Shown: piece after piece, positions 1 to 64,000 of the stretch | Position numbering within the stretch: the stretch's first letter is position 1 | How the letters are laid out: each line of letters begins with the position of its first letter | Source: a phage | Reading direction: 5' to 3' (one strand) | DNA length: 64,000 nucleotides | NCBI GenBank assembly: GCA_020619395.1 | Contig: GCA_020619395.1_4860.1 | Notes under the pieces: model-generated | The model's database searches: none | Told to the model about the DNA's origin: nothing | The model's input: only the letters and a program-made list of their open reading frames with translations | Translations under genes and position numbers: made by a program

Positions 1-2481
1 GTTATAAACCGGTGGAAGCGTTACACCTTCTGGCTCCACGACACAGTAGGTGGCTTCGTTAAGTTTAGAATGAACTTCCGCTTCATGCGAAACGACCAGC
101 AATTGAGAAAACTCTCCCGACAACGCCAACGATTTAATGAAGTTGACCAGTCGATTTTTGTGTTCTTCATCCATGCCTTCAGAGGGTTCATCCAATAACA
201 AAGGATAGTTTTGTAAACCAAGCGCTTTATACGCCGTTAAACGAAACATCATGTTAAAGATAATACGCTGTGCCTTCGAACCTTTCTTCACATCCGGCAC
301 CAGTTCTTCATGGTCTTTTAATCGCACCGGGAAAGTATAATCCAAATCCCCGTCGGTTAGATCGCATGGAATAACCTGCATCGGATATGCCCACACCATT
401 TCGATATACCGATTCATTAAATCCATGATGCGGGTAATCGCAGCATAAAAGTAACGACGCAATAATCCTTTTTCGGGTGAGACGGCATTGATAATCAATC
501 TGGCATGATGGTGTTCTTTGAGCAACTCAGCTTGCTCTTTTTCCAATTCCGCTAAACGTGCAATAGCCCCTTCCATTTGACGAAACCGTTCACGAGCGGA
601 AGTGTACGCATCGAGCTTCGCTTCGCGTCGGTTTAACAACTCGCGAACCACGACGTTGTTAACGGAGATGTTCATTTCCGATACCAGATGTTCGTAGCCT
701 TTTTGGAAACGTTCGATTGCTTCTTTGGTTTGTTGCAGTTGGGTGGTTTCGCGTTCCAGCTCATTGGCTTGTCTGCGGTATTCTATCAGTCGACGGTTAG
801 CCCCGTCCAGTTGTGAACGGATATGTTCAATTTTCTGGCTCAGCGCACCATCAACGTTACCTACTGCGGCAACAGCCTCTTGCCATTCCCGTTCCGCTGT
901 TGCAAGCTTCGCCGATTGACGCAGATACATCATGGCCGAATCTAGCTCTTCAGTAAAGGCACGTGCAATGGCACCATAACGATCCCGCGCCGTGGTGAAG
1001 ATATCCAGCTCCTGCAGTTTACGGAAAAACAAACCGACAACAGGATGGTTGGAATACGACATGACGATTTCGCGAATCGTACGTAAGCTACGGACGTCCT
1101 CTTCAATCTCTTTGCGGTCACGCAAAAGACTATCCATTTCGTCTTTCAGCTGCTTCTTCCAACCTTCATTATCGTTGATGGCCTTTTCAATTTCAGGTAA
1201 CGACTTACGAATCCCAGGACGGAAACGGTGGTTACACTGTGGACAATCAACTTCTGCAGTTTCTAAGAAGTGTTGACGGTCGTGGTATAAACCGTGTAGC
1301 ACATTCTCACAACGTTGCAGCTTTTCAGATAGACCCGCAGAGGTTAAATCCATACCCTGTAAACGCTTCTCTAACGCTCCCAGGCGATCTGTTGTCTTTA
1401 ACTGGTCCAGATGCATGGACAACGGTAAATTCCAGTTACAGGCATCGTTTAACGCGTTCTGAATGCTATCCACATCAATGCGGGTACCTTCAAACAGAGC
1501 CGGGAACATCCAGTTCTGTTGGAACGTTGCCAGTTCCTGTTTTAAGCTGTCGATTGTTTGTTTTAGACCGGTATGGTTGCGCATCAGATACGCTTGACGC
1601 GACTCCTCATCCAGTAGCTGTGACAACTCTTTATTGTACATGTTGCATTCAGTTTCAGCAGAGGCAGCTTGCTCACGCCAGGCAACTACACGACTTTGAA
1701 ACTCGTTAATCAGTTCGTCAGAAGGCAGAACACCATAACGTTCCATAATGAGTTTTACAGCCGGTTGCAACGAAGCAATGCGTTTCCGGATACTATCAAC
1801 CGAAACGGCGTTATCTAAACCGGGTCTCGCTTCAATGGTACGGTTTAGTTCCTGAAGCTCAGCATCGAGTTCTTTCAAACGAACTTCTAAACGTGCACGA
1901 TCTTCTTCATCATCAACGACGCGCATTTTTGCTTCGCCGATTTTTCGTCCGGTGTGCTCAATGGCCCCACTTAAACTGGAAGCGAGTTTACGCAAACGTC
2001 GATAGCAACCAACAACGTACGTCAGATCAGATTCTGACATTAACGTAAACCATTTACGACGAACTTCGGTAGTGGCGTCAGTTAATAAGGTCTCACCATT
2101 AATTAACTCTTTGATTTCTTTGGTGATTCCGGTTAATTGCTCCACCATGGAGTTGTAAACTTTGGCGTTTACCGAGTCTACGATGGAGACACCTTTAGTG
2201 ATATTGAAAATACTACAAGACAAAGAAGAGCCACGACGCAGGACTTCAAACTTAAGACGGTCGTCCCCAACTAACGCGTAGTTAGTGTAGGAACCACCTT
2301 CACGGAATTCTGATTTTGCTGGAGCTAAGGGGAGAAAAACAGATAGGAGGCTTGTTTTACCGCAGCCGTTGCCACCGAGGATGATGGTAACGGTTGACTT
2401 AAGGGTGAAATCAAACGTTTCGATTTCATGTAACCCCATGCCGGTAAATCCTTTCAAAATGATACGTTCGACCTTGAGCAT
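1..2481 (-). CDS. SbcC/Rad50-like recombination/repair ATPase; only the start-proximal 827 codons are in the window, the gene continues past the left edge
   Basis: ATG at 2481 (MLKVERI..); Walker A GGNGCGKTS about 30 aa in; CPQC zinc-hook-like motif (rc of ~1240-1250); near the window edge Walker B LLLDEPS, D-loop EGMDEEH and H-loop LLVVSHE; frame open to position 1. Confidence 0.8.
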   Translation of the reverse strand, partial: MLKVERIILKGFTGMGLHEIETFDFTLKSTVTIILGGNGCGKTSLLSVFLPLAPAKSEFREGGSYTNYALVGDDRLKFEVLRRGSSLSCSIFNITKGVSIVDSVNAKVYNSMVEQLTGITKEIKELINGETLLTDATTEVRRKWFTLMSESDLTYVVGCYRRLRKLASSLSGAIEHTGRKIGEAKMRVVDDEEDRARLEVRLKELDAELQELNRTIEARPGLDNAVSVDSIRKRIASLQPAVKLIMERYGVLPSDELINEFQSRVVAWREQAASAETECNMYNKELSQLLDEESRQAYLMRNHTGLKQTIDSLKQELATFQQNWMFPALFEGTRIDVDSIQNALNDACNWNLPLSMHLDQLKTTDRLGALEKRLQGMDLTSAGLSEKLQRCENVLHGLYHDRQHFLETAEVDCPQCNHRFRPGIRKSLPEIEKAINDNEGWKKQLKDEMDSLLRDRKEIEEDVRSLRTIREIVMSYSNHPVVGLFFRKLQELDIFTTARDRYGAIARAFTEELDSAMMYLRQSAKLATAEREWQEAVAAVGNVDGALSQKIEHIRSQLDGANRRLIEYRRQANELERETTQLQQTKEAIERFQKGYEHLVSEMNISVNNVVVRELLNRREAKLDAYTSARERFRQMEGAIARLAELEKEQAELLKEHHHARLIINAVSPEKGLLRRYFYAAITRIMDLMNRYIEMVWAYPMQVIPCDLTDGDLDYTFPVRLKDHEELVPDVKKGSKAQRIIFNMMFRLTAYKALGLQNYPLLLDEPSEGMDEEHKNRLVNFIKSLALSGEFSQLLVVSHEAEVHSKLNEATYCVVEPEGVTLPPVYN

Positions 2482-2534
2482 GTTTGCCTTCTAATGAGAA
2501 AGTATTAGTCGTTCATATCCAAAAGGTCATGCGT

Positions 2535-2566
2535 AAAAAAGAAGAAATGGAACCCCGAAGGGTTCC
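2535..2566 (-). terminator. rho-independent terminator
   Basis: hairpin ggaaccc-cgaa-gggttcc (2549-2566) followed on minus strand by T-run (plus A-run 2535-2548). Confidence 0.65.
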
Positions 2567-2577
2567 AGAGAGGAGAG

Positions 2578-3204
2578 TTATTGCGGAATAAACTTACGGT
2601 GTCCGAGTGATTCCCAAAAACTATCGGTGCGCTCTTTGGTTAATTCGTACCACGCACGTCCGGCATCAGAATCGACAACCTTTAACGTTTCAGTAAGCAG
2701 GAATTTGAACAGTTCTGCGCTACGACCCGGTGCCACGCCGTCGAGATATATCGGGATTAAATAACCGGTTTTGATTTCTTCGTACGGTTGCGATTGGTGC
2801 TGGCCAACAACCCAGGCATCAGCAGCGCTACCGACCAAAGTGGTGTTTACAGTCAACTCATCAGAAATCCAGTTAACTGTATCAGCCATTATTGAATCGC
2901 CATTGACGTAGAAGAAAACTAAACGTTTAGGTTGCTCCACCGAACCAGCCAAATCTAATGCAGTGGTTCCGGTAAAGATCGTATTGTTAGGGTTACGTTC
3001 CGCAATAGGTAGAGCAAACCACGCTTCTAGCTGTTCCCAGCTACGCGGCAGTGCTTCTTTAAACCACTTCACCAATCGCGGGTATTCCAGAAACCCTTCT
3101 ACCTCTTCTTCCATCAGATTGATACGCAGTTTGGTATCCTGACGATTCGCTTTCTGACACGTCACCATGTCGTCGATGAAACGAATCAGGGTAATCTCGT
3201 TCAT
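2578..3204 (-). CDS. hypothetical protein (208 aa)
   Basis: long ORF, no recognisable motif; co-oriented with flanking genes. Confidence 0.6.
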   Translation of the reverse strand: MNEITLIRFIDDMVTCQKANRQDTKLRINLMEEEVEGFLEYPRLVKWFKEALPRSWEQLEAWFALPIAERNPNNTIFTGTTALDLAGSVEQPKRLVFFYVNGDSIMADTVNWISDELTVNTTLVGSAADAWVVGQHQSQPYEEIKTGYLIPIYLDGVAPGRSAELFKFLLTETLKVVDSDAGRAWYELTKERTDSFWESLGHRKFIPQ

Positions 3205-3221
3205 GTTTAATCCTTCTTCAA

Positions 3222-3250
3222 CAAAAAAAGAAGGTAGCCCGTAGGCTACC
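3222..3250 (-). terminator. rho-independent terminator
   Basis: hairpin ggtagcc-cgta-ggctacc (3233-3250) with T-run on minus strand. Confidence 0.65.
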
Positions 3251-3258
3251 TCTCGTAT

Positions 3259-3759
3259 TTACAGCCCCATATGCATAAGGGAAATGATTGGGACCTTACG
3301 GCCACGAATCATTGCATATGGTTCGTACATTTGTGCGTTAGTTTCGAATAACTCACAGGCCGGAATACGGTCACCGGTGGAAAGTTGTAAGACTTCGATT
3401 TGGTCGCCCCAGAAATTGTTTACTAATACGTGGTCGACGGTGTTGTCTTCACGACCTTCAGGGGTTTTGCAATAAGTGGCTGCGGCGTACCAACCTTTGC
3501 GGTATACTTCATAACCCGCATGAAGCATCCGATAGTACGGACGTAGCTGTGGGGCATTCAACGCAGCATCTAACCATTCGCTGTGGATGCTGTTAATCAA
3601 TACGGTTGCTTCTGCTGGCCAGTCGGTGCGATTGAGGGTTAACTCGCCTAACAACTTCAACTTCCAGCCAGTGGAAAGAATGGCACGGGTACGTTCGGGA
3701 TTGACGTTCATCTGAGTAAAGAAAGAAGAACGGGTATCGTCGAGAATGTTCATGTTCAT
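3259..3759 (-). CDS. hypothetical protein (~166 aa)
   Basis: ORF extends to 3825 but the ATG at 3759 (MNMNILDD..) has RBS aagga 8 nt upstream; upstream ORF part overlaps a hairpin. Confidence 0.5.
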   Translation of the reverse strand: MNMNILDDTRSSFFTQMNVNPERTRAILSTGWKLKLLGELTLNRTDWPAEATVLINSIHSEWLDAALNAPQLRPYYRMLHAGYEVYRKGWYAAATYCKTPEGREDNTVDHVLVNNFWGDQIEVLQLSTGDRIPACELFETNAQMYEPYAMIRGRKVPIISLMHMGL

Positions 3760-3788
3760 TTGCTTAATCCTTACGAGTAATAGTCGAT

Positions 3789-3834
3789 TAAAAAGGACCC
3801 TGCGGCTAAGTGTTGGGGAAATCACCGCAGGGCC
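3789..3834 (-). terminator. hairpin plus T-run, terminator-like
   Basis: ggaccctgcgg / ccgcagggcc arms with ~20 nt loop, T-run on minus strand (plus aaaaa 3789-3793). Confidence 0.4.
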
Positions 3835-3854
3835 AAAGTGAGATGGGTCGTCAT

Positions 3855-3876
3855 CTCACGTTATAACATCTGTCTG
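3855..3876. promoter_or_regulatory. conserved intergenic motif, copy E (CTCAC-gtt-ATAACATCTGTCTG)
   Basis: one of 5 near-identical intergenic copies; function unknown (candidate phage promoter or processing site). Confidence 0.4.
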
Positions 3877-3888
3877 AAAACTTTTCGG

Positions 3889-4272
3889 TTACTGGTCGAG
3901 CGCTACTGAACCACGCACCACCCCTTGCTGTTCAATAACCAGGAGGCGTTGTTTGGTTTTCGTATTGTAAGCGAGCGACGCGCGAAGCGTCGGGTCGCAC
4001 GTTATTGTCTCTACTGGCACAATCTCTTGTGCCTTTGAGTTCAACAGAAAGTAGTAACCTGCCGGACAAGTTTCCTCGCCCTTTGCGTGGACTAGGATGT
4101 ACTCGTCGTGCCGGCTGACTTCTTCACATCTACCATCGTCGCCAGTACAGACTTCGAACGAAGGCGGGTTGTACTGATACGGTGTACCTGGTAGTAAATC
4201 TTCTACGCTGGTTGTAGCTGAAGCAGAAGCGGTAAAGAACACCGCCACGATAATACCCATAAATCCACGCAT
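3889..4272 (-). CDS. exported protein with N-terminal signal peptide (127 aa)
   Basis: N-terminus MRGFMGIIVAVFFTASASA; several Cys in mature part. Confidence 0.6.
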   Translation of the reverse strand: MRGFMGIIVAVFFTASASATTSVEDLLPGTPYQYNPPSFEVCTGDDGRCEEVSRHDEYILVHAKGEETCPAGYYFLLNSKAQEIVPVETITCDPTLRASLAYNTKTKQRLLVIEQQGVVRGSVALDQ

Positions 4273-4285
4273 GTTGTTTCCTTAC

Positions 4286-4696
4286 TTAAAAGTCGAGTTT
4301 ATTGATGCCTACATTTTTCTTAATCGTAGGGTCATACATGATAACCGTCAGGGCATTATCGCCTGGGTCGCGAGTAAACTCGGCAACGGCTTCACCACTG
4401 CAGGCTTGGTTATCATTATAGTTCATGGATTCGGCTTGCCCGGTTGCCATGTTAATGACCCCGTATTCAGGGTCGCCACATGCGACACCGCCCATCGTTT
4501 TCACTAAGAGATAACGGTTGTTATCGGACATCGCAACGATCTGGCAGCTACCGCCTTGTACGTCAGAGTTCTGGCACCAGAACTCTCCGCCGTATTCGTG
4601 ATCGTTAACAACTTTTGGTAACTCGATACTTCCAGCGCGAGCGAAGAAGCTAATGGCCAGAGTAGCAAGTAAAACTGGTAATAAAAAATGTTTCAT
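4286..4696 (-). CDS. exported protein with signal peptide (136 aa)
   Basis: N-terminus MKHFLLPVLLATLAISFFARA. Confidence 0.6.
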   Translation of the reverse strand: MKHFLLPVLLATLAISFFARAGSIELPKVVNDHEYGGEFWCQNSDVQGGSCQIVAMSDNNRYLLVKTMGGVACGDPEYGVINMATGQAESMNYNDNQACSGEAVAEFTRDPGDNALTVIMYDPTIKKNVGINKLDF

Positions 4697-4718
4697 AATA
4701 GCACCTCAATTTTTTGAG

Positions 4719-5210
4719 TTATTCTGAATAGTCGATTGTTTTGATGGTTTCCATACCGTAGTACATAGCGATGGAGGCCAGAGTTTTGGTATCCGGTCGC
4801 TGTACAAAACCGGCCCTGAAATCTTTGCTGCAAATTTTCTCCACTGATAGTTCATCACGATTAGGGATAAGCCATAACGCGTCACCATTGTGACGGTCGA
4901 CTGCACCCCACCAACCACCTGGGCAATCTTTATCGCCCGGACGGTGTACGATAGCGACACGACCGTTGAAGGATATGTCAACTACACGACACTGTTTCTT
5001 AAGCAGCTTACGCGCATTGCACCAGAACGGCTTATCATTAAGATTGATGGTGCGGGTATATGCTGGAATGCTGCCGTTAATACTGCCCTGGAACCCGCTG
5101 AATTCGTCAGCGCGTGCCTTAGAAATCCGTAGCCCAACAACAACTGACATCAACAGCACAGTAAAAAGCACCACTTTGGCCAAGTGGCGATTAACGTTAT
5201 TGCATTTCAT
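4719..5210 (-). CDS. membrane-anchored or exported protein
   Basis: ORF runs to 5255; likely start MKCNNVNRHLAKVVLFTVLLMSVVVGL (hydrophobic segment). Confidence 0.5.
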   Translation of the reverse strand: MKCNNVNRHLAKVVLFTVLLMSVVVGLRISKARADEFSGFQGSINGSIPAYTRTINLNDKPFWCNARKLLKKQCRVVDISFNGRVAIVHRPGDKDCPGGWWGAVDRHNGDALWLIPNRDELSVEKICSKDFRAGFVQRPDTKTLASIAMYYGMETIKTIDYSE

Positions 5211-5598
5211 TTTTGATATCTCCACGATTGAGGGTGATGCGACCGACGAGCACATCGTTGTGATAAAAGCTCACAGCAACCATATTCGGTAATTCCAGTG
5301 GTGACACACTGACCGAGGTGACTTTTGGTTGATTGCACGATATGTCAATCAACCGCTGATACATTTTCAATTTCTTATCAGCGATAACCAGCCCTGTGCA
5401 GTTCTTACCGTCCGTCAGTCTGTAGATTTGTAACTGTTCGACCTCACGCATCAGTTCCGGTTTTTCATTCGGCGCAATGCCATAATCCGAATCAGCTGAT
5501 GTGTATTCAGTCACGTCTGGCTTATCGAAAGCATAAGTTGCTGCAATACCACATGCGGCCAGAACTACTACTGCTTGTAAGAACTTCTTGATAGTCAT
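5197..5598 (-). CDS. lipoprotein (133 aa)
   Basis: signal peptide with lipobox LAAC (MTIKKFLQAVVVLAACG). Confidence 0.6.
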   Translation of the reverse strand: MTIKKFLQAVVVLAACGIAATYAFDKPDVTEYTSADSDYGIAPNEKPELMREVEQLQIYRLTDGKNCTGLVIADKKLKMYQRLIDISCNQPKVTSVSVSPLELPNMVAVSFYHNDVLVGRITLNRGDIKNEMQ

Positions 5599-5623
5599 GT
5601 TTTACTCTATAGTCGATTGGTTT

Positions 5624-5651
5624 AAAAAAGAATAGGCTACCCGAGGGTAGC
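5624..5651 (-). terminator. rho-independent terminator
   Basis: hairpin ggctaccc-gag-ggtagcc with T-run on minus strand (plus aaaaaag 5624-5630). Confidence 0.6.
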
Positions 5652-5673
5652 CAGTTGAGTTAATCTCTTAACT

Positions 5674-5696
5674 CTCACCTAGGTAATATATATCTG
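5674..5696. promoter_or_regulatory. conserved intergenic motif, copy A (CTCAC-ctag-GTAATATATATCTG)
   Basis: directly after stop of 5704..6291 gene. Confidence 0.4.
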
Positions 5697-5703
5697 AGAT
5701 ATT

Positions 5704-6291
5704 TTACAATGTGAAGGTTGTGTTAAGAATACGAAAACCCAATGCTCGCTTAGCGATTTGCATATTTGCAGGCGTGAAGTCCACCAGTTTGATTTGAACG
5801 ATCGATAAATCGTAAAGCTTGTGAAGCACTTCGATTTTGTGTCGCCAATCTGTTTTTTGGTGCAGCTCTATCGTCGTCGGTAACTCACCCAGTCTCGGCA
5901 ACTGCGCCCCAAGTAAACGATGATGGACTTTACCGTTTATAGTTGGGGTGCCTTCCGTGACCATCAGTCGCGCATCGATGTAGTTATTTCGCTTAGCGTA
6001 CTCCATAAAAGTTTTGACATTTATCTTTTCCTCGTATAGAATGCTGCGAAAGTATTCGTAAATGATGTGTCCTGCCTCCCTACCGCTTTCCGAGTCTGGA
6101 ATAACCTTATCGATGAAAATCGCAGAGACCACTTCGCTCCCACGCGAATGCATTGTAATGACCCTATCCCCGTGCTCTGCGGCAGTTAATAATCCACTCA
6201 CATCAAGCCCCACCGGAAACAAGCCACGACTACGCATTACGTGCAGGTCTTCTAACTTGTTCTCTTGCAGTCGTAAAATACGTTCTGTCAT
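5704..6291 (-). CDS. hypothetical protein (~196 aa)
   Basis: ORF track start at 6300 is GTG; ATG at 6291 (MTERILRL..) has RBS gaggtg. Confidence 0.55.
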   Translation of the reverse strand: MTERILRLQENKLEDLHVMRSRGLFPVGLDVSGLLTAAEHGDRVITMHSRGSEVVSAIFIDKVIPDSESGREAGHIIYEYFRSILYEEKINVKTFMEYAKRNNYIDARLMVTEGTPTINGKVHHRLLGAQLPRLGELPTTIELHQKTDWRHKIEVLHKLYDLSIVQIKLVDFTPANMQIAKRALGFRILNTTFTL

Positions 6292-6324
6292 ATACCACAC
6301 CTCAAATTAATTTGAGTTAAGTGT

Positions 6325-6365
6325 AAAAAATAAGAGGACTCCAGTAACCGCGAGGGTTACTGGAG
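6325..6365 (-). terminator. rho-independent terminator
   Basis: hairpin ctccagtaacc-gcgag-ggttactggag, T-run on minus strand. Confidence 0.7.
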
Positions 6366-6370
6366 ATAAA

Positions 6371-6898
6371 CTACACACTCAACGTTTCAATGAATTTGAT
6401 GCGCGCTGGGTGAAATGTGTGATAAACAGTTACTGGCGCGTGCGGGCCTTCGGCTGCGTGTATTGCGCCATCGTATCCGCTCAGCAACAGATGGTCATAT
6501 ATCGCACTACAGTTATACGCCACCGATGCCCATAGTGGTAACTTGTCAAACTCTTTAGGGTGTTGGTGGTAAACCTCCATCAAACCCTTTTCAGGATGAC
6601 TCTCTTGGATACGCTCCCACTCATTTGTTTCAATGAGCAAGTTCCCTTTCTTCTGTGCAACTGTCTGGTATTGATGCGGGGAAAGAATCTCGCGGAAATT
6701 ACCGATATCGACGAACGGGTCAGTAGGATCGTTGATAAATGGATTGGTGATTTCCAAAGAAACGTGGTTGATTAGCCAGCTGGGATTCGCTTTAACAATT
6801 TCAGCAGGGACATCGATGTCTTTATAGACAACTTGAGAACGTGAAAGGTTAGCCTCAACAAACGGCTTATCAGTAACAATATAACCTTCGAGTTTCAT
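6371..6898 (-). CDS. hypothetical protein (175 aa)
   Basis: long ORF, tightly packed with neighbours. Confidence 0.6.
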   Translation of the reverse strand: MKLEGYIVTDKPFVEANLSRSQVVYKDIDVPAEIVKANPSWLINHVSLEITNPFINDPTDPFVDIGNFREILSPHQYQTVAQKKGNLLIETNEWERIQESHPEKGLMEVYHQHPKEFDKLPLWASVAYNCSAIYDHLLLSGYDGAIHAAEGPHAPVTVYHTFHPARIKFIETLSV

Positions 6899-7461
6899 TA
6901 TAAGGCTCCTTTAAAGTGGTATGTTAAGCTTTCTACGAGATGGCAGGTTTGGCTTTCAAAGAAGTGTAAAATGGGCTCAATGGGCACACCGCCGAGATTA
7001 TAGACGATTACGACATGCTTTAATCCGGCCTCGACTTCGCTAAGAAACGATTCGGTTGCGAGTTCACTCTCTGACGAGGAAAGGGTAATCGTTGTTTCCC
7101 CGTCGTCGCTACTACCAGACACGTCCTGTAAACGCAAAACTGTCGGTACGGTTTTACTGATACGAATATCTGGCGGGAGTGTAACCTCCAGTAGCGGTGT
7201 ACGGACTTTACGCGCAAGATAGTTGGTGAATAGATTGGGATCAAGCTCACTGACGCCGCAGCAAATGCAGCTCAGTAAGGTCGACAAGCTTGTCGTTTTA
7301 CGTTCAAATATCCCCTTGATCTGTTTGGCCTTATCGCTATAAAGGAACACCAGCAGCTGGTCGGGGTTATCCGGTAAATCACTTTCAACTCCTTCCCACT
7401 CCGGATCGTTGCGGATGTGCTCTTGCCAGATATCGTTTCGAATTTCTAGTAAACGGAACAT
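6898..7461 (-). CDS. hypothetical protein (187 aa)
   Basis: long ORF; stop overlaps next start. Confidence 0.6.
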   Translation of the reverse strand: MFRLLEIRNDIWQEHIRNDPEWEGVESDLPDNPDQLLVFLYSDKAKQIKGIFERKTTSLSTLLSCICCGVSELDPNLFTNYLARKVRTPLLEVTLPPDIRISKTVPTVLRLQDVSGSSDDGETTITLSSSESELATESFLSEVEAGLKHVVIVYNLGGVPIEPILHFFESQTCHLVESLTYHFKGAL

Positions 7462-7470
7462 ACACTCACC

Positions 7471-8052
7471 TTACGCAATGTAAATACCGCGGTGGTTACG
7501 GAAACCGTGTTCTTCGGTAAGGTAACGCGCATAGGTGTGCTCGACGGATGGGGTGTAGCAAACCAGATGCAGTTCCTGACCTTCAGCTAGGCCCGGTAAC
7601 ATGACGTTTAGCCAATCCATCCCGCCGTTCTGCTGTAACGTATCTTGCGACAGCGTTAGTGGCTGAACAATATGCGCTGGGTTACTGTCGTCTTCGCTTT
7701 TCGTAAAACGAAGAATAGCCGGACGGGAACCATCTACTAGTACCGTGCGCGGTAAGTCAAAAGCAACCACCTTCGCTTTCTGTTCGTAGGATGATTTATA
7801 ACGACGTAACAGTCCAATATCGGTATCTAGTACGGTAGCCATCACGTTATACAACATCACTAGACGGGCGTCGTTATCGGTGGTGACGTGTTTTACGAAC
7901 ACCATCATCGGAATACCTTCGCGTTGGAATACCACGAAGTCTGCTTCTTTGTATTTCTCGCAACCTTCTACTACCCGTGGGGCTTTCACGCGATAGCGGC
8001 GGGTCAGTTCTTCGTAGTTCATTTCATGTTGTTCAATAATTGGTTGTGGCAT
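7471..8052 (-). CDS. hypothetical protein (193 aa)
   Basis: long ORF. Confidence 0.6.
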   Translation of the reverse strand: MPQPIIEQHEMNYEELTRRYRVKAPRVVEGCEKYKEADFVVFQREGIPMMVFVKHVTTDNDARLVMLYNVMATVLDTDIGLLRRYKSSYEQKAKVVAFDLPRTVLVDGSRPAILRFTKSEDDSNPAHIVQPLTLSQDTLQQNGGMDWLNVMLPGLAEGQELHLVCYTPSVEHTYARYLTEEHGFRNHRGIYIA

Positions 8053-8073
8053 GGTTAAATACTCTTTACGGTT

Positions 8074-8102
8074 AAAAAATAAGAAGGGGGTACAAGACCC
8101 CC
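8074..8102 (-). terminator. rho-independent terminator
   Basis: hairpin gggggt-acaag-accccc with T-run on minus strand. Confidence 0.6.
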
Positions 8103-8112
8103 GATGACGAGA

Positions 8113-9351
8113 TTACAGTAAACGCAAATCTGCGACAAACAACAGTTGACGGCCGTACTTAGTCACTTCTTTCCAGCCATTGTTAACACCCCATTTGATG
8201 ATAGCGTCGTAATGCCACTGTTTCAGTTCGCTGGTACCCCACGCATCCCGTACCGCCTTCGCCGACATCAAATAAGCAGGTTCGGCAACGGAGCGCATTT
8301 CAGAATCTGGCAGGCGAGAAACAACGGAACTGTTCACACGCTGCAGCGTTCCTGACACCTGTATCCAGAACGCAGGCGATATTGTATTTGTCGGTCGACA
8401 GTCAAATACCCAGGCCGTGTCATTTTCACTGGCCGGGGTCTTACGCTTATAGATGCTTAACAGTATTTCCGATTGGATAACTTCGCGGAAAACGTTAAGA
8501 AGGGTGACGACCTTCTCATTAACCACATCGCCTTTTTCGACCTTATGGTAATCTTTAAGGTTTCCGGGCTCTGCTATCGGCATTACTGACCAAACATCGG
8601 CGTCTAACATCTCACCGAAATAATGGTTAGCGTTTTCATCAGATGTCCAGAACATCGTATTGCCATCATTGGCTATGGTGGCTAGATCACGCAGTGCTTC
8701 CTTGGTGTCTTCGTCAATTTCCACAGGTTTGGCTGCTTCACGCGGTGCGTTTTTCGTGTAGAATCTGCGCTTGCTTACCGCTCTATTCCATACGGTAGTA
8801 ATTTGGTACGCAGTGAATTCGGGGAACTGCTGCACCAACACTTCTGCATCAACATCAAGCCGCTCTGAATTAAAGTTTTGTAATTTCTCATTAAACCCTG
8901 TATTCAGCTCTCCGCCAGTCCACCAGTTGCTGTCGCTTAGTGCAGGCATGTCAGGTGTTAACTCGAACACCGGTTTATCGATCAGCAGAGTAAGAATGTA
9001 GTGCACCCACATTGTGTTACCCTCAGCAATGGCGCGTCCGATGTTTTGATTACCCGATAGGTAAGCTACCCGCGAATCCCCTTCGAACGTCATGGTTAAT
9101 TCAACCCACGGCGCTAAGTCAGAGACGTGGTGGCCTAAACGACACTTTACTTCCCCTTTGTCAAGCAGACGCTTTTCGACAACGGTTGAGAGCTTTTGTG
9201 GCAGGCACGCACAATCCTGCCACGTTACGTCGCTGTAAGCCATACTCCGAACACTGAACTGCATTCCCAACAGTACAATTGTGTTAGTAATTACTGCATT
9301 AAAGAATGCTTCTTTCGGTGTCTGGTAAACTAATTCGTATTCGTTATACAT
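8113..9351 (-). CDS. hypothetical protein (~412 aa)
   Basis: ORF runs to 9387; ATG at ~9351 (MYNEYELVY..) has RBS aaggaaa. Confidence 0.6.
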   Translation of the reverse strand: MYNEYELVYQTPKEAFFNAVITNTIVLLGMQFSVRSMAYSDVTWQDCACLPQKLSTVVEKRLLDKGEVKCRLGHHVSDLAPWVELTMTFEGDSRVAYLSGNQNIGRAIAEGNTMWVHYILTLLIDKPVFELTPDMPALSDSNWWTGGELNTGFNEKLQNFNSERLDVDAEVLVQQFPEFTAYQITTVWNRAVSKRRFYTKNAPREAAKPVEIDEDTKEALRDLATIANDGNTMFWTSDENANHYFGEMLDADVWSVMPIAEPGNLKDYHKVEKGDVVNEKVVTLLNVFREVIQSEILLSIYKRKTPASENDTAWVFDCRPTNTISPAFWIQVSGTLQRVNSSVVSRLPDSEMRSVAEPAYLMSAKAVRDAWGTSELKQWHYDAIIKWGVNNGWKEVTKYGRQLLFVADLRLL

Positions 9352-9442
9352 TTGGTATTTCCTTTTAAAGTACACTAAAGTGACCAAAAACTGTTACTAA
9401 AGAACAGTTGGTGTTTAAGCGACTGTGGGTTTATACACAATG

Positions 9443-9465
9443 CTCACGAAGATAACATCTATCTG
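9443..9465. promoter_or_regulatory. conserved intergenic motif, copy C (CTCAC-gaag-ATAACATCTATCTG)
   Basis: between 9473..9790 stop and 8113..9351 start. Confidence 0.4.
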
Positions 9466-9472
9466 TAAAAAC

Positions 9473-9790
9473 TTAGTATACAACCAGTACGATGCAGTCA
9501 TCGATAGCCAGATTCAGTAATGAGTAGTCGTTACTTAACCGCTGGTAACGCATCCCTTTTTCAAACTGACTTAATTGTTCAGTCGGCATGGCGTATACCG
9601 CGCTTTGCACTACTCCCGTAAACAGTTCGTCGTAGAACTGGTCTACTTCCCCGACTTTGTAAAAGCGCATTCTTTGATTGTTAGCAAAGACGCTGTCTAG
9701 CTTCCCGTTACTGGCTTTCTGTACCGCAGTAAAGGCACTGTCTGCATCATTACGCTCTAATGCACTTTTAATGGTTTGAAATAAAGACAT
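9473..9790 (-). CDS. hypothetical protein (105 aa)
   Basis: ORF. Confidence 0.5.
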   Translation of the reverse strand: MSLFQTIKSALERNDADSAFTAVQKASNGKLDSVFANNQRMRFYKVGEVDQFYDELFTGVVQSAVYAMPTEQLSQFEKGMRYQRLSNDYSLLNLAIDDCIVLVVY

Positions 9791-9975
9791 GGTACTGCAC
9801 TCCTCGTTAGGTTAAAAGTCAAGGTCAACTACAAAAACAAAAAGGATGTCGGTATCCTACGGATACCTCCGTCTATGTTCGCATCCAATACATAAACCCC
9901 CTTACCCCCGTACTCTCCTCGATTGTCAAACGATGAGATCGAAACGTAAAAAGTGTAGTATGAGAGGAGGGTGGT

Positions 9976-10908
9976 ATGAATAAATCTAAGTCAGGGTTGC
10001 ACATCTTCTCGATAGGTATCGTCGCGGAAGATAAACCTCGTGGTGCCACTCGAGTTAAAGTCATCCCTATCGAAGTTAACTTTATTAATCCTACAGCTGT
10101 CGATGCAACAGAGACACCTGTAGAGAAGCAACACAACAGTTTAAGTGGTACTGACAACCTTACTGTAAAGCAAGGTAATGCCATCACTGCAAAATGGATG
10201 AAGTCCAACAGCAACCGGGTTAACCCTCCGGATGTGAAAAAAGAAGACTACGTAAGAATCTGGCGTATCGGTGAAACCGATATGTACTTCTGGGAAGATT
10301 TAAACAACAGTAACGTTAAGCGACTGGAAGATGGGGTATACGCCTGGTCTGCTGACCCAGTAAACCAGATGGCCGATGACCTCTCTAACGCCTACGTACT
10401 GAATATCTCCCCGATGGATGGTCACGTTACTTTACGCACCAGTATGACTAACGGTGAGAAAAATGCGTATCTATTTCAATTGAACACGCGCGATGGGTTT
10501 TTCCAGTTAGTAGATGACGAAGGGCGTAAGTTCTACCTTAACTCCCCAGAGGATGACTTAGGGTTTGAAAACGCCTGCCGATCGAAGGTTAATATCAATA
10601 AAGAGGACGCTTTCATTTATGCTAAACGTTCTATTAATCTCGAGACAAAAACGATTAACGAGAAGTGCGAAACTCGCAACTCTGCAGCGTCGAAAAACAT
10701 GGCATGGACGACTGAAGACTGGAAGACCGATTGTCCAACGAATCTATTTACCGGTAACCTGGAAGTAGGTAAGGATTTCCTCTATAATGGCAAGGGTGAA
10801 GGTAAGGGTACATTCACAGTTACCGAATCGGTTATCGGTGGCATCACCTTTAGTCTTCACTTGCATACTGGCCATGGTCCGGGCAACGACACTAGCACAC
10901 CGCACTAA
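9976..10908 (+). CDS. hypothetical protein (310 aa)
   Basis: strong RBS gaggagg before ATG; divergent from upstream block. Confidence 0.6.
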   Translation: MNKSKSGLHIFSIGIVAEDKPRGATRVKVIPIEVNFINPTAVDATETPVEKQHNSLSGTDNLTVKQGNAITAKWMKSNSNRVNPPDVKKEDYVRIWRIGETDMYFWEDLNNSNVKRLEDGVYAWSADPVNQMADDLSNAYVLNISPMDGHVTLRTSMTNGEKNAYLFQLNTRDGFFQLVDDEGRKFYLNSPEDDLGFENACRSKVNINKEDAFIYAKRSINLETKTINEKCETRNSAASKNMAWTTEDWKTDCPTNLFTGNLEVGKDFLYNGKGEGKGTFTVTESVIGGITFSLHLHTGHGPGNDTSTPH

Positions 10909-11069
10909 TTTAATTACGTGTGAGCTGTATATTGTGACAATAAACCTCCTAACTGTAACGATAACCCAAATCGCTTGTACACGGTTAGCCACTTTTTTCG
11001 CACAAAAGCCGGTTTATTGTCAACTAATTTACGAGTCGGGGCAGTTAATATGCCTCGAAGTACAAGTAG

Positions 11070-11096
11070 TTGAACATTGGGTTCTTCTGCTATCAT
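11070..11096 (+). promoter_or_regulatory. candidate sigma70-type promoter (TTGAAC-15/16-TATCAT)
   Basis: only plausible -35/-10 pair in the 200 nt leader of the DUF1471-like gene; spacer suboptimal. Confidence 0.25.
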
Positions 11097-11116
11097 TTGT
11101 TAATGGAGATAAGTAA

Positions 11117-11326
11117 ATGAGCATTCGTGAAATCACCGCAGGCAGCGACGTTTCTGGTCTGGTAGAAGCAGGCACTGTTCAGGTTTCTGGACTGAGCACC
11201 GTTACCGAAGTTACCGAAGCGCTGGCTAAGAAAGCCGAAGCTGAAGGCGGCGTAGCATTTAAAGTTACCGCTTGTGGCGGCAACAACAAAATGTTCGGCA
11301 ACGCAATCTACTACGTAAACGCGTAA
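11117..11326 (+). CDS. DUF1471 (BhsA/YcfR/YdgH-like) domain protein without signal peptide (69 aa)
   Basis: C-terminal ..EALAKKAEAEGGVAFKVTACGGNNKMFGNAIYY resembles the BhsA family from memory; RBS ggag; codon usage like highly expressed enterobacterial genes. Confidence 0.5.
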   Translation: MSIREITAGSDVSGLVEAGTVQVSGLSTVTEVTEALAKKAEAEGGVAFKVTACGGNNKMFGNAIYYVNA

Positions 11327-11351
11327 TCGGCCTGCAGGCAAAAAAGATATA

Positions 11352-11397
11352 GGTACCCTACTCCCATTGGGAGTAGGGTTTACCTTTTATTTTTTTC
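11352..11397. terminator. bidirectional rho-independent terminator
   Basis: stem accctactccc / gggagtagggt (11355-11379), flanked by A-run upstream and T-run downstream. Confidence 0.75.
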
Positions 11398-12649
11398 TTG
11401 CTTTGTAGCGATGCATTTCAACAAACGGCTTACCCCAAGCCCCGAAAGGCCCGACGATTGCCTGCGCGTCGTTTACCAAATTCTGGTTATACCAACGCGC
11501 GTTCCCCAACAAAAAGTTTTCCCGGTCGAAGAATGTGGTATTAAAGACCCACTCCCCTTCTTCCCAGGTCGGCCAGTACCCTACACATTTACCAATACGG
11601 TTAAAGATAGGACCTAGCGTCTTCTTCCCATCTGGGTCAGTCGGGTCTTTTAAATAGAACCGGCCCCAGATAGCGTTGTGGCTTATTCCGTGAATCTCTT
11701 TTTCGAGATACGGGTTGTCTATCGTAAAGATAAACGAGGATTCGTGCGTCAGCAACGCTTTTAACGTTTCTGAGTTACGAATACGTTGAACGGACGTAGG
11801 CGTACTTAAATCACCTACACCGATGGCGTCCCAATCGTAATAGCGACGGGTTTCCAATACAATCTTCGCCACGCTAAGGTTTGGCAGACTCAGCATAATC
11901 GCACGGTCGCTGAAATAGCCCTGCGGTGGCAACCAATGCAGAATACCCCCGATGACGAACCCAACGGTTTTCCCTGTAATGGAATCGGGTAAGGTCAACA
12001 TTAACGAAGAATAGTAATCTCGCGTAGTATCGAGTTTGTTCATCGTTAAACCGGATATGGGGTAAGTCTTCACTTTACCAATATTCGCCATCACTAGACA
12101 GCCGATGTCGGGTGTGTTGGCTCTCCGCACGATGTTACCAGCGCCGGTTAAGCGAACACCCACTGGGTCAGATTGGTGCGGTACCCATTGACCGTTGATG
12201 TTGTACAGTACCCCAGTACGGTATTTCTCTTTCCACTCATCGTCGCAGACTACAACAACGTCGTGTGCATCATCAGGATTGAAGTCCTGAGTGTAGTGGT
12301 ACCCAGGAGGGCACAGGTGCGTTTCTACGGGCACATCTGCATTAATAGACTGGTAGTGTGCCTCAACGAATTCGAGCTTCGGTAAGCCCTTCCCAAGCGT
12401 TGGAATCGCGATTCCTGACTTGGTGTTTAACCAATCTTGCAACGTGTCCGTACGGTTTTGTAAATCAGCCAGGTGATACTGGCTATAGAAGGTATATTCA
12501 GCACCTAGTGCTTCTAGTCCTACTTCGAAAAAGTGGTAGTTAGCACAAAGGGTATTTAAGGGCTGCGTGACATCGATGGTTCCCCAAGTTCGGGTGTCTC
12601 GAGAGAAGCCAAAAGCGCTGTCGGCCCGCACTTGATAAGCAGTAGTCAC
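11387..12649 (-). CDS. hypothetical protein (420 aa), possibly structural
   Basis: long ORF divergent from the tail-fibre operon. Confidence 0.6.
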   Translation of the reverse strand: MTTAYQVRADSAFGFSRDTRTWGTIDVTQPLNTLCANYHFFEVGLEALGAEYTFYSQYHLADLQNRTDTLQDWLNTKSGIAIPTLGKGLPKLEFVEAHYQSINADVPVETHLCPPGYHYTQDFNPDDAHDVVVVCDDEWKEKYRTGVLYNINGQWVPHQSDPVGVRLTGAGNIVRRANTPDIGCLVMANIGKVKTYPISGLTMNKLDTTRDYYSSLMLTLPDSITGKTVGFVIGGILHWLPPQGYFSDRAIMLSLPNLSVAKIVLETRRYYDWDAIGVGDLSTPTSVQRIRNSETLKALLTHESSFIFTIDNPYLEKEIHGISHNAIWGRFYLKDPTDPDGKKTLGPIFNRIGKCVGYWPTWEEGEWVFNTTFFDRENFLLGNARWYNQNLVNDAQAIVGPFGAWGKPFVEMHRYKARKK

Positions 12650-12716
12650 TGGCTGTTTCCTCTAAGGATTCGGGTCATAGTATGAACTCGACGCCCTCAG
12701 AGAAAAGGAGTGTAAA

Positions 12717-15700
12717 ATGGCTGTCGTCCCTGACCCGCACTATCAAGAACCGGGGAATATGCAGACCGGTGAAGCGGTAACGCCGATCGGTACTAAGTAC
12801 CGGATGCTGTTCCCCGCACACGCCCCCTTTTATACCACATCCCTGGTGGTCAAGAGTGGCGGCAAGAAATTAACATTAGGTGATGATTACGTCATCACCC
12901 ATGCGTACGTTACGGGCATGGCCCGCACTGGCCATGTTTGTCACGGCGGCGTGTGGATTACCAACCCGAAATACCAGAGCGGCTTTACACTCGATTACCA
13001 TGCAATTGGTATCGGCGAAGCCACTGCAGAAATGATCGCCGCAGAACGAGAAGCGAATAAAGATCGCTATCCCGTAGACTGCCAATGGGATAACGTCATT
13101 GGGGATTTATATTTCCCACCGGTCGATATTAAGTTCGATTGGGAAAACTGGCGTGGCGAATCTGAGTTGATGGAAGCCATTGTTGCGGTTGGTGCTAAGC
13201 TCGGTGAAGCGATCAGTCGCGTTGACCCGATTGCTCGTAACACGTTAGACCTTCAATATCGCGCCGGCGTCACGCTTATCACATCCGAGCAGTATGCGAC
13301 GTACGACGGTACTGGCGGCTACACGTATAACGCGTCGCGTCGTCGTTATTCGTTATCTTACCAGAACACGACATTCGATGCGTATTCGTTAGCGGTAAAA
13401 CACCGTTTACCGAGCATTCCACCGGAAACAACGTTGAACCCAGGCGAGCTGATCGATTGGATGCTCTGTTACGCAAACGGCGGGACAAGTATCCTGCGTC
13501 TTCAGTTGAAGCAACGCGCGATTTATCTTACCTTAACGACAGCGATTGGTTCCGGTTCGTCTAATTACAGCTATACGTTAACTACTGGCCTGACCGATAC
13601 CGAGTTGGCGGGTGAGGTTGAGTTTAGCGTGGTCAGACGCGAAGGTAACGGCGTTTACGACATCACCGTTAAAACAAGCAAGCAAACCGTTAACTACAGC
13701 TTTAACGTTGACAACCCACCGAGCGAATTTGCACCAGGGTATCAGAAAACTGATGTCGCAAAATGGTTGAAGTTTAAATCGGACGTCAACCTAAACTGGT
13801 GGGCAGGTGAGAACGATTACGTCCAGATTCGCTCATTACCTGGCGCACCGTCGCCTGACGTTAACAATGACGTGTACCAGCTGCTGGTAAAATATCACCA
13901 GATTGTCGATAAACTGTACCGTGATGCACCGGCACACACACACGTGCCGCGCAAGGATAACCCGCATCGCGATTCGTGGGGCGCAATCCGTGCTTTGGAG
14001 AATAACGGTATTGCTTCGGACGCGACGCTGGTATACGGAAAAACGCAACCGCAGCTGACAGATTACGTTAACAATCTGTTGCCGAAACTGTCAACGCTGG
14101 CGAATAAGCTTTTACGTTTACCGACGGCTGCACAGTCTATCAACGGCACGTTCGGCATGAAGCCTGGCCTGACTTCAATAACGTCAGCAGTGGGTACCGA
14201 TGAGTCTGAAGGCGTGGGTGCACAATTTACGGTTGACCCGAGGGTTATCCGTTTTATTGGACGCGATTCGCAAACCGTTAACGCCGGGAACAATCCGATT
14301 ACATGGCAAGGTGGGGCTAACCAACTCATCCTTTATCCGGATTCCCGTGGATTGGAGTTCAACGGTAAGAAATTGTTGGACCCTACTACGGTCGGGCCGT
14401 ACCTGCCGGGCAACGAGTCGGGTGGTGATGGACTATTTTACGGAACATCCACAGCTACTGTAACCATTAACGGTAACGGTATTCAGTCTGTTCCGTTCAT
14501 TTGTACTTTTGTTCCACCGGAGTCCGACGACCTTGGCCTGATGGCTGTCCGTTTGTTGGCTACTGAATTCGGTGATCGTGAGGACTTGGCCGCAACGCCG
14601 GCACTCATCAAGAAATTGGATCAGCAGTTTACGGGCAAGTTGGTTGCCGTTAAATCGTACATCAACGACATGCCACTGACGAGTTCTATTTACATCGATA
14701 AAACTAACTTCGGCTTATCGAACGTACAGAACGTCCCAGATGTACAATTGCCGATCTCCCCGCTCCAACAAGCTGAGCTGGACAAGTATGCATTCGTTGG
14801 TCACACACACACTCCTGCTGCGCTCGGGATTAAGCGTGCAACAACGACGGAGTTCGGTTTAGTACAGTTCGGCACCGCGGTTGATGATGCCACGCTGGCA
14901 TTAGACGGCGGTGAGGTCATCCGACAGGCGGACGCCATCACAGAGATAGAGAAGGTTGCGAAGACAGTCGACTCTGGTGCTTCAATCAATATTATTCGTT
15001 ACGGTTTACCCGGCACGGATATCATTGAAAACGGCATCACTTACACCGACTGGATGGTTACTATTAAAGCGAACGATTATTTCGTTGGTCGCGAGTACAA
15101 AGTACCTCTCTCCACATTTAACTTGGCTGAGCTATTCCCAGCGACGCACGAAGATGCTGAGTTTGGCGTGTATGTTGACGCGGCGGGCGATGATGGCAAG
15201 TACATTATCTACGAAAATCCAAACACGGCAGAAACTGAGACGATGACCAAAATAGGTTCCATCATCACCAGTGAAACCGGTGTGGTTTTTGTAGAAATCC
15301 GCAACGTAACGCGTTTAGGTGAGTTTCGTGAATTAGGCGAGCATGTCGAGGACGATAACGCCCATATTCGTCGGGGTATGTCGCAAGCTGAATTCGGATT
15401 TACTTACGGTACAGGCGGGCCTGTGTGGTCCACGGGCGCGCCGGGTACAAAACGTATAGATGCTGATTGGCGTTACGCGCAGGCTAGCAGCTATACGCCT
15501 ATGTTGAAAGCGGACTACGATCCGGCTGCTGATAAATGGACGTTTAAAACAACCAGTTTATCTGTAGCCGATTATCGTTTTGTCCACAACACATTCCCGA
15601 TGTTCCAGAATAACGGCATTACCGCAACGTGGACACCTTTAACCGCAACAGCGGACAGTGTGCTAGAAACGGTAATTGGGTGTTGTCATCACTCGGCCAC

Positions 15701-16430
15701 GTTCATGCACCGTATTTCTGTACTCGTCGCACGCACCGCAGGGCGTATCACCACTCCAGGCGGCGTGAGCACGTATGCGGGAATCGCGGTTAACTACGGA
15801 CGTGCTGCACAGGTTGTTATTGGCTTGAACGGCGTTACTGGTTCCGGCCATGACTGGACGGCACTTAACCCATCGGTGCGTTTCAGCCACACGCGAACAG
15901 CGGACGGTATTTCGTTCGAGGGAACGATTAACATCGATTCCAAAACGATCAACTTTGAGCTGACGCTAACCGCGACAACAAAGACGCTGAAATACACCTT
16001 GCAGTCGACCGGCGAGTCGTGGACTGAGGATTTGTCTACCCGTCTCCGTCCTGACTATATCGACTTGACGAAACTGATTACCGATCCGAGTACGCCGATT
16101 TATCACGGCGTGGGTGGTTTGTTTAGTTCCGACACAGAAGCGCGTTTGACTTACGCTAACCTGAACACGATGCCGACAAAGAATCGTTATTACGCCACGT
16201 TCCTTGACTATGCGATTAACTATTCCGGCTTAAACCGCGCAAGATTCTTTACTGGCGTGGTGGATGCAGGTTTAACGATTAATGAGATGAACAGCGCGAT
16301 GTGCAACTATTCATACAGTTCGTTCCGACCAGTGGATGCAGGTAAAATTCCACTGGTGGCACACCCATCCAAGATGATGACGTTCAATCCGAAAAACACG
16401 TCAGCTCGAACACTTATTATTCGTGATTAA
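12717..16430 (+). CDS. tail fibre protein 1 (1237 aa)
   Basis: RBS aaaaggag; shares N-terminal domain with next three genes; GHTHT..ATTTEFGLVQFG fibre-type repeat motifs. Confidence 0.65.
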   Translation: MAVVPDPHYQEPGNMQTGEAVTPIGTKYRMLFPAHAPFYTTSLVVKSGGKKLTLGDDYVITHAYVTGMARTGHVCHGGVWITNPKYQSGFTLDYHAIGIGEATAEMIAAEREANKDRYPVDCQWDNVIGDLYFPPVDIKFDWENWRGESELMEAIVAVGAKLGEAISRVDPIARNTLDLQYRAGVTLITSEQYATYDGTGGYTYNASRRRYSLSYQNTTFDAYSLAVKHRLPSIPPETTLNPGELIDWMLCYANGGTSILRLQLKQRAIYLTLTTAIGSGSSNYSYTLTTGLTDTELAGEVEFSVVRREGNGVYDITVKTSKQTVNYSFNVDNPPSEFAPGYQKTDVAKWLKFKSDVNLNWWAGENDYVQIRSLPGAPSPDVNNDVYQLLVKYHQIVDKLYRDAPAHTHVPRKDNPHRDSWGAIRALENNGIASDATLVYGKTQPQLTDYVNNLLPKLSTLANKLLRLPTAAQSINGTFGMKPGLTSITSAVGTDESEGVGAQFTVDPRVIRFIGRDSQTVNAGNNPITWQGGANQLILYPDSRGLEFNGKKLLDPTTVGPYLPGNESGGDGLFYGTSTATVTINGNGIQSVPFICTFVPPESDDLGLMAVRLLATEFGDREDLAATPALIKKLDQQFTGKLVAVKSYINDMPLTSSIYIDKTNFGLSNVQNVPDVQLPISPLQQAELDKYAFVGHTHTPAALGIKRATTTEFGLVQFGTAVDDATLALDGGEVIRQADAITEIEKVAKTVDSGASINIIRYGLPGTDIIENGITYTDWMVTIKANDYFVGREYKVPLSTFNLAELFPATHEDAEFGVYVDAAGDDGKYIIYENPNTAETETMTKIGSIITSETGVVFVEIRNVTRLGEFRELGEHVEDDNAHIRRGMSQAEFGFTYGTGGPVWSTGAPGTKRIDADWRYAQASSYTPMLKADYDPAADKWTFKTTSLSVADYRFVHNTFPMFQNNGITATWTPLTATADSVLETVIGCCHHSATFMHRISVLVARTAGRITTPGGVSTYAGIAVNYGRAAQVVIGLNGVTGSGHDWTALNPSVRFSHTRTADGISFEGTINIDSKTINFELTLTATTKTLKYTLQSTGESWTEDLSTRLRPDYIDLTKLITDPSTPIYHGVGGLFSSDTEARLTYANLNTMPTKNRYYATFLDYAINYSGLNRARFFTGVVDAGLTINEMNSAMCNYSYSSFRPVDAGKIPLVAHPSKMMTFNPKNTSARTLIIRD

Positions 16431-16442
16431 GGAGATTTTTGA

Positions 16443-19400
16443 ATGAAAACGTATCCTTACGATCCTCGGGGTGTAAATCCCGAGTGTCACTTCATCGAGG
16501 AACGTATCATCGACTCCGACAATCCTAACGATCGGGTGGTGATGCTAGATCATCGCCCGTTTTTCGAAGGATTGGTGGTAAGGCTCGCCGGCTCGTCCAT
16601 ACCGCTTACCCGCGGGACGGACTATGAGCTGGAGTATGCTTTAACACCGTTGGACGACTCGGTGACGACCCCGGTGTTTTGCGGGGTGCATCTTATTAAC
16701 CCTAAACTGCGTGGTGCGGTGGTCTTTGAAGGCCAGATGCTCGGGGGTACGTTTTACAGTGGTTTGATTGAGATGTTGGATGAGCTAATTAAGGCACTCA
16801 ACAACCCAACGGCTGCAGATTGGCTGCTTTTAGGTAATCGACCTTCCCTGTACCCAGCCACCCCTGCAGCGGTAGCTTGGTCAGACATGCTGAATAAAAA
16901 GTATGTTGCCTCTGCAGTGCATGATGTGGAGTTAGATGCCGGGGCGGCCAACGAGCAGATTCGTGAAAAGCTTACTGAGCTGAAAGATGCGGTTTTGGGC
17001 TTAGGAACTGAAATCGCCACATTTAACTACCCCGGACACATTGCGTCCACTAACCCTCATGGGACTACCGCGGCGCAGGCCGGTGCGCATCCTGTCAACC
17101 TGAAAACGCCAGATACTTTCCTGGCGTATGGAAAGACGTTGCGTCAGTTAACCAGCGAGGTCCGTGCACTGGGTCTGCAACAATCGGATATCGACAAGTA
17201 CATTTCTAAATGGGTATCGAAAGAATCCAAAGGGGTGTTTAATGCGACGATATCCGGTACTCGTGCCCTGTTCCGTTCTCCTGCTGGTGAATCCGAAATT
17301 GTGTTCTCTGCTGAGGCATTCACTCTTAAATCTAATGGCTCTGTTGTGTTGGCGTGTGGGTATGCCGACACTACTGGAACCGCCCGGTTTATGGAGTGGA
17401 AAGCAGGCAACAATACATTACGTATTGAGTCGACTGGCAGTGCCTTGGGGATGGATAAGCTGACGCTTAATGGTACGACGTTACTGACCACAACTGCTCT
17501 CATGGGCTATCAACAAGACCCTGGTACCGGCGGTGGTACCGTTGACCCGGATGACAACAAACTGTACATTAGCGGGGTGAACGGCATTACTTTCACGGGT
17601 AAAGGGTCAAAAGCCGATCCCGTCACCGGGAAGGTCACAGCCAAACCCGCGACGACCTCTGAACCTGGCGTTGTGACGCTGACTGATAAGCCGAGCGATG
17701 TAGTCAAGGGACAAGCAGTCACCCCAGCTTCGCTCTTACCGTACGAGGGTGATCTGTCTTCGTACGTCAGGAAAACAACGCTGCTGAATAACCAGCCGAT
17801 GGACACTGGTAGCCGAACGCTAACGAAAAAGGATTTGGGTCTGGACTTGGCTGATAACACAGCTGACGTCGATAAACCACTTTCTGATGCGTTGGCAGAA
17901 GCAGTTACCGGTCTTAGTGATAAAGATCACCATCACAACTTCGCCGATTTACAGATCCCAACGGCTTCTCAAACAGTTCCCGGTATCGCTCGATATTCTA
18001 CCAACCTAAACGGCTTGTCGGATAATCGCGGCGTTACCCCGAACGTTCTGAACGATTTGTCAAAACGTTTAGACGTAGTTGCAGCTGCGCTAGCAAACGC
18101 GAAAGAGGATTCCGTGACCGATTTTGCCGCTGTGCGCGGTAAGACTTGGACTGTGGGATCTACACGTACCACCCTCGCCGTAACGGATTTGAATTATTTC
18201 TATCTGTTAAATGGTGCACGTAAAGAGGGGACGGTATCTGGTTCGATAGACTTGCAAACCACCCCGATGTTCCAGTGGTTCTCTCCAGATAACCGTATGG
18301 AAAGAACGTGGCAGAACGCGGTAATTAATACCGGTGCCGGTATTGATTTTAGTGGGTTTGAGGTTGCCGTCCCGGAAACGAACTACGGTGCGCAGATTGG
18401 GTTAACGACAACCGGAATGGGTGATTTGTCGGTCGTTAACCTCTTGGCGAAAACGTGGGTTCGTTGCGACTCTGGTAAGCTGCGGATTTGGGTTCGTGGC
18501 GGTGGTGCTGTTTCTGTTTATCTGGACGGTGAAATTATCGGTGCGGGTATTACAGAAGCGGGGTATCTGGAGGCGAAGGTCAAGGAGGGGTGGAAGCAAC
18601 ACTGCTTAGCATTCCGTGCCGAGTGTAACGATAGCGCTAAAGCAGCCGCAATTCGTTTCACAATTTACGACGGTGACTTTGCGGTTGGGGCCTCGGATAA
18701 AAACACCAAAGTTGCCCGCCTGCAGGAGTTTGTTAAGACGCCGAACGGTTTAAGGCATTACCTTTACGTGAACATGATAACCGATGCGTTATATTCGCGC
18801 GCCGAACCTATTGTGGACACGGAAGGTATTAACCTGGAACGTGGGTATATCGGCCACATTGATGTCCCTGACGCGGGATTGGTTGCAGGCACGACTTACG
18901 AGTTTGAAACGACGTTTGATTTTGGCATGGCGTCCGAACTTAAACGGCACTTCGAAACACGTCTAGCACACGGGGTGAGTAACACCGACTGGTCGTTGAC
19001 GGATAACCCGAAAATGCTGCCGTTGAATAAGGTTGATCCATTACCTAAACAATGGCTGTATGCGTATCCAACTAACCCGTCTGTTTCTGGGGATAACCTC
19101 GTTCGTTTAGATCGTGGGTTATTTGATTATAAATTCGTAAGTGCCACCTCGCTTAGGATTCTTCTTGCGGCGGTTGTTTCCACTGAAAACGCGTCCCCGT
19201 ATTGCTGGTTTACACCAAGCAACCCGAAAGAAAATGGTATGGCGACATTCGAGGGTTCGGTGGTAATCGACACTGATTATCCTGAAGTCCCAAAAACCTC
19301 GGACGTCGAAGTTTCATTAAACTTCATGACCCCTTCTGCTGATGGGAAAGGTAAAACCAGAGTCCTGCGGTGGAGTAACACCAAGACCAGTTTAAATTGT

Positions 19401-20573
19401 GGCTTTATTGCCGCGCCGTACGATAAACCAACCGGAAGAATTGCCAGCACACAATCCAGCGTTACTAATACGCTGGTTGATGCTCCTCGTGTAATCAAGA
19501 GCGTGGATGTTCAGTCGCCTGACTGTTTAGACTATCTCCCGGTTTCAATCGCTAGCGAGTTCGCAGCCATTGGTTCGCGCTGGCTTATTCGTTATCGCTA
19601 TATTGTTGATACGCAGATACTGCGAATATCGACGATTAGTAAGATAGGTGGCCAGGCTTCGGCAACTGTTCGTGAGATAGAATACGACGTTCCGTTTGAC
19701 GCGATTGATTATTTTAAAGGTGGCGCTTTATCGATTAGTGTTACTGGCATCGAAACTGGTGAAGGCGTCACAATCAACCACGGTTTGATGGACCCCTCCA
19801 CAACAGAAGTAGATTTAAATCGTTTCCATTATCTACGCTCACTATTTGAGTCGTATATTGAGCGTTCTCCAGACAGCCAGTCTTCTGGGCATGAGGAGAT
19901 GTCGATATCAACCGTCACGTTCGCGAACTTTGGAGATAACGTCGATAACCCGGTTACGGAATACATCACGATGTCTGCTGCAAGTGAGGGTTATCCGGAA
20001 CTTGCACCGAACGGTAAACTCCCCGCACCGTTTTACAAAGGGCTGCAGAAACGTGGTGCTCCGCTACTTGAGTCGGCTCCTGCAGACTATACGTCTAACG
20101 GTGGTGAATGGAAGTACGGCTTTATGCGGGCTTATCGCCCAACTCAAAATGAGCGTTTTGTGTCGGTAAATGGGACAATGCTCTCTAACTACCCTGGATA
20201 TATCATCGTGGGTAGTGAGAAAATTCCGGGTAATGTTATACCTTTCAGTGCATCGACAACAGCTGTTCAGATATCTGGGACTCTTGCCCGCACGAAACCG
20301 ATGCAGCCAATTCACATCGTGTTCGTGCCTCCGGAAGGTTCTGTGCCGCCGCTGCAAGCGAAGTTCACTATTAATGGCGTGGGCAGTAGTGGTAATCCGA
20401 TGTTCGTGATTACTGAAACGACACCGGTGGAACTTCGCACTGGTGGCGAGACGATTCTCATTGAGAAGCGTAATCCATTCCACATCCCCACCAGGACATG
20501 GGATTGGATTTTACAAACGTTGGATACTGAACGTAGAAACGAAGGCAACAACTCGGGTGAGTGGGCCTCTTAG
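16443..20573 (+). CDS. tail fibre protein 2 (1376 aa)
   Basis: RBS aaggag; DHHHNFADL and TASQTVPGIARYS / ATTSEPGVVTLT fibre repeat motifs. Confidence 0.7.
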   Translation: MKTYPYDPRGVNPECHFIEERIIDSDNPNDRVVMLDHRPFFEGLVVRLAGSSIPLTRGTDYELEYALTPLDDSVTTPVFCGVHLINPKLRGAVVFEGQMLGGTFYSGLIEMLDELIKALNNPTAADWLLLGNRPSLYPATPAAVAWSDMLNKKYVASAVHDVELDAGAANEQIREKLTELKDAVLGLGTEIATFNYPGHIASTNPHGTTAAQAGAHPVNLKTPDTFLAYGKTLRQLTSEVRALGLQQSDIDKYISKWVSKESKGVFNATISGTRALFRSPAGESEIVFSAEAFTLKSNGSVVLACGYADTTGTARFMEWKAGNNTLRIESTGSALGMDKLTLNGTTLLTTTALMGYQQDPGTGGGTVDPDDNKLYISGVNGITFTGKGSKADPVTGKVTAKPATTSEPGVVTLTDKPSDVVKGQAVTPASLLPYEGDLSSYVRKTTLLNNQPMDTGSRTLTKKDLGLDLADNTADVDKPLSDALAEAVTGLSDKDHHHNFADLQIPTASQTVPGIARYSTNLNGLSDNRGVTPNVLNDLSKRLDVVAAALANAKEDSVTDFAAVRGKTWTVGSTRTTLAVTDLNYFYLLNGARKEGTVSGSIDLQTTPMFQWFSPDNRMERTWQNAVINTGAGIDFSGFEVAVPETNYGAQIGLTTTGMGDLSVVNLLAKTWVRCDSGKLRIWVRGGGAVSVYLDGEIIGAGITEAGYLEAKVKEGWKQHCLAFRAECNDSAKAAAIRFTIYDGDFAVGASDKNTKVARLQEFVKTPNGLRHYLYVNMITDALYSRAEPIVDTEGINLERGYIGHIDVPDAGLVAGTTYEFETTFDFGMASELKRHFETRLAHGVSNTDWSLTDNPKMLPLNKVDPLPKQWLYAYPTNPSVSGDNLVRLDRGLFDYKFVSATSLRILLAAVVSTENASPYCWFTPSNPKENGMATFEGSVVIDTDYPEVPKTSDVEVSLNFMTPSADGKGKTRVLRWSNTKTSLNCGFIAAPYDKPTGRIASTQSSVTNTLVDAPRVIKSVDVQSPDCLDYLPVSIASEFAAIGSRWLIRYRYIVDTQILRISTISKIGGQASATVREIEYDVPFDAIDYFKGGALSISVTGIETGEGVTINHGLMDPSTTEVDLNRFHYLRSLFESYIERSPDSQSSGHEEMSISTVTFANFGDNVDNPVTEYITMSAASEGYPELAPNGKLPAPFYKGLQKRGAPLLESAPADYTSNGGEWKYGFMRAYRPTQNERFVSVNGTMLSNYPGYIIVGSEKIPGNVIPFSASTTAVQISGTLARTKPMQPIHIVFVPPEGSVPPLQAKFTINGVGSSGNPMFVITETTPVELRTGGETILIEKRNPFHIPTRTWDWILQTLDTERRNEGNNSGEWAS

Positions 20574-20574
20574 G

Positions 20575-20648
20575 ACGGACTGCCTACGGGCGGGTAGTCC
20601 GTAGGTAAACCGCCCTTCCGTTATTGGGAGGGCGGTCTCCGTTTTATT
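20575..20648 (+). terminator. tandem hairpins, terminator
   Basis: GC-rich hairpin 20575-20605 then accgccc/gggcggt hairpin 20609-20636 followed by T-run. Confidence 0.55.
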
Positions 20649-20668
20649 ACAGATTAGGAGTGTTTGCA

Positions 20669-23600
20669 ATGCCGAGAGAAGATGCGGCGCAGTTTAACGG
20701 TACCCTCAGTACCGCTACTTACCCGAACCGTTATTCGACGGTCATTCCCGTCGAAGCACCGTTCTATCGCATCGGGTTAACGTTAACCGTTACCGATAAA
20801 ACAACCGGAACCAAACGCAAGTTAATAGAAGGTCTTGATTATTTCTTAGGACATTACTTCCAGGAATTAGCCGAGGCTGAGAACGATGCAATATACGGCA
20901 GCATAATGCTGCTGAACGCCACAGAGGTAGAATACGAGTTGTTGTCGGTTGGTCGACAGTATCGCATCCCTGCTTCTGAAATCGGCAAGTATCTGGTTAA
21001 GACAGATATGAAAGACCCGCGTAACTGCGATTGGTCTGAGCTGATGAAATATCCGCCGATTATCTCGCCAATCGACCCGCCAAAAGATCTCGAAGAAGCC
21101 ATCCTTCGCGATGAGATTGTAAAGGCGCTGGAAGATATCCGACTGGGCATTTTAGAACGTGCCCACGAACTGGATGAGGCTTTTGCCGAAGTTACCGATT
21201 TGATTTATCAGAACGGTAAACAGGTGTTTGATGACGAAATGTATCAACACCACCTGATTAAAAATGCACATGGTTACACCTGTGGCGATATCGGTGCACT
21301 CCCTGTGCTCGGTAAGGCCGTGGATGCGACTAAGGCGTTTGGACGTACACTGGCAGAGCTAGTGACGTTAATGTCTACCAGCGGCATCCAACAGAAACAC
21401 GTTGACATGCTTCTGGATAATACCCTGGGTGATTTACTGGGCCGTATGCGTGTTCTGAATAACGACGCGATTACGTTCCAAACAACGTCTGGTCACGTTA
21501 TCAGCATGAAGGGTGAGAAGTTCATTATCACCTCGACAAAACCGCTGGTATTAAAAGCTGACCAGGATAACAACGAACCGGGTATCGCTACGGAGTTCAG
21601 TGCTGGTCTGAACACGCTTTGGGTTCACTCGGGTAAAGCAGGTGACAAGTGGGGCGCTTATGATGCAGGTGTGCTTGCACCTGTATATAACAGCGTGTAT
21701 CTCGTTACACCGGATATGGTTAAGATGTACTTGACCTCGGTGAAGATACTTCCAGCAAACGCCTACTTCAAGTCCAGCGACACGTTGAAGATTTACGGCT
21801 CTGGTAAAGAAACAAACAAAGTTTACATGAATGCGGAGCTGCCTGCAGCAACCACAACTGTGCAGGGTTTGTTTGCGATTACTAACCTCTCGGCATCCGC
21901 TGCAGCGTCCACAGCGATTTCCCAAAAAGCTGTTACTGACTTGAAGAACAAACTCGACGGATATGTGGACGACACGTATACAGTCAATGGTAAAGGGTTT
22001 GTATTAGATTCAAACGGGCAGATGCATCTGACCTTAACCGCGGCAGATTTCGGTATTGAGAAGATGAACAATACCGGACCGCTGGAGAAACCGGTTACTA
22101 ATGCGTTGCGCACCGTGCTATCAGGCAAAGCGCTTACAACGCACACCCACACCATTGCAGATCTCGATAACGTGCCGTACGCATCCACGTCTGTTACAGG
22201 TTTGGCTAAACTGTGGGATGCAATCGACACTACCTCGGATAAGATGGTCACTTCGCGTCAGGGCTTCTTGCTTGAACAAAAGATTGACACACTGAATGAC
22301 AAGATTGCTACGCTGTTGCCCGCATGGACTGTCGGCGGATCATCGTACGGCAACAATAACTTCTTGCCTATACCTGTCCAGGGGAACTACGAAGGGTATA
22401 CCAAAAACCAAACCTGGCAGAAAGGTTTGGCGCGTTACGAGTCTGGTAAGGTTTACTCGCTCCGTAACGGTTCTAACGGGAATCCACCAGGTGACTGGGC
22501 TATCTATTACGCCTATGCTGATGTGTCGCCAAGCAATACGCTGGAAAATATGCAGCAGACGTCCGTACGTTATCGACCCGCTGGAATGTCGGCGTATCCT
22601 GGGGTGAATCTGGTTGCTATTGTGATTACCGGTACCGATGCAATGATCTGCTTAGGCAGTGACGGTGCGTACTACCTGGTCATCTTCGATGGGACGATTG
22701 ACCATGCAAAACATCATCGTGTTGTTAAAGTGGTGTTGGGTGATTACAAGAACGGTAATGGTGCGGGCACAGTAACGACAGCACCGTGGGCTCCAAACGC
22801 TTCTACAGACGATTTGATTGTTTGTAATGAGCGTGTCTACCTGTTGCGTACGGTGCTTACCTCCGGTGACTATTTCGTGAGTATGCGTAGCATCGCACTC
22901 AACGAACTTAATCCGGGTGGTAGCAACACGTTTGTGGCGGATGCGTTAACAGGCGGGATATTAACGTCGGGTGAAAACGTTTATCTACGACAGGGACAGA
23001 AACGTGCAGCTTCCGATGCGCTCCCAGCACCAGTTACACAGATCTACGCAGACGCGTTAGCGAAATGGAACAATGCAATCAACTTTGTACATGGCCCTGA
23101 GTGTAATCACGCGATTGGTGTTGATGGGCTGAAATTTCGTGTTGGTTTAACGCCAACAGTCTGGTTTGCCTCCTCCACAGGACAGACGATTAACTTTAAA
23201 CAGTGGACGTCAAGCTTTGTTGTCGACTGTAGCGCATTAACGGTAACTCTGGAAGGCGCTGATCGATTCCCTATTGTGGCTGATCTTACCACGGTTCGTT
23301 ATAACAGTGGTGCTGAGATTGGGATTCCGAGCCGGAAGTGGGGCGAAGGCCAAGCTAATAACAAAACCTTTGCAACATCGCAAGACAAGTATATTGTTTC
23401 GCAAGGACATGCAGGCGATCGCGACCTAATGCCTTATGTCACGATTACAACGTTAGATGACGGTGTGAGTTGGTACGAGTACCTGTCGTGCGACTACAAC
23501 TTCACTGCCAGAAGTTTTAGTGCGGTAATGTTAAACCAAGGTCGTGGTTCTATCTACGAGCTGGGTATGGCGTATCCGCTGACTCTGGGAGCGAATTCCA

Positions 23601-25852
23601 GACTTATCTGGTTGTCACAACCGCGTTCCCGTTTGGCAATTGAAGTTGAGTTTGATCCGAACACCACTTACTCAGGTAAGGCGGGGTATGGCCCAACTAA
23701 CAATCGTCGTGTAGTAGATTCTATCACGTATGAGAATCTGTCGCAGATGTGCCACATTGTTACACCGGCGTCGCCTGGTACAGAGTTAAACGGCTGGTAT
23801 TGCACAGGACCAGAAACATTCCCTTATCACAACGTTTCTGGCACTTTCACGATTCATGCCGATCGGTTGACGCTGTCACAAGCCGAATGGGATAAGATGA
23901 AGCAGATGATCATCGACGGTGCACCGGCTGGCGCTGCGAATGGTTATGCTTCGGAATTTATCCTTGCCGCAAATAACGCAGGAAAGGCATTGTTCTCCGT
24001 TTGGTTCATCGGCATTGGTACGGCCACACCGCTCACGTTAGCACAAGTAGCATGTACGCGTACTGTGAACAACGTTAACGTGTTGGATATCTACTACTTT
24101 ACACTGAAACCAACAATCAGCAACGGGCAGGTAACATTCCCCGCAGCGATATTGGCTTTGTTTGACTTCTATAACAACCTCGACTATGGCTTGAACTATG
24201 CTACGTTGGGTGAGATAACGGGAGGAAAAACACGCCGGCCGGGACAACCTACACTGGTGTCGGTAGATGGTACTCGGTTCGGGTTGTATCTTCCACACAC
24301 GTTAACCTTGCGCCTGATTGGCGACTTGGGTGCGCTTAACTACGCTGTTGGTCTTACGCTGTCTAATGGTACTTGGACGCGTTCTTCTGCTCCACACGGC
24401 GTTGGACGTATGGCACCGGCACACACTCCAGTCAGTCCAGCTTATCTGGCCCATCGCGATCAAGTGATGCTACACAACTCATCTCTCGACTACGTCTACT
24501 GTGGTGGTATCGCAACGTCGTCGAGTGATTTTGTCGCGGCTCCTAATTTTAGTGGCCCGACTGAATCGGTTGTCATTGCTGGTGTGGAAACAGCTGAAGG
24601 TTGGCTGGTATATGTGACTGAGGAAGTTGACCTGCGTTTCGGCTCGAGCACTTATAAGCTGCCTACGTGGTATATTGACCTCAGCGCAGCATTTCCAACA
24701 AACCATCAGAACCGGACATTCTACCTGCACGCCAAGGTAGAAAATGGTACACCGAAGTACGTAATGGACGTGATTCAACATCCAGACACTGAAACGGAAC
24801 TCTATATCGGGTATGTTAAAACGGGCTCGTCGCGAGTCGTCGAGACTAACGTCGAACATGCTAAGCGATTAGGGGCGGTGAAACAACTGTTGGAACATGC
24901 GGCGGTTGAGAATAAGCATGATGTGGAGGTGGGAAGGGATGCAGCAACGGGCAGACTGGCACCATTGCGTAAAGAAGCGATGGGTCCTTTGTCGATCGAT
25001 GCTACGAAAGGCTATCTGGATAGTCAGTTGCTTTATACCGTATCCGACGCACAGCGTCGCGGTAAAGCGATGGTGTCCAAACGTTTCGAAGGCTTGAAAA
25101 CTTTGCCGGCGTTTACTCAGGCAAACAAGTCGGGGGCGTTTTGGAAACATCCTACAACAATTGCGACGGTAACGGCCGATGAGAACAGTGAAGCGACATC
25201 GTTGGGTATGGAGTGGGTAGGTATTCCAACGCCCGCTTTCGCTCCGACCTCAACAAACCTGATGGTGGTGGTGCAAAGTAAATTCGTCGTCCCAGGTACA
25301 CCGGGAGTAGAAACGACCTTTAATGTCCACGTTGCCCCATGGGAGGCGGTGGATGGCTTTTTCTACAACGTCGAGGCGGAAGGTACGGATGTTAACATTG
25401 ATGAAAATCCAGAAGTGTTATTGCCGTCACCACATACCGTGCACCACAAACAGCACTCTCTGCCAGCAGGCGTGCCGTGTACCTTTACATTTGTCGCGGC
25501 GGTAAGTTCTTCAGCGCTCGAAACAGCTAACCAGCATATTTGCTCTTGGCTTTTCACTGACGCTGGGGGACTACCAATCACCACCGATCTTTCGGATAGT
25601 AAGATTCAAATCTTACCACAGCCGGGAGAGACCAACGGCACACCAGTTGTTCTGAACAGTCGTAGCTACACGTTTACGAATGTGACAGGTGCAATCCCGG
25701 TTGTTACCACGGGCGCTCAGGGTTTATTCCCACCACCGATCGTGGCGTGGGATGGCGATGATCTTACGTTAACGATTGCGCACGATTGGGTGAACGAGAG
25801 GGGACGTCAACAGCCTGATGTTATCCAGGTCAATCTTATGTTCCGTACCTAA
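20669..25852 (+). CDS. tail fibre protein 3 (~1727 aa)
   Basis: ORF starts at 20624 but the ATG at 20669 has RBS aggag and lies after the terminator; THTHTIADL..TSVTGLAKLW and ATTTVQGLFAITN motifs. Confidence 0.7.
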   Translation: MPREDAAQFNGTLSTATYPNRYSTVIPVEAPFYRIGLTLTVTDKTTGTKRKLIEGLDYFLGHYFQELAEAENDAIYGSIMLLNATEVEYELLSVGRQYRIPASEIGKYLVKTDMKDPRNCDWSELMKYPPIISPIDPPKDLEEAILRDEIVKALEDIRLGILERAHELDEAFAEVTDLIYQNGKQVFDDEMYQHHLIKNAHGYTCGDIGALPVLGKAVDATKAFGRTLAELVTLMSTSGIQQKHVDMLLDNTLGDLLGRMRVLNNDAITFQTTSGHVISMKGEKFIITSTKPLVLKADQDNNEPGIATEFSAGLNTLWVHSGKAGDKWGAYDAGVLAPVYNSVYLVTPDMVKMYLTSVKILPANAYFKSSDTLKIYGSGKETNKVYMNAELPAATTTVQGLFAITNLSASAAASTAISQKAVTDLKNKLDGYVDDTYTVNGKGFVLDSNGQMHLTLTAADFGIEKMNNTGPLEKPVTNALRTVLSGKALTTHTHTIADLDNVPYASTSVTGLAKLWDAIDTTSDKMVTSRQGFLLEQKIDTLNDKIATLLPAWTVGGSSYGNNNFLPIPVQGNYEGYTKNQTWQKGLARYESGKVYSLRNGSNGNPPGDWAIYYAYADVSPSNTLENMQQTSVRYRPAGMSAYPGVNLVAIVITGTDAMICLGSDGAYYLVIFDGTIDHAKHHRVVKVVLGDYKNGNGAGTVTTAPWAPNASTDDLIVCNERVYLLRTVLTSGDYFVSMRSIALNELNPGGSNTFVADALTGGILTSGENVYLRQGQKRAASDALPAPVTQIYADALAKWNNAINFVHGPECNHAIGVDGLKFRVGLTPTVWFASSTGQTINFKQWTSSFVVDCSALTVTLEGADRFPIVADLTTVRYNSGAEIGIPSRKWGEGQANNKTFATSQDKYIVSQGHAGDRDLMPYVTITTLDDGVSWYEYLSCDYNFTARSFSAVMLNQGRGSIYELGMAYPLTLGANSRLIWLSQPRSRLAIEVEFDPNTTYSGKAGYGPTNNRRVVDSITYENLSQMCHIVTPASPGTELNGWYCTGPETFPYHNVSGTFTIHADRLTLSQAEWDKMKQMIIDGAPAGAANGYASEFILAANNAGKALFSVWFIGIGTATPLTLAQVACTRTVNNVNVLDIYYFTLKPTISNGQVTFPAAILALFDFYNNLDYGLNYATLGEITGGKTRRPGQPTLVSVDGTRFGLYLPHTLTLRLIGDLGALNYAVGLTLSNGTWTRSSAPHGVGRMAPAHTPVSPAYLAHRDQVMLHNSSLDYVYCGGIATSSSDFVAAPNFSGPTESVVIAGVETAEGWLVYVTEEVDLRFGSSTYKLPTWYIDLSAAFPTNHQNRTFYLHAKVENGTPKYVMDVIQHPDTETELYIGYVKTGSSRVVETNVEHAKRLGAVKQLLEHAAVENKHDVEVGRDAATGRLAPLRKEAMGPLSIDATKGYLDSQLLYTVSDAQRRGKAMVSKRFEGLKTLPAFTQANKSGAFWKHPTTIATVTADENSEATSLGMEWVGIPTPAFAPTSTNLMVVVQSKFVVPGTPGVETTFNVHVAPWEAVDGFFYNVEAEGTDVNIDENPEVLLPSPHTVHHKQHSLPAGVPCTFTFVAAVSSSALETANQHICSWLFTDAGGLPITTDLSDSKIQILPQPGETNGTPVVLNSRSYTFTNVTGAIPVVTTGAQGLFPPPIVAWDGDDLTLTIAHDWVNERGRQQPDVIQVNLMFRT

Positions 25853-25899
25853 CAGATAGCGCTATGGGGCAAGGAAGCCCCAATCAAAGGAGTTTGGCA

Positions 25900-27102
25900 A
25901 TGGCCGAAATCATTTATCAGTACCCGCTTGACCTTACCGGGACATTAACGTCGAACGCCGTTACACGGCGTATTACGTTAGGTTCTGGTAAAGTTAACCG
26001 GGCTTTTGCTTTTCCTGACGGAGCTTTCTACGCGGATACCTTCCGCTTGGCAGCTGCGAATAAACCAGGTGTCTACCCGTACAAACGCGGCACAGACTAC
26101 GAACTGATTTTTGCACATACTGCATATCAGAAAATGACCAAGAACCGCGAAGTGGTCATGGGTGTGGTGGTAACTAACTCGGCCATTCCTACTGATATCG
26201 AAGTCTCTGCGCAAGTCGTTGGTGGTTTTCAGTCCGCGAACGTCGAAGGTATCCGACAAGCGATTGCGTCGCTGAAAATTGAAGACCGTGTGGTGGACTT
26301 CAAGGATCTTCGAAACGTACCTGATACGTTCCCATCCGCCCCGACGTATAAAGACCTTGGCGATATCTACGGTTTTGAGTATATCATTACCGTACTCGCT
26401 GGGATTAAAGATGCGATTAACTCCGGCTCTGCAGTACAGCTGGAAGAAATCAAAGGTATTCTGGACGGTCTGAAAAACGACTTCCTCGATGCCTTAAATG
26501 CCCACATCAACGCCGAAGGTAACGTACACAATCTCGACATTCATCAGGTTAATGGCCTGACGGAGACGGAGATTCGTGCTCTGATTCAAAGTGTACAGAC
26601 TGCCATTGACGCCACTATCAAAGATATCGGCGACTTAAGAGCAGCAGACACGGCGTTGGGGCAACGCATCGATGCAATTGTGGCTTCGTTAGCCGCGTGG
26701 AACGACCAGCTTAATGTAGTTGCTCAAAATTACCAGAAAATGTCGTTAGCATTAGCTAACCTTAATTCTCTGGTGTTGCAATTACAGAAGATGGTTAACG
26801 ATCTTCAGTCTGCACTGAATGAAACAAATCAGCGCGTCACGGATCTTGAGAATCAGGGCAAAGACTTCCAACAGCAAATTGATAACCTGCAAGGACAAAT
26901 CAACAGTCTTAAAACTCAGGTTATAAACAACACCAACGCAATTTCGCAGGCAAACCAGAATCTGGCGAACCATGCGGCTGCGGATAACCCACACCCGAAT
27001 TACCTCCATAAACAGTATGGCGGTGTTGTGCAGGCTGCTGTTCACGTCAACAACAGCCTCACCTCGCGCGACGATGTTCAAGCTGAAGCGGGTACTAAGT
27101 AA
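25900..27102 (+). CDS. tail fibre-like protein with coiled-coil segment (~400 aa)
   Basis: ATG at 25900 with RBS aaaggag; N-terminal domain shared with fibres 1-3; heptad-like Q/N-rich region; ADNPHPNY near C-terminus. Confidence 0.5.
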   Translation: MAEIIYQYPLDLTGTLTSNAVTRRITLGSGKVNRAFAFPDGAFYADTFRLAAANKPGVYPYKRGTDYELIFAHTAYQKMTKNREVVMGVVVTNSAIPTDIEVSAQVVGGFQSANVEGIRQAIASLKIEDRVVDFKDLRNVPDTFPSAPTYKDLGDIYGFEYIITVLAGIKDAINSGSAVQLEEIKGILDGLKNDFLDALNAHINAEGNVHNLDIHQVNGLTETEIRALIQSVQTAIDATIKDIGDLRAADTALGQRIDAIVASLAAWNDQLNVVAQNYQKMSLALANLNSLVLQLQKMVNDLQSALNETNQRVTDLENQGKDFQQQIDNLQGQINSLKTQVINNTNAISQANQNLANHAAADNPHPNYLHKQYGGVVQAAVHVNNSLTSRDDVQAEAGTK

Positions 27103-27111
27103 CTTGTTTAC

Positions 27112-27158
27112 GAGCCGGACTATGTTTATGGACATAGTCCGCTCGTTCTACTTTTTAA
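27112..27158 (+). terminator. hairpin plus T-run between fibre 4 and the peptide genes
   Basis: gagccggactatgt-ttatgg-acatagtccgctc then gttctactttttaa. Confidence 0.6.
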
Positions 27159-27167
27159 GGAAGCGTA

Positions 27168-27560
27168 ATGGCGATATCTATTAAAGACGTCAGAAACCGC
27201 GTCCAGATAGTCGAAGCTAACATGGCGACAGGCCCCCGCATCGAGGCGCAAGTGGCCTCTAAAGCCCATAATGCAGCAGACCGATTTGGGGGTTGGACGA
27301 AAGCACAGCTAGATTGCGGCGGGACATGTTCTTGGACGTGCTCTAACGGTTGCTCGCATGGCTGTTCGAGCTGTTCAGGAAGCTGTTCTGCTTCTTGTAT
27401 CGGTAGCTGTTCTTCGACGTGTGGCGGTAACTGTTCTGGTTGCTCTGGTTGTTCTGGTGGTTGCAGTAGTAGCTGTACCGGTAACTGTTCAGGTGGTTGC
27501 GGCGGCTCTTGTTCCGCAAACTGCTCCGGGGCCTGCTCCGGCGGCTGTTCAGGTCGCTAA
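27168..27560 (+). CDS. Cys-rich repeat peptide 1 (130 aa), candidate RiPP precursor
   Basis: RBS aaggaag; ~48 aa leader then ~80 aa core with Cys about every 4th residue (CSxx units, ~22 Cys). Confidence 0.7.
   Translation: MAISIKDVRNRVQIVEANMATGPRIEAQVASKAHNAADRFGGWTKAQLDCGGTCSWTCSNGCSHGCSSCSGSCSASCIGSCSSTCGGNCSGCSGCSGGCSSSCTGNCSGGCGGSCSANCSGACSGGCSGR
27312..27557. repeat. low-complexity tetrapeptide-codon repeat (C-x-x-x)n in peptide 1
   Basis: periodic tgc/tgt every ~12 nt; creates spurious ORFs in other frames. Confidence 0.8.
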
Positions 27561-27570
27561 GGGGGATTAA

Positions 27571-27972
27571 ATGGCAATTGGATTAAAAGAACTGAATAAC
27601 CGATTAAACGCGATCGATGCAAACGCTTTAAAGAACACCACGAATGTGCAAAACTACATTCGCAATAAAGCTACGAATAACGCCGACTTGTTCGCAGGTC
27701 AAGGCCGTTCGCACTATGACTGTGGTGGCACATGCTCTTTTAGTTGCTCGAGTTGTTCTGGCGGGTGTACTGGGTCTGCTACGGGCGGTTGTGGGTCGAC
27801 TTGTTCCGCAAACTGTGTATCGGGCTGTAGCAGTAGCTGTACGGGCTGTAGCTCTTCGTGCTCGGGTGGTTGTAGCGGAACGTGTACTGGTAACTGTTCT
27901 GGGGGTTGTGGTAAATCCTGCTCCGCAAACTGCTCCGGCGCGTGTTCTGGTGGTTGTTCAGGTCCTAACTGA
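27571..27972 (+). CDS. Cys-rich repeat peptide 2 (133 aa), candidate RiPP precursor
   Basis: RBS aagggggat; leader similar to peptide 1; C-terminal ~30 aa nearly identical to peptide 1. Confidence 0.7.
   Translation: MAIGLKELNNRLNAIDANALKNTTNVQNYIRNKATNNADLFAGQGRSHYDCGGTCSFSCSSCSGGCTGSATGGCGSTCSANCVSGCSSSCTGCSSSCSGGCSGTCTGNCSGGCGKSCSANCSGACSGGCSGPN
27718..27969. repeat. low-complexity (C-x-x-x)n codon repeat in peptide 2
   Basis: same periodic Cys codon pattern. Confidence 0.8.
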
Positions 27973-27983
27973 CGGAGGCTTAT

Positions 27984-28190
27984 GTGATCAGTCTCAAGAC
28001 TATTCGAAACCGTCTCGTTACGGTAGAAGGTTACATTACAACCGCACAGGCAAACAACTATATCGCTAACCAGGGCACCGTGTCGACCACAAATAACCTG
28101 GCTGGCTTACCGCTTTCTCACTATAACTGTAATGGTGGGTGTAGCTGGTCCTGCAGCGGAAGCTGTAGCCGTGGAGCGGGGAATCGATAA
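27984..28190 (+). CDS. short Cys-rich peptide 3 (68 aa), candidate RiPP precursor
   Basis: GTG start with RBS ggagg; leader MISLKTIRNRL.. matches peptides 1/2; short core CNGGCSWSCSGSCS. Confidence 0.55.
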   Translation: MISLKTIRNRLVTVEGYITTAQANNYIANQGTVSTTNNLAGLPLSHYNCNGGCSWSCSGSCSRGAGNR

Positions 28191-28212
28191 CAGAAAACGT
28201 TCGGAGTATTAA

Positions 28213-36034: not shown

Positions 36035-38212
36035 TTACGATAACGGTATCGTTGGCCGCACCCACGGTTTAGGGGCAGATTTGGTATACGGATTACATTC
36101 CATCATTTTACCGAGATACGCATCGTAATACACGAAGCGATCGACATAGAACCTCTCCACCGGTGTACTACTGGTAGCCGATTTCACCCGGTTGCGTTCC
36201 ACAGCGAGGCCAATCACCCCGGTAGGCGCGGGTTTTAGGGTGAACATTACCGCACGGTTGTAACGCCAAGTGTCGTGCACAATATCAAACTCCGATACAC
36301 TGTGTGCCATGATACCAAACAATGTGGTGGCTGGTAAGTTGGCTACAGCATCGCCGTATGGTGTTCCCACCAAACCGCCGGGTATGTTTTGCTTTTTGAA
36401 CAGCGTACCTGAAATAATCGTACCTAAGAACTCCACAACTACAGGTTTGGTTGGGTCGGTGACTTTATCTATCCCATCCGCACTGGCCAATCGGTTGGCA
36501 TCTAAATCTGCGAGGTAGTCGAGGAACTCTTGGTACTCGTCGGTGACATTCGGTTTCACCGTTCCGACGGATACCCAGTTGACGATACTTTTATTCCCAC
36601 CGACGGCTTCGCCTGCCATCCCAGGGCGAGTCCATGACATCCCGTCTTCACGACCGTAGACATAGACCGGCGAGCCGGTAGCCGGGGTGTTCCATTGCTC
36701 GAACGCTGTATATCGTCCCGGCTGGCCCCAATCGCCACCAGGACCGCCATAGTAGCGACTCTGGTAGCCGGTAAATTGTGCGACGACTAACTGGGTAGCA
36801 CCGCCTTTGTCACGGGACCCAGCTAAGCCGTTACGGTTATTGGTGCCGCTGGGTACCGCCGCGCCTGGCCCGAGAGGCGCACCACCAGCTCCACCGATCT
36901 TGGTGGTGCTAAACGCATAGTAGTCGCCCCCACCCCCACCTCCGGCGATGGTGCCGTAGTTTTCGATGGTGACTTTGCCGCGGAAGGCATCGGTAATGTG
37001 GATTGCGTCAGCTCCGTCTGCTGATGTGTTCGCAGGCAGAGAATAGACCATACCCGAACCACCACGACCAAGAATGGTTCCCCGGTTAACGAAGTTCCAA
37101 ACCACCTCGCCAATTTGCGGCAATTCGTCGATAACGAACGTCGGTTTCAGGTTGCTGTCGCGATAAACGAAAGCCCCCGCATCTACGGTCACGTTAACAA
37201 ACAAACGCCCGCACGCCGCATGGTTGGTCAACGTCGTGGCCCAGTAGCTGTCCGAAACTTGCGACGTAGTTGTGTAGTTCAGGTTAAGGGTTTGCTCGTT
37301 ATCTTGATAGCGTGCCACATTCAACGTGGCACTGCCCATGACTTTGTACGAACCCTCCACAGGTGCCAATTGCACTTGTCTTGGCCACTCGCCTGCCAGG
37401 TCCTCTACGGGAGCAATTTCGTTTACATCAAAAACACTCCGAATGCCGAGTGTCTCGATGGCCAGAGCATCATGCAGGCTACCGGTGAAATCATCCGGGA
37501 CGTATGTGGTTTTGCCTGCATATGTCTCGAGTTTGTTACGTGAAAAGAACACATACTTCGTTCCAAACATCCCGCTCCCCGGTCTAGCGGTCAAAGCCAC
37601 GACGCTGTTATACGCAGAGGTTTGGCCTATATCCTCCGGGGACATCGGGGCGCTGACATCGACTTTATCAAGATCCACGATCCGTTTGGTTGCATTAGAG
37701 TAGAAGTTAATCCACTGCTGTTTATTCGCAGCCTTTAGCGTGAGAATGATGTTGGTAACAGTGTAGACGGTGTTGATATCCACGTCACCGTTTATCACAT
37801 CTAGCGTTTGGCTGCCGTACCAGACAAGACTTGTCTGTTTCGCCTGGAACGTGATGCGCGCAGCATTGTTTGTCCAAGTGATAGGCAGGTCTTCAAAGTC
37901 GTCGGTTAAAAAGGTAATCCCCAGTAAAGTGTCTAAATGCGGCAACAGTTCGTGAATGGATGCACAAGTGGGAATGGCATCCAACTTAACCTTAGCGAAA
38001 TAATCAGCAATATTTTGCTTCGTGACTTGGGCCGTAATTTGACCGTAATTTGAATACCCCGGACCCCCTGTCAGTGTGACGTCTAGGGTTTTTTCGTCAC
38101 GATGCGCCACGGACACCAGGCGTACGTTAGCGGGGTCTACTGCTTTGGCGACCGCGTTTTTACGGTTGAGCGACCGAATCACGGTCGCCACTAAATCGGG
38201 AGTGTAGGACAT
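36035..38212 (-). CDS. paralogue-family structural protein (725 aa), Gly-rich C-terminal half
   Basis: N-terminal domain weakly similar to array paralogues; GGGGGDYYAF..GGPGGDWGQPG region; C-terminal YTKSAPKPW motif shared with 439 aa neighbour. Confidence 0.6.
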   Translation of the reverse strand: MSYTPDLVATVIRSLNRKNAVAKAVDPANVRLVSVAHRDEKTLDVTLTGGPGYSNYGQITAQVTKQNIADYFAKVKLDAIPTCASIHELLPHLDTLLGITFLTDDFEDLPITWTNNAARITFQAKQTSLVWYGSQTLDVINGDVDINTVYTVTNIILTLKAANKQQWINFYSNATKRIVDLDKVDVSAPMSPEDIGQTSAYNSVVALTARPGSGMFGTKYVFFSRNKLETYAGKTTYVPDDFTGSLHDALAIETLGIRSVFDVNEIAPVEDLAGEWPRQVQLAPVEGSYKVMGSATLNVARYQDNEQTLNLNYTTTSQVSDSYWATTLTNHAACGRLFVNVTVDAGAFVYRDSNLKPTFVIDELPQIGEVVWNFVNRGTILGRGGSGMVYSLPANTSADGADAIHITDAFRGKVTIENYGTIAGGGGGGDYYAFSTTKIGGAGGAPLGPGAAVPSGTNNRNGLAGSRDKGGATQLVVAQFTGYQSRYYGGPGGDWGQPGRYTAFEQWNTPATGSPVYVYGREDGMSWTRPGMAGEAVGGNKSIVNWVSVGTVKPNVTDEYQEFLDYLADLDANRLASADGIDKVTDPTKPVVVEFLGTIISGTLFKKQNIPGGLVGTPYGDAVANLPATTLFGIMAHSVSEFDIVHDTWRYNRAVMFTLKPAPTGVIGLAVERNRVKSATSSTPVERFYVDRFVYYDAYLGKMMECNPYTKSAPKPWVRPTIPLS

Positions 38213-38226
38213 GGTGACACCTTAGT

Positions 38227-39546
38227 CTATAGCGGTGGATACCAAGGGACCGGGGCGGTTTTGCTATATGGACTGTAGACCATATAGCCGCCTTTGCTTG
38301 GGTCGTAATAGATGAAATAGTTACAGTAATTCGAGTAAATGCTCGTCATTTGTTTGGATTGGTATCCGTTACGGTATAGTCCCTGGTAAGTAATAGCTGA
38401 TGTCGTGGTGGTGTAAGCAGTGTGGTACAGTACCCGACGCCGGTTAGCAATACTTTCTTGGAACATTTCTTCGGTCGGAAACGCGTGTTGCATCAGCCGT
38501 CGAATACTCCCGGTACAGTATCGAGTGCCATACGGGGAACCCGTTAAATCATCCGCAGTTTCAGGCGATTCTGCCCGAGTCAACACGTACTCGTTTTGAT
38601 ACAACGTGACGCTCATCGAATTTGGGCTGGTTTCCCGGAAACTCATGTAACGCGCATAACGTTCGACGTCCTCTTCCTGCGCCAAATAGGCCACGTTATT
38701 TTTCGGACCAAAGTGCAAGAAGAACGGACGGCGGAGATTACCCATATCCTCAGGTGGCGTCAACTTCACGCAGTAATTGTACTCCCCACGCATATCAGGG
38801 TCTAAGCCTGGGTTGTTATTGCGTGTAGCGACATACCCATAGAGGTCATACGGGTTATCAGTAGCAGCATTACCGATAGTGAACGGGATGCCCGACCATG
38901 CCGACAGCGCCGCGATGAACTGGGTCATGTACGAGTTACTGTTTAGTCGCAGCGGGGTACCCATCGGGATATTGATTATCTGTTGGGTGTACATGCTCCA
39001 GTCGAGTCGATAGACCGTGCTGTAAACATCCATGGGTTCCCAAGCTCCGGTTTCGGTGGTGTGGTACAAGTCGGCAAAGCTGGGCTCTTCACGAATAAAG
39101 CTAATAGGAATGTGACCCGTGAATGCGGGGTTATCCGATTTAATCGCCACCGTCCGATCGCCCGTTGCCACAGTGATCATTGCAAACTGGCTGTCAGGAT
39201 ACGTTAAATCGTCAGCAGTAAGCACCAGCCCACAAGCTGCGGAAATCCGGTCGATGATGTCGCGGTAGGACGTCGCCCGATAAGGTACTTTAACCGGTAC
39301 GCTGACGCCTTTAAAATACTGCGAAAGGTTTAAGCGGTCGTAGTAGATGTCCATCTTACCGCTGTAACCGCCACCCTGTAATCCGTTTACCACTATACGG
39401 CTGTTGCGGCCATCGCGCAAGGCATTGGTTAAAGGACCTTGTAATAACGCCACGTTGGTTGCGTTGAGTGGTTTCTTGAGCTGCGGGTTATCACGATTAA
39501 TCTGATCCCAAACCAGCTGCATGACAGGTTTGTTATAGTTGATCAT
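38227..39546 (-). CDS. paralogue-family protein (439 aa)
   Basis: N-terminal ..INRDNP..RNS..IYYDRLNL domain; C-terminal YSKTAPVPWYPPL. Confidence 0.65.
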   Translation of the reverse strand: MINYNKPVMQLVWDQINRDNPQLKKPLNATNVALLQGPLTNALRDGRNSRIVVNGLQGGGYSGKMDIYYDRLNLSQYFKGVSVPVKVPYRATSYRDIIDRISAACGLVLTADDLTYPDSQFAMITVATGDRTVAIKSDNPAFTGHIPISFIREEPSFADLYHTTETGAWEPMDVYSTVYRLDWSMYTQQIINIPMGTPLRLNSNSYMTQFIAALSAWSGIPFTIGNAATDNPYDLYGYVATRNNNPGLDPDMRGEYNYCVKLTPPEDMGNLRRPFFLHFGPKNNVAYLAQEEDVERYARYMSFRETSPNSMSVTLYQNEYVLTRAESPETADDLTGSPYGTRYCTGSIRRLMQHAFPTEEMFQESIANRRRVLYHTAYTTTTSAITYQGLYRNGYQSKQMTSIYSNYCNYFIYYDPSKGGYMVYSPYSKTAPVPWYPPL

Positions 39547-39557
39547 TGCAACGTCCT

Positions 39558-39593
39558 AAAAAAAGAAAATAGGCCCTTCAGGGCCTATTTTTA
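39558..39593. terminator. bidirectional rho-independent terminator
   Basis: stem aggccc-ttca-gggcct flanked by A-run and T-run. Confidence 0.7.
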
Positions 39594-39620
39594 GCTGTTA
39601 TGGTGAAGTACGCTATCCCT

Positions 39621-39713
39621 TTAACTCCAGCTGATTCGACCTGCGTGTTGGGGATTATCCCGCTGAATGAGCCGACACAACAGCTCAAGTGCAGTGGATG
39701 AGTAAAACCCCAT
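39621..39713 (-). pseudogene. 30-codon remnant of a family-A paralogue
   Basis: MGFYSSTALELLCRLIQRDNPQHAGRISWS* aligns with the N-termini of the A paralogues (MGLYSAPELELLCQQVVRDNPELAGRIS..); intact RBS aggag; premature stop. Confidence 0.5.
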
Positions 39714-39724
39714 ATTAGCTCCTG

Positions 39725-40627
39725 TTAGCTAAGAACCAGTTCGATAACGTGGACTACCGACGCGCTATTGGTCGAAGAGGTGTACGATGGTGTGTCTGGT
39801 GAGTTGCTGCGATAGTACCAGGGGGTGGCGTTGTCATAACCGTTGGCAAACAATGTTGCGCTTGAATCGGTTGGACTACCGCCGGAGCGCGCCGGTAAGT
39901 CGCCAAAACGTCTTACGACGCCCGCGTAGCGGAACAAGCTTGCGAACGTGTTGTGCCACTCGCCATCTTGAAAATAACCACCGCTGCTTAGGTAGGTGCT
40001 GTGCCCATAACTGTAGTCTCCGAGTCGAGGCAAACGTACCACATACTCGTAACCGTCTTTATTAAATGTCCGACGCTGGTTAGTGGTAGCGACGCCCCGT
40101 GGCGGGAAACCGTAGTCATCTGTTCCCCAGGCCAGACCTTGCTGGTATTGTTCGTTCCACGTCGTCCCTAAACGGGTCACCGTGTCAGGAATGAACAGAA
40201 TGCGTCCTTTGAAAACGAATTTATGGAACAATGTTGGAGCTTGGTTCCAGGCATTAAAGCCAATTAAACCATTCAGCTCGGCATGGTTAAGAATAAATTC
40301 TTCGTTTGTCAGTGTGCCAAAGTAGCCACGATGCCAATCGCCACGAATAAGTTCCTGTGGGCCGGGCCCTGTCATTGGAAAGTCGCCCTGTACAATCGGC
40401 AGCCCCATAACCTTTTCAGTGCCCTTTACCGCCACGATGCGATATTGATACGTTTTATACGCCTCGGTGGTCGTGTCCTCGTACGTCGTTGTGTTACCTG
40501 GTAGTGTTACAATAGGTTCCCCCGGTGCTACTGGGTTAACACTTTGTCTGGGGTTGTCGTAACGATAGATTTCAATGGAATCTAAAGTCTGACCTGGCTG
40601 TTGTTTCCAGTTTAAGATAATCGACAT
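39725..40627 (-). CDS. family-B paralogue 1 (300 aa)
   Basis: N-terminal Ig/FN3-like (..IEIYR..TY.Y.IVAVK) then TGPGPQ..GDWH.GYFG domain. Confidence 0.65.
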   Translation of the reverse strand: MSIILNWKQQPGQTLDSIEIYRYDNPRQSVNPVAPGEPIVTLPGNTTTYEDTTTEAYKTYQYRIVAVKGTEKVMGLPIVQGDFPMTGPGPQELIRGDWHRGYFGTLTNEEFILNHAELNGLIGFNAWNQAPTLFHKFVFKGRILFIPDTVTRLGTTWNEQYQQGLAWGTDDYGFPPRGVATTNQRRTFNKDGYEYVVRLPRLGDYSYGHSTYLSSGGYFQDGEWHNTFASLFRYAGVVRRFGDLPARSGGSPTDSSATLFANGYDNATPWYYRSNSPDTPSYTSSTNSASVVHVIELVLS

Positions 40628-40630
40628 GTT

Positions 40631-41629
40631 TTACTCCACTAACTCGATAACGAATGCGTACAAACCGACCTTCTCAGCACTGTCAATTAACGTAACTTGG
40701 GAGAGGTTACGTTTCGACGTATTGGTTATGCTTGAATCGATAGGCGCAGACCCGCGAACCAGAACTAATCCCGATTCAGGATCACGTTCTTGGCACAAGA
40801 AACCTTTGCCTTGGTAAGCGCTACCGCTCCCATAAATGGACGCTGGACTAATATTAGTCCAGTTAGGGAGCATTTGTTTGTTAGGGATACAATCTCCGAA
40901 CGGATAAACAAAATCGTTATATTCGCAGCGACCATATTCCAAGTCATCATGGTCTGCGTTTCGCAACGATTCATCCAATGTCATTACTGTCGGTTCGTCC
41001 CCGTCGGTTAAACCGCGCAGCAATCGCATCCGATAGGTGTCGCCTTGCCATTCAAACAACCCACTCTGGTCAACACCTGCCAAATCCCCACGTCCGTTAT
41101 CAGGACCAAATCCATCAACACCGTACACAAGCCCCGCGTTATAAATGTCATTCCACGAGTAAAGTGTAGAGTTAAATCGTCCGCCGCTGTTCATCATGTA
41201 GTAAACTTTACCATGTCGATAAAACTTGTTCATGATTAGCGTGCCCGTGCCCGATATCCCTGTTAATGCACGAAAGCCTGCAGGCAACGCGTCATAGGTC
41301 ATCTGTTCTTCGAACGGCAACTGCCCCAGAAACGCCAAGTCGTCAGTATCGGAATAGTTAATCTGGTCGACGCCACCCACACCACGACGGTTTTTAATGA
41401 CAATGGATTTTTGTGGACTACCTACGGTACGGCCGTTAACAGTTACTGTTAAAAGATACCAGTAACGGGTGTTAAGAATAACGGTTTCGTCCGTCCATTC
41501 CGTTTCGCCATTACTTAAAGTTGCAATAGGGGCTGGTAATGCGGCTGTATTTATTTTAGCCGTGCCCCGATAAATGTTAACAATTGAACCTGCCGGATTT
41601 TCATTTTTCCAGCGTAGTGTGAATGCCAT
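40631..41629 (-). CDS. family-C paralogue 1 (332 aa)
   Basis: MAFTLRWKN..VNIYRGT N-terminus; paralogous to 43996..44985 and 47441..48439. Confidence 0.65.
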   Translation of the reverse strand: MAFTLRWKNENPAGSIVNIYRGTAKINTAALPAPIATLSNGETEWTDETVILNTRYWYLLTVTVNGRTVGSPQKSIVIKNRRGVGGVDQINYSDTDDLAFLGQLPFEEQMTYDALPAGFRALTGISGTGTLIMNKFYRHGKVYYMMNSGGRFNSTLYSWNDIYNAGLVYGVDGFGPDNGRGDLAGVDQSGLFEWQGDTYRMRLLRGLTDGDEPTVMTLDESLRNADHDDLEYGRCEYNDFVYPFGDCIPNKQMLPNWTNISPASIYGSGSAYQGKGFLCQERDPESGLVLVRGSAPIDSSITNTSKRNLSQVTLIDSAEKVGLYAFVIELVE

Positions 41630-41639
41630 CTGTTACTCC

Positions 41640-43082
41640 TTAGAAGCCGTTCAACTCACCGTTCGCGGTTGCTAAATCTGTTTTAAGTGGAGGTTCTGCC
41701 TGAGTAGGCGGTAGTGGACGCGGTGCGTCGACGTGTGGTTCAAGTACAACCATCGGCCTAACTGTACCTACGCTGTTCGACACTGTCGATAACGGCAGCG
41801 CAGTATCGACGTTTGGTTCACCCACCACAATCGGGCTGATAGGTTCTTCCACCTGTTCCGCAGTTGTTGCTAGAGGTCTCGGCGCATCTGTTGTCGCAAC
41901 CTCGACTGCAAGAGGGCGAATGCTATCAGGTTGTGGTGATGGTACATTAGGAATAACCCTAACGCGCCACACAACATCCCCTTCCACATCAGCTAAAGAT
42001 AAGACGATGTCGTCCTTATTGATTTCCTCTAAAACAGGCCACCAGTAAGTGGTATCTGTAAGGGTTACCCATTCAACTGAGCCACCGCGCATATTGCAAC
42101 GTTGTACTTTAACAGGGTTACCCCCGGTTAACAGTTGTTGCGTGAAGAAGACGGTGGTTCTGGTTAACGTGGTGTCATTTGCCCAGTCGCCGCCCGTAGA
42201 ACCGTCACCGAGTTGTGAAATAAGCCACAACGGTGTGGCCTTTGATAAATCAGGGCTAACCGGAACGGAGACGCGGTAATAATGCGTCTTGTTATTCTCA
42301 GTTTTCGTGACAATCAAAGCCTGGTCAACAGGTTCGATACCGTCTGGATACGGACCAGTGTCACCTGTACCGAAAATGGCACCCGCTTGATAAAGGGCCG
42401 TCCAGGTTGCTGTTAACGTTCCGGTAGTCGGTAGATAAACAATCTTACCATCCTTGAAAAATTTCAACCATTCGAAAGTCATTTTCGTTGGGGCAACATC
42501 AGGACGAATTAGGTTGTTTAGTTCAGCAAAGGTAAATAACTCTTGCTGAGAAACGTGGCCGAAGTATCCGTTTGTGCTGTCCCCTGCCAACAAATATTTA
42601 TTGCCTGGCCCAGAATCTGGATAGTAGCCCACGGCTTCATTCAAATAATCGACCGGGATATAGCCGCGATAGCATACGCTATTATACGCGGTTAAATTAA
42701 TACGTGTTGGCGTTGCCAGCGATTTGATAGGCGCGTCTACCGACTGTACACTGCTATCAGATAACCAAACACCGTATAAATCGCGTAGAGCTGGGAGAAG
42801 ATCCCGCACGGTCTTGGCCGTTTGTGGTACGTAGACGCGCGGAGCTATTTTAAATAGATCTGATAATGTTAAACGGTCGTAATAAACCGTGCACTCCCCA
42901 GAGAAACCTTTACCGGGTTTACCTACCAACGTAATTACCGTGTTACGACCATTCTTAGTGGTCTCGGCAGGAATACCCCTCACCCCAATCGAATCAGCGC
43001 TGATTCTTCCTGCGAGTTCAGGGTTATCCCTTACGACTTGTTGGCAGAGCAATTCCAGTTCGGGTGCGCTATACAATCCCAT
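41640..43082 (-). CDS. family-A paralogue 1 (480 aa)
   Basis: N-domain (RDNP..RNT..VYYDRLTL), SGPG..GYFG..ELF domain, C-terminal NGELNGF; RBS aggag. Confidence 0.65.
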   Translation of the reverse strand: MGLYSAPELELLCQQVVRDNPELAGRISADSIGVRGIPAETTKNGRNTVITLVGKPGKGFSGECTVYYDRLTLSDLFKIAPRVYVPQTAKTVRDLLPALRDLYGVWLSDSSVQSVDAPIKSLATPTRINLTAYNSVCYRGYIPVDYLNEAVGYYPDSGPGNKYLLAGDSTNGYFGHVSQQELFTFAELNNLIRPDVAPTKMTFEWLKFFKDGKIVYLPTTGTLTATWTALYQAGAIFGTGDTGPYPDGIEPVDQALIVTKTENNKTHYYRVSVPVSPDLSKATPLWLISQLGDGSTGGDWANDTTLTRTTVFFTQQLLTGGNPVKVQRCNMRGGSVEWVTLTDTTYWWPVLEEINKDDIVLSLADVEGDVVWRVRVIPNVPSPQPDSIRPLAVEVATTDAPRPLATTAEQVEEPISPIVVGEPNVDTALPLSTVSNSVGTVRPMVVLEPHVDAPRPLPPTQAEPPLKTDLATANGELNGF

Positions 43083-43093
43083 GAAGTCTCCTG

Positions 43094-43993
43094 TTAAGGC
43101 AGAACGAGTTCAAGTACCGCAATGGAGCGTATTGTAGTGGTACCGTAGTTACTCCATGCCGGCGACTCAGGGTAAGGTGGACGGTTGTACCACTGACTGG
43201 ACGTGTTATTCATAGCCGCAAAGAATGCAGATTGTTGGGCAGTAACCGAATCGATTGAACCGACCGGAAGGTCGTCAAAGCGCGGAAACTGCCCACTGTA
43301 GTTGTACAGGCGCGCGAAGGTGTTAAACCACTCACCGTCGAGATACAACTCAGTGTTACCGCTTCCAACGTAAGACGTCCAGTATTTGTAGTCGAACAAA
43401 TACGGCAAGCGCACCACGTATTCGTAACCGTTCTTCGCCACCGTGCGGCGTTGGTTACGTGCAGTAGCCCAGCCCGGTACATATCCATTGCCATCCTGGC
43501 CGTACATCATCCCCTGGTTATAAATGAACTGCGGGCTAGCGTTTATTATCGAGTTATCGGACATAAACAGAATACGGTTTTTGTAAATGAATTTATGCCA
43601 GGCACCAACGGCGGAACTGAACATATTCACCACGAGGCCGTTCAGTTCCGTGTTAGTGAATAACTCTGCTGGCGTTACTGTTCCAAAGTATCCAGCGTGC
43701 CAGTCGCCGTATAACAGTTTCTGGGGGCCAGGCCCGGTGTCTAAAAAGAACCCTTGGGCGGTAGGGGTGTTGAAGACACGCTCACCGTCTTTAACCGCAG
43801 CTATCCAATAACGGTAAGTGGTGTTGTTTTCCACAGCGTTGTCTTCGTACGATGTAGCGTCACCCGGAAGGGTTGCCAGAGGCGTTCCCGGTGCATTAAC
43901 ATCAATTGTGGCGTTGCCCGGCGTCTTGCGATAGATTTCGATGTTATCGAGCGCCTGTGGCTTCCGTTGTGCAAAGTGTAATGTAATAGGCAT
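43094..43993 (-). CDS. family-B paralogue 2 (~300 aa)
   Basis: ORF runs to 44029; ATG at 43993 (MPITLHFAQ..) has RBS gagga and abuts upstream stop. Confidence 0.65.
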   Translation of the reverse strand: MPITLHFAQRKPQALDNIEIYRKTPGNATIDVNAPGTPLATLPGDATSYEDNAVENNTTYRYWIAAVKDGERVFNTPTAQGFFLDTGPGPQKLLYGDWHAGYFGTVTPAELFTNTELNGLVVNMFSSAVGAWHKFIYKNRILFMSDNSIINASPQFIYNQGMMYGQDGNGYVPGWATARNQRRTVAKNGYEYVVRLPYLFDYKYWTSYVGSGNTELYLDGEWFNTFARLYNYSGQFPRFDDLPVGSIDSVTAQQSAFFAAMNNTSSQWYNRPPYPESPAWSNYGTTTIRSIAVLELVLP

Positions 43994-43995
43994 GA

Positions 43996-44985
43996 TTAAT
44001 CCTCGATAAGCTCGATTACTGGAATCCAAATACCGCCCACGGTCGCACCAGGGACATGTTGTATACGCTGGAGGTTATCCACGGTATCAGTGGAATCCGC
44101 CGCCGCCAATCCGCGCGTCAGCCCCAACTTACGTTCTGGGTCAAACTCCTGACAATGCGCCCCACGGCCTGCCACCAGCGATCCATTTCCGAATATGCTG
44201 GAGTTCGACCACTTTATCAGGGACATCACTTTTTTCTTTTCTGGGAACCAGCTACTTATCCCATAGATGAGTCGGTTGTATTCGCTATCGGCAGTATACG
44301 GTGACGCGTCATGGAGTTTACCGTCCCACTGTGCATCGAGTGTCATGACCGGGCTTTCACTGTCGAGTGTTAAACCGCGCAGCAGGCGCATCCGATAGCG
44401 GTCACCCAACCACGTAAACTCCCCAGCCTGGTCAACGTCAGGTAAATCGCCATGACCGCCTTCCGGACCAGGTCCCGCCACACCGTACAGCAAACCCGCG
44501 TTATAAATCGCATCACGGCTATACAGCGTGTTGCCGTTCACACGAAGACCACTAAACAGATACAGAATTTTACCGTCTAGCTGGAACTTCATCAAGCCCG
44601 GCTTAACAGTTGGGTCGTATCCAGAAAGGGCCACAAACCCTGGCGGATAATCACCCGCGCTAGGTAATTCACCGTACGCCACGTACCCGTAATACGCAAA
44701 GCGGTCATCACCGTACTGTGGAGCCACGATGCCGATACCGCGACGGTTCTGAATTAGAATTGATTTCTGCGGACTGAACAGTGTCCGACTTCCCACTGTC
44801 ACGGTGGTCATGTAGTAATACGTTGTCCCCAGTATCGCTGTTCGGTCAGTATACTCAGTTTCCCCGTTAGTGAACGTTGCCAGGGGTTCAGGTAATGCCG
44901 TACGCACCAGAGGTTTGGTGTCGCGGTACAGCTTCACGGTCGAAGCCCCAGGGTTATTGTTCGTCCAACGAATTGTAAAAGCCAT
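43996..44985 (-). CDS. family-C paralogue 2 (329 aa)
   Basis: MAFTIRWTN..VKLYRDT; AGPGPEGGHGDLP motif. Confidence 0.65.
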   Translation of the reverse strand: MAFTIRWTNNNPGASTVKLYRDTKPLVRTALPEPLATFTNGETEYTDRTAILGTTYYYMTTVTVGSRTLFSPQKSILIQNRRGIGIVAPQYGDDRFAYYGYVAYGELPSAGDYPPGFVALSGYDPTVKPGLMKFQLDGKILYLFSGLRVNGNTLYSRDAIYNAGLLYGVAGPGPEGGHGDLPDVDQAGEFTWLGDRYRMRLLRGLTLDSESPVMTLDAQWDGKLHDASPYTADSEYNRLIYGISSWFPEKKKVMSLIKWSNSSIFGNGSLVAGRGAHCQEFDPERKLGLTRGLAAADSTDTVDNLQRIQHVPGATVGGIWIPVIELIED

Positions 44986-44997
44986 TGTCGTTACCTC

Positions 44998-46494
44998 TTA
45001 TTGGAATCCATCCAACTCACCGTTAGTATCGCCCAGAGTAATTTTTGAAGGTTGGGCGATTTGGTCAGTCGTGAGAATAATCGGTCTAATCTTAACGCTA
45101 GCCATGCCTGTTACCGCGACGGAATATGCACGTTCATCATTGTCCGTCGTGGCAAGCAGAGGACGTGGTGAGTCTGATGACGCTTCCCGCAGCCAGGCAG
45201 GGGTGGCAGTTTCGGTGTTGTCGGTGTTGAAAACTAACGGACGTGGATTCGCTGCGGCGGAGGTTTCCGTAATAGGCACCACACGAAGCGATTCATTTTG
45301 GTCGATGTCCGTCAGAGTAACCACGGACGGTGCCCATGTTAGCTCTGCACCTTCGTCAATCAACGGCACAGGTTCATTGGCAACATCAAACATCTCCAGG
45401 ATTGGCCAAAAGCCAGAAGAGGTGTAGATGTAGGTGTTTGAACGATAGCTCGCGCTGATAGACTGGTAATACGCTTGGTCGGCACCGAACTGGTGTCGTA
45501 ACCACACGTAATCCAGGAAGTTAGCATCAGTCGTGCTAAGAGTTCCCCACTCCCCATATACGTTCACCGACCCCAATTTGCTGGTCAGTGACAGGATAGA
45601 GGTGATTGACGGCGGTTTACTCCAATCAGGCGCGGCGGCGTTCTCGGTGTAATACGGGATAGACATTCTGAAATAATGCGTTCCTTCATCATCCCGTTTT
45701 ACCATGTATTTCAACTGTTCAACATCGACAGGTGTGTAAGTCGACTTCGGGCGAGGTCCTGCGTCTCCGGAATCAAATATTGCACCCTTGTTGTACAGGT
45801 CTGCCCAGGTAACGTTGCAAATCGCACGGGTCGGAACAAACACTACCGCCCCATTCAGAAAGAATTTGAGCCACTTGATAGCGTAGCGGTTAGGCCAGTT
45901 GGTGCCGTTATAAAGGGCATACACCATTTCATCAGATGTGAATAACTCTTCCGCGCTTACCAGCCCAAAGAATCCGTATAACTCATTACCAGCCATTAAT
46001 CCTTTTGGCCCAGGACCCGACTTCGGATACATCGCAATCGGTTCGTAAACATAGGTCATCTTGCATGACCCGGTATAGCACAAGGAGTTAGCGTGCGCCG
46101 TCAGAGTTACAGTTTCCGGCGTAGCGTATTTCATTAATGCAACGTTTGGACTGGTGATATCACTCGCGGTTAAGTTCAACCCGTTCAATTCATTGAACGC
46201 CGGTAACGCTTCCGCATGGGTTTGTGCGCTACGTGGAATACTCACCATATTCGGGCCAGACTTAAATAGACTGGCCAGATTCAACCGGTCGTAATATACC
46301 GTTATTTCCCCAGCAAATCCTTTACCGGGTTTTCCTACCAACGTAATCTGAGTGTTTCGTCCGTTAACGTTTTTCGCAACAGGAACACCCCTGACCCCAA
46401 TGGAGTCAGGGGTGATTTTTCCTGCTAAACCGGGATTGTCACGCACAATTTGTTGGCAGAGCAGTTCCATTGAAGGTTCTGTATACAACCCCAT
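44998..46494 (-). CDS. family-A paralogue 2 (498 aa)
   Basis: MGLYTEPSMELLCQQIVRDNP..; C-terminal TNGELDGFQ. Confidence 0.65.
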   Translation of the reverse strand: MGLYTEPSMELLCQQIVRDNPGLAGKITPDSIGVRGVPVAKNVNGRNTQITLVGKPGKGFAGEITVYYDRLNLASLFKSGPNMVSIPRSAQTHAEALPAFNELNGLNLTASDITSPNVALMKYATPETVTLTAHANSLCYTGSCKMTYVYEPIAMYPKSGPGPKGLMAGNELYGFFGLVSAEELFTSDEMVYALYNGTNWPNRYAIKWLKFFLNGAVVFVPTRAICNVTWADLYNKGAIFDSGDAGPRPKSTYTPVDVEQLKYMVKRDDEGTHYFRMSIPYYTENAAAPDWSKPPSITSILSLTSKLGSVNVYGEWGTLSTTDANFLDYVWLRHQFGADQAYYQSISASYRSNTYIYTSSGFWPILEMFDVANEPVPLIDEGAELTWAPSVVTLTDIDQNESLRVVPITETSAAANPRPLVFNTDNTETATPAWLREASSDSPRPLLATTDNDERAYSVAVTGMASVKIRPIILTTDQIAQPSKITLGDTNGELDGFQ

Positions 46495-46507
46495 GGTATT
46501 TACTCCA

Positions 46508-47431
46508 TTACGGTAAGACTAATTCAAAAGCAAAGAATATCGTGGCCGAGTTCCCGACACCTGCGGTGTTACTAATCCCCATAGGCACGGTGCCATACGC
46601 ATAAGCGAATATGTTGTTGCTCCACAAAGGAGCTAATACAGCGGCACCTGACTCATTCGGCTGCGCAGTCGCGCCTTGTCTTTCAAGTGAGTCAATCGCA
46701 CCAAGACCGAGGGCTGCGTACTGTGCACCGACAGGATACAAACGGCCCATTGTGTTTCGCCATTCACCGTTGTTGTAATCCTGTCCTGAGAGTGCCGCGT
46801 CGTACGGGACTGCGTAAGGTAATCGGATACGGTACGTACGACCATCCTTCGTGACCTTACAATCTTGTTTAGTCGCCGTGGCTCCCTGCGGAACAATACT
46901 TCCGACATCATCGGTCCCGTACATCATGCCGTACTGATACGCCATTTGTACCGAGTTGCTTTTCGAATGCATCGTCGCTGGGAAGAAGACAATTCGCCCA
47001 CGGAAAATAAACTTGTGCCATTCCTGAGGGTCGTAAGTAAACATGTTTCCCTGCTGCGCGGTTAACATGAGTTTTAACTCGGCAGTATTAAAGAACTCGG
47101 TATTAGATACCGTACCGAAATAGCCTGACGCCCAATCGCCACGCAAAATAGTTTGTGGCCCCGGTCCAGTGTCCGGATAGAACCCTTGCGTAATCGGATT
47201 GCCGATAAGTCGTTCACTATCTTTCACAGCAGCTACCCAGTAACGATAAGTTGTATTCTTCGTCAGGGTATCGATATTATCTACGAACTCTACCGCGCTA
47301 CCGGATAAGGTGGCGTGGGGTGTACCTGGGTTGTAAACGTCGATTGTTGCGTTCCATCCTTCCTTGCGGTAGATTTCAATCGCGGTAAGACCTTTGCTGG
47401 CTTGGGACGGCCAGCTTAACCGTATAGTCAT
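46508..47431 (-). CDS. family-B paralogue 3 (307 aa)
   Basis: MTIRLSWP..IEIYRK..DTGPGPQT..GDWASGYFG. Confidence 0.65.
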   Translation of the reverse strand: MTIRLSWPSQASKGLTAIEIYRKEGWNATIDVYNPGTPHATLSGSAVEFVDNIDTLTKNTTYRYWVAAVKDSERLIGNPITQGFYPDTGPGPQTILRGDWASGYFGTVSNTEFFNTAELKLMLTAQQGNMFTYDPQEWHKFIFRGRIVFFPATMHSKSNSVQMAYQYGMMYGTDDVGSIVPQGATATKQDCKVTKDGRTYRIRLPYAVPYDAALSGQDYNNGEWRNTMGRLYPVGAQYAALGLGAIDSLERQGATAQPNESGAAVLAPLWSNNIFAYAYGTVPMGISNTAGVGNSATIFFAFELVLP

Positions 47432-47440
47432 GACTGCCCC

Positions 47441-48439
47441 TTACTCGACCAGTTCAAAGATAGGGTAGTAGCGCCCTTTCGTGGTGGGTGATAAATAGTT
47501 TATACGCTGAATCGTGGATACGGGTGTTCCACCGGCATTGTTAAAAATACCACGATGGAGCACACGGTCTTCCGCGGTATCGTGTTCCATACAGAGAACA
47601 CCACCGCCGAAATACTGTGCCAAGGTTCCCAAAGTACCTTGCCCCAGATAAGTATAACCGATTGTTGCCCAGTTAGCCCAACGCTGTTTCTTCGGCACCT
47701 CGTTAACCATCGTGTAAAGTAAATCGTTATACTCACACGGGTTGGTTAGAGAAGCGATTTCATCATGGGTTTTCCCATTATAGTCAGCTACGAAAGGATA
47801 CGCAGGAGGCTCGCTAGACATCGTCAGGCCGCGAGGAAGACGCATGATGTACGTATCCCCTTTGTGGACTATCTTAGCGTCTTGTGGAGTGGCCGGTAGC
47901 GTTCCATGGCCGTTCTCTGGACCAGCATCGCCCGTACCATAGACTAAACCAGCTTGATAGAGGGAAGCCCAGTCCACAGGCGTATTCGGGAACTGCGACG
48001 TGCTAGATAGCATGTAATAGATCTTCCCGTTTCGGGTAAATTTATACAACGCCACACGATCGGTTAGTAGGTTAGGGAACATCGCCAAAAATGCAGGTGG
48101 CATTTGCGACGGAAGCCACTGTTCGTCGTAAGGAACCGCACCCATAAACCCTAAACGGTCGTCACCGTTTAGAATAGTCATTGGACCGATCCCACGCTTT
48201 ATCTCAATGGTGTATTTCTGGCTAGACGATGCCACTGTTTTACCGTTGGCGGTTACCGTCAGAAGGTAATAATAGGTTGCGCCTGGTGTGGCGGTGGTAT
48301 CACGCCATTCTGTCTCGCCATTTGAGAGCGTTGCAATCGGTTCAGGCAAAGCGCTTGGTGTGATATCTTTAACATCACGGTAGATTTTTACTACCGTAGG
48401 GATTACGTTTGGATTTTTCCAACGCAAAGTAAAAGACAT
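47441..48439 (-). CDS. family-C paralogue 3 (332 aa)
   Basis: MSFTLRWKN..VKIYRDV. Confidence 0.65.
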   Translation of the reverse strand: MSFTLRWKNPNVIPTVVKIYRDVKDITPSALPEPIATLSNGETEWRDTTATPGATYYYLLTVTANGKTVASSSQKYTIEIKRGIGPMTILNGDDRLGFMGAVPYDEQWLPSQMPPAFLAMFPNLLTDRVALYKFTRNGKIYYMLSSTSQFPNTPVDWASLYQAGLVYGTGDAGPENGHGTLPATPQDAKIVHKGDTYIMRLPRGLTMSSEPPAYPFVADYNGKTHDEIASLTNPCEYNDLLYTMVNEVPKKQRWANWATIGYTYLGQGTLGTLAQYFGGGVLCMEHDTAEDRVLHRGIFNNAGGTPVSTIQRINYLSPTTKGRYYPIFELVE

Positions 48440-48450
48440 AGATGATACCT

Positions 48451-49863
48451 CTACTTAAAGCCGTCCAGTTCACCGTTAAGAGACGTTAACGTTGTCTTGT
48501 CAGGGGGCGTATACATTTCAGCGGTAGCCGCAATAGGTTGGAAGTCGACTGTCTTCGGCAGCATTAAAGCAGGCGGATGCAGTGCGAAACTGTTTTCTGA
48601 AGTAACAACTACCGGTTCGAAATCGGTAGTATCCGGATTACCGAGCACTAACGGCTTGAGACTAAATGTGTTTTCTGCGGACACGCTGCACGGTTGGAGA
48701 CTGTAATCTGCCGTACCGTGGATATCTTCTAAACCCAAGGTAACTGTGGACTTATCCACCAACTCCAGCACCGGGAACCAGTAGTAGTTGCCCGCACTCG
48801 ATGATTTTTCTAAGTTTGTCCAACTTGCTCCAGACAACGTCGCCATGCGATGATTGGCGACGTTGGTCTTCAGTGTATCTTTCAATAAACAGAACAGCGT
48901 CCAGTAACTGTTAATCGGTTTGTCCCACGTTCCATTATACAGAAAGTTGAACATCTCAAACTCACTACCTGCTAACTCAGCGGCAGTTGGGGTGCCGCTG
49001 ACGTATGGGTCTTTCCCGGCACTAGGTAGACGAACGCGGAAGTAAAACCTTTTGTTGTCTGCGCCTGTAAAGCTAATGATGCGTCCCTGGTTAACGGGCG
49101 TCGCCGCAGGGTATTTACCATTATCGTCTGTTCCGTAAACGAGTCCGTTTGTATATAACGTATTCCAGGAGATGGAGCTAGCGACAGGACTGATCGGAAG
49201 GTAAATAACCCTACCCTGGTAAAAGAACTTGTACCAACCTTCGGCACCAGAATGTACCGGTGGTAACGCACCGGCCGATATAGTGGCATTAAGAAGTTGA
49301 GAGTGTGTAAACAACTCTGCAGTTCTGGTTGTTCCGAAATAACCCGCGATAGTGTTACCTTGCAGCAACGTTTTAGGGCCAGGTCCAGAATCGGGGTAAA
49401 TTGCACCACTCGGGACGGTATAACGTATCGTTAAGCTGCCTGTAAACGCAGGGCAATTGCCTGAGATATTTAATTTCAACGTCTGCGGCGAAACGCTCGG
49501 TTTAGGTAAACTTGCGTCAGGTGACTGCAAATCAGAAGCAACTAATGTAAGCCCCAATGCGTCGTTTATTGCAGGTAGCGCGTCTCGTACCGTTAAGACT
49601 GTATCTTTGATAGCCACAGTCGGCACAAAATTAAATAAAGTGGCCAGGTTAATCCGGTCGTAGTACACGGTAACATTACCTTGTACACCTGTCCCTGGAT
49701 ACCCGGTGAAAACAGCTTTGGTGTTACGTTGGTTTAACGTAACTGAAGTTGGGCCACTGGTTAAAGCAGCGATAGCCGGCGTCAGCTTAACAACTAAATC
49801 AGGGTTATCCCGATTGACTTGGTCGTATACAAGCAGTGCCGACTCCTTCGAGTAAAATAGCAT
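48451..49863 (-). CDS. family-A paralogue 3 (470 aa)
   Basis: MLFYSKESALLVYDQVNRDNP..; C-terminal LNGELDGFK. Confidence 0.65.
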   Translation of the reverse strand: MLFYSKESALLVYDQVNRDNPDLVVKLTPAIAALTSGPTSVTLNQRNTKAVFTGYPGTGVQGNVTVYYDRINLATLFNFVPTVAIKDTVLTVRDALPAINDALGLTLVASDLQSPDASLPKPSVSPQTLKLNISGNCPAFTGSLTIRYTVPSGAIYPDSGPGPKTLLQGNTIAGYFGTTRTAELFTHSQLLNATISAGALPPVHSGAEGWYKFFYQGRVIYLPISPVASSISWNTLYTNGLVYGTDDNGKYPAATPVNQGRIISFTGADNKRFYFRVRLPSAGKDPYVSGTPTAAELAGSEFEMFNFLYNGTWDKPINSYWTLFCLLKDTLKTNVANHRMATLSGASWTNLEKSSSAGNYYWFPVLELVDKSTVTLGLEDIHGTADYSLQPCSVSAENTFSLKPLVLGNPDTTDFEPVVVTSENSFALHPPALMLPKTVDFQPIAATAEMYTPPDKTTLTSLNGELDGFK

Positions 49864-49880
49864 AGGGACTCCGCATCGCC

Positions 49881-49907
49881 AAAAGAGGGGGGCTCCGAAG
49901 AGCCCCT
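49881..49907 (-). terminator. hairpin, weak terminator
   Basis: stem ggggctc-cgaa-gagcccc; only a short T-run on minus strand. Confidence 0.4.
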
Positions 49908-49911
49908 ACAC

Positions 49912-50742
49912 TTAGCTGTTATAGTGGTAGTACGCCACGCCTTTCACGCCTTCCTCATCGATACCCGTTTGGATAACCACGCGGTCGTACGATTTGTTAG
50001 CGAACTGAGCGGTGGATGTCGGCACATCCTGAACGGTGTTACTGTTCAGTGGCCCCGCGTAGTTCGGAATACCCAGGTCATCCAACACCTTACGCAAACC
50101 AGCCCACTGCGGTAGGCCAGAAGCATCTACTGTCAGTAGGTTTTTATACGCGGTAAAGTCAATACCGTACGTCAACAAATCAATACACTTCTTACCGAGA
50201 GACGGTGAAATAGGCTCTTGAATCGCATTCAAGACATCTGATTTCACCGAAGTGTCTAGTACCGGTAAACCACGGTTATAACGCAACGTCGCAGAACCGA
50301 TATAAGCCGGAGATGTCGATAGCGCTGCAATGGTCTGTGTATTGGTGTAATTTGGGGTATTGGCACCAAACAGTGAGTAGTTTTGGATATCGATTGCGGA
50401 GAAGTTTACTCCGTAAGTATCCAAGAGCACCGAAAAGGCTGAGTGGAGGTTGGGCGCGTCAAACGTGACGAACTGCGCCTGGACAGAAGGACCCCACGGC
50501 AATAACCGCGCTAAGTTCACACGGTCGTAGTAAACGGTGATTGCGTCTCGAAATCCGGAACCCTGAATACCGCGCAAGCGTGCCGACGTATTGCGGTTGT
50601 TGGAAGCTGCATTAACGGGAACCTGCGTCACTTTCTCCACGTAGCAGTTTGCCGGCGACGCTTTAATAGGTAGGTTTGGGTTATCCCGGTTAATGAGGTC
50701 AAAGACCAACTCGTTTGACGGCTTAGCATAGTTGATCATCAA
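49912..50742 (-). CDS. family-D paralogue 1 (276 aa)
   Basis: N-domain MMINYAKPSNELVFDLINRDNP..VYYDRVNL; C-terminal YYHYNS. Confidence 0.65.
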   Translation of the reverse strand: MMINYAKPSNELVFDLINRDNPNLPIKASPANCYVEKVTQVPVNAASNNRNTSARLRGIQGSGFRDAITVYYDRVNLARLLPWGPSVQAQFVTFDAPNLHSAFSVLLDTYGVNFSAIDIQNYSLFGANTPNYTNTQTIAALSTSPAYIGSATLRYNRGLPVLDTSVKSDVLNAIQEPISPSLGKKCIDLLTYGIDFTAYKNLLTVDASGLPQWAGLRKVLDDLGIPNYAGPLNSNTVQDVPTSTAQFANKSYDRVVIQTGIDEEGVKGVAYYHYNS

Positions 50743-51630
50743 TTATACCTCGCTTGGATCGTCCAGATCGTTGAACTGGAGATACAACGTTCCGACGATG
50801 GTGGTACAGGTAACAGGCAGTTTCAACACCAGCGCATACTTGTACTTCGCGTTTGTCGGCATTGCAACAGGGTCATTCAGACCAACGCTGATAACCTCCG
50901 CGCCCGCCAAACCGTAGGAAGCGGAGGTGGTCGCTACCCATGCAGTACCCGTGATATCTTTCAGCAGGTTAACCATATCCGTTAACGGCTGTCCGGACAG
51001 AATACCCGGCACGTATGCCAGCAACTCATCACGGTATTTGGTGAAGTTGTACGGGTAGGAATAAACCTCTGCAATGACCGCAGTAACGGTTTCGGAACCC
51101 ATCTGACCGTTCGGGTATTTCAGACCGGTCAGGACGTTAGTGGTGACCGCAGAGACTAACGACTCATCGCCTTTCACGACTTTAAATGTCGCCTGTCCAA
51201 CCCAACCGATAGACTCAGGATGTGCAACAACACGCACAGTTCCTTCGGTCTTATCACCGTTCCATTCGATATCTGCGTCCTGCAGGTCAGCTTCTTCCAG
51301 AACAAAACCGTAACGTTGGTTCAGTCCAGGAATGGCCGCATACAAGGTTTCGTTGGATGGGCCGATCGCCAACGTGTCACCAATCAGCACTAACAAGTCT
51401 TCGATTTTCATGCGGTTGTAGAAGACATTTTTCTTACCCGACCAGGTAGAGCCCGTTACCCCATCTGCCGTAATTTTAATTTGCGTGTTACGGTTAGTCA
51501 GCGTTTCCTTCTCCGTACCACGGATGTCCTTTGGCGAGGACCAGATGATGTCAGTCATCTTAACAGCAAGCGAGTTCTGTGCGTTCACTGCTGCCAACAG
51601 GACGTCTTTAGAAGGTTGATAAATAGCCAT
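50743..51630 (-). CDS. family-D paralogue 2 (295 aa)
   Basis: N-domain; C-terminal LYLQFND. Confidence 0.65.
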   Translation of the reverse strand: MAIYQPSKDVLLAAVNAQNSLAVKMTDIIWSSPKDIRGTEKETLTNRNTQIKITADGVTGSTWSGKKNVFYNRMKIEDLLVLIGDTLAIGPSNETLYAAIPGLNQRYGFVLEEADLQDADIEWNGDKTEGTVRVVAHPESIGWVGQATFKVVKGDESLVSAVTTNVLTGLKYPNGQMGSETVTAVIAEVYSYPYNFTKYRDELLAYVPGILSGQPLTDMVNLLKDITGTAWVATTSASYGLAGAEVISVGLNDPVAMPTNAKYKYALVLKLPVTCTTIVGTLYLQFNDLDDPSEV

Positions 51631-51640
51631 TCGCTAATTC

Positions 51641-52480
51641 CTAGTTGTTGTAGTGCAACATACACTCGCCGATTACTTTCGGGTCGTTCTGAATGCCGGT
51701 AATCAGCAATACGTTATCGTACGCTTTATTGGCGGTCGCCAACTCACTCGTTTTGTAGCGGGTAATTGTGCAGTTCGTCGGATCAAACGACGGTACCCCA
51801 CGTGCGACCAATGTGGCCATCAGATTGGACGTGTAACCCAAATCAAAGTTACTTCCTACGTCCATTCGCCCGTTCTTAAACGAGGCCATAACCTGCACTT
51901 CATCAGTAAAGTCTTCCCCGTACGTCAAGAAGCCCATGTATTTCTTACCAGTGCTTGCTGCTGCAGGGTGGTTCAAAGCCGACAAGATGTCGTTTACCAC
52001 GAGGTCTTCGAGACTATTCTTACCCCGGATAGACATAAAGGTGATGCTGCCAGTGTATTGGATACAGCTAGCGTTAATGCGCATCGTGTTGTTTACGTTC
52101 AGATAAACGTATTGTTCTGGGATATCGTCTGCAACCAGGTTTAATCCATAACGACCGTTCAGGTTCTGCGCAAACGCAGTACGTTTCGACTCCACGTTCA
52201 ACCAACCGTAGGCATTCGGTGCAGTTACCTGAGGTGTCATGTTCTTAAATAAGTCGTTCAGCGACAAGCGCTTATAACGGAACGTCTGAGGACCGATATA
52301 GCCACGACCTTGACGACCACGAATGATAATCTCAGTATTGGCACCGCTTGCTGTCGGTGTGATTGCTTTCGGCGTACCGATGATAGCATTGTCTAAACCC
52401 ATCGGTAGAACAGCATCCGGGTTTTCGGCATTAATCGCATCGTACAGATATTGTCGCTGAGACAGACTATATAAAGCCAT
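51641..52480 (-). CDS. family-D paralogue 3 (~279 aa)
   Basis: ATG at 52480 (MALYSLSQ..) with RBS gaggagg; C-terminal MLHYNN. Confidence 0.65.
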   Translation of the reverse strand: MALYSLSQRQYLYDAINAENPDAVLPMGLDNAIIGTPKAITPTASGANTEIIIRGRQGRGYIGPQTFRYKRLSLNDLFKNMTPQVTAPNAYGWLNVESKRTAFAQNLNGRYGLNLVADDIPEQYVYLNVNNTMRINASCIQYTGSITFMSIRGKNSLEDLVVNDILSALNHPAAASTGKKYMGFLTYGEDFTDEVQVMASFKNGRMDVGSNFDLGYTSNLMATLVARGVPSFDPTNCTITRYKTSELATANKAYDNVLLITGIQNDPKVIGECMLHYNN

Positions 52481-52516
52481 AATAGCCTCCTCGGCCAAAA
52501 AAGAAAGGAGTAGCCA

Positions 52517-52537
52517 GGAGGAGGATTTCCTCCTCCC
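52517..52537 (-). terminator. hairpin ggaggagga-ttt-tcctcctcc, terminator or attenuator
   Basis: 9 bp stem inside the array; T-run follows 12 nt later on minus strand. Confidence 0.4.
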
Positions 52538-52549
52538 AGCGAGGCCTAA

Positions 52550-53461
52550 TTAGGCATTAAAGTGCAGGTACATGACGCCCTGGAAGTTGGTGCACAGAGT
52601 GTCATCCAGCTGCAGCAGCAGAACCTGGTTGTAAGCAGTGTTTGCACCTTCAACCGGTTTCTTAGGATCGTCGCCTGAAGCAGTGCCATCGTCAGTAGTA
52701 GAACCAACGTACAACACGTTAGCACCTTTCAGGTTATAATCCGCAGGCTCATCAGATGCAACCCACAGTTCCGGCACAACTTTATTCAGCTCAACCGGGA
52801 ATGCAGAGTCGCCAGCGATAACACCTTTCGCCTGTACTTTCAGGAATGCTGCGATTGCTGTGCAGTCTACACCGTAAGAGTAGATGTAGCCCTGACCCTT
52901 CGCTTCGCTTGGACCATCTGGGTAAACCAGGCCGTCGAGCTTGGTTTGTGTTACCACCAGACTCAGACGTTCACCAACCTGAGGCTTAGCACCGATTTTA
53001 ACCGGGATGCTGCCCAGATATGCGTAGCAGTCTTCTTTGAAGGTAATGACATGGTCAACCGGTGCTGGGTCCGGATCGTTCGGGTTAGTCAGCGGCGGGT
53101 TGGTATTTTCCGGAATAGCCGCCGGAACGATATCGTCTTCGGTCAGCTTCAATCCATATTGGTTGTTCAGGGTCGTCAGCAGGTCTGTGGTGGTTTTCGG
53201 CAGTTTAACGTCGAGGTATGCTGTTACGTTACGGAACAGCGCACCGCCTTCCAGGCGATTATAAGTCACGTCCTGAGTACCGATGTACCCGGAGTTCTTT
53301 TTCGCAGTCAGGGTCATGCTGGTATTGCGATCGGCACCTCCATCGATAATAGGGGTCGGTGTGCCGAGCGTTATTTTAGAAAGTTCCAGTTCTGCGTCTG
53401 GGTTTTTCTCATTAATAAAATCCAGAACCAGCTGATCGGACGTTTTGTTTAAAGGTTTCAT
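52550..53461 (-). CDS. family-D paralogue 4 (303 aa)
   Basis: N-domain; C-terminal MYLHFNA. Confidence 0.65.
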   Translation of the reverse strand: MKPLNKTSDQLVLDFINEKNPDAELELSKITLGTPTPIIDGGADRNTSMTLTAKKNSGYIGTQDVTYNRLEGGALFRNVTAYLDVKLPKTTTDLLTTLNNQYGLKLTEDDIVPAAIPENTNPPLTNPNDPDPAPVDHVITFKEDCYAYLGSIPVKIGAKPQVGERLSLVVTQTKLDGLVYPDGPSEAKGQGYIYSYGVDCTAIAAFLKVQAKGVIAGDSAFPVELNKVVPELWVASDEPADYNLKGANVLYVGSTTDDGTASGDDPKKPVEGANTAYNQVLLLQLDDTLCTNFQGVMYLHFNA

Positions 53462-53482
53462 TCTTACTTCCTTTACTCAGGA

Positions 53483-54328
53483 TTAATCAGGGTCGTTGTA
53501 GTGCAAATACAAACGCCCGCCAAAATTCAGACAGTACAACGACAGCTCCACAATCAGCACGTTGTCGACTGCTGGGTTGGTTGGTAATTCCGCTTTGTTA
53601 CGCCCGTTATAGACGACGACGGCTTCACGAAGGTTAAAGTCGATTGGGTTACGGTACGTTGTCCAGTTATCACCGGTGACCGTTTTGAGAATCTGTGCCA
53701 GACGTTCTGCGGTTATCGCAGCACCTAGTCGTTGAAATTCCTCCGCGAAATTATCAAAGCGCCAGGGATACGAATAAACTGCACCTTGACCGACCTTGAT
53801 GTTAAAATACGGATACTCGTAAGGTGTTACTGTTAAGGGTTCGAAGTTTGCAGGAAGCAACGCATCGCCTGGTAACAGCTGTACCTGTTGTTGCCCTATC
53901 CAACCTAAAGAAGTGGGCGTGGCAATCAGATCCACACGCCATGTCTTCCTGTCGATTTCGGTATTCACCACATCTGCAGGTTTAAGGCTGAGACCGTAAT
54001 ACTGGTTAATTAACCCGACCACGTCATGCATCTGGTAAACGGCATCGAGACGTGCAGGAACACGTAGAGGTTGAATCCCGTCTGGGTCGGTAAACATGTC
54101 TGCGAAGTCAACACGATCGTAATACACGGTAGTGGCACCGATAGCATTAGCGGTGGCCAATGCCTGAATGCGCACCATCGCGTTATGACCATTGGCTTTT
54201 GCCAGGTCTTCGTCAGACGTCGGAATCGCAGGGACACCGAAAACCACATCTTCGACTTTTAAATCGAGATTGTTTTCGACGTTAACCTCCGCGATAATAA
54301 TCTTTTCAGCAGTGGCTAAAAGTGGCAT
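53483..54328 (-). CDS. family-D paralogue 5 (281 aa)
   Basis: N-domain; C-terminal LYLHYNDPD. Confidence 0.65.
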   Translation of the reverse strand: MPLLATAEKIIIAEVNVENNLDLKVEDVVFGVPAIPTSDEDLAKANGHNAMVRIQALATANAIGATTVYYDRVDFADMFTDPDGIQPLRVPARLDAVYQMHDVVGLINQYYGLSLKPADVVNTEIDRKTWRVDLIATPTSLGWIGQQQVQLLPGDALLPANFEPLTVTPYEYPYFNIKVGQGAVYSYPWRFDNFAEEFQRLGAAITAERLAQILKTVTGDNWTTYRNPIDFNLREAVVVYNGRNKAELPTNPAVDNVLIVELSLYCLNFGGRLYLHYNDPD

Positions 54329-54338
54329 GTCAAAATCC

Positions 54339-55181
54339 TTATATCGGGAGATAGTGAAGGATGAGATTACCGGCGTAGTTGCTGTCCGCAGCTAGCTTGA
54401 TAATCGCCACACGCTGATAATCGGGGTTGTAACTATCGTTCGGTGTGACTGAAGTTATCCCCATAAATCGCGCACCTTGGAGTGCAATTTGTTCAGGTTG
54501 CGCAGTCGCCCCCGTCACATATGCAAACTTTAATGGCACCACTTCGTTCAGCAATTCAACATCCGCCGCGGTGATTGCGCGGTTGTAAGCCCAATCGGTA
54601 GTGAACTGTTTTTGCAGTTCAGTCCAATCGTAACCATACGCCACATACTCAGCCTGTGGTTTACTAGCAACCACGAACGGCGCGATAATTGCGCTGAGGT
54701 CAACATCCGTCACCACATCCGCCAAGTTCGGGAAGAACTTCGCAAAGCGTAAACGGAAACCACCTTGCCAGGCCAAGCAACCAGGCTTAATAGTCACATC
54801 GATTAACCAGCTTTCTCCCAAATCTTTTACTGACTGGTCAACGATATCGTCGGCAACTAAAGACAAGCCGTATTTCGCATTCAGAAACGGCAACAACTCA
54901 GAGAGTTTATTTACCGGGTCGGCAACGACTACCGGTATTACGTTCCTGAACAGAATTTCCATTTCGATACGGTCGTATTCGAGCGTAACGTTGCCTTTGT
55001 AGCCCTTGCCGTTCAACCCGTATAAGAGCACACGCGTATTCCGGTCAGCGCCAGGCGTTTGGACAGACTCAGGGAAGCCAGTTGCAACCTGCTCCCATGT
55101 GAGTGGATTGGCCGTTAATCCGTTCTGTCGGTTAATAGCATCTAACAACATCTCTTTCGAGGGCTTATCGTAAATAGACAC
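54339..55181 (-). CDS. family-D paralogue 6 (280 aa)
   Basis: GTG start with RBS aggaggg; C-terminal LILHYLPI. Confidence 0.6.
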   Translation of the reverse strand: MSIYDKPSKEMLLDAINRQNGLTANPLTWEQVATGFPESVQTPGADRNTRVLLYGLNGKGYKGNVTLEYDRIEMEILFRNVIPVVVADPVNKLSELLPFLNAKYGLSLVADDIVDQSVKDLGESWLIDVTIKPGCLAWQGGFRLRFAKFFPNLADVVTDVDLSAIIAPFVVASKPQAEYVAYGYDWTELQKQFTTDWAYNRAITAADVELLNEVVPLKFAYVTGATAQPEQIALQGARFMGITSVTPNDSYNPDYQRVAIIKLAADSNYAGNLILHYLPI

Positions 55182-55191
55182 CTATACCCTC

Positions 55192-55989
55192 CTAGTTGTT
55201 AAAGTGTAGGTTGAGGCTGCCCTGGAAGTTCGTACATTTATCGGTCAGTTGCACTGACACGACTTTCGCGAACGCCGTATTTGCTCCCGGCAAGTCTGCA
55301 GGTACGCCGTCGAATACGACAGTGGCACCACGCAGGTTATACGGGGATGGGGTATCTTCAGCTACCCAAATCTCAGGAACACATTTGTTGAGTTCGATTG
55401 CCAACGCCGTGTCATCTACCTCGATACCGACCGCTAAGAGGCTCAGGAAACGAGAGATGTGGCTACAATCGATGTCACGCGAATAGATATACGCCTGACC
55501 CAACTGGATGTCCTGGTGATCCGGGTACAGAAGACCGCTCAACTCTGTATTGGTTACTACTTCTGCCAGAGGTGTAGCAGGTTTCAGCTCGATGACCGCT
55601 TGACTTCGCCACTCGTGGGAAGTTTCAACAGCAACGACTGTGTGCGTCTGTCCATCAATGGGGTTATCTTCGATATCCTCAGGTAAGATAGACAGATTAA
55701 AACGCTCGTTAATCGCCGCGAGTAAGTCGTGCGTGGTTTGCACGTCCTCGTCTCCAAAGGCAACATCGCCTTTAAGGTAGTCCTCTAATGGACGACGATG
55801 GTAGTCCACAATCACTTGCGTACCTTCATCACCGCGCATCTTCGAGGTAAGGACTACCTCCGAATCACGACCGTCTACTGACACAACCTCCGGCAGTCCG
55901 ATATCAACATCGTCAAAGGTAAGCGGTGGGCTTATCTTATTCTCTTCGTTGATGAGTTTTAGCAGATTCTGTTTTGAAGTAAAAGACAT
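55192..55989 (-). CDS. family-D paralogue 7 (265 aa)
   Basis: first gene of the array; C-terminal LNLHFNN; weak RBS. Confidence 0.6.
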   Translation of the reverse strand: MSFTSKQNLLKLINEENKISPPLTFDDVDIGLPEVVSVDGRDSEVVLTSKMRGDEGTQVIVDYHRRPLEDYLKGDVAFGDEDVQTTHDLLAAINERFNLSILPEDIEDNPIDGQTHTVVAVETSHEWRSQAVIELKPATPLAEVVTNTELSGLLYPDHQDIQLGQAYIYSRDIDCSHISRFLSLLAVGIEVDDTALAIELNKCVPEIWVAEDTPSPYNLRGATVVFDGVPADLPGANTAFAKVVSVQLTDKCTNFQGSLNLHFNN

Positions 55990-56087
55990 CGCGTTAACTC
56001 GAGTTAAGGGATTATTGAGGTCGTAAGATTTTTAGACCCCCTGCCAGCATATTAAAAGCGTAGTGCGTACCAGAATCTGAACAAGAG

Positions 56088-56140
56088 CAAACAAAAAAAA
56101 AGAAAAGGAAACAAAAAAAGAAGGGGAGCCGAAGCTCCCT
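56088..56140 (-). terminator. rho-independent terminator with long T-rich tail
   Basis: stem gggagc-cgaa-gctccc 7 nt after stop of 56146..56577; ~35 nt T-rich tract on minus strand. Confidence 0.75.
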
Positions 56141-56145
56141 TTTCT

Positions 56146-64000: not shown

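Follow-up and report, generated by a model that had tools for sequence, protein, structure and literature searches.

A DUF7941 N-terminal domain common to a published family of virion proteins from a SPN3US-like phage, with differing downstream modules

Thirteen virion proteins encoded in the window, the whole 64,000-nucleotide stretch of phage DNA analyzed here, start with a common N-terminal domain of ~150 residues (DUF7941; N-domain) that is followed by differing modules, several of them adhesin-like. The window belongs to a SPN3US-like Seoulvirus, a giant Salmonella phage, and is 98–99% identical to SPN3US. The family is real, but it is already in print and the finding is therefore not new: the window genes are those of SPN3US "paralog family B" (Thomas et al. 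2016, PMC5105663; Ali et al. 2017, PMC5694885; Scheuch et al. 2023, PMC10052503), namely gp138–154, gp160, gp83, gp237, and the candidate gp122, at 98% nucleotide identity to the window. Those papers recognized an unusually large family of virion paralogues, measured their abundance and head/tail fractionation, and proposed internal or ejection roles. The family was set by PSI-BLAST, without a domain map; gp155, which is Gp38-like and has two N-domains, is not listed among its members, and no connection was drawn between the head assignment and the adhesin-type modules.

Detection, extent, and fold of the N-domain

An HMM built only from the N termini of the seven D proteins was searched against every six-frame ORF of the window with a length of 50 aa or more (492 ORFs). 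It recovered the seven D proteins (E values 1e-30 to 1e-66) and was not limited to them, also matching A1, A2, and A3 (4.5e-16 to 2.6e-27), the 439-aa protein E (3e-19 and 1e-25), and the 725-aa protein F (2e-16 with a 170-aa model). The best match outside the N-domain proteins and the gp122 remnant had an E value of 0.07, which places the result far beyond chance. Together with Pfam, this bears out the claim of a first-pass annotation of the DNA that one homologous domain heads 12 named proteins with differing downstream modules, all on the minus strand between 36035 and 55989. The Pfam DUF7941 model (PF25613; gathering score, 27 bits) scored above gathering in D1–D7 (229–293 bits), A1–A3 (79–110), E (94), F (82), and protein G (43). 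All 276 model positions are covered in the D proteins but only ~1 to 153–170 in the A, 439-aa, and 725-aa proteins, and the match in A, E, F, and G is confined to the N-terminal half of the model. PF25613 matched none of the six B and C proteins encoded in this interval.

The extents of the HMM and Pfam matches give a length of ~150 aa, and AF2 models place the N-domain at residues 1–160 of D7 and 1–150 of A1 (pLDDT ~90), longer than the 80–100 aa proposed earlier. It is a compact α/β globule with the fold of residues 1–150 of phiKZ gp127, its sole structural relative. Across the whole SPN3US genome there are 16 N-domain proteins, and 3435 metagenomic relatives, which carry no taxonomy, were found among 1.84 billion cluster representatives. 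In 142 of the best 149 of these 3435, the N-domain is at the N terminus; in relatives it often occurs in 2–3 tandem copies, with up to 12, and the domains after it are of Gp38 adhesin, ConA-like lectin, Ig, SPRY, BNR/sialidase, and glycosidase types. A Gp38 fusion like that of F is present in 9 of 59 long relatives. DUF7941 is regarded as a jumbo-phage family; a tblastn search with D4, bearing on whether it is restricted to phiKZ-like jumbo phages (chimalliviruses), matched 110 phage records, with genomes of 210–322 kb among the matches listed.

Modules joined to the N-domain

The D proteins, each a full DUF7941 protein comprising N-domain, linker, and C-domain, are (all coordinates in this section are on the minus strand) D1 (SPN3US gp138, 265 aa, 55192..55989; PF25613 E value 7.5e-68 over its full length), D2 (gp139, 280 aa, 54339..55181; 6.6e-71), D3 (gp140, 281 aa, 53483..54328; 1.5e-79), D4 (gp141, 303 aa, 52550..53461; 6.8e-85), D5 (gp142, 279 aa from the MALY start, 51641..52480; 3.2e-80), D6 (gp143, 295 aa, 50743..51630; 2.9e-82), and D7 (gp144, 275 aa, 49912..50739). 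Our N-domain and D C-domain HMMs both match D1, and matches of the C-domain HMM are restricted to the seven D proteins. The GTG start of D2 agrees with the MS-revised start at SPN3US nt 116201, and D5 has P1′ = A at its MS N terminus. In the AF2 model of D7, the N-domain is followed by a disordered linker (residues 162–193, pLDDT <50) and the C-domain (194–276, ~80).

Three ordered A-B-C triplets follow. A1 (gp145, 470 aa, 48451..49863) has the N-domain at 1–150, an X domain at ~155–375, which is globular in the AF2 model, and a disordered tail of 90 aa (380–470) that ends in TSLNGELDGFK. A2 (gp148, 498 aa, 44998..46494; Pfam E value 4.6e-30, positions 1–153) and A3 (gp151, 480 aa, 41640..43082; 4.6e-22) likewise have N-domain, X domain, disordered tail, and terminal peptide. 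According to HMMs, the B proteins (B1, gp146, 332 aa, 47441..48439; B2, gp149, 329 aa, 43996..44985; B3, gp152, 332 aa, 40631..41629) and the C proteins (C1, gp147, 307 aa, 46508..47431; C2, gp150, 299 aa from the MPIT start, 43094..43993; C3, gp153, 300 aa, 39725..40627) combine an FN3-like N terminus (FN3 profile against PDB, E value 1.1e-4 for B1 and C1) with the X domain. C2 has P1′ = P at its MS N terminus, and the longer TTG ORF up to 44029 is probably not used. The X domain, common to the middle of the A proteins and to B and C, is putatively C-type-lectin-like; it was compared with fibre-tip or variable proteins of that type (Bdellovibrio Bd2740, 8OKS; Treponema TvpA, 2Y3C; Legionella Lcl, 8Q4E), with which it has no sequence-level family membership. 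The A tails end in the peptide KTxLxxxNGELDGF, which also ends the tail of G, is found in the window only in A1–A3 and G, and is kept at the extreme C terminus across A homologues of 24–47% identity. Linker and tail both have pLDDT <50 in AF2 monomer models; an HMM gave no support for treating the linker of D and the terminal peptide of A and G as one motif. The triplet occurs once in CR5, twice in Lh1B, and three times in the window, the A3-B3-C3 cassette being absent from phage vB_EcoM_Lh1B.

Protein E (gp154, 439 aa, 38227..39546; Pfam E value 1.5e-26, positions 1–170) comprises the N-domain (1 to ~160), a unique middle, and a C-domain (~300–439) that recurs in F (~582–725), as indicated by blastp (E 334–438 against F 614–720, E value 5e-7) and by an E/F C-domain HMM. 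F (gp155, 725 aa, 36035..38212) has two tandem N-domains, which our HMM places at aa 11–152 (37757–38182) and 176–304 (37301–37687), and Pfam DUF7941 matches it in two stretches (E value 5.2e-23), so that its match, described earlier as weaker, is not weak. Between these and the C-domain lies a T2-type Gp38 adhesin domain at aa 373–553 (36554–37096; GP38 PF05268, E value 5.7e-18, 66 bits against a cutoff of 25); F also matches phrog_2056, tail fiber host specificity. Profile positions 61–214 of 218, the glycine-rich receptor-recognition region of T2/T6-type Gp38, are matched, whereas positions 1–60, the gp37-tip attachment segment, are not. In T-even Gp38, the N-terminal part binds the gp37 tip; in F, two DUF7941 N-domains (aa 1–304) stand in its place, and the C-terminal domain shared with E is extra. 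Two genes downstream of F is a tail (fibre) assembly chaperone homologue (SPN3US gp157, 213 aa, 34409..35050; phrog_1158 E value 1e-65, RefSeq annotation).

The earlier count of at least 12 carriers holds within its interval, although a further carrier and a truncated 14th lie outside it. The first is G (gp160, 175 aa, 32616..33143), an N-domain with a short tail ending in TTNGELDGFV (D-only HMM, E value 3e-9; Pfam, 43.3 bits against a cutoff of 27; tail peptide, 8e-11). The second is a remnant of gp122 (62366..62644), of which only the first 69 codons are left, a 2.9-kb deletion having fused them out of frame; its N-domain match is weak (E value 0.002–0.01), whereas intact SPN3US gp122, a short N-domain-only paralogue, gives 4e-17.

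Virion location and possible filaments

A preprint on Goslar (bioRxiv 10.64898/2026.04.21.720040) presents DUF7941 as a head-to-tail filament module bearing host-recognition domains, in which the N-domain is proposed to take up the linker and C-domain belonging to the following subunit, the docking being an AlphaFold3 prediction. In that work purified gp22 formed filaments in negative stain, so far unseen on virions, gp22 and gp23 were put at ~580 and ~2140 copies per virion, and baseplate anchoring was proposed as universal. The Goslar proteins have the N-terminal globule, disordered linker, and C-domain of the D proteins; in both phages further members have host-recognition domains behind the N-terminal module, and an abundant full-length member and an abundant N-domain-plus-tail member (gp22 and gp23) have counterparts in gp141 and gp160 (G). 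D4 (gp141) is the most abundant full-length member in wild-type SPN3US virions (2239 PSM, against a middle abundance of 1038 for D6) and is thus a candidate for the bulk filament subunit equivalent to gp22; G is also highly abundant (1750 PSM), and >300 copies of each have been estimated (PMC5694885). Goslar differs in having 10 members per genome, against 16 in SPN3US, in its appended modules (CBM, GH, and LRR rather than lectin-like A-B-C cassettes and Gp38), and in the assignment of its members to the baseplate, whereas those of SPN3US are with the head by proteomics. Polymerization was observed for Goslar gp22 and is extended to the SPN3US-type proteins by analogy only. In phiKZ, with only ~3 family members, the N-domain is the part of gp127 modeled on the baseplate periphery (PDB 9XQD chain 0), where a single copy per star lobe caps a band of gp139 dimers (PMC13250141). 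By analogy with gp127 and with the docking proposed for Goslar, an attachment role for the N-domain is plausible.

We lean slightly toward the reading that the N-domain is the DUF7941 module of head-to-tail polymers forming external filaments for host-surface capture or recognition, a mechanism drawn from one preprint. The N-domain would be the socket of a non-covalent polymer, onto which a flexible segment of the neighboring subunit docks: the linker and C-domain in the D proteins and probably the conserved C-terminal peptide in the A proteins and gp160. Thin, flexible filaments outside the virion would result, with gp141 and gp160 as their bulk, and low-abundance paralogues may enter the chains or close their ends and so present binding modules, namely the three C-type-lectin-like A proteins, each encoded in the conserved cassette alongside its partners B and C, both of FN3-plus-lectin-like type, and the Gp38 domain of F with its two N-domains.

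Published MS of SPN3US tailless heads (am107, purified by step and buoyant-density CsCl; PMC10052503) bears on where such filaments would be attached. The normalized head/wild-type ratio is 0.89–1.67 for gp138–155, gp160, and gp83 and 0–0.07 for tail proteins; the only tail-associated paralogues are gp237 (ratio 0.06) and gp122 (22 PSM in wild type, 0 in heads). By our own rough PSM/kDa estimate, most paralogues are at about portal-level abundance and not at capsomer multiples. For SPN3US, the fractionation argues against the universal baseplate anchoring of the preprint; because the assembly remains on the head or neck in tailless particles, a plain baseplate fibre would be an insufficient description of it. 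A more specific reading, possible but tentative, is that ordered heteropolymeric DUF7941 filaments constitute a second host-recognition apparatus that sits on the head or neck and is distinct from the baseplate fibres. Gp141 and gp160 would form the shaft, the seven conserved D paralogues position-specific links, and short proteins with the N-domain alone the anchors, among them gp83, encoded beside the portal gene; the tips would be the Gp38-type adhesin and the A-B-C lectin-like complexes, with one to three cassettes depending on the phage. Were this the case, the "largest paralogue family in any phage" would make up an adhesive system on the virion exterior, not internal head cargo, and the preprint's baseplate-cloud model would be inapplicable to the SPN3US lineage.

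An internal head location, in which the N-domain would target or organize the paralogues within the capsid, would also agree with the fractionation. A role first proposed for gp141 and gp160 was "Head ejection?"; copy numbers are high, relative levels in tailless heads equal those of capsid and known internal proteins (PMC5694885, PMC10052503), and SPN3US heads hold much internal protein, arranged unlike that of phiKZ (PMC7552025). We nevertheless consider this unlikely. In the published MS no member is cleaved by the prohead protease, and none has a propeptide, whereas gp53 and gp54, the major internal proteins, undergo processing. The fused modules (Gp38 adhesin, lectin-like, and FN3) are typical of external recognition and relatives carry sialidase and glycosidase domains, the homologue gp127 is modeled on the baseplate exterior (PMC13250141), and Goslar gp22 makes filaments alone.

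We give little credence to a classical tail-fibre set, with the N-domain as an oligomeric anchor plugging alternative receptor-binding proteins into the baseplate, of which the trimeric anchor raised as a prediction to check in the first-pass annotation is a form. The Gp38-type adhesin, the chaperone homologue, and tail-fibre/baseplate genes (gp167–170 homologues) lie within ~10–25 kb, gp127 is at the baseplate periphery, and the short paralogues gp237 and gp122 behave as tail proteins. However, all 18 cluster proteins and gp160 stay on tailless heads, whereas the true fibre proteins gp168–170 fall to ~1%, and the abundance of gp141 and gp160 far exceeds what baseplate sites could accommodate. 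The globule in the AF2 models of D7 and A1 is monomer-like, without coiled coil or β-helix, and gp127 occurs once per lobe. The stoichiometric co-purification with tailless heads thus disagrees with the simple idea of distal domains being swapped on a tail anchor. Hoc-like decoration, in which the N-domain binds the capsid lattice and displays variable modules over the head surface without filaments, would accommodate the head association, intact N termini, and display-type domains but is very unlikely given the self-assembly of Goslar gp22, the frequent N-domain tandem arrays, which suit a chain better than a lattice binder, the approximately portal-level abundance in our rough estimate, and the lack of mention in the published text searched on the phiKZ capsid and on the 30-Å map of SPN3US, the last being absence of evidence only.

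Shuffling of modules, as proposed in the first-pass annotation, is real and reaches further than was seen there. The modules differ as described, but they are not all unrelated: a middle domain is common to A, B, and C, a C-domain to E and F, and a tail to A and G. Orthologues of each paralogue are retained in phages of Salmonella, Erwinia, and Cronobacter, which speaks for fixed and non-redundant roles and against free exchange.

The shared N-terminal domain and its carriers

Over the interval 36035–55989, identity is 99.1% to Salmonella phage 1252 and 98.3% to the giant φKZ-like phage SPN3US (genus Seoulvirus). The 18 minus-strand genes there each have a single counterpart among SPN3US gp138–gp155 in the original numbering, which was anchored with RefSeq YP_009153432 as gp138 and the 5.2-kb gene YP_009153462 as gp168; they comprise seven D genes (gp138–gp144), three A-B-C triplets (gp145–gp153), and the genes for the 439-residue E protein (gp154) and the 725-residue F protein (gp155). 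The first-pass annotation had claimed that the N-terminal domain of the D proteins (N-domain) recurs in the three A proteins, E, and F, and had proposed a search with an HMM of the D N termini. HMMs of two lengths, covering the N-terminal 100 or 170 residues, were built from the seven D proteins only, and the search took in every six-frame ORF of 50 residues or more in the window (492 ORFs). These models matched the D proteins with E values of 1e-30 to 1e-66, A1, A2, and A3 with values of 4.5e-16 to 2.6e-27, E with 3e-19 and 1e-25, and F with 2e-16 (170-residue model), so that the matches are not confined to family D. The Pfam family DUF7941 (PF25613, 276 positions) matches the D proteins over its full length and A, E, and F from profile position 1 to ∼153–170 only. 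The recurrence is real because both the D-only HMM and Pfam recover A, E, and F beyond family D.

Twelve carriers lie within 36035–55989, the span initially assigned to the domain, and two lie beyond it: G, a 175-residue homologue of SPN3US gp160 (32616–33143, −; E value 3e-9; Pfam score 43 bits, cutoff 27), and an N-terminal remnant of gp122 (ORF 62366–62680, −), which was weakly matched by the D-only HMM. Apart from these two and the cluster proteins, the top match among the 492 ORFs had an E value of just 0.07. When the complete SPN3US genome was rebuilt from five fetched loci and its 1942 ORFs were scanned with the N-domain HMM, 16 proteins contained the domain: the 12 cluster members, gp160, and gp237, gp122, and gp83, the last three being short proteins that consist of the N-domain only. 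The extents given by HMM, Pfam, and AF2 correct the length of the domain from 80–100 residues to ∼150, and F, in which a weaker version had been suspected, carries two tandem copies (residues 11–152 and 176–304).

The family is a rediscovery. SPN3US is the phage in which its proteins were originally recognized, and it already has a published description there; Ali et al. 2017 (PMC5694885) introduced the name paralog family B for it, and DUF7941 is the Pfam entry for its proteins. The same authors added gp83, gp160/161, gp237, and the candidate gp122 to the family (PMC5694885), which accounts for ∼8% of an SPN3US-type genome and roughly 20 virion proteins. The DUF4376 protein gp161 (31863–32534 in the window), named as a member in the text of PMC5694885, is matched by no N-domain or module HMM and is non-virion by MS; gp160, listed under family B in Table 1 there, was probably meant.

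Modular architecture, predicted structures, and age of the paralogues

All-against-all BLASTP and module HMMs resolve the cluster proteins into a mosaic. The D proteins comprise the N-domain, a linker, and a C-domain that is confined to the seven of them. In the A proteins, the N-domain is followed by an X domain, a putative C-type-lectin-like module (residues ∼155–375), and a tail of roughly 90 residues. The X domain is homologous to the C-terminal two-thirds of B and C, which lack the N-domain, begin with 80 FN3-like residues (profile matches to PDB 3mpc, E value 1.1e-4, and 4u49, E value 1e-3), and terminate at the end of the X domain (..ELVE or ..ELVLP). E has an N-domain, a unique middle region, and a C-terminal domain of ∼140 residues in common with F, in which the two N-domains are followed by a T2-type Gp38 adhesin domain (PF05268, 66 bits, cutoff 25; residues 373–553) and the C-domain shared with E. 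G consists of the N-domain and a short tail. The picture of a shared attachment module with shuffled distal modules was thus upheld, and the description of the C-terminal modules as unrelated was not, since several are held in common.

The tails of A1–A3 and G end in K-T/I-x-L-x-x-x-N-G-E-L-D/N-G-F, a peptide kept at the extreme C terminus of A homologues that are just 24–47% identical overall. In the window, the terminal-peptide HMM finds only A1–A3 and G (E values 1.5e-7 to 8e-11); it matches no D linker, and the idea that the motif ..VVTxxxLxGLxYP of these linkers and the A/G peptide (..NGELDGF) are one docking motif was rejected for want of support. A weak match of the D C-domain HMM to the N-domain of G (E value 0.002) was taken as noise. 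Residues 156–439 of E matched nothing in the PDB, and NCBIfam gave nothing for D4, A1, B1, C1, E, F, G, and the chaperone homologue. In Proteus phage 7, B and C are labelled "glycosyl hydrolase"; no catalytic-domain match accompanied this label, which probably reflects their FN3-like N terminus. The MS data on protein starts in SPN3US (Table S6, PMC10052503) back a GTG start for D2 (at 55181) and shorter starts for D5 (beginning MALY), D7 (beginning MINY), and C2. The mechanically called C2 ORF (43094–44029, −; 311 residues) has a TTG start and overlaps the end of B2 (43996–44985, −) by 34 nt; the Met-trimmed N terminus of SPN3US gp150, with proline at P1′, supports the downstream ATG (MPIT..., 299 residues, 43094–43993).

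The AF2 model of D7 (27 sequences, mean pLDDT 81.6) comprises a compact α/β N-domain (residues 1–160, pLDDT ∼90), a linker (residues 162–193, pLDDT <50), and a small C-domain (residues 194–276, pLDDT ∼80). The model of A1 (pLDDT 76.8) comprises the N-domain (residues 1–150), a globular X domain (residues ∼155–375, pLDDT ∼85), and a disordered tail (residues 380–470). A compact α/β N-domain does not bear out the suggestion of a trimeric tail anchor. A PDB search with D7 as a single sequence gave nothing relevant, and φKZ gp127 was reached only with the 27-sequence profile, which shows that the N-domain fold is related to this protein. In the φKZ atlas, one gp127 is present in each of the six baseplate lobes, terminating a band of gp139 dimers (PMC13250141).

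A profile of 14 N-domain copies, searched against 1.84 billion cluster representatives, matched 3435 proteins at E ≤1e-3, of which 1774 reach E ≤1e-10. The best 150 relatives are 152–2032 residues long, and in 142 of the best 149 the first N-domain begins within 25 residues of the N terminus. Among these 149, 79 contain one copy, 51 two, 16 three, and three 4–12 tandem copies; the extension past the last copy is <40 residues in 50, 40–160 in 40, 160–400 in 46, and 400 or more in 13. The 59 relatives with long extensions carry Pfam domains that include GP38 (nine proteins), Laminin_G_3 (three), Ig_2, SPRY, BNR, a trans-sialidase C-domain, DUF285, arabinofuranosidase, and 3-keto-disaccharide hydrolase, indicating that architectures with DUF7941 at the N terminus and a surface-binding or glycan-active module behind it are general. 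The frequent tandem arrays fit a role as beads in a chain, and some metagenomic relatives (P0108, 1166 residues; P0119, 1496 residues) have 8–12 N-domains in one polypeptide, which would be a covalent form of such a chain.

D7 is 18–30% identical to the other D proteins, and the triplets are 30–47% identical to each other; D7 orthologues in Erwinia and other Salmonella phages are 57–89% identical (Erwinia, 57–82%) with unchanged length. DNA-level repeats in the window are few, short, and just 66–79% identical. The duplications are therefore old, and recent duplication or gene conversion was rejected. Because the D set is old and every member is conserved, its members are suggested to hold fixed, non-redundant positions. 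Cronobacter phage CR5 belongs to another genus; it has a single A-B-C triplet and nine D-like genes, together with E, an F that carries two N-domains, and a G that ends in the terminal peptide. Escherichia phage vB_EcoM_Lh1B lacks exactly the A3-B3-C3 unit. A-B-C behaves as a cassette, with one to three copies across phages. Within triplets, PSM per kDa are roughly comparable (our rough calculation from PMC10052503 Table S2); from this and the constant A, B, C order, it is conceivable, as speculation, that the X domains of the three proteins co-assemble.

Location in the virion and a possible filament

Table S2 of PMC10052503 sets wild-type SPN3US virions against the tailless particles made by 255(am107), an amber mutant in the tail tube; step and buoyant-density CsCl gradients had been used to purify the two. 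The normalized head/wild-type ratios of gp138–gp155, gp160, and gp83 are 0.89–1.67, compared with 1.39 for the major capsid protein, 1.40 for the portal, 0–0.07 for tail proteins, and 0.004–0.013 for gp168–170; the Gp38-like gp155 has 626 PSM and a ratio of 0.89 (PMC10052503). Two short paralogues differ, gp237 having a ratio of 0.06 and being classed as tail, and gp122 having 22 PSM in the wild type and 0 in heads (PMC10052503). That free self-assembled filaments merely co-purified with the heads was judged unlikely, as the heads were banded in buoyant-density CsCl. In a CsCl density gradient, free filaments made of protein alone would be expected to separate from heads filled with DNA, and the bulk of the family would therefore be attached to the head or neck, or lie inside the head, in the SPN3US lineage.

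A preprint on phage Goslar (10.64898/2026.04.21.720040), which makes no mention of SPN3US, reports ten DUF7941 members; in three of them, the module is N-terminal, and carbohydrate-binding, glycoside-hydrolase, or LRR domains come after it. AlphaFold3 gave head-to-tail dimers, purified gp22 formed filaments in negative stain, gp22 and gp23 were put at ∼580 and 2140 copies per virion, and the authors proposed that the peripheral baseplate anchors a "DUF7941 fibre cloud" (10.64898/2026.04.21.720040). In SPN3US, gp141 (D4) and gp160 (G) were estimated at >300 copies each by Ali et al. 2017 (PMC5694885). The SPN3US proteomics, the Goslar filament model, and the φKZ baseplate structure are three strands without mutual citation; the domain map joins them and reveals a concrete conflict on the filament attachment site.

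We consider the filament model that follows, taken as a whole, somewhat more probable than its opposite. The N-domain would be the acceptor of a head-to-tail polymer with a shaft of gp141 and gp160, on which low-abundance paralogues may act as links or caps showing binding modules; the conserved A/G terminal peptide would be a docking element, and host capture the putative function. Homology, domain limits, the module map, the gp127 fold relation, the Gp38 and lectin-like modules, family architecture, and cassette variation come from the present analysis; the papers supplied the abundances, the fractionation with heads, the absence of processing, and the filaments formed by a distant homologue.

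Internal head proteins would account for the head ratios. However, no family member is cleaved by the prohead protease, the N termini being intact or just Met-trimmed (Table S6, SPN3US MS), and this, the adhesin, lectin, and FN3 modules, the external position of φKZ gp127, and Goslar gp22 self-assembly lead us to favor an external location; internal head proteins are accordingly improbable. A classical baseplate fibre set, consistent with the gp127 position and at odds with the head ratios of most members, is held to be equally improbable. Decoration bound to a lattice, which would suit the abundance in heads and not the free gp22 filaments, seems the least probable. If filaments are formed, DUF7941 chains could attach to neck and tail through gp83 and gp237. 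The gp83 gene (SPN3US 82918–83445) lies two genes away from gp81, the portal gene, and is flanked by the genes for gp82 and gp84, both tail proteins by MS; its own product is head-associated by MS (ratio 1.20); the gene for the tail-associated gp237 lies two genes from the tape-measure gene gp239.

The domain map makes attachment site and function directly testable and suggests gp141 and gp160 (proposed shaft), gp155 (Gp38-type adhesin), and the A-B-C cassettes as host-range and adsorption candidates, a list that bears on the therapeutic use of Seoulvirus phages.

Genomic surroundings

A homologue of tail(-fibre) assembly chaperones (phrog_1158, E value 1e-65) is encoded two genes downstream of F, with the gene for a 217-residue endolysin (35339–35992, −) in between. 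A 171-residue protein (33884–34399, −) matches part of an endolysin PHROG (phrog_894, E value 2.8e-26), so that two lysis-type genes flank the chaperone homologue inside an otherwise structural block. Directly upstream of the D genes, about a dozen small ORFs of about 100–170 residues (56052–61411, −), all of them hypothetical in SPN3US, gave no match to the module HMMs.

Relative to SPN3US and phage 1252, the sequence has a 2.9-kb deletion that affects 61539–62680, with its junction at 62437–62458 (21-nt overlap). Of two tail proteins affected, gp123 is lost entirely and gp124 (113.7 kDa, detected by MS) for the most part, and gp122 loses its C-terminal part. In 34 related phage records, no sequence crosses the junction. 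A deletion variant, natural or arisen in the laboratory, and an assembly artefact are both conceivable.

A baseplate assembly protein is encoded at 9976–10908, and homologues of SPN3US gp170, gp169, gp168, and gp167, the φKZ gp131-like fibre/baseplate "paralog family C," at 12717–27102 (+). These four consecutive genes encode proteins of 1237, 1376, 1742, and 412 residues that all match phrog_2163, over the N-terminal part of the three large proteins and the whole of the smallest, and then diverge; they repeat the arrangement in which unlike proteins begin with a common module, and are tail-associated by MS. Between the DUF7941 region and these fibre genes are two adjacent radical-SAM-domain genes (316 and 442 residues; 29087–31358, +), which occupy the same place in Cronobacter phage CR5.

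Follow-up and report, generated by a model that had tools for sequence, protein, structure and literature searches.

A gene pair closing a paralogue array

The window analyzed here, a stretch of 64,000 nucleotides of phage DNA, was assigned by genome comparison to an SPN3US-like Seoulvirus, a jumbo phage of Salmonella. At the locus of interest, its DNA is about 97.6–99.6% identical to that of Seoulvirus genomes (20 genomes among the matches listed). Two adjacent genes on the minus strand encode proteins of 439 and 725 amino acids (Table 1). An earlier note on this DNA had described both open reading frames, and both exist as described. Database records for the orthologues in SPN3US, other Seoulvirus, Cronobacter phage CR5, and Erwinia phage Phobos read only "hypothetical" or "virion structural protein," apart from an automatic "Gp38" label in one of them.

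Together, the two genes make up a unit that closes an array of paralogues carrying the DUF7941 domain. This conclusion is drawn because terminator-like hairpins flank the pair, and because the two genes are also adjacent in CR5, Phobos, and one metagenomic relative despite a different order of the array. The hairpin located upstream of the 439-aa gene sets the pair apart from the remaining array. Direct orthologues in CR5 (CR5_143/144) and Phobos (gp144/145) match the pair in both two-gene arrangement and domain order. The 439-aa protein consists of a complete DUF7941 unit followed by a C-terminal domain that we call C-dom. The 725-aa protein begins with a DUF7941 N-terminal domain, continues through a beta-rich middle and a Gp38-like glycine-rich module, and likewise ends in C-dom. 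The proposal that the two proteins are paralogues holds for the DUF7941 N-terminal domain and for C-dom, but not for their middle regions.

Table 1. Positions of genes, domains, and motifs at the locus, numbered from the first nucleotide of the window
Feature	Position	Strand	Evidence
Terminator-like hairpin and T-run, just downstream of 725-aa gene	35967..35988	minus	9-pair stem, 6 GC pairs, then CTTTCTTTTT
TAA stop of 725-aa gene, then in-frame relic FNEELDGFKA and TGA stop	36002..36037	minus	Translation, sequence
725-aa gene	36035..38212	minus	ORF; orthologue of SPN3US gp155 (ACQ60_gp111)
C-dom, 725-aa protein (aa 554–725)	36038..36553	minus	Motifs GTPYG, AHSVSE, RNRVKS, FVYYD, NPYTKSAPKPWVRP
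Motif YTKSAPKPW (aa 709–717, 725-aa protein)	36062..36088	minus	Read directly
Gp38-type glycine-rich adhesin module (aa 373–553, 725-aa protein)	36554..37096	minus	PF05268, 66 bits, E 5.7e-18
Second short DUF7941-like stretch and beta-rich middle domain (aa 156–372, 725-aa protein)	37097..37747	minus	AF2 pLDDT 70–91, aa 180–380
DUF7941 N-terminal domain, 725-aa protein (aa 1–155)	37748..38212	minus	PF25613, 82.3 bits, aa 11–154
439-aa gene	38227..39546	minus	ORF; orthologue of SPN3US gp154 (ACQ60_gp112); DNA 98–99.6% identical to Seoulvirus genomes
C-dom, 439-aa protein (aa 290–439)	38230..38679	minus	Motifs GSPYG, QHAFP, RNGYQS, FIYYD, SPYSKTAPVPWYPPL
Motif YSKTAPVPW (aa 427–435, 439-aa protein)	38242..38268	minus	Read directly
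Linker (aa 156–175) and second DUF7941 globular domain (to ~aa 289), 439-aa protein	38680..39081	minus	AF2, phrog_1037
DUF7941 N-terminal globular domain, 439-aa protein (aa 1–155)	39082..39546	minus	PF25613, 93.9 bits
Terminator-like hairpin and T-run, gap upstream of 439-aa gene	39566..39591	minus	11-pair stem, then CTTTTTTT

The C-terminal domain shared by the two proteins

The 725-aa protein ends with ..NPYTKSAPKPWVRPTIPLS and the 439-aa protein with ..SPYSKTAPVPWYPPL. The earlier note had pointed to a motif common to these ends, Y(S/T)K(T/S)APxPW, and had proposed an alignment of the C-termini as a check. A six-frame translation of the 64-kb window contains exactly two matches to the expression Y[ST]K[ST]AP.PW, both at these C-termini, and the alignment gives the motif solid support. 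In a pairwise BLASTP comparison, the final 109 residues align with 27% identity (E = 6e-8), and an independent profile, phrog_6409, is matched by aa 312–436 of the 439-aa protein (E 1.7e-18) and aa 557–719 of the 725-aa protein (E 2.3e-7). Exactly two copies of C-dom are found in the window by an HMM derived from 40 members (E 1e-36 and 2e-33), values that are partly circular because both sequences were included. These comparisons show that the motif is the last conserved element of a homologous domain of ~150 aa. The two ends also differ in kind from those of the other array classes (..NGELDGF, ..ELVE/ELVLP, and ..LHYN), as had been noted.

AlphaFold2 (AF2) models are consistent with a common domain, in that the order of secondary-structure elements is alike in both copies. 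Values of pLDDT are ~63–90 for C-dom in the 439-aa protein, and ~81–92 over most of aa 557–720 in the 725-aa protein, with a dip at aa 597–609. The family motifs occur in the order G-[ST]-P-[YW]-G, Q-H-A-x-P, R-N-G-Y-x-S, F-[IV]-Y-Y-D, and N-P-x(4)-[ST]-x-P-x-[WFY], the last at or near the C-terminus. All of these are present in the 439-aa protein. The 725-aa protein retains G-T-P-Y-G, H, R-N..S, Y-Y-D, and N-P..A-P..W, and its AHSVSE and RNRVKS segments are diverged forms of two motifs. In an alignment of 40 diverse members, all of which match phrog_6409, the H, N, D, and G residues are invariant and R, S, and Y nearly so on an otherwise variable scaffold. Within the terminal motif, the Pro preceding the Tyr is invariant, the Pro of "AP" is present in at least 90% of the sequences, and the residue two positions after this Pro is usually aromatic (W, F, or Y). 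The terminal motif is, in most of the family, no more than 0–3 residues away from the free C-terminus. All 11 orthologues of the 439-aa protein have P426, W435, and P437.

Sequence and Foldseek searches with C-dom revealed no Pfam family, no PDB sequence match, and no matching fold among solved structures, although a BFVD model of the homologue from Deimos-Minion can be superposed on this domain of the 439-aa model with a target-normalized TM-score of 0.74. The family is large, comprising 486 clusters (50% identity) at E ≤ 1e-3. Stand-alone proteins make up 109 of the 145 best new matches; their median length is 167 aa, and in 87 of them the domain ends 0–3 residues from the C-terminus. Such jumbo-phage proteins, including RAY gp283/gp282 and a 160-aa protein of PCH45, share both the motifs and the C-terminal ending of the copies in the window. 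Of the 109, 48 carry a short peptide (MLExLL or MLPFP) at the N-terminus, whereas C-dom in the window is joined to fibre proteins at their ends. C-dom is also C-terminal in other multidomain fibre-like proteins (P0044, P0065, and P0081).

The N-terminal peptides also link C-dom to proteins of other kinds. Seven consecutive genes of Kaldavass start with MLPFP..YG, of which four are annotated as RCC1, one encodes a C-dom protein, and two encode others. In SURPRISE13, two F5/8-type-C lectin proteins and a C-dom protein have in common an N-terminal peptide of the xLExMLL type. In RAY, two C-dom genes are immediately preceded by the gene for a Gly_rich_2 protein.

Rates of change differ sharply along the 439-aa gene. 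Within Seoulvirus, omega is 0.28–0.80 in C-dom versus 0–0.14 in codons 1–289. Comparison with SPLA5c yields Nd = 1 and Sd = 13 for codons 1–289 versus Nd = 17.5 and Sd = 7.5 for C-dom (Fisher p = 1.4e-4, with the C-dom counts rounded to 18 and 7), and dS is similar in both regions. A protein from one relative (P0014) is 98.7% and 98.5% identical to the 439-aa protein in the first two domains, but only 38% identical in C-dom. C-dom is thus the fast-evolving part of the 439-aa protein, and one relative has it swapped as a cassette. In contrast, C-dom of the 725-aa protein is ~78% identical in the genome pair (P0017 and P0003) whose 439-aa C-dom is swapped, and thus the two copies do not co-vary. 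Among more distant relatives, variability in the 725-aa C-dom does not clearly exceed that of the remainder of the protein.

Filament-type N-terminal domains and a Gp38-like module

DUF7941 marks chimallivirus filament proteins, and every member of the neighboring paralogue array carries it as its N-terminal domain. Both proteins of the pair exceed the PF25613 gathering cut-off of 27 bits by a wide margin, which bears out the earlier suggestion that they belong to the same apparatus as the array. The 439-aa protein matches phrog_1037 nearly end to end (aa 1–287 to positions 3–289 of 290). In its AF2 model, pLDDT is ~75–88 for the N-terminal domain, below 50 for aa 156–175, and 75–86 for the second globular domain. 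This reproduces the layout of Goslar gp22, in which an N-terminal domain is joined by a flexible linker to a second globular domain. The 725-aa protein covers only profile positions 12–166 of DUF7941, plus a second short stretch, and it is therefore of the type in which an N-terminal module is combined with other domains.

Foldseek matched the N-terminal domain of the 439-aa model to 9xqd_0, an outer peripheral baseplate chain of phiKZ (E 9.6e-5, probability 1.00, TMt 0.58), and the N-terminal domain of the 725-aa model to the same chain (probability 0.99). A preprint (10.64898/2026.04.21.720040) identifies this chain as phiKZ gp127 and locates the N-terminal domain of gp127 on the baseplate. 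The same preprint reports that Goslar gp22 forms filaments in negative-stain EM, that AlphaFold models support a head-to-tail order, and that some Goslar members (gp86, gp92, and gp161) carry C-terminal host-recognition domains. The locus therefore resembles the Chimalliviridae filament systems (Goslar gp22/gp23/gp86/gp92/gp161 and phiKZ gp126/gp127) in its DUF7941 N-terminal fold, here present in a paralogue array, and the pair resembles gp86, gp92, and gp161 in that the DUF7941 module is followed by candidate host-recognition domains. The payloads differ, being carbohydrate-binding, glycoside hydrolase, or LRR/beta-helix domains in the preprint and a Gp38-type module plus C-dom in the window.

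The beta-rich middle domain of the 725-aa protein has no detected homologue outside its orthologues, and no significant PDB fold match was found with Foldseek. The glycine-rich half that follows, which the earlier note had singled out, is both real and specific. Its score against PF05268 (GP38) far exceeds the cut-off of 25 bits and spans profile positions 61–214 of 218, and the region also has a match, at E 2.7e-19, to phrog_2056 ("tail fiber protein; host specificity"). Phmmer matches to S16 gp38 (6f45_D) and to 9v85_A place the glycine-rich motifs in register. Thus the GRGGxG, GGGGGG, GGxGGxPxGxG, and GGxGGxxGxPG motifs align with those of the T-even (Straboviridae) Gp38 adhesins of S16 (6F45), PP01 (9V85), and T2. 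As regards the polyglycine-II sandwich fold of Gp38, a Foldseek match to PP01 gp38 (9v85_C; probability 0.99, 125 columns) probably arises through the better-modeled flank, as pLDDT is only ~22–28 over aa 424–557, a region modeled with 7 family sequences.

Two distinctions from Gp38 are evident. First, profile positions 1–60 are unmatched, and the module lacks the N-terminal segment with which Gp38 attaches to the tip of the gp37 long tail fibre. Second, Gp38 is a free protein of ~250 aa, whereas the module in the window is embedded between the DUF7941 domain and C-dom. Therefore, we classify it as a Gp38-like module rather than a Gp38 orthologue. A natural variant present in 4 samples (P0005) precisely lacks residues ~241–555, corresponding to the spacer and the Gp38 module, such that the N-terminal domain is joined to C-dom. 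Gp38 adhesins bind outer-membrane proteins of the host through their variable loops. Judged by sequence, the part of the pair most likely to bind a receptor on the cell surface is the Gp38-like module. Flagella have been reported as the receptor of SPN3US (PMC11428620).

Location and possible role of the pair

We propose, with a probability of roughly 55%, that the two proteins are distal, host-contacting end units of the filament system and not its proximal anchors. Both products would be virion filament proteins whose DUF7941 N-terminal domains join them to the filament and baseplate network, leaving a free C-terminal end that bears the working parts. We infer that the C-terminus is the free end because it is the N-terminal domain that matches the phiKZ chain bound to the baseplate; this orientation depends on the AlphaFold models that the preprint fitted into phiKZ density. 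C-dom would then be a surface-exposed module for host interaction or capping, built on a conserved scaffold and exchangeable between phages.

Mass spectrometry has detected SPN3US gp154 and gp155 in virions, both at low and comparable abundance (PMC5105663, PMC5694885), with values of 0.90 and 0.70, respectively. The same studies assigned gp154 to "paralog family B." They also detected both proteins, along with the entire paralogue family, in the DNA-filled, tailless particles of a gp64 amber mutant, and accordingly list them as "Head." This classification conflicts with a baseplate-anchored fibre and with the model in the preprint. It raises the alternative that the pair, together with the whole DUF7941 array, decorates the capsid or neck, or emanates from there, instead of being attached to the baseplate. 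We consider this placement rather unlikely, given that long self-assembled filaments, such as those of purified Goslar gp22, could co-purify with any particle, and that a Gp38-type adhesin module would be pointless if located inside the head. Filaments that co-purify with heads, or that attach near the neck, may conceivably reconcile the detection in tailless particles with the preprint. This alternative concerns location alone, and host recognition is compatible with filaments attached to the head or neck.

The earlier note had suggested a possible proximal or anchoring role. Under this reading, C-dom would be a conserved docking or dimerization module that fixes the array to the virion or links the two proteins of the pair together. 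The core motifs (G-[ST]-P, Q-H, R-N-G-Y-x-S, Y-Y-D, and N-P) are indeed kept across phages of Salmonella, Erwinia, Serratia, and Burkholderia. Such conservation over distant phages is unusual for a receptor-binding surface, and is also compatible with a catalytic site or with a conserved partner in the phage. Pairing of the domain points the same way, as each Seoulvirus window has exactly two copies in adjacent, co-oriented genes between terminator-like hairpins, RAY-like phages have two tandem stand-alone copies, and fused tandem doublets exist (P0036, P0041, P0042, and P0046); the similar abundances of gp154 and gp155 also agree with this reading. However, C-dom lies at the opposite end from the domain that matches the baseplate, and one copy evolves rapidly and is swapped while the other is retained. 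Moreover, only a single copy was found in PCH45, Kaldavass, PhiEaH1, and SURPRISE13 (~10 kb examined), and the N-terminal peptides common to stand-alone C-dom, lectin-like, and RCC1 proteins make these look like payloads. With the Gp38 module added to these observations, the evidence runs opposite to an anchoring role, which we regard as unlikely.

A catalytic function for C-dom, for example as a small esterase or glycan-modifying hydrolase directed at a surface polymer, appears improbable. Depolymerase and esterase modules are frequent in phage fibres, and the invariant and nearly invariant residues include His, Ser, and Asp (from Q-H, RNGYxS, and YYD) that could form an active site. However, C-dom is small (~120 core residues), it matches no enzyme by Pfam, PDB sequence, or PDB fold, and the orthologue CR5_144 is retained despite lacking both the His and the Ser. 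Finally, although C-dom is strictly C-terminal and its stand-alone forms are sized like tail-fibre assembly proteins, it is most improbable that it serves as an intramolecular chaperone cleaved after fibre folding, as occurs with some tailspike and fibre C-terminal domains, since it matches neither peptidase S74 nor any other chaperone family, and since SPN3US gp155 (78.3 kDa) and gp154 (50 kDa) were recovered in gel slices 8 and 5, respectively, which correspond to the full-length proteins and not to those expected after a loss of ~17–19 kDa.

The TAA stop codon of the 725-aa gene and the in-frame relic beyond it are present in 7 of 7 Seoulvirus genomes checked. In P0002, P0005, CR5_144, and Phobos145, the reading frame continues through the stop position into a tail of the NGELDGF type; CR5 and Phobos retain a ..(N/D)(G/T)(E/L)L(A/D)GF ending that Seoulvirus is without. 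Through the TAA codon, the 725-aa protein of Seoulvirus has lost the short ..NGELDGF tail with which several other array members end. We suspect that docking onto the next subunit is mediated by this tail, in which case the 725-aa protein would be a chain terminator.

The C-terminal domain shared by the two proteins

The earlier note had held that the 725-aa and 439-aa proteins share a C-terminal Y(S/T)K(T/S)APxPW motif. Both C-termini read exactly as given there, and a regular-expression search for Y[ST]K[ST]AP.PW in the six-frame translation of the 64-kb window yields exactly these two. BLASTP aligns the last 109 residues of the proteins with 27% identity (E=6e-8), and phrog_6409 (171 positions, a family without known function) matches aa 557-719 of the larger protein and aa 312-436 of the smaller. 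A MAFFT alignment with orthologues and stand-alone homologues reveals a common C-terminal domain of ~150 residues, which we name C-dom. Together, these data confirm the shared C-terminus, with similarity far beyond chance. The C-dom motifs occur in the order G-[ST]-P-[YW]-G, Q-H-A-x-P, R-N-G-Y-x-S, F-[IV]-Y-Y-D, and N-P-x4-[ST]-x-P-x-[WFY], and the motif originally noticed is the final element. Among 40 aligned members, all of which match phrog_6409, the invariant residues are one Gly, one His, one Asn, one Asp, and the Pro preceding the motif Tyr.

No Pfam family matches the C-dom, and the PDB returned no match by sequence or profile and no significant fold match with Foldseek. Nudix-like fold matches appear only at E above 0.2 with an rmsd of about 12 Å. 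A fold search of BFVD retrieved only uncharacterised jumbo-phage proteins. Rejected was the idea that the C-dom is a diverged copy of the N-terminal domain, prompted by a weak HMM match (E 0.025) of its ‘RN..YYD’ region to a 276-aa member of the neighbouring paralogue array; hhalign of both alignments gave a probability of 0.2%.

This N-terminal domain is DUF7941 (PF25613), which scores 82 bits in the 725-aa protein and 94 bits in the 439-aa protein (cut-off 27) and is also present in the 470-498-aa, 265-303-aa, and 175-aa proteins of the window. The description of the family as specific to chimalliviruses comes so far from a preprint (bioRxiv, 2026) on phage Goslar, whose gp22 forms filaments by negative-stain EM (10.64898/2026.04.21.720040). 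AlphaFold models in the preprint have head-to-tail contacts, each N-terminal domain receiving the linker and C-terminal domain of the preceding subunit. In addition, the N-terminal domain of phiKZ gp127 was modelled on the outermost baseplate with gp126 fitted beside it, and in three Goslar members the C-terminal domain is of carbohydrate-binding, hydrolase, or LRR type. A ‘fibre cloud’ of long DUF7941 filaments with recognition domains was proposed for host recognition (10.64898/2026.04.21.720040).

In the 439-aa protein, a full-length DUF7941-type profile (phrog_1037, positions 3-289 of 290) is followed by the C-dom. In its AF2 model (mean pLDDT 75.5), the N-terminal alpha/beta domain is connected by a low-confidence linker (aa 156-175) to a second globular domain, behind which lies the C-dom. 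In a mixed global alignment of both paralogue families the N-terminal domains were misaligned, and the 725-aa prediction was therefore restricted to full-length orthologues and C-dom fragments. In this model, the N-terminal domain is followed by a beta-rich region predicted well to about aa 380, then by the glycine-rich region and the C-dom, whose pLDDT is mostly about 81-92 across aa 557-720 with a dip at aa 597-609. The order of predicted secondary structures is the same in both C-doms (helix, short strands, two helices, long beta-hairpins). The sole significant PDB match of the 439-aa model with Foldseek is 9xqd_0 (E 9.6e-5, probability 1.00), a 150-residue chain of the phiKZ outer peripheral baseplate, which the 725-aa model also matches (probability 0.99). 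These predicted fold matches agree with the baseplate model of the preprint.

Seoulvirus comprises SPN3US-like nucleus-forming jumbo phages whose hosts are Salmonella and E. coli, and the segment 36035-39546 is 97.6-99.6% identical to this genus among the 20 genomes listed. SPN3US gene numbers were assigned by counting from gp168 (5.2 kb) of the SPN3US papers, and the resulting masses match exactly those under gp155 and gp154 in the supplementary mass-spectrometry tables. The pair forms the downstream end of a long paralogue array. Given the bracketing terminator-like hairpins, the 14-nt spacing, and the adjacency retained in CR5, Phobos, and metagenomic contig L010 (where the array position differs), the two genes look like one unit.

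Features of the window around the gene pair
Feature	Position	Strand	Remarks
Giant baseplate/fibre candidate genes	12717-25852		
Five-gene segment	28213-32534	plus	295-aa ORF, two radical-SAM-annotated genes, 204-aa ORF, DUF4376-annotated protein
Radical-SAM-annotated genes	29087-30037, 30030-31358	plus	
DUF4376-annotated protein	31863-32534	plus	
175-aa protein	32616-33143	minus	Orthologue of SPN3US gp160; DUF7941 N-terminal domain and short tail ..TTNGELDGFV
DUF1353 protein and 171-aa protein	33884-35050	minus	Just downstream of pair and endolysin; DUF1353 protein matches phrog_1158 ‘tail assembly chaperone’
Endolysin	35339-35992	minus	GH108 and PG_binding_3; mechanical ORF start
Terminator-like hairpin and T-run	35967-35988		9 pairs; just downstream of 725-aa gene
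Relic tail	36002-36034		FNEELDGFKA, then stop; in frame past the 725-aa TAA
725-aa ORF	36035-38212	minus	Orthologue of SPN3US ACQ60_gp111 = gp155 (78.3 kDa)
439-aa ORF	38227-39546	minus	Orthologue of SPN3US ACQ60_gp112 = gp154 (50 kDa)
Terminator-like hairpin and T-run	39566-39591		11 pairs; just upstream of 439-aa gene
Paralogue array	39725-55989	minus	Three consecutive triplets; seven tandem DUF7941 proteins

The array is highly regular. Each triplet consists of a 470-498-aa DUF7941 protein (..NGELDGF), a 329-332-aa protein (..ELVE/ELIED), and a 300-311-aa protein (..ELVLP/S). Across the triplets from the pair lie the tandem proteins of 265-303 aa, five of the seven ending in ..LHYN/LHFN and a sixth in ..LHYLPI. 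The 300/332-aa proteins match phrog_1062 and have no Pfam DUF7941 match. On the other side of the pair, the mechanical start of the endolysin is 36 nt upstream of that annotated in SPN3US (618 nt), and the extra codons overlap the hairpin; the ATG near 35956 is probably the true start. For the 171-aa protein, there is a weak Peptidase_M15-like match; its SPN3US orthologue is gp158, which is absent from tailless particles. The setting of the radical-SAM genes, between the giant baseplate/fibre candidate genes and the fibre array, is unusual.

The glycine-rich module and lost C-terminal tail of the 725-aa protein

Residues 373-553 of the 725-aa protein match Pfam GP38 (PF05268) with 66 bits (cut-off 25; profile positions 61-214 of 218), as well as phrog_2056, annotated ‘tail fiber protein; host specificity.’ The Gp38 structures of S16 (6F45) and PP01 (9V85) are matched by phmmer with successive glycine-rich motifs aligned, and Foldseek pairs the 725-aa model with 9v85_C (probability 0.99); the glycine-rich region is not folded in the AF2 model (pLDDT about 24 over aa 424-557). 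PF05268 is the family of T-even tail-fibre adhesins, in which the first 60 profile positions represent the part attaching Gp38 to the gp37 fibre tip. In contrast, these positions are unmatched in the 725-aa protein, where the DUF7941 domain and a beta-rich spacer stand instead. Because of this replacement, we regard the region as a putative Gp38-like module, and not as a Gp38 orthologue.

P0005, a natural relative whose contig occurs in four samples, lacks exactly aa 241-555, corresponding to the spacer and the Gp38 module, and its N-terminal region is joined straight to the C-dom. This precise absence suggests that the adhesin module behaves as an insertable cassette. Homology of the Gp38-like region to RAY gp284, a Gly_rich_2 protein, was dropped after BLASTP found no similarity between them; they have in common only the level of ‘glycine-rich domain.’

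Relatives read through the position of the 725-aa stop codon, including P0002 (..PLSQYNGELDGFKARG), P0005 (..ELSTFNGELDGFDTR), Phobos gp145 (..EANGELAGFKS), and CR5_144 (..QDTLDGFKK). In each of the seven Seoulvirus genomes examined, the TAA is present and followed by the relic, with NGEL changed to NEEL; in SPN3US and Proteus phage 7, F has also become V. These comparisons indicate that the Seoulvirus lineage has lost, through a nonsense change, a tail of 11-13 residues. Programmed read-through into the relic was judged unlikely because conserved positions are altered (NEEL, F to V). Enterobacteria terminate translation strongly at UAA when U is the next base.

Some deposited records deviate at this locus. 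In comparison locus L014 (Escherichia phage vB_EcoM_Lh1B, OK428535.1), ambiguous bases (N) lie just downstream of the 725-aa gene (~255-310), and a TGA three codons ahead of the usual stop gives an annotated 722-aa product, which may reflect a sequence-quality problem. In SPFM-series Seoulvirus records (for example LR535901, LR535903-LR535908, LR535911-LR535913, and LR535917), tblastn matches to both proteins are split into 2-6 pieces, and alignments of the deposited proteins P0006-P0011 and P0021-P0026 are poor, a pattern suggestive of sequence errors of the frameshift type in these assemblies.

The ending ..NGELDGF is also found in the 175-, 470-, 480-, and 498-aa DUF7941 proteins of the window, and a 265-aa member carries the related TNTELSGL behind its N-terminal domain. 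Since the preprint places a subunit contact in the linker that follows the N-terminal domain, we suspect that ..NGELDGF may be a docking peptide between subunits. The 175-aa protein, whose SPN3US orthologue is listed as highly abundant, resembles the abundant Goslar gp23 type, which has only the N-terminal domain and linker. Goslar was absent among the tblastn matches of the 175-aa protein inspected for the gp23 linker ending.

Variation and distribution of the C-dom

Seven Seoulvirus genomes were compared within the genus. Between the 439-aa gene and its SPLA5c counterpart, Nd=1 and Sd=13 in codons 1-289 versus Nd=17.5 and Sd=7.5 in the C-dom (Fisher p=1.4e-4, with the C-dom counts rounded to 18 and 7); dS differs little between these regions (0.070 and 0.079). 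Omega is 0.28-0.80 in this C-dom compared to 0-0.14 in the rest of the gene, and the variable positions cluster at aa 287-342 and 382-403, outside the conserved motifs. In the metagenomic relative P0014, the first two domains are 98.7% and 98.5% identical to those of the window and the C-dom only 38%, a pattern that points to clean cassette replacement at the C-dom border. The trend is weaker in the 725-aa gene, where 12 of 31 variable positions fall in the C-dom (24% of the length), and in more distant relatives all domains of its product diverge together. The two C-doms do not co-vary, as the genome encoding P0003 and P0017 has C-dom identities to the window of 78% for the large protein and 35% for the small one.

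A word-indexed protein search with the C-dom alone as query gave no match, and relatives were obtained by tblastn against phages and by an exhaustive HMM search. The former located the C-dom in Cronobacter phage CR5 and Erwinia phage Phobos, both with the same fused gene pair, and as a stand-alone protein of 160-171 aa in RAY-like Erwinia phages, Serratia PCH45, Erwinia PhiEaH1, Kaldavass, and Burkholderia SURPRISE13. The profile search of 1.84 billion cluster representatives gave 486 matches at E<=1e-3 and 206 at E<=1e-10, with clusters defined at 50% identity. Single-domain proteins of <=200 aa (median 167 aa) account for 109 of the best 145 new matches; in 87 of these 109 the C-dom ends 0-3 residues from the C-terminus, and 48 begin with M-[LFIV]-[EDPQ]. 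The C-dom is internal in three of the best 145. Other architectures include tandem doublets (P0036, P0041, P0042, and P0046), the large fibre-like P0044 (DUF7941, Gp38-like module, a further domain, and a C-terminal C-dom), and the large fibre-like P0065 and P0081, with a C-terminal C-dom behind a different N-terminal region. One candidate, P0124 (1360 aa, 13 matched stretches), was a false positive from Ig-like repeats containing VVWYDAATGG.

C-doms occur in twos in Seoulvirus, CR5, Phobos, RAY-like phages, and the fused doublets. That they always do so was rejected, given the single copies in PCH45, Kaldavass, PhiEaH1, and SURPRISE13 (~10 kb examined each). The PhiEaH1 copy (L007, NC_023610.1; 3641-4315, plus strand) is a clear C-dom ORF (HMM E 5e-54) where no gene is annotated, adjoining a 727-aa protein and a large ‘tail fiber protein’ gene.

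In Kaldavass (L006, PQ464595.1; 600-7928), seven consecutive genes all start with a ~12-residue peptide, MLPFP(I/Q/R)..YG, and have differing C-terminal domains: four are RCC1-annotated, one encodes the C-dom protein, and two encode proteins of about 205-212 aa. Such an arrangement resembles payloads that can be exchanged behind a common attachment peptide. An endolysin of SURPRISE13 is flanked by the C-dom protein and by two small proteins of F5/8 type C (discoidin, galactose-binding-like), these three flanking proteins starting with a peptide of xLExMLL form. In RAY, a Gly_rich_2 (PF21722) protein is encoded directly upstream of two tandem C-dom genes. From these neighbourhoods, we infer that stand-alone C-doms are among a group of small payload proteins that differ in their binding domains but have a common attachment peptide at the N-terminus.

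Virion location and candidate functions

Both genes and their virion association are already known. We propose that the two proteins are virion filament subunits whose N-terminal domains join the DUF7941 network and whose C-terminal parts are exposed. The 725-aa protein would present the Gp38-like adhesin module and a C-dom, and the 439-aa protein a variable, exchangeable C-dom. The SPN3US receptor is reported to be flagella (PMC11428620). One can speculate that first contact with flagella or the cell surface would be served by long, flexible filaments that end in binding modules, and that the Gp38-like module would suit an envelope receptor. We assign a probability of roughly 0.55 to the reading of the pair, as a whole, as distal host-recognition end-units; the domain architecture and homology are much more certain.

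A broader scheme is offered tentatively, as a possibility that is less likely than not. The C-dom would be a new family of host-binding or surface-modifying plug-in payloads, carried by fusion on the free end of DUF7941 filament proteins, as in this pair, or standing alone at ~167 aa and docking via short shared MLExLL or MLPFP peptides at the N-terminus, beside lectin-like, RCC1-like, and glycine-rich modules. Swapping of C-dom alleles would retarget the phage. If ..NGELDGF is a subunit-to-subunit docking peptide, its loss would make the Gp38-bearing protein a chain terminator.

The location of the pair can be read differently. In SPN3US, the whole paralogue family and gp155 were found in DNA-filled tailless particles of a gp64 amber mutant and were classed as head proteins (PMC5105663, PMC5694885). 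This assignment conflicts with the baseplate placement of the family in structural work on relatives. As a conjecture, filaments that assemble by themselves might be carried along in head preparations or be attached close to the neck. A head or neck location, which the proteomics favours and which would be compatible with a recognition role, seems to us somewhat unlikely.

The earlier note had suggested that the pair are proximal or anchoring members of the apparatus. A C-dom serving as an anchor or dimerisation module would be consistent with its conserved core, its frequent occurrence in twos, and the similar, low abundance of gp154 and gp155 in the SPN3US tables (PMC5105663, PMC5694885). 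However, the evolutionary pattern of the C-dom and its position at the end opposite the N-terminal domain make this role unlikely. An enzymatic C-dom is improbable; its His and Asp are invariant and a Ser nearly so, but neither the His nor the Ser is present in CR5_144, and the searches gave no enzyme fold for the domain. Most strongly disfavoured is a cleaved intramolecular chaperone, as gp154 and gp155 were recovered from gel slices 5 and 8, those expected for full-length protein, which argues against C-dom cleavage (PMC5105663, PMC5694885).

One genome record already bears an automatic ‘Gp38’ label. In the literature on SPN3US with gp38 or adhesin, and on DUF7941, we found no account of the C-dom as a distinct, widespread, exchangeable domain or as a link between the pair and a large stand-alone jumbo-phage family, of a Gp38-like cassette inside a DUF7941 subunit, or of the relic of a putative docking tail.

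Little is understood of the way in which nucleus-forming jumbo phages (Chimalliviridae) locate a host. This locus sharpens the conflict between the head location from SPN3US proteomics and the baseplate location from structures of relatives, and it adds two testable payloads in the genetically tractable SPN3US system. One is an apparent T-even Gp38-type adhesin module grafted onto a filament subunit, and the other is a previously undescribed terminal domain, seemingly exchangeable and found widely among jumbo phages (about 500 clusters at 50% identity). If the C-dom does not set host range, the outcome is just a better annotation of two known virion proteins. If it does, the domain would provide an engineering handle for jumbo phages under evaluation against Salmonella and E. 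coli.

Follow-up and report, generated by a model that had tools for sequence, protein, structure and literature searches.

The 30-codon open reading frame (ORF) at 39621-39713 of the DNA analyzed here, a 64,000-nt stretch of phage genome referred to as the window, is very probably a scar without function, left in the DUF7941 cluster of virion-fibre genes in a jumbo phage of SPN3US type. Sequence comparison with related phages indicates that the ancestor had a fourth A-B-C gene triplet after C1 and that, in the SPN3US lineage, the stretch from about codon 69 of its A gene (A4) to the terminator ahead of the endolysin gene was replaced by another segment. This replacing segment comprises the last ~50 codons of a gp144-type DUF7941 gene, the terminator of that gene, gp154 and gp155. 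The resulting A/gp144 fusion ORF then decayed via small deletions flanked by microhomology.

A 4.9-kb query taken from the window (38200-43100) showed 100% identity to Salmonella phage 1252 and 98.9% to SPN3US, and judged by its sequence the window belongs to an SPN3US-like Seoulvirus, a phiKZ-like jumbo phage of Salmonella. All genes treated here are carried on the minus strand, and their numbers follow the original SPN3US numbering. The fibre cluster and its downstream neighbors are arranged as follows:

49912-50742, minus strand: gp144, 276 aa, with a full DUF7941
46508-49863, minus strand: triplet A3, B3 and C3 (gp145-147)
43094-46494, minus strand: triplet A2, B2 and C2 (gp148-150)
39725-43082, minus strand: triplet A1, B1 and C1 (gp151-153)
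39725-40627, minus strand: C1 (SPN3US gp153), the last intact gene of the third A-B-C triplet, directly upstream of the stub
39547-39724: gap between gp153 and gp154 that holds the stub, 178 nt
38227-39546, minus strand: gp154 homologue (439 aa) with a full DUF7941-like region and a C-terminal domain; gene 1 of the gp154-gp155 module
36035-38212, minus strand: gp155 homologue, 725 aa, DUF7941 N-terminal domain plus a GP38-adhesin-like domain; gene 2 of the module
35967-35988, minus strand: terminator hairpin ahead of the endolysin gene; right-hand boundary of the exchanged segment
downstream of 36035, minus strand: endolysin gene (gp156)

The A-type paralogues correspond to SPN3US gp145, gp148 and gp151 (phrog_3589), and gp144-type genes to phrog_1037 (Phobos gp143, CR5 gp142). 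The DUF7941 N-terminal domain opens the three A proteins, gp144, gp154 and gp155; against Pfam DUF7941 (PF25613, gathering threshold 27 bits), A1, A2, A3 and the fourth A protein of phage JN03 scored 79-110 bits over profile positions 1-155. Gene products 138-154 of SPN3US have been described as "paralog family B" virion proteins, a family with many members and variable copy number (PMC5694885). For DUF7941 proteins, a preprint on phage Goslar (10.64898/2026.04.21.720040) proposes head-to-tail polymerisation, by docking of a linker and C-terminal domain on the N-terminal domain; the long filaments so formed would be anchored on the peripheral baseplate and serve in host recognition. Among the relatives compared here (CR5, SPLA3, SPN3US, ChrisDB), the number of A-B-C triplets ranged from 1 to 4.

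Several features of the cluster were observed in passing. A1 (41640-41666), A2 (44998-45027), A3 (48451-48480) and a gp160-like 175-aa gene (32616-32645), all on the minus strand, end in a near-identical motif, (T/A/L)NGEL(D/N)GF(Q/K/V) followed by the stop. On the same strand, gp155 ends ...PTIPLS at an in-frame TAA (36002-36037), after which the frame reads FNEELDGFKA and a stop; since Phobos gp145 and CR5 gp144 read through to ...NGELAGFKS and ...DTLDGFKK, respectively, before their stops, the conserved C-terminal (N)GELDGF tail has been cut off in SPN3US-type gp155 by a nonsense codon, a stop also present in gp155 of phage Lh1B. The longest endolysin ORF (35929-35992, minus strand; ATG at 35992) starts within the terminator hairpin at 35967-35988, and likelier starts are the RefSeq ATG right after the T-run or a GTG behind AGGAGG, the equivalent of the annotated ATG start of JN03.

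Within the gap between gp153 and gp154, the stub is composed of the following elements:

39719-39723, minus strand: AGGAG ribosome-binding site (RBS), inherited from the A gene
39621-39713, minus strand: 30-codon ORF, stop included, encoding MGFYSSTALELLCRLIQRDNPQHAGRISWS
39648-39713, minus strand: start of the A-type part (nt 1-66), "fourth A gene" type; 62/66 identical to the JN03 A start
39630-39647, minus strand: A-type nt 67-84, A1-like (codons 23-28, ..HAGRIS); 15/18 identical to A1
39630-39633, minus strand: CAGC microhomology at the junction; 140 nt missing relative to phage SPLA5c, frame shifted
39591-39629, minus strand: remnant of the 3' end of a gp144-type gene (276-aa DUF7941), out of frame; ancestral stop at 39591-39593
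39556-39591, minus strand: intrinsic-terminator-like hairpin (39566-39591) and T-run (39556-39565), formerly those of the gp144-type gene

The stub ATG occupies 39711-39713 and the C1 stop 39725-39727, leaving an 11-nt spacer; the C2-to-A1 boundary is arranged alike, and the TAACAGGAG...ATG layout of the stub matches that upstream of A1. An earlier note on this DNA had described an intact RBS and ORF here, followed by a terminator, and these elements were all found, with exactly the translation that the note had given. The ORF has no annotation in the RefSeq or GenBank record of SPN3US. It ends 29 nt before an intergenic, G+C-rich hairpin with an 11-bp stem and a GAAG loop, followed by CTTTTTTT; hairpin and T-run together make 39556-39591 a predicted Rho-independent terminator. 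Rfam gave no family, either for the whole window or for the local region.

We next compared the stub with the A genes. The A-type N-terminal pattern MG(L/F)YS..LELLC....RDNP..AG(R/K)I(S/T), encoded immediately behind a C gene and an 11-nt spacer that holds AGGAG, is present in the stub. Over its 28 A-type codons, amino acid identity (counted by hand) was 18/28 to A1, 15/28 to A2, 9/28 to A3 and 22/28 to the fourth A of JN03. Local nucleotide alignment with the A1 and A2 5' ends gave a score of 20, compared with 8.3 ± 1.2 for shuffled sequences (maximum 14), and alignment with the A3 5' end stayed at chance level. The match to the first ~27 residues of the A paralogues described in the earlier note is confirmed. 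That the ORF arose by chance and is unrelated to the A genes has virtually no probability: it is short, and the 30-aa peptide by itself had no match to Pfam DUF7941 at E ≤ 10, but its alignment scores lie about 10 standard deviations above the shuffles, its first 66 nt are 94% identical to the start of a real A gene, and RBS and spacer are shared.

Ungapped nucleotide identity over the 84 A-type nucleotides was 51/84 to A1, 52/84 to A2 and 70/84 to JN03 A4, and this similarity is unevenly distributed. Nucleotides 1-66 match JN03 A4 at 62/66 positions (94%) and A1 at 36/66, whereas nucleotides 67-84, all that the window retains of the second part, match A1 at 15/18 and JN03 A4 at 8/18; in SPLA5c the A1-like stretch runs on to about 70 nt (ADSIG...ECTIYYD). 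By these comparisons, the A-type part is a mosaic of a JN03-A4-like and an A1-like sequence. The ORF is not A-derived throughout, since its last two codons and stop (TGG AGT TAA) lie beyond the junction, GAATCAGC|TGGAGTT, at 39630|39629. The stub contains no full-length A ORF, which would span ~470-510 aa with a complete ~150-aa DUF7941 N-terminal domain, a central domain and a ..NGEL(D/N)GF end. No A-like sequence follows its 30 codons in any frame, and gp144-type 3' sequence is found instead; the stub is thus a remnant rather than an A member gene.

A full-length A-type gene follows the C1 orthologue, after the same short spacer, in the Salmonella phages JN03 and STsAS and in the Erwinia phages ChrisDB, pEa_SNUABM_4 and Phobos. 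JN03 keeps the sequence from ~110 nt before the end of C1, across the spacer, to ~70 nt into the stub nearly unchanged; there it leads into a 504-aa A gene (L006 10048-11562) with B, C and the endolysin gene behind it. For the stub region, this was the best such match within Seoulvirus, at 95% over query positions 1-118. The best DNA matches from outside the SPN3US group were the C end and A start at the equivalent position of pEa_SNUABM_4 and ChrisDB (75%). In these two phages, 11 nt separate the nearest C1 orthologue (57-61% identity) from a full A gene (463 and 465 aa, MGLYSQPPLELLCRLIMRDNP...), after which come B, C and another triplet; Phobos has the same arrangement of a C1 orthologue leading into a full A gene. 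STsAS likewise has an A-B-C triplet after the C1 orthologue and then directly the endolysin gene. We noted that this complete triplet (L003 9932-13399; 505, 347 and 295 aa) is not annotated in the STsAS GenBank record. JN03 further contains, in an unannotated 498-nt gap (L006 9562-10036), a second scar that joins the 5' ~370 nt of A1, including an internal stop codon, to the last ~110 nt of C1; it is the remnant of a deleted A1-B1-C1 triplet.

The 94% identity to JN03 over the first 66 nt, together with the common C1 tail upstream, indicates that a further A copy existed at this position and was truncated, in agreement with the earlier note's reading of a deletion or recombination scar. An origin as a partial duplication of the 5' end of the resident A1 or A2 downstream of C1, which would never have been a full gene, is highly improbable. 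The amino acid identities to A1 and A2 and the A1-like nucleotides 67-84 could be read in this way, as could the stub of phage SPLA3, which has a pure A1 5' end; however, nucleotides 1-66 are far closer to the start of the full-length JN03 gene than to A1, the C1 tail ahead of the JN03 gene is the same, five other phages have a full-length A gene here, and the long form of the stub in SPLA5c retains A sequence as far as the YYD motif (about codon 69). No flanking duplications of the stub that would mark the A gene as a recent insertion were seen in JN03, STsAS or the Machinavirus genomes.

The truncated fourth A gene accounts for the 5' part of the scar; its 3' part has a different source. Beyond the junction, the stretch from the 39-nt remnant through hairpin and spacer into the start of gp154 matched Phobos at 79.6% identity (query positions 128-219). 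Its counterpart there covers the 3' end of the gp144-type gene gp143 with the terminator of that gene and reaches into gp144, which is the gp154 orthologue of Phobos. The same hairpin lies between Phobos gp143 and gp144. The 3' part of the stub also aligns with the 3' end of the window's own gp144 (49912-50742), which is followed by a comparable hairpin at 49889-49906. A gp144-type 3' end and hairpin thus stand directly before a gp154-type gene, with 77% identity over 138 nt for the SPLA5c long form. We considered whether an A gene might instead continue past the stop with a 5-nt frameshift, as the shifted frame, ..GVKGIAYFTITAKNRP, resembles ..GVRGIPAETTKNGRN of A1. This reading was rejected: the stretch aligns far better with a gp144-type C-terminus and terminator (..GVKGVAYYHYNS), and in SPLA5c it is contiguous with further gp144-type sequence.

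Full-length gp154 orthologues outside the SPN3US group were found in Phobos and the Cronobacter phage CR5 only, and both have the order gp144-type, gp154-type and gp155-type gene, then A-B-C triplets. In Derbicusvirus phages gp144-type, gp154 and gp155 genes are adjacent in that order, upstream of the triplets. The adjacency in Phobos and CR5 indicates that the 3' remnant and terminator travelled with the gp154-gp155 module. On the right side, similarity to JN03 and STsAS, which bear A4-B4-C4, returns at the terminator hairpin 35967-35988 before the endolysin gene; the segment exchanged for the rest of A4, B4 and C4 accordingly runs from the junction 39630|39629 to about 35990. The terminator that now closes the triplet operon ahead of gp154 is, by these alignments, the old terminator of the gp144-type gene. 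A scan of IMG/VR with gp154 returned SPN3US itself only, and no genome turned up that could have donated a closely related gp144'-gp154-gp155 segment, the Phobos and CR5 gp154 orthologues having only ~49-50% protein identity. The scar is therefore more than the simple truncation first proposed, its A-type start being fused to a gp144-type 3' end and terminator brought with the gp154-gp155 module.

To trace how this fusion reached its present form, we compared the scar among isolates. In SPLA5c it is a 91-codon in-frame A/gp144 fusion, MGFYSSTALELLCRLIQRDNPQHAGRISADSIG-ECTIYYDE-SLNSNTVADVTTASNSFANKAYGRVVIQTDVEAAGVKGIAYFTITAKNRP. Its 5' part is of A type up to the YYD motif (A1 codon ~68-69), with an 84-nt in-frame gap flanked by TGGGG; it then switches at a TACG microhomology to codon ~229 of a gp144-type gene (compare the C-terminus of the window's gp144, ..NYAGPLNSNTVQDVPTSTAQFANKSYDRVVIQTGIDEEGVKGVAYYHYNS), and, close to its end, the loss of 1 nt places the stop codon within the hairpin loop (TGA in CCCTGAAGGG). 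This long form, found in SPLA5c alone among 50,697 phage records, is annotated there as a virion structural protein, and its 91 aa matched Pfam DUF7941 at 29.4 bits over profile positions 228-272 (cut-off 27). Compared with SPLA5c, the window has one clean 140-nt gap at CAGC and otherwise 3 mismatches in 241 nt. As 140 is not a multiple of 3, the frame is shifted and a stop follows after two codons. The homology of the missing 140 nt to both parent genes makes the long form the ancestral one and the 30-codon form the derived one. The 30-codon ORF is thus not a direct truncation of an A gene but the product of a secondary deletion in a fusion that survives in SPLA5c.

All SPN3US-type phages carry the 140-nt deletion, as the window does. 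SPLA3, which is without A1-B1-C1, has the same junction and tail behind a pure A1 5' end, again in 30 codons (MGLYSAPELELLCQQVVRDNPELAGRISWS). EC001 has a further 88-nt deletion at ATAGCG(C/T)AC that leaves MGLYSALYHNS (11 codons), ending 5 nt before the hairpin stem, and Lh1B has a shortened spacer like that of EC001, with N's at the junction in its record. The LR5359xx records (SPFM1, 5-10, 12, 14, 15 and 20) and OK428535 (Lh1B) were left out of the allele calls; in these, the window matched in at least 40 short pieces (50% coverage) or N's occurred at the scar, which points to sequence-quality problems. A 6.3-kb match span in SPLA1a, considered as an insertion with a full gene, proved to be only a paralogous BLAST piece, the gene order being that of SPN3US. 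In SPLA5c, the B-type gene upstream of C1 (L010 7056-8130) is annotated as two ORFs, 7056-7646 and 7732-8130, which suggests a disrupted B gene or a recombination junction. Separately, the A2 coding region contains a perfect inverted repeat of 13 bp around a 3-nt loop (CACCCCTGACTCCATTGGGGTCAGGGGTG) at nt 81-109 (46386-46414, minus strand), a position homologous to the stub deletion endpoints CAGC (nt 81-84) and TGGGG (nt ~98-102), possibly by coincidence.

Taken together, these alleles show a stepwise decay. The left junction, between A-type ...YYD and gp144-type ...NY-AG... at the TACG microhomology, would have formed by illegitimate recombination or a large deletion, and the module could have come from recombination with another phage or from an intragenomic rearrangement followed by deletion. 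At the SPLA5c stage, the 84-nt deletion at TGGGG and the 1-nt deletion are already present; the 140-nt deletion at CAGC then produced the 30-codon ORF of the window and SPN3US-type phages, and the 88-nt deletion at ATAGCG(C/T)AC the 11 codons of EC001. Homology of the missing pieces to the parent genes fixes the polarity of this decay. In SPLA3, A1-B1-C1 was likely removed when the A1 5' end recombined homologously with the stub, as the pure A1 5' end of its stub is what A1/stub recombination would be expected to leave.

The long form raises the possibility that the fusion is a working mini-protein, a DUF7941 C-terminal fragment that would dock on fibre subunits at their N-terminal domains and cap or modulate filaments assembled head to tail, with the 30-aa form as a variant. 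The polymerisation by C-terminal docking proposed in the Goslar preprint (10.64898/2026.04.21.720040) would allow for this, and the SPLA5c ORF is in frame, scores above the Pfam threshold over profile positions 228-272 and is annotated as a structural protein. We nonetheless regard it as extremely doubtful: the frameshift costs the window ORF its whole C-terminal part, the SPLA5c ORF, found in one record only, has itself an internal 84-nt deletion and a terminal 1-nt frameshift, and with 28 residues out of ~150, the N-terminal domain is unlikely to fold.

A second functional reading would make the stub a leader whose translation sets terminator read-through into gp154-gp155 in an attenuation-like manner. 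RBS and ATG are intact, a strong terminator-like hairpin comes right after the ORF, and the SPLA5c ORF ends inside the hairpin loop, so that translation could melt the 5' arm and alleles could differ in read-through. This is nevertheless quite unlikely, as ORF length and sequence vary (91, 30, 30 and 11 codons) among otherwise near-identical isolates, random microhomology deletion explains each allele difference, the fold has no evident alternative anti-terminator pairing, the stop codon and hairpin are the native end of a gp144-type gene, as in Phobos, and the stub shows no excess conservation. As judged against a leader-peptide attenuator, the ORF is unconserved in length and sequence among close relatives, and neither alternative pairing nor an Rfam match was found. 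It is very unlikely, too, that alleles ending 29 nt before the hairpin (window), in its loop (SPLA5c) or 5 nt before its stem (EC001) set different levels of read-through into the gp154-gp155 adhesin-like module and so tune the amount of fibre, with the SPLA5c form perhaps also capping filaments.

The non-functional scar remains the preferred reading. The stub ORF is identical in most SPN3US-type isolates, but as the region is ~99% identical throughout, this carries little weight. Special conservation was considered for phage MET_P1_082_240, in which the stub is 100% identical (96.8% over the 4.9-kb query), and was rejected, as the mismatch-free patch of 368 nt (39425-39792) also spans the 5' end of gp154 and the 3' end of C1. 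Nothing in the sequences points to a function, and the variable length, the frameshift and the lack of excess conservation argue against one. EC001 and Lh1B suggest that phages tolerate losing the stub. The RBS probably still drives translation of a 30-aa peptide without a role, although with RBS and ATG intact, translation and some minor role may be possible.

These results have consequences for annotation and for the history of the cluster. The 178 nt between gp153 and gp154, nominally "intergenic", make up a composite pseudogene and should receive no protein call, despite the annotation in SPLA5c. The series of scars (91, 30, 30 and 11 codons) and the second scar of JN03 form a record, dated by order, of gain, loss and swap of A-B-C cassettes and of gp154-gp155 in the chimallivirus DUF7941 cluster, with exchange points in conserved 5' ends and decay by microhomology deletions. 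This provides useful background to the host range of Seoulvirus phages used against Salmonella.

Among known systems, the closest are the SPN3US paralog family B (gps 138-154) and the Pfam DUF7941 fibre proteins of chimalliviruses (Goslar gp22/gp23, PhiKZ gp126/gp127): the 28 codons of the stub are the start of the DUF7941 N-terminal domain, and the 39 nt after the junction are the DUF7941 C-terminal end of a gp144-type gene. Unlike the member proteins, the stub is a pseudogene fragment from two members of the family, with 28 of ~150 residues and the C-terminal piece out of frame. In tail-fibre and receptor-binding cassettes, such as the T-even gp37/gp38 region and other loci, host-recognition modules are exchanged at conserved 5' (virion-attachment) segments, leftovers remain at the junctions and cassette number varies between close relatives. 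Compared with mosaics of the T-even gp37/gp38 type, the stub joins two paralogues of one family, an A-type N-terminus and a gp144-type C-terminus, and an allelic series of four decay stages is kept among sequenced isolates. As in pseudogene deletions flanked by microhomology, each step here is clean and bounded by a direct repeat of 4-9 nt (TGGGG, CAGC, ATAGCG(C/T)AC), for which we infer, from the junction sequences, replication slippage or illegitimate recombination. The scar is thus the outcome of ordinary cassette shuffling and pseudogene decay in a hypervariable host-recognition cluster, with no new mechanism, and a new, unannotated example of a known phenomenon.

Follow-up and report, generated by a model that had tools for sequence, protein, structure and literature searches.

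Three diverged three-gene cassettes as candidate binding modules of the DUF7941 system in an SPN3US-type jumbo phage

Why would a jumbo phage carry the same three-gene unit three times in a row, and what do the products contribute to the virion? The question is raised by the window analyzed here, a 64,000-nucleotide stretch of phage DNA (assembly GCA_020619395.1). Nine minus-strand open reading frames (ORFs) fill positions 39725-49863 exactly in the ORF list and form three collinear units of ~3.4 kb (3,356, 3,401 and 3,358 bp for units 1, 2 and 3), as an earlier note on this DNA had described. Each unit encodes, in transcription order, an A protein (470-498 aa), a C protein (329-332 aa) and a B protein (299-307 aa), with intergenic gaps of 2-13 nt inside the units. 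The window shares 98-99% DNA identity and the same gene order with the giant Salmonella phage SPN3US. Judged from this sequence comparison, the window belongs to an SPN3US-type jumbo phage, and the nine genes are those of SPN3US gp145-gp153. The block and its edges are laid out as follows.

49889..49906, minus strand: terminator-like hairpin in the gp144/A1 gap, upstream edge of the nine-gene block
48451..49863, minus strand: A1 (gp145), 470 aa; DUF7941 N-domain 1-150, domain X ~155-375, disordered repeat tail 378-470
47441..48439, minus strand: C1 (gp146), 332 aa; FN3 1-83 and domain X 82-332
46508..47431, minus strand: B1 (gp147), 307 aa; FN3 1-84 and domain X 85-307
44998..46494, minus strand: A2 (gp148), 498 aa; DUF7941 N-domain, domain X and repeat tail
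43996..44985, minus strand: C2 (gp149), 329 aa; FN3 and domain X
43094..43993, minus strand: B2 (gp150), 299 aa from the ATG at 43993; FN3 and domain X
41640..43082, minus strand: A3 (gp151), 480 aa; DUF7941 N-domain, domain X and repeat tail
40631..41629, minus strand: C3 (gp152), 332 aa; FN3 and domain X
39725..40627, minus strand: B3 (gp153), 300 aa; FN3 and domain X
39566..39591, minus strand: terminator-like hairpin past B3, downstream edge of the nine-gene block

The B2 start is placed at the ATG at 43993, which RefSeq also uses, because the B N-termini align that way; the TTG at 44029 in the mechanical ORF list is probably not the start codon. Pairwise BLASTP across the three units yields E values of 1e-54 to 1e-94, and similarity of this order is real homology, far beyond chance. 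The copies are therefore homologous and diverged, as had been claimed, and the earlier estimate that roughly half of the residues are identical was somewhat too high: paralogue identities are 30-38% for A, 38-47% for C and 37-46% for B (30-47% overall). At the DNA level, units 2 and 3 retain collinear similarity of 72-75% in patches with a copy spacing of 3362-3412 bp. The similarity is weaker between units 1 and 2 than between units 2 and 3, and the nucleotide-level comparison of units 1 and 3 finds none left.

Two papers (PMC5105663, PMC5694885) had already published gp145-153 as part of the 'Paralog family B' of SPN3US virion proteins, and thus the paralogy itself was known. In its published descriptions (Thomas et al. 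2016; Ali et al. 2017; Scheuch et al. 2023), the family comprises 17-21 members (gp138-154, gp83, gp160 and others), its function is unassigned, and its members are placed on the head from tailless mutants. Their accessible text treats the family as one PSI-BLAST group and describes no A-C-B cassette, domain types, copy-number variation or adhesin-like character. What is new here is the cassette structure, the folds and the likely host-binding role; the gene family is already published.

Which domains build the A proteins? A1, A2 and A3 pass the Pfam DUF7941 profile (PF25613) with 110, 105 and 79 bits at a gathering cut-off of 27, covering profile positions 1-153 of 276 and nothing further. 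The DUF7941 linker and C-terminal globular domain are absent from A, and domain X and a repeat tail occupy their place. In the predicted single-chain structure of A1, the N-domain fold matches PhiKZ gp127 (PDB 9XQD), domain X carries a C-type-lectin-like fold by comparison with solved CLec domains, and the tail is disordered (pLDDT<40). The tail repeats of A1 and A2 are located at the following positions.

48454..48732, minus strand: A1 tail, 26-aa tandem repeats of two 13-aa halves, for example ENSFALHPPALML-PKTVDFQPIAATA
45001..45360, minus strand: A2 tail, 26-aa repeats (PRPL-type)

The tails of A1 (...KTTLTSLNGELDGFK), A2 (...KITLGDTNGELDGFQ) and A3 (...KTDLATANGELNGF) close with a conserved peptide, and gp160 has the same C-terminal peptide (...KTDLSTTNGELDGFV). 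An apparent likeness of the A peptide to the DUF7941 linker was set aside as unsupported, with a probability of 0.1 in a profile comparison against gp138-144.

The Ig/FN3-like start that had been noticed in B and C is an FN3 domain (residues 1-84 of B1 by structure and 1-83 of C1). In the AF2 model of B1 (pLDDT 91.6), residues 1-84 form a seven-strand beta-sandwich that matches FN3 structures. Domain X is the sole relationship of B and C to A: the Pfam search finds no DUF7941 match in any B or C, and in hhalign the B/C family aligns to gp138-144 with a probability of only 0.1. The fold of domain X is similar to solved C-type lectin-like (CLec/FGE-like) domains, and the domain has no Pfam match (Lectin_C, FGE-sulfatase) and no PDB sequence match. 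At E<=1e-3, 1,810 relatives of the domain are found, a large family (>1,800 clusters) for which there is no Pfam model. Some of the relatives sit in surface-adhesin-type proteins, and in long proteins domain X accompanies Laminin_G_3, Kelch, bacterial Ig, SWM_repeat and BspA-like modules. FN3 and C-type-lectin-like folds are modules typical of extracellular binding proteins.

The family array reaches past the nine genes, spanning 36035-55989 plus gp160 at 32616-33143.

49912..55989, minus strand: seven 'simple' DUF7941 genes gp144-gp138, 265-303 aa; N-domain, linker and C-domain
38227..39546, minus strand: gp154, 439 aa; DUF7941 N-domain and other C-terminal domains
36035..38212, minus strand: gp155, 725 aa; DUF7941 N-domain(s) and Pfam GP38 tail-fibre adhesin domain, residues 373-553
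32616..33143, minus strand: gp160, 175 aa, abundant virion protein; partial DUF7941 N-domain and A-type C-terminal peptide

With an E value of 8.6e-23 to PhiKZ gp127, the simple DUF7941 proteins are its homologues and likely filament subunits. The likeness to T4 Gp38 lies in the neighbouring gp155, whose GP38 domain (T4 Gp38-type adhesin) scores a Pfam E value of 5.7e-18 and which matches the phrog 'tail fiber protein; host specificity' at E 2.7e-19.

Where do these proteins vary among near-identical phages? Among orthologues that are 87-99% identical, B1 is variable at 39/82 sites in its C-terminal part, compared with 6/84 in FN3.

46511..46756, minus strand: hypervariable C-terminal part of B1 domain X, residues 226-307, from the orthologue alignment

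B2, C2 and B3 follow the same trend, and in B/C overall 20% of the sites are variable in the last 82 residues versus 5% in FN3. The fastest-varying part of B and C is thus a C-terminal patch of the lectin-like fold. In the A proteins, variable sites amount to 14% in the tails versus 3-4% in the globular domains, and the tails differ between phages in how many 26-aa repeats they contain, with one more in A1 of JN03 and one fewer in A2 of SPLA5c. The simple DUF7941 genes are 96-100% identical. Receptor-binding proteins with a C-type-lectin fold are known from phages and bacteria, among them Bordetella phage Mtd, the variable proteins TvpA/TaqVP of diversity-generating retroelements, invasin/intimin tips and Bdellovibrio Bd2740, from which domain X differs in lacking sequence-level membership. 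Neither a variable/template repeat pair of a diversity-generating retroelement nor a reverse transcriptase was found within the 64 kb window, and thus the diversity would stem from ordinary mutation, recombination and cassette exchange.

Comparison of copy number among related phages, which the earlier note had suggested, reveals one to four A-C-B cassettes that also vary in type. The gene order is A-C-B every time, and every A gene has two FN3-X genes without DUF7941 directly downstream. An exact 3,456-bp deletion in E. coli phage EC001 removes unit 3 between two microhomologies and retains the ribosome-binding site and first 6 codons of A3.

39608..39616, no strand: left microhomology of the EC001 deletion, GTACGCTAT
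43064..43072, no strand: right microhomology of the EC001 deletion, GTGCGCTAT, within A3 codons 4-7

SPLA5c displays an inter-unit crossover (C2/C3), and JN03 displays a cassette swap. The A-C-B cassette is dispensable and behaves as a single block that is gained, lost or swapped. PhiPA3 has four tandem FN3-X genes with no A adjacent; such A-independent existence counts against a step in which C and B are held by A.

Are the products part of the virion, and where do they reside? Virion mass spectrometry, which had been named as a check, is available for SPN3US and detects all nine proteins (PMC10052503 Table S2). Arithmetic on this table, scaled to 1,560 capsid proteins, gives ~20/20/26 copies of A/C/B per virion for unit 1, ~57/73/28 for unit 2 and ~28/59/34 for unit 3. 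The nine proteins are minor virion proteins, present in roughly tens of copies each. In tailless particles made by the tail-tube amber mutant 255(am107), gp138-155 are all found at 0.9-1.67 of the wild-type normalized counts, like the capsid protein, with head/wild-type ratios of 1.06-1.67 for gp145-153, and every known tail, baseplate and fibre protein is below 0.07 of wild type (PMC10052503). A second tailless mutant, gp64, gives the same head assignment for all nine proteins. Because they stay on tailless heads at the wild-type level, they are not conventional tail-fibre adhesins in SPN3US. The earlier receptor-binding or decoration reading is supported in part, by the virion presence, the binding-type modules, the variable patch, the variation of the cassette among relatives and the Gp38-bearing neighbour. 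Retention of the family on tailless heads also contradicts baseplate anchoring in SPN3US, and the same data fit an internal location equally well.

DUF7941 proteins have been studied structurally in two other phages. In Goslar, the DUF7941 protein gp22 forms filaments in vitro and other members carry carbohydrate-binding, hydrolase or LRR domains; this filament or 'fiber cloud' idea comes from a preprint (10.64898/2026.04.21.720040) and draws largely on AlphaFold models and one negative-stain experiment. PhiKZ gp127 is placed at the outer peripheral baseplate (PMC13250141). Unlike Goslar gp22/gp23 and PhiKZ gp126/gp127, A is without the DUF7941 C-domain and has as its effector domain a lectin-like fold that the preprint does not name; it also bears a repeat tail capped by a terminal peptide, and its gene precedes two FN3-X genes. 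The assigned location differs as well, since proteomics places the DUF7941 proteins of SPN3US on the head and not on the baseplate, where those of PhiKZ and Goslar are placed.

We propose, with a probability of about 0.5, that the nine genes are three ancient, diverged cassettes that supply minor, exchangeable binding modules to the chimallivirus DUF7941 system. A would act as the anchoring subunit and insert into filaments through its DUF7941 domain and/or C-terminal peptide, by analogy with the head-to-tail filaments of Goslar gp22 in vitro. The filaments would consist mainly of the abundant simple DUF7941 proteins (gp141, gp143, gp160). A would hold C and B, perhaps in a 1:1:1 complex with three lectin-like domains. 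These domains would bind the host surface, either glycans or the flagellum, which is the SPN3US receptor (PMC11428620), and each cassette would thus confer a different specificity. For this phage, we favour a reading in which the filaments sit externally on the head. As a tentative extension, which we regard as possible but doubtful, each cassette may form a heteromeric adhesin, with the lectin-like domains of A, C and B assembled on A and shown on head-attached DUF7941 filaments as an exchangeable 'adhesin cloud' that catches flagella or glycans before the tail engages. For fibres on the head that capture flagella, there is precedent in flagellotropic phages such as 7-7-1 and phiCbK. A, B and C lack homology to Hoc and to known head-fibre proteins.

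Alternatively, the nine proteins and the rest of Paralog family B could reside inside the capsid and possibly be ejected with the DNA. The SPN3US authors proposed 'Head ejection?' for the abundant gp141 and gp160, many internal proteins are packaged by chimalliviruses, and the family co-purifies at the wild-type level with DNA-filled tailless heads in step and buoyant CsCl gradients. We nevertheless consider an internal location unlikely. The FN3 and C-type-lectin-like folds, the Gp38 domain in gp155 and the occurrence of domain X beside surface modules point to an extracellular role, and internal proteins do not usually show a hypervariable surface patch or cassette turnover. Moreover, the family is absent from the prohead-protease substrates listed for SPN3US, a homologue in PhiKZ has been seen on the exterior of the particle, at the baseplate (PMC13250141), and the injected PhiKZ proteins that 10.1101/2024.03.24.586471 names do not include DUF7941 proteins.

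A baseplate 'fiber cloud', as proposed for Goslar, would have A and its partners on long DUF7941 filaments that extend from the outer baseplate, and the tailless-head signal would then reflect self-assembled filaments sticking to heads. The Goslar model and gp22 filaments (10.64898/2026.04.21.720040), the structural match of A1 to gp127 and the docking of the gp127 N-domain at the end of the gp139 band in each baseplate star lobe of PhiKZ (PMC13250141) all favour it. However, the position in PhiKZ comes from docking an AlphaFold model into a 4.4-4.7 Å map, and each virion has only 6 copies (PMC13250141). Eighteen family members are kept at 0.9-1.67 on heads that miss >93% of every baseplate protein, for which chance co-purification is hard to credit, and free filaments would not be expected to band with DNA-filled heads in a buoyant-density gradient. 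A baseplate origin in SPN3US thus seems improbable.

Ig-like and FN3 domains are common in decoration proteins. Like Hoc and pb10, the FN3 proteins could stabilize or shield the capsid without host binding, with paralogues on different capsomer positions. The earlier note had named decoration as an option, and head association in tailless particles agrees with it. Pure decoration is quite unlikely, given that the estimated tens of copies of each protein are far below the capsomer sites of a T=27 shell, the cassettes are dispensable, the lectin-like patch is hypervariable, and the proteins are linked to a filament-forming domain and a Gp38 adhesin; in addition, the high-resolution capsid models of PhiKZ and Goslar are not reported to include DUF7941 proteins. 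Finally, enzymes that degrade host polysaccharide are a most improbable explanation: six of the nine genes are labelled 'glycosyl hydrolase' in Proteus phage 7 and Salmonella phage MET_P1_082_240 (GenBank), but comparisons with Pfam, PDB sequences and known folds find no glycoside hydrolase, and the folds are FN3 and lectin-like.

What would exchangeable binding modules mean for this phage group? Paralog family B, whose function has been open since 2016, accounts for ~20 of the 80-plus virion proteins of SPN3US, and possibly no phage has a larger paralogue family; half of it consists of exchangeable three-gene cassettes of FN3 and lectin-like modules. Two recent lines of work conflict without citing each other, given that tailless-mutant proteomics places the family on the head, whereas PhiKZ and Goslar cryo-EM and AlphaFold models describe baseplate-anchored host-recognition filaments. 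A head-borne adhesin cloud, if true, would reconcile the SPN3US proteomics with the Goslar and PhiKZ structures and give Paralog family B a function. Natural phages with two versus three cassettes, defined domains and a defined peptide motif provide testable handles. If the adhesin reading is true, the cassettes would be targets for host-range engineering of therapeutic jumbo phages.

Three consecutive units, each encoding an A, a C and a B protein in transcription order, form the nine-gene block. The earlier note described a triplication of diverged paralogues, and alignment identities, unit lengths and ORF layout establish that it is real and precisely located. The units are 3,356, 3,401 and 3,358 bp long, with nine minus-strand ORFs spaced by 2-13 nt. 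Paralogue identity is 30-38% for A, 38-47% for C and 37-46% for B (E 1e-54 to 1e-94), and units 2 and 3 provide the closest pair for A and for C. These two units also share collinear DNA likeness in patches (72-75%) at a copy spacing of 3,362-3,412 bp; therefore, the block was duplicated as one whole. For B2, the ATG at 43993 is the most likely start, not the ORF finder's TTG. The array and its surroundings are arranged as follows.

Features of the window
49912-55989 (-): seven simple DUF7941 genes, gp138-144 (N-domain, linker and C-domain)
Directly upstream of A1 and directly downstream of B3: terminator-like hairpins, in the only two sizeable intergenic gaps
39725-49863 (-): units 1-3, comprising A1/C1/B1 (gp145/146/147), A2/C2/B2 (gp148/149/150) and A3/C3/B3 (gp151/152/153)
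36035-38212 (-): gp155, 725 aa
32616-33143 (-): gp160, a 175-aa mini-DUF7941 protein among the most abundant virion proteins
28213-31358 (+), adjoining the array: counterparts of two 'radical SAM' proteins annotated in JN03, SPLA5c, CR5 and phiEaH2, which are unusual neighbours for virion genes
27439-27555 and 27848-27964: direct repeat of 117 nt (76% identity; copies 409 nt apart), where the 150-aa list has no large ORF
12717-25852 (+): three very large consecutive ORFs (1237, 1376 and 1742 aa)
5668-5710, 57369-57411 and 9437-9479: 43-nt AT-rich motif (TTAACTCTCACCTARGTAATATATATCTGA...), widely separated, recurring at 84% and 63% identity

The 43-nt motif possibly serves the phage as a promoter or regulatory element. 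A sigma-70 promoter scan gave matches rarer than in shuffled sequence and is uninformative where a phage has its own RNA polymerases. By size alone, the three very large ORFs fit SPN3US gp170, gp169 and gp168; these are baseplate/fibre proteins of 'Paralog family C', relatives of PhiKZ gp131. If the size match is true, a second paralogue family (C) lies in the same window.

The nine block genes are gp145-gp153 of SPN3US, and the 10.1 kb region is 98-99% identical in SPN3US and its relatives (genus Seoulvirus, Chimalliviridae); 38 phage records match the region, 17 of them over >80% of its length. Lee et al. labelled the products 'putative virion structural protein 12-19', with one hypothetical. 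What are these proteins built from? Residues 1-150 of A match Pfam DUF7941, in the N-terminal half of the model only. This N-domain also occurs in all seven upstream genes (gp138-144), in gp154 and gp155 downstream and partly in gp160. In the predicted A1 model (mean pLDDT 75.8; globular parts 80-93), it is followed by domain X, a C-type-lectin-like domain (residues 155-375), and a disordered tail (378-470; pLDDT below 40). The B and C proteins, which consist of FN3 and domain X, fall in a single PHROG family, phrog_1062, and have no Pfam match. Derivation of domain X from the DUF7941 linker and C-domain was ruled out (hhalign probability 0.1). In PDB sequence searches, the profile of the window's simple DUF7941 genes matched PhiKZ gp127 (E 8.6e-23), which was not found with the A-family profile.

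A profile of the nine X domains matched 1,810 clusters at E<=1e-3 and 1,153 at E<=1e-10 in a space of 1.84 billion representatives clustered at 50% identity. The majority of these relatives are FN3-X proteins of ~300 residues. Besides domain X, long multi-X proteins contain Laminin_G_3, Kelch propellers, bacterial Ig domains, SWM_repeat or DUF285. One bears the name of a BspA-family surface protein, and 240-275 kb contigs carry several of these long proteins. These are surface-adhesin-type architectures. Within the window, gp155 has two segments like the DUF7941 N-domain along with a glycine-rich stretch (residues 373-553) that matches the Pfam GP38 'phage tail fibre adhesin' domain (E 5.7e-18); the protein also matches phrog_2056, 'tail fiber protein; host specificity'. 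Published proteomics nonetheless places gp155 on the head, with a ratio of 0.89 in tailless particles in Table S2 of PMC10052503.

The A tail is a tandem 26-residue repeat composed of two 13-residue halves, each built on an x-P-hydrophobic3 core. Near-identical phages differ in the number of repeats, with one more in JN03 A1 and one fewer in SPLA5c A2. The tails of A1, A2 and A3 end in K-T-x-L-x3-N-G-E-L-x-G-F, a motif that most A homologues conserve, and six-frame translation of the window places the terminal peptide KTDLSTTNGELDGF at four C-termini and at no other site: those of A1, A2, A3 and gp160. The peptide is similar by eye to the DUF7941 linker motif (L-x3-V-T-x3-L-x-G-L-x-Y-P); hhalign found nothing, and descent from that motif is unsupported.

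Sequence variation is concentrated at the C-terminal ends. Among B1 orthologues (87-99% identical), 39 of 82 C-terminal sites vary, compared with 6 of 84 in FN3 and ~15% elsewhere. Across six Seoulvirus genomes, variable sites in B and C make up 20% of the last 82 residues, 9% of the remaining domain X and 5% of FN3; the corresponding figures for A are 14% (tails) and 3-4% (globular domains). Identity among orthologues of the simple DUF7941 genes is 96-100%. DGR-type diversification was rejected for the window, which holds no template/variable repeat pair. A positive-selection table for SPFM phages (PMC6614189) includes many virion structural proteins, by ortholog cluster numbers that are not mappable to gp145-153. 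Some SPFM records among LR535901-LR535913 yield ~40 short pieces (25% of the region, 99% identity) with oddly truncated or scrambled proteins, which are probably assembly or consensus faults and not biology.

Copy number was compared among related phages, as the earlier note had suggested, using HMMs built for four domain types, and ranges from one to four. The array always consists of 7-9 simple DUF7941 genes followed by n x A-C-B.

Number of A-C-B units (n) in related phages
n = 1: Cronobacter CR5, one IMG/VR genome
n = 2: EC001, Lh1B, pSal-SNUABM-04, Wellington, Derbicus, two IMG/VR genomes
n = 3: SPN3US, Caitlin, Huxley, Phobos, phiEaH2, one IMG/VR genome
n = 4: pEa_SNUABM_4; probably ChrisDB

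More distant chimalliviruses (Noxifer and others) keep the unit as x-F-F with a lead gene that has no DUF7941 domain, and PhiPA3 has four tandem FN3-X genes with no A adjoining. Orthology links the window's unit 1 to unit 1 of Erwinia phages (39-69% identity) and its unit 3 to unit 2 of pEa_SNUABM_4 (44-61%). Given this cross-phage orthology and at least five cassette types, the expansion is old and was followed by differential loss. Change also occurs within the species. In EC001, unit 3 was lost by a deletion of 3,456 bp between GTACGCTAT (39608) and GTGCGCTAT (43064), with the A3 ribosome-binding site and six codons retained; unit 3 is missing from Lh1B as well. SPLA5c carries a C2/C3 hybrid, the crossover product of units 2 and 3. 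In JN03, unit 3, gp154 and gp155 are replaced, and the incoming cassette is of the type that stands last in Erwinia phage arrays (55-64% identity). Thus, a whole cassette is dispensable and is the unit of change. SPLA5c also has a 91-aa ORF between B3 and gp154 (L012 9714-9989), 53% identical to the gp144 C-terminus, which resembles what would be left of a decayed simple DUF7941 gene; its place in the window (39547-39724) is non-coding and only 178 nt long. An annotated EPS depolymerase/pectate-lyase gene lies directly upstream of the DUF7941 array in phiEaH2 (L006 4513-6330) and pSal-SNUABM-04 (L008 4454-6259) (Erskinevirus, Machinavirus); a fusion to DUF7941 was rejected, as the N-domain HMM gives no match and the relation is adjacency only.

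Where do these proteins reside? The Thomas laboratory defined 'Paralog family B' (gp83, gp138-154, gp160/161 and gp237), which may be the largest group of paralogues known in a phage, and assigned it to the head because its members are found in tailless particles (PMC5105663, PMC5694885). The earlier note likened the nine proteins to receptor-binding or decoration proteins, and the counts published in 2023 detect all of them in virions (PMC10052503, Table S2). In the same table, 255(am107) tail-tube amber heads contain gp145-153 at 1.06-1.67 of wild-type normalised counts (capsid protein, 1.39), and sheath, tube, baseplate and fibre proteins are down to 0-0.07. Crude arithmetic from these counts per kDa, scaled to 1,560 capsid proteins, gives A/C/B copies of ~20/20/26 for unit 1, ~57/73/28 for unit 2 and ~28/59/34 for unit 3, with ~375 for gp141 and ~520 for gp160.

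We propose, at a probability of about one half, that the nine genes encode exchangeable binding modules on a DUF7941 scaffold. A would be the anchoring subunit, with C and B as its partners; the strict three-gene unit, together with abundances of roughly the same order, would fit a heteromeric A-C-B complex. The filaments would be externally associated with the head, an arrangement for which flagellotropic phages offer precedent. Flagella are the SPN3US receptor (PMC11428620). Such external filaments would reconcile the SPN3US proteomics with the domain types, the hypervariable patch and the Gp38 domain, and the same three features argue against an internal head location, which is unlikely.

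A baseplate location has been proposed for the wider family. A 2026 preprint on phage Goslar, which independently named the DUF7941 family, reports that purified gp22 forms filaments and that members carry carbohydrate-binding, hydrolase or LRR domains, and proposes a 'fiber cloud' anchored at the baseplate for host recognition (10.64898/2026.04.21.720040). In the 2026 PhiKZ atlas, each star lobe of the baseplate has the gp127 N-domain docked at its tip (PMC13250141). A baseplate cloud in SPN3US, present in heads by co-purification, is likewise unlikely, with the proteomics strongly against baseplate-only anchoring. SPN3US is absent from the text of the Goslar preprint, and no paper in the searchable literature therefore addresses the head-versus-baseplate discrepancy; the literature on 'hairy' jumbo phages holds nothing specific to Paralog family B. 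Inert decoration of the capsid, which would also place the proteins on the head, is somewhat less probable again. Two GenBank records use the name 'glycosyl hydrolase', which Pfam, PDB-sequence and fold searches do not support, and an enzymatic function is highly improbable.

The paralogy of the nine genes is already published. As far as the searchable literature shows, the cassette organisation, folds, repeat tails, shared terminal peptide, hypervariable patch and natural structural variants are new detail on this known family. The proposed function of gp145-153 as putative adhesin modules is now open to direct test.

Follow-up and report, generated by a model that had tools for sequence, protein, structure and literature searches.

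The window analysed here, a 64,000-nucleotide stretch, comes from a phage of the SPN3US-like giant Salmonella phage type (Seoulvirus, Chimalliviridae), with 98.8 to 99.2% identity to sequenced phages and 98.8% to SPN3US. It carries seven consecutive minus-strand genes, g01 to g07, which are the orthologues of SPN3US gp138 to gp144, in the same order and with the same lengths, at 97.5 to 99.6% nucleotide identity per gene. The genes are collinear with ACQ60_gp128 to gp122 of SPN3US; the gp numbering was anchored by SPN3US_0142 at record position 119591, and the identity of g05 as gp142 is fixed by the mutation table in PMC10052503.

55192..55989, minus strand: g01, gp138 orthologue, 265 aa, full-length DUF7941 (Pfam E 7.5e-68)
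54339..55181, minus strand: g02, gp139 orthologue, 280 aa, GTG start, full-length DUF7941 (Pfam E 6.6e-71)
53483..54328, minus strand: g03, gp140 orthologue, 281 aa, full-length DUF7941 (Pfam E 1.5e-79)
52550..53461, minus strand: g04, gp141 orthologue, 303 aa, full-length DUF7941 (Pfam E 6.8e-85)
51641..52480, minus strand: g05, gp142 orthologue, 279 aa from the SPN3US-annotated ATG, full-length DUF7941 (Pfam E 3.2e-80)
50743..51630, minus strand: g06, gp143 orthologue, 295 aa, full-length DUF7941 (Pfam E 2.9e-82)
49912..50739, minus strand: g07, gp144 orthologue, 275 aa, full-length DUF7941 (Pfam E 4e-87)

The mechanical open reading frames, which give proteins of 265 to 303 aa, extend g05 to 51641-52498, with the Pfam match beginning at residue 7, and g07 to 49912-50742, the SPN3US-annotated start being at 50739. 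Measured on these frames the spacers are 0 to 51 nt, wider than the 0 to 20 nt given in the first-pass annotation. The start of g02 is most likely the GTG at 55181. An AGGAGG lies 6 nt upstream of it, a GTG start is annotated in EC001 and SPAsTU, and only from this codon does the N-terminus line up with those of the paralogues; the orthologue in SPN3US RefSeq is 10 codons shorter.

The seven genes are bordered by terminator-like hairpins and by further members of the same family:

56124..56139, minus strand: terminator-like hairpin upstream of g01, GGGAGCTTCGGCTCCC then a T-run
49889..49906, minus strand: terminator-like hairpin 5 nt past the g07 stop, GGGGCTCTTCGGAGCCCC then a T-run
39725..49863, minus strand: g08 to g16 (gp145 to gp153), a three-gene cassette repeated three times
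39566..39591, minus strand: terminator-like hairpin after g16
38227..39546, minus strand: g17 (gp154), DUF7941 N-domain and linker region (Pfam E 1.5e-26 at residues 1-169), then a further C-terminal part
36035..38212, minus strand: g18 (gp155), two tandem DUF7941 N-domains, then a gp38-type tail-fibre adhesin domain
32616..33143, minus strand: gp160 orthologue, 175 aa, DUF7941 N-domain only (Pfam E 4e-11), ending in TNGELDGFV

Since hairpins flank g01 and g07 and no terminator-like hairpin was found in their internal spacers, a single operon is plausible from these signals. A sigma-70 promoter scan returned 14 sites, below the shuffled controls (21.3); such a scan has no bearing on phages that rely on RNA polymerases of their own.

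That the seven are tandem paralogues, as first proposed, was borne out by all-versus-all BLASTP, in which 17 of the 21 pairs matched at E values of 1e-7 to 1e-44 (g03 and g06, for instance, at 1e-26). The pairs g03-g05 and g03-g07 reached only about 1e-2, and g01-g05 and g01-g07 gave no direct match, but g02 and g04 link them all. The closest relatives of g07 are g05 (1e-21) and the N-domain of g08 (1e-20). Each of the seven aligns with Pfam PF25613 (DUF7941) from one end to the other, with E values of 7.5e-68 to 4e-87 and scores of 229 to 293 bits over profile positions 1-276, against a gathering threshold of 27 bits, and these full-length matches exclude chance similarity. Nine positions are invariant (N14, N17, Y63, R65, D105, L141, P156, N237 and G257 in g01 numbering). 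The motifs quoted in the first-pass annotation are real but less uniform than described: RNT occurs in four of the seven proteins and LH(Y/F)N in five, the C-terminal ending being LHYLP in g02 and LQFN in g06. The family is not closed at seven, as the N-domain recurs in at least six further proteins of the window, and SPN3US gp237 is also a DUF7941 protein (Pfam E 1e-26).

To describe the fold, an AF2 model of g04 was used (pLDDT 87.6, pTM 0.53). Rather than the one small fold expected earlier, it consists of an N-domain (1-160) and a C-domain (190-303), both with pLDDT above 85, joined by a linker (161-189, pLDDT 56 to 68). This low-confidence linker carries the conserved motif LxxxVTxxxLxGLxYP and is as conserved as both domains, so that the supposed variable middles do not exist; the variable part is a loop of 7 to 21 aa inside the N-domain. 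Foldseek matched the g04 model to phiKZ gp127 (PDB 9xqd_0) at E 5e-7, with TM 0.66 over the 150 modelled residues, and found no other significant PDB match; the sequence profile match to gp127 has E 6.6e-23. The same Foldseek search gave no match to known decoration folds (Ig-like/Hoc, Soc, beta-tulip and others) and no Ig-like pilin fold.

Identities calculated domain by domain differ along the proteins. The linker and C-domain of g01 and g04 are 52% identical and their N-domains only 24%, and the g04 N-domain is closest to that of g05, which indicates that g01 to g07 are mosaics. A duplicated three-gene unit, considered because of the BLASTP pairings g01/g04, g02/g05 and g03/g06, is not supported by these domain-wise identities, and the sole robust triplication in the region is g08 to g16. 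Each cassette there encodes one protein in which a DUF7941 N-domain is joined to a C-type-lectin-like domain and a tail of about 90 disordered residues, with NGELDGF at the very end, together with two proteins that combine Fn3 with the same C-type-lectin-like domain. The terminal NGELDGF resembles the linker motif, a short and possibly coincidental likeness. In g18, Pfam detected DUF7941 (E 5e-23; N-domains at residues 11-153 and 176-311) and GP38 (E 5.7e-18), and PDB matches were 6f45_D (S16 gp38) and 9v85_A. Pfam found no GP38 domain in any of the seven, and neither Pfam nor Foldseek revealed a fibre-tip or adhesin domain in g01 to g07. This does not favor the earlier suggestion of fibre tips, GP38 being present only in the neighbour gp155. 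The suggestion of assembly adaptors fared better, given that the conserved N-domain has the character of a module for assembly or adaptor use and is fused to adhesin-type domains in the neighbours. In more distant relatives a single chain contains two to nine N-domains.

All seven genes are under purifying selection, with dN/dS of 0.05 to 0.43 (0.07 for g01 versus SPN3US) and no sign of diversifying selection. Among near-identical phages, micro-diversity hot spots occur in g06, g07 and g02. An exchange unit made of the g06 C-domain and the g07 N-domain was considered for SPLA3; the divergent patch starts at the g06 linker, continues over the greater part of g07 and reappears in g08, and no claim was drawn from it. 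The seven-member set is also kept in Erwinia phages. A tblastn search with g04 matched 95 phage records, and the 40 of these 95 that were listed measure 212 to 307 kb. DUF7941 is specific to Chimalliviridae jumbo phages, and the phage of the window, as a Seoulvirus match, lies inside Chimalliviridae.

The array is already described and is not new, a context that the first-pass annotation missed. Its genes are direct orthologues, with essentially no difference, of the first seven of the 17-gene array gp138 to gp154, known as SPN3US "paralogue family B" (Thomas et al. 2016, PMC5105663; Ali et al. 2017, PMC5694885). The 17-member tandem array belongs to a set of 20 to 21 members genome-wide, all found in the virion (PMC5105663; PMC5694885; Scheuch et al. 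2023, PMC10052503), and it is the largest known expansion of the DUF7941 family. These papers assign the family to the head and label abundant members (gp141, gp143 and gp160) "Head ejection?" (PMC5694885), without a fold, a Pfam link or a mechanism. Mass spectrometry of SPN3US, 98.8% identical to the phage of the window, for which virion presence is therefore assumed, detected all seven orthologues in each of the particle preparations, in widely differing amounts. Arithmetic on the published PSMs gives rough estimates of 35 to 390 copies per virion for the seven, with gp141 (the g04 orthologue) the most abundant at about 390 and gp143 (the g06 orthologue) at about 185; gp160 would reach about 535, and the family total about 2,000 copies or 60 MDa. 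The first-pass idea of alternative or combinatorial use holds as far as a fibre-like virion system is concerned, and fails as regards alternative use, since all seven occur together in SPN3US virion preparations.

A closely related system is described in the Goslar preprint (bioRxiv 10.64898/2026.04.21.720040), where DUF7941 proteins are reported to polymerise head-to-tail into filaments and host recognition is put forward as a proposal. Filament formation was shown there for gp22 only, which self-assembles in vitro. Goslar gp22, gp23, gp31, gp33, gp34 and others share the Pfam family and the N-domain, linker and C-domain plan of g01 to g07, and the tripartite organization described for gp22 (globular N, flexible linker, globular C) is seen in the g04 model. 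As here, the Goslar family includes members that consist of the N-domain alone and others in which it is fused to a binding domain, and its copies number in the hundreds to thousands per virion. Goslar gp33 and gp34 match g01 to g07 with E values of 1e-11 to 1e-19, although the Goslar proteins are only about 25 to 33% identical to them. Goslar has 10 scattered members, whereas the phage of the window has 21, of which 17 lie in one array, and the Goslar fusions carry carbohydrate-binding, glycoside-hydrolase and LRR domains in place of the gp38-type, C-type-lectin-like and Fn3 domains found here. The sole solved structure of the family, phiKZ gp127 (PDB 9XQD chain 0; Nat Commun 2026, PMC13250141), has the same N-domain fold; it comprises residues 1-150 only and is modelled at the end of the gp139 band on the outer baseplate. 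phiKZ has two to three family members, gp127 and gp126 among them.

Taken together, we consider it fairly likely that g01 to g07 are chain-extending subunits of flexible heteropolymeric filaments that also contain adhesin-carrying relatives. This is supported by the neighbouring genes, in which this N-domain is joined either to a gp38-type adhesin or to a C-type-lectin-like domain. The linker motif and C-domain of one protomer would dock on the N-domain of the next, and the downstream-encoded relatives would enter the same chains through their N-domains, bringing the binding activity (C-type-lectin-like or gp38-type adhesin), the cassette partners of these relatives being the proteins that combine Fn3 with the lectin-like domain. 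The outcome would be an adhesin-decorated fibre cloud with better capture of the host surface or flagellum. Head-to-tail polymerisation of gp138 to gp144, their heteropolymeric composition and a role in host recognition are inferred, the polymerisation through homology at about 26% identity to the tested protein family and through indirect signatures. The signatures counted for head-to-tail chains are the conserved motif within the low-confidence linker and the natural chains of N-domains. Chaperone-usher pili offer an analogy in mechanism only: there too, each subunit is completed or bound by a stretch of its neighbour, a single operon holds several paralogous subunits, and those that bear adhesins use the common polymerisation module. 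The Ig-like pilin fold, the usher and the chaperone are not shared with g01 to g07, and pili are cellular whereas these proteins are viral.

The location of the filaments is where the published data diverge, those on SPN3US pointing to the head or neck and those on phiKZ to the outer baseplate. In dual-CsCl-purified tailless SPN3US heads, gp138 to gp155, gp160 and gp83 have head/WT ratios of 0.89 to 1.67, the major capsid protein being at 1.39, and gp138 to gp144 range from 1.22 to 1.56 in tail-tube-amber heads. Baseplate and fibre proteins are at or below 0.07 in tailless heads, and gp237, at 0.06, is the sole tail-associated DUF7941 member. Judged on this proteomics, gp138 to gp144 depart from the "universal" peripheral-baseplate association of the Goslar preprint. 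The ratios of gp138 to gp155, gp160 and gp83 are unlike those expected of a purely baseplate-anchored cloud and are compatible with an internal location; the Goslar work is a preprint, and no anchor of the Goslar gp32 or phiKZ gp139 type is encoded in the window.

It is unlikely that all DUF7941 filaments sit on the outer baseplate and that the head signal comes from self-assembled filaments that co-purified, tangled or stuck to heads. The position of phiKZ gp127 at the tip of the gp139 band (PDB 9xqd), the self-assembly of Goslar gp22, the tail association of gp237 and the SPN3US tails with baseplate and fibres seen on flagella would fit such an arrangement. However, about 20 members track the capsid protein through two CsCl gradients and two independent tailless mutants, at head/WT ratios of 0.9 to 1.7, while genuine baseplate proteins fall 15- to 200-fold, and filaments made of protein alone would not be expected to band together with DNA-filled heads without a physical attachment. 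Head association, the estimated 60 MDa, the large internal protein mass of SPN3US heads and the "Head ejection?" label would also agree with paralogues packaged in the capsid with the DNA and injected. We regard this as slightly less probable still, given the extracellular-type modules of the family (gp38 adhesin, C-type-lectin-like, Fn3) and the external phiKZ homologue on the baseplate.

Head association would also suit decoration or cement proteins at distinct quasi-equivalent sites of the T=27 shell, where paralogues of differing abundance could fit different lattice positions. This is improbable: the proteins lack fold likeness to known decoration proteins, their only structural relative is a baseplate protein, the rough 35 to 390 copies do not obviously correspond to simple numbers of icosahedral sites, and disordered linkers and adhesin fusions are unexpected in cement proteins. 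Least probable are fibre tips or host-range cassettes that exclude one another, a single paralogue serving each virion or host. Tandem divergent paralogues do resemble such cassettes, and g06, g07 and g02 have micro-diversity hot spots, but the seven orthologues co-occur in every SPN3US preparation, have no recognisable binding domain, show no diversifying selection and are conserved as a set in Erwinia phages.

Within the filament reading, we tentatively propose that in Seoulvirus the bulk DUF7941 polymer, about 2,000 subunits and 60 MDa of gp138 to gp144 with the adhesin-bearing gp145 to gp155, may be anchored at the head or neck, with gp237 (N-domain and docking motif) as the baseplate contact. 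If so, the fibre cloud would form a net carried on the head and tipped with adhesins, which could catch flagella or the cell surface and might also tether to the baseplate; this would contradict a universal baseplate-anchoring model. Much of the virion mass of nucleus-forming jumbo phages, which are phage-therapy candidates, consists of DUF7941 proteins, and these may govern the initial step of host capture; the function of the family is only now emerging. The literature on SPN3US "family B head proteins" and that on the Goslar and phiKZ "baseplate fibre cloud" are unconnected and disagree on location, with SPN3US and its head-association data absent from the Goslar preprint (bioRxiv 10.64898/2026.04.21.720040). 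With its amber-mutant genetics and clean head-only preparations, SPN3US is the system able to settle this disagreement. SPN3US infection is flagellum dependent, and a functional analogy is provided by the head fibres of phage 7-7-1. These have no sequence or fold relationship to DUF7941, whose head location is read solely from proteomics, and they are flexible, lie away from the baseplate and often make their first contact with flagella.

Seven consecutive ORFs of 265-303 aa, here g01-g07, occupy positions 49912-55989, and all of them lie on the minus strand, a correction to the first-pass annotation. BLASTP of all seven against each other showed significant similarity for 17 of the 21 pairs (E 1e-7 to 1e-44). 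The g03-g05 and g03-g07 pairs reached only about 1e-2, and no direct match was found in this comparison for g01-g05 and g01-g07; g02 and g04 connect all seven paralogues. Every protein matches Pfam DUF7941 (PF25613; N-domain, linker, C-domain) end to end, with E values from 7.5e-68 to 4e-87, as well as PHROG 1037 "virion structural protein". Nine columns of their multiple alignment are invariant, and mean column identity is 40%. The proposal of seven tandem paralogues is confirmed, while several of its details changed. The spacers, given as 0-20 nt, extend to 51 nt, or to 69 nt with the annotated start of g05, and the "RNT" motif and the LH(Y/F)N ending are present in four and five of the seven, respectively, and absent from the others. 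The supposedly variable middle is a linker of nearly constant length (25-30 aa) that equals the domains in conservation (25% versus 26% identity), the variable part being a loop of 7-21 aa inside the N-domain.

The start of g02 (54339-55181, minus strand) is most likely the GTG at 55181, which has AGGAGG 6 nt upstream, is annotated in two relatives, and recovers the conserved N-terminus common to the paralogues. The SPN3US RefSeq entry and several other annotations probably begin g02 10 codons too late. Three terminator-like hairpins were located in this part of the window:

56139-56124, minus strand, terminator-like hairpin just upstream of g01
49906-49889, minus strand, terminator-like hairpin 5 nt past the g07 stop
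39591-39566, minus strand, terminator-like hairpin after g16

Since such hairpins flank g01-g07, these genes plausibly form one predicted transcription unit, which would be followed by g08-g16 and then by g17-g18.

Positions 49000-56500 align over their full length with the Salmonella SPFM phages (99.2% identity) and with Salmonella phage SPN3US (98.8%), which are 240-kb jumbo phages of the genus Seoulvirus, family Chimalliviridae. SPN3US ACQ60_gp128 to gp122 are collinear with g01-g07, and every one is annotated "virion structural protein". Because record position 119591 falls in SPN3US_0142 according to a published mutation table (PMC10052503), g01 to g07 correspond to gp138 to gp144 in the original numbering. 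Eleven SPFM records (LR535901, LR535903-LR535908, LR535911-LR535913, and LR535917) matched the region only in fragments, 40 short pieces that cover 33% of it at 99% identity, and carry many truncated "hypothetical proteins", e.g., P0040-P0050 and P0077-P0081; these look like indel-rich assemblies rather than biology.

The dN/dS values of g01-g07 against SPN3US and phage SPLA3 range from 0.05 to 0.43, which indicates purifying selection in all seven, and Erwinia phages keep the seven-gene order at about 74% nucleotide identity. The seven therefore represent distinct, maintained functions rather than redundant copies. SPLA3 matches g01-g05 at about 99% identity and diverges within window positions 49000-51150. 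There, identity falls to 58-90%, first from about aa 178 of g06, in the linker, across the greater part of g07, and then once more in g08 from about aa 105 to aa 288, the end of the compared stretch. Judged from the sequence, this divergence is a recombinant patch within a near-identical genome. Micro-diversity among near-identical phages is concentrated in the N-domain loop and in the linker/early C-domain region; smaller hot spots common to several phages lie at aa 114-147 of g07, aa 178-227 of g06, and aa 162-228 of g02.

The shape of the family was explored with an AlphaFold2 model of g04 (gp141) built on a 32-sequence alignment (mean pLDDT 87.6, pTM 0.53). The N-domain (1-160) and the C-domain (190-303) are both confident, segment 161-189 is of low confidence (pLDDT 56-68), and the pTM indicates that the two predicted domains are flexibly arranged. 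Foldseek gave one significant PDB match for the model (E 5e-7, TM 0.66), the phiKZ gp127 N-domain (9xqd chain 0), with no related solved fold found in the PDB beyond it; the same protein was recovered by the sequence profile of the seven (E 6.6e-23). In an alignment of 120 full-length family representatives, drawn from a library clustered at the 50% identity level, the linker holds 1.53 bits per column and the two domains 1.57 and 1.56. It carries the motif L-x3-V-T-x3-L-x-G-L-x-Y-P (L 78%, L 83%, G 68%, Y 72%, P 92%). A motif that is conserved yet unfolded in the monomer model is what would be expected of a segment that becomes ordered on binding a partner. When a profile was run against 1.84 billion representative proteins, it recovered 3,471 family members, mostly of about 280 aa, some of which have 2 to about 9 N-domains serially fused in one polypeptide, as might be expected of a head-to-tail polymer.

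The N-terminal module, of about 150 aa, recurs in six further window proteins, namely, g08, g11, g14, g17, g18, and the orthologue of SPN3US gp160. The genes concerned include the following:

39725-49863, minus strand, g08-g16, a three-gene cassette in three copies
36035-38212, minus strand, g18 (gp155 orthologue), two DUF7941 N-domains in tandem and, behind them, a tail-fibre adhesin domain of the gp38 type
32616-33143, gp160 orthologue, DUF7941 N-terminal module

The annotation of g18 is "hypothetical protein". For gp155, the adhesin domain is a match to Pfam GP38 (E 5.7e-18), with glycine-rich motifs that can be aligned with those of S16 gp38 (6f45_D) and of a T-even gp38. The cassette copies match each other at E 1e-53 to 1e-97. 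In each, one protein joins a DUF7941 N-domain to a C-type-lectin-like domain and also has a disordered tail, and the other two genes encode an Fn3 domain (profile match to 3mpc, E 8e-4) together with the lectin-like domain of the DUF7941 member. Since the lectin-like domain is common to all three genes, it is conceivable that their products make a heteromeric tip with one DUF7941 adaptor. The proteins g08, g11, g14, and gp160 have a terminal NGELDGF behind a disordered stretch, which bears a short likeness to the linker motif core T-E/K-L-D/S-G-L, so they may also donate a docking peptide. Proteins g17 and g18 have a common C-terminal ending, Y(S/T)K(T/S)AP.PW, and a perfect hairpin of 13 bp, 9 of them G-C, lies without a T-run at 46386-46414 (minus strand), within the 5' part of g11.

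A filament model for this family was recently put forward for phage Goslar (bioRxiv 10.64898/2026.04.21.720040). In the AlphaFold3 predictions of that work, each protomer docks with its linker and C-domain onto the N-domain of the following one; purified Goslar gp22 formed long filaments in negative stain; and a gp126-gp127 dimer was fitted into unexplained phiKZ baseplate density. Some members were described with the N-domain fused to carbohydrate-binding, glycosidase, or LRR domains, whereas the domains found here are GP38 and C-type-lectin-like, and host recognition was proposed to be the role of a "DUF7941 fibre cloud" that extends outwards from the baseplate. Goslar gp31, gp33, and gp34 match the seven genes (E up to 1.7e-19). 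We consider it likely, on balance, that gp138-gp144 chain-extend heteropolymeric DUF7941 filaments that carry adhesin-bearing relatives for host capture. The subunits would be joined linker/C-domain to N-domain, the relatives encoded downstream would be carried by the filaments, and these would serve host capture. SPN3US infection requires flagella, free SPN3US tails have been seen on flagella with baseplate and fibres, and flagellotropism occurs in several other chimalliviruses.

Where such filaments attach is a point of conflict. In phiKZ, gp127 is found at the end of the gp139-dimer band in each outer-baseplate "star lobe" (PMC13250141). [quoted passage not shown] Even gp155 was grouped with the head, at 0.89, despite its adhesin domain, and a second, independent tailless mutant left the head assignment unchanged. 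These ratios do not fit a cloud anchored at the baseplate alone. Anchoring at the baseplate only, with the head signal as a co-purification artefact, is unlikely, given that about 20 proteins have ratios that follow the capsid protein. The SPN3US work is not cited in the Goslar preprint. Very rough copy numbers from published spectral counts are 390 for gp141, 185 for gp143, and 35-85 for each of the other five, and the head-associated set amounts, very roughly, to about 2,000 subunits and about 60 MDa, a scale similar to the >2,500 copies reported for Goslar. A single family member goes with the tail:

L008:6365-6916, minus strand, SPN3US gp237, 183 aa, outside the window and adjoining the tape-measure gene

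It has the DUF7941 N-domain and the linker motif (...VTELNGLVY; Pfam E 1.1e-26) without the C-domain. With a head/WT ratio of 0.06 (PMC10052503), gp237 is a tail protein; it may correspond to phiKZ gp127, which is bound to the baseplate, and is a candidate baseplate anchor.

Head association could also mean internal or ejected proteins, as originally suggested for SPN3US, which we regard as quite improbable in view of the extracellular-type binding domains and of the external position of phiKZ gp127; decoration of the capsid, which would likewise place the proteins at the head, appears highly improbable. The alternative use of the seven as mutually exclusive fibre tips, raised in the first-pass annotation, is barely tenable, being contradicted by the joint presence of all seven in virions and by purifying selection.

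The array itself is real and already known. It was published as the 17-gene array gp138-gp154 by Thomas et al. in 2016 (PMC5105663) and as the 20-member "paralog family B" by Ali et al. in 2017 (PMC5694885), and the family is in Pfam; 2026 brought a solved structure for one member as well as a functional model. What is added here is the explicit link of family B with DUF7941, the conserved linker motif, and the presence of adhesin, lectin-like, and Fn3 domains in the array, along with gp237 as the exception to head association; the disagreement over filament location is also sharpened.

Elsewhere in the window, two proteins of about 130 aa encoded in tandem (27168-27560 and 27571-27972, plus strand) have a common N-terminal half and Cys/Gly/Ser-rich C-terminal halves with CSGGCSG... 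repeats. Next, with one ORF in between, come two radical-SAM enzymes (29087-30037 and 30030-31358, plus strand; Pfam Radical_SAM E 1e-15 each), which looks like a substrate-plus-maturase arrangement in a jumbo-phage structural region. The 442-aa enzyme is SPN3US gp163, non-virion by mass spectrometry. Within 11387-25852, three very large plus-strand genes (1237, 1376, and 1742 aa) are SPN3US gp170, gp169, and gp168, the "paralogue family C" of phiKZ gp131-like baseplate or fibre proteins. At 11387-12649 (minus strand) lies gp171 (420 aa), which is listed as a phiKZ ORF130 homologue and matches Goslar gp30 (E 2e-21). Two minus-strand genes, at 34409-35050 and 35339-35992, are located in the interval from the DUF7941 array to gp160. 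Of these, the RefSeq "tail assembly chaperone" gene has a Pfam match to DUF1353 only, and the adjoining endolysin combines GH108 and PG_binding_3.
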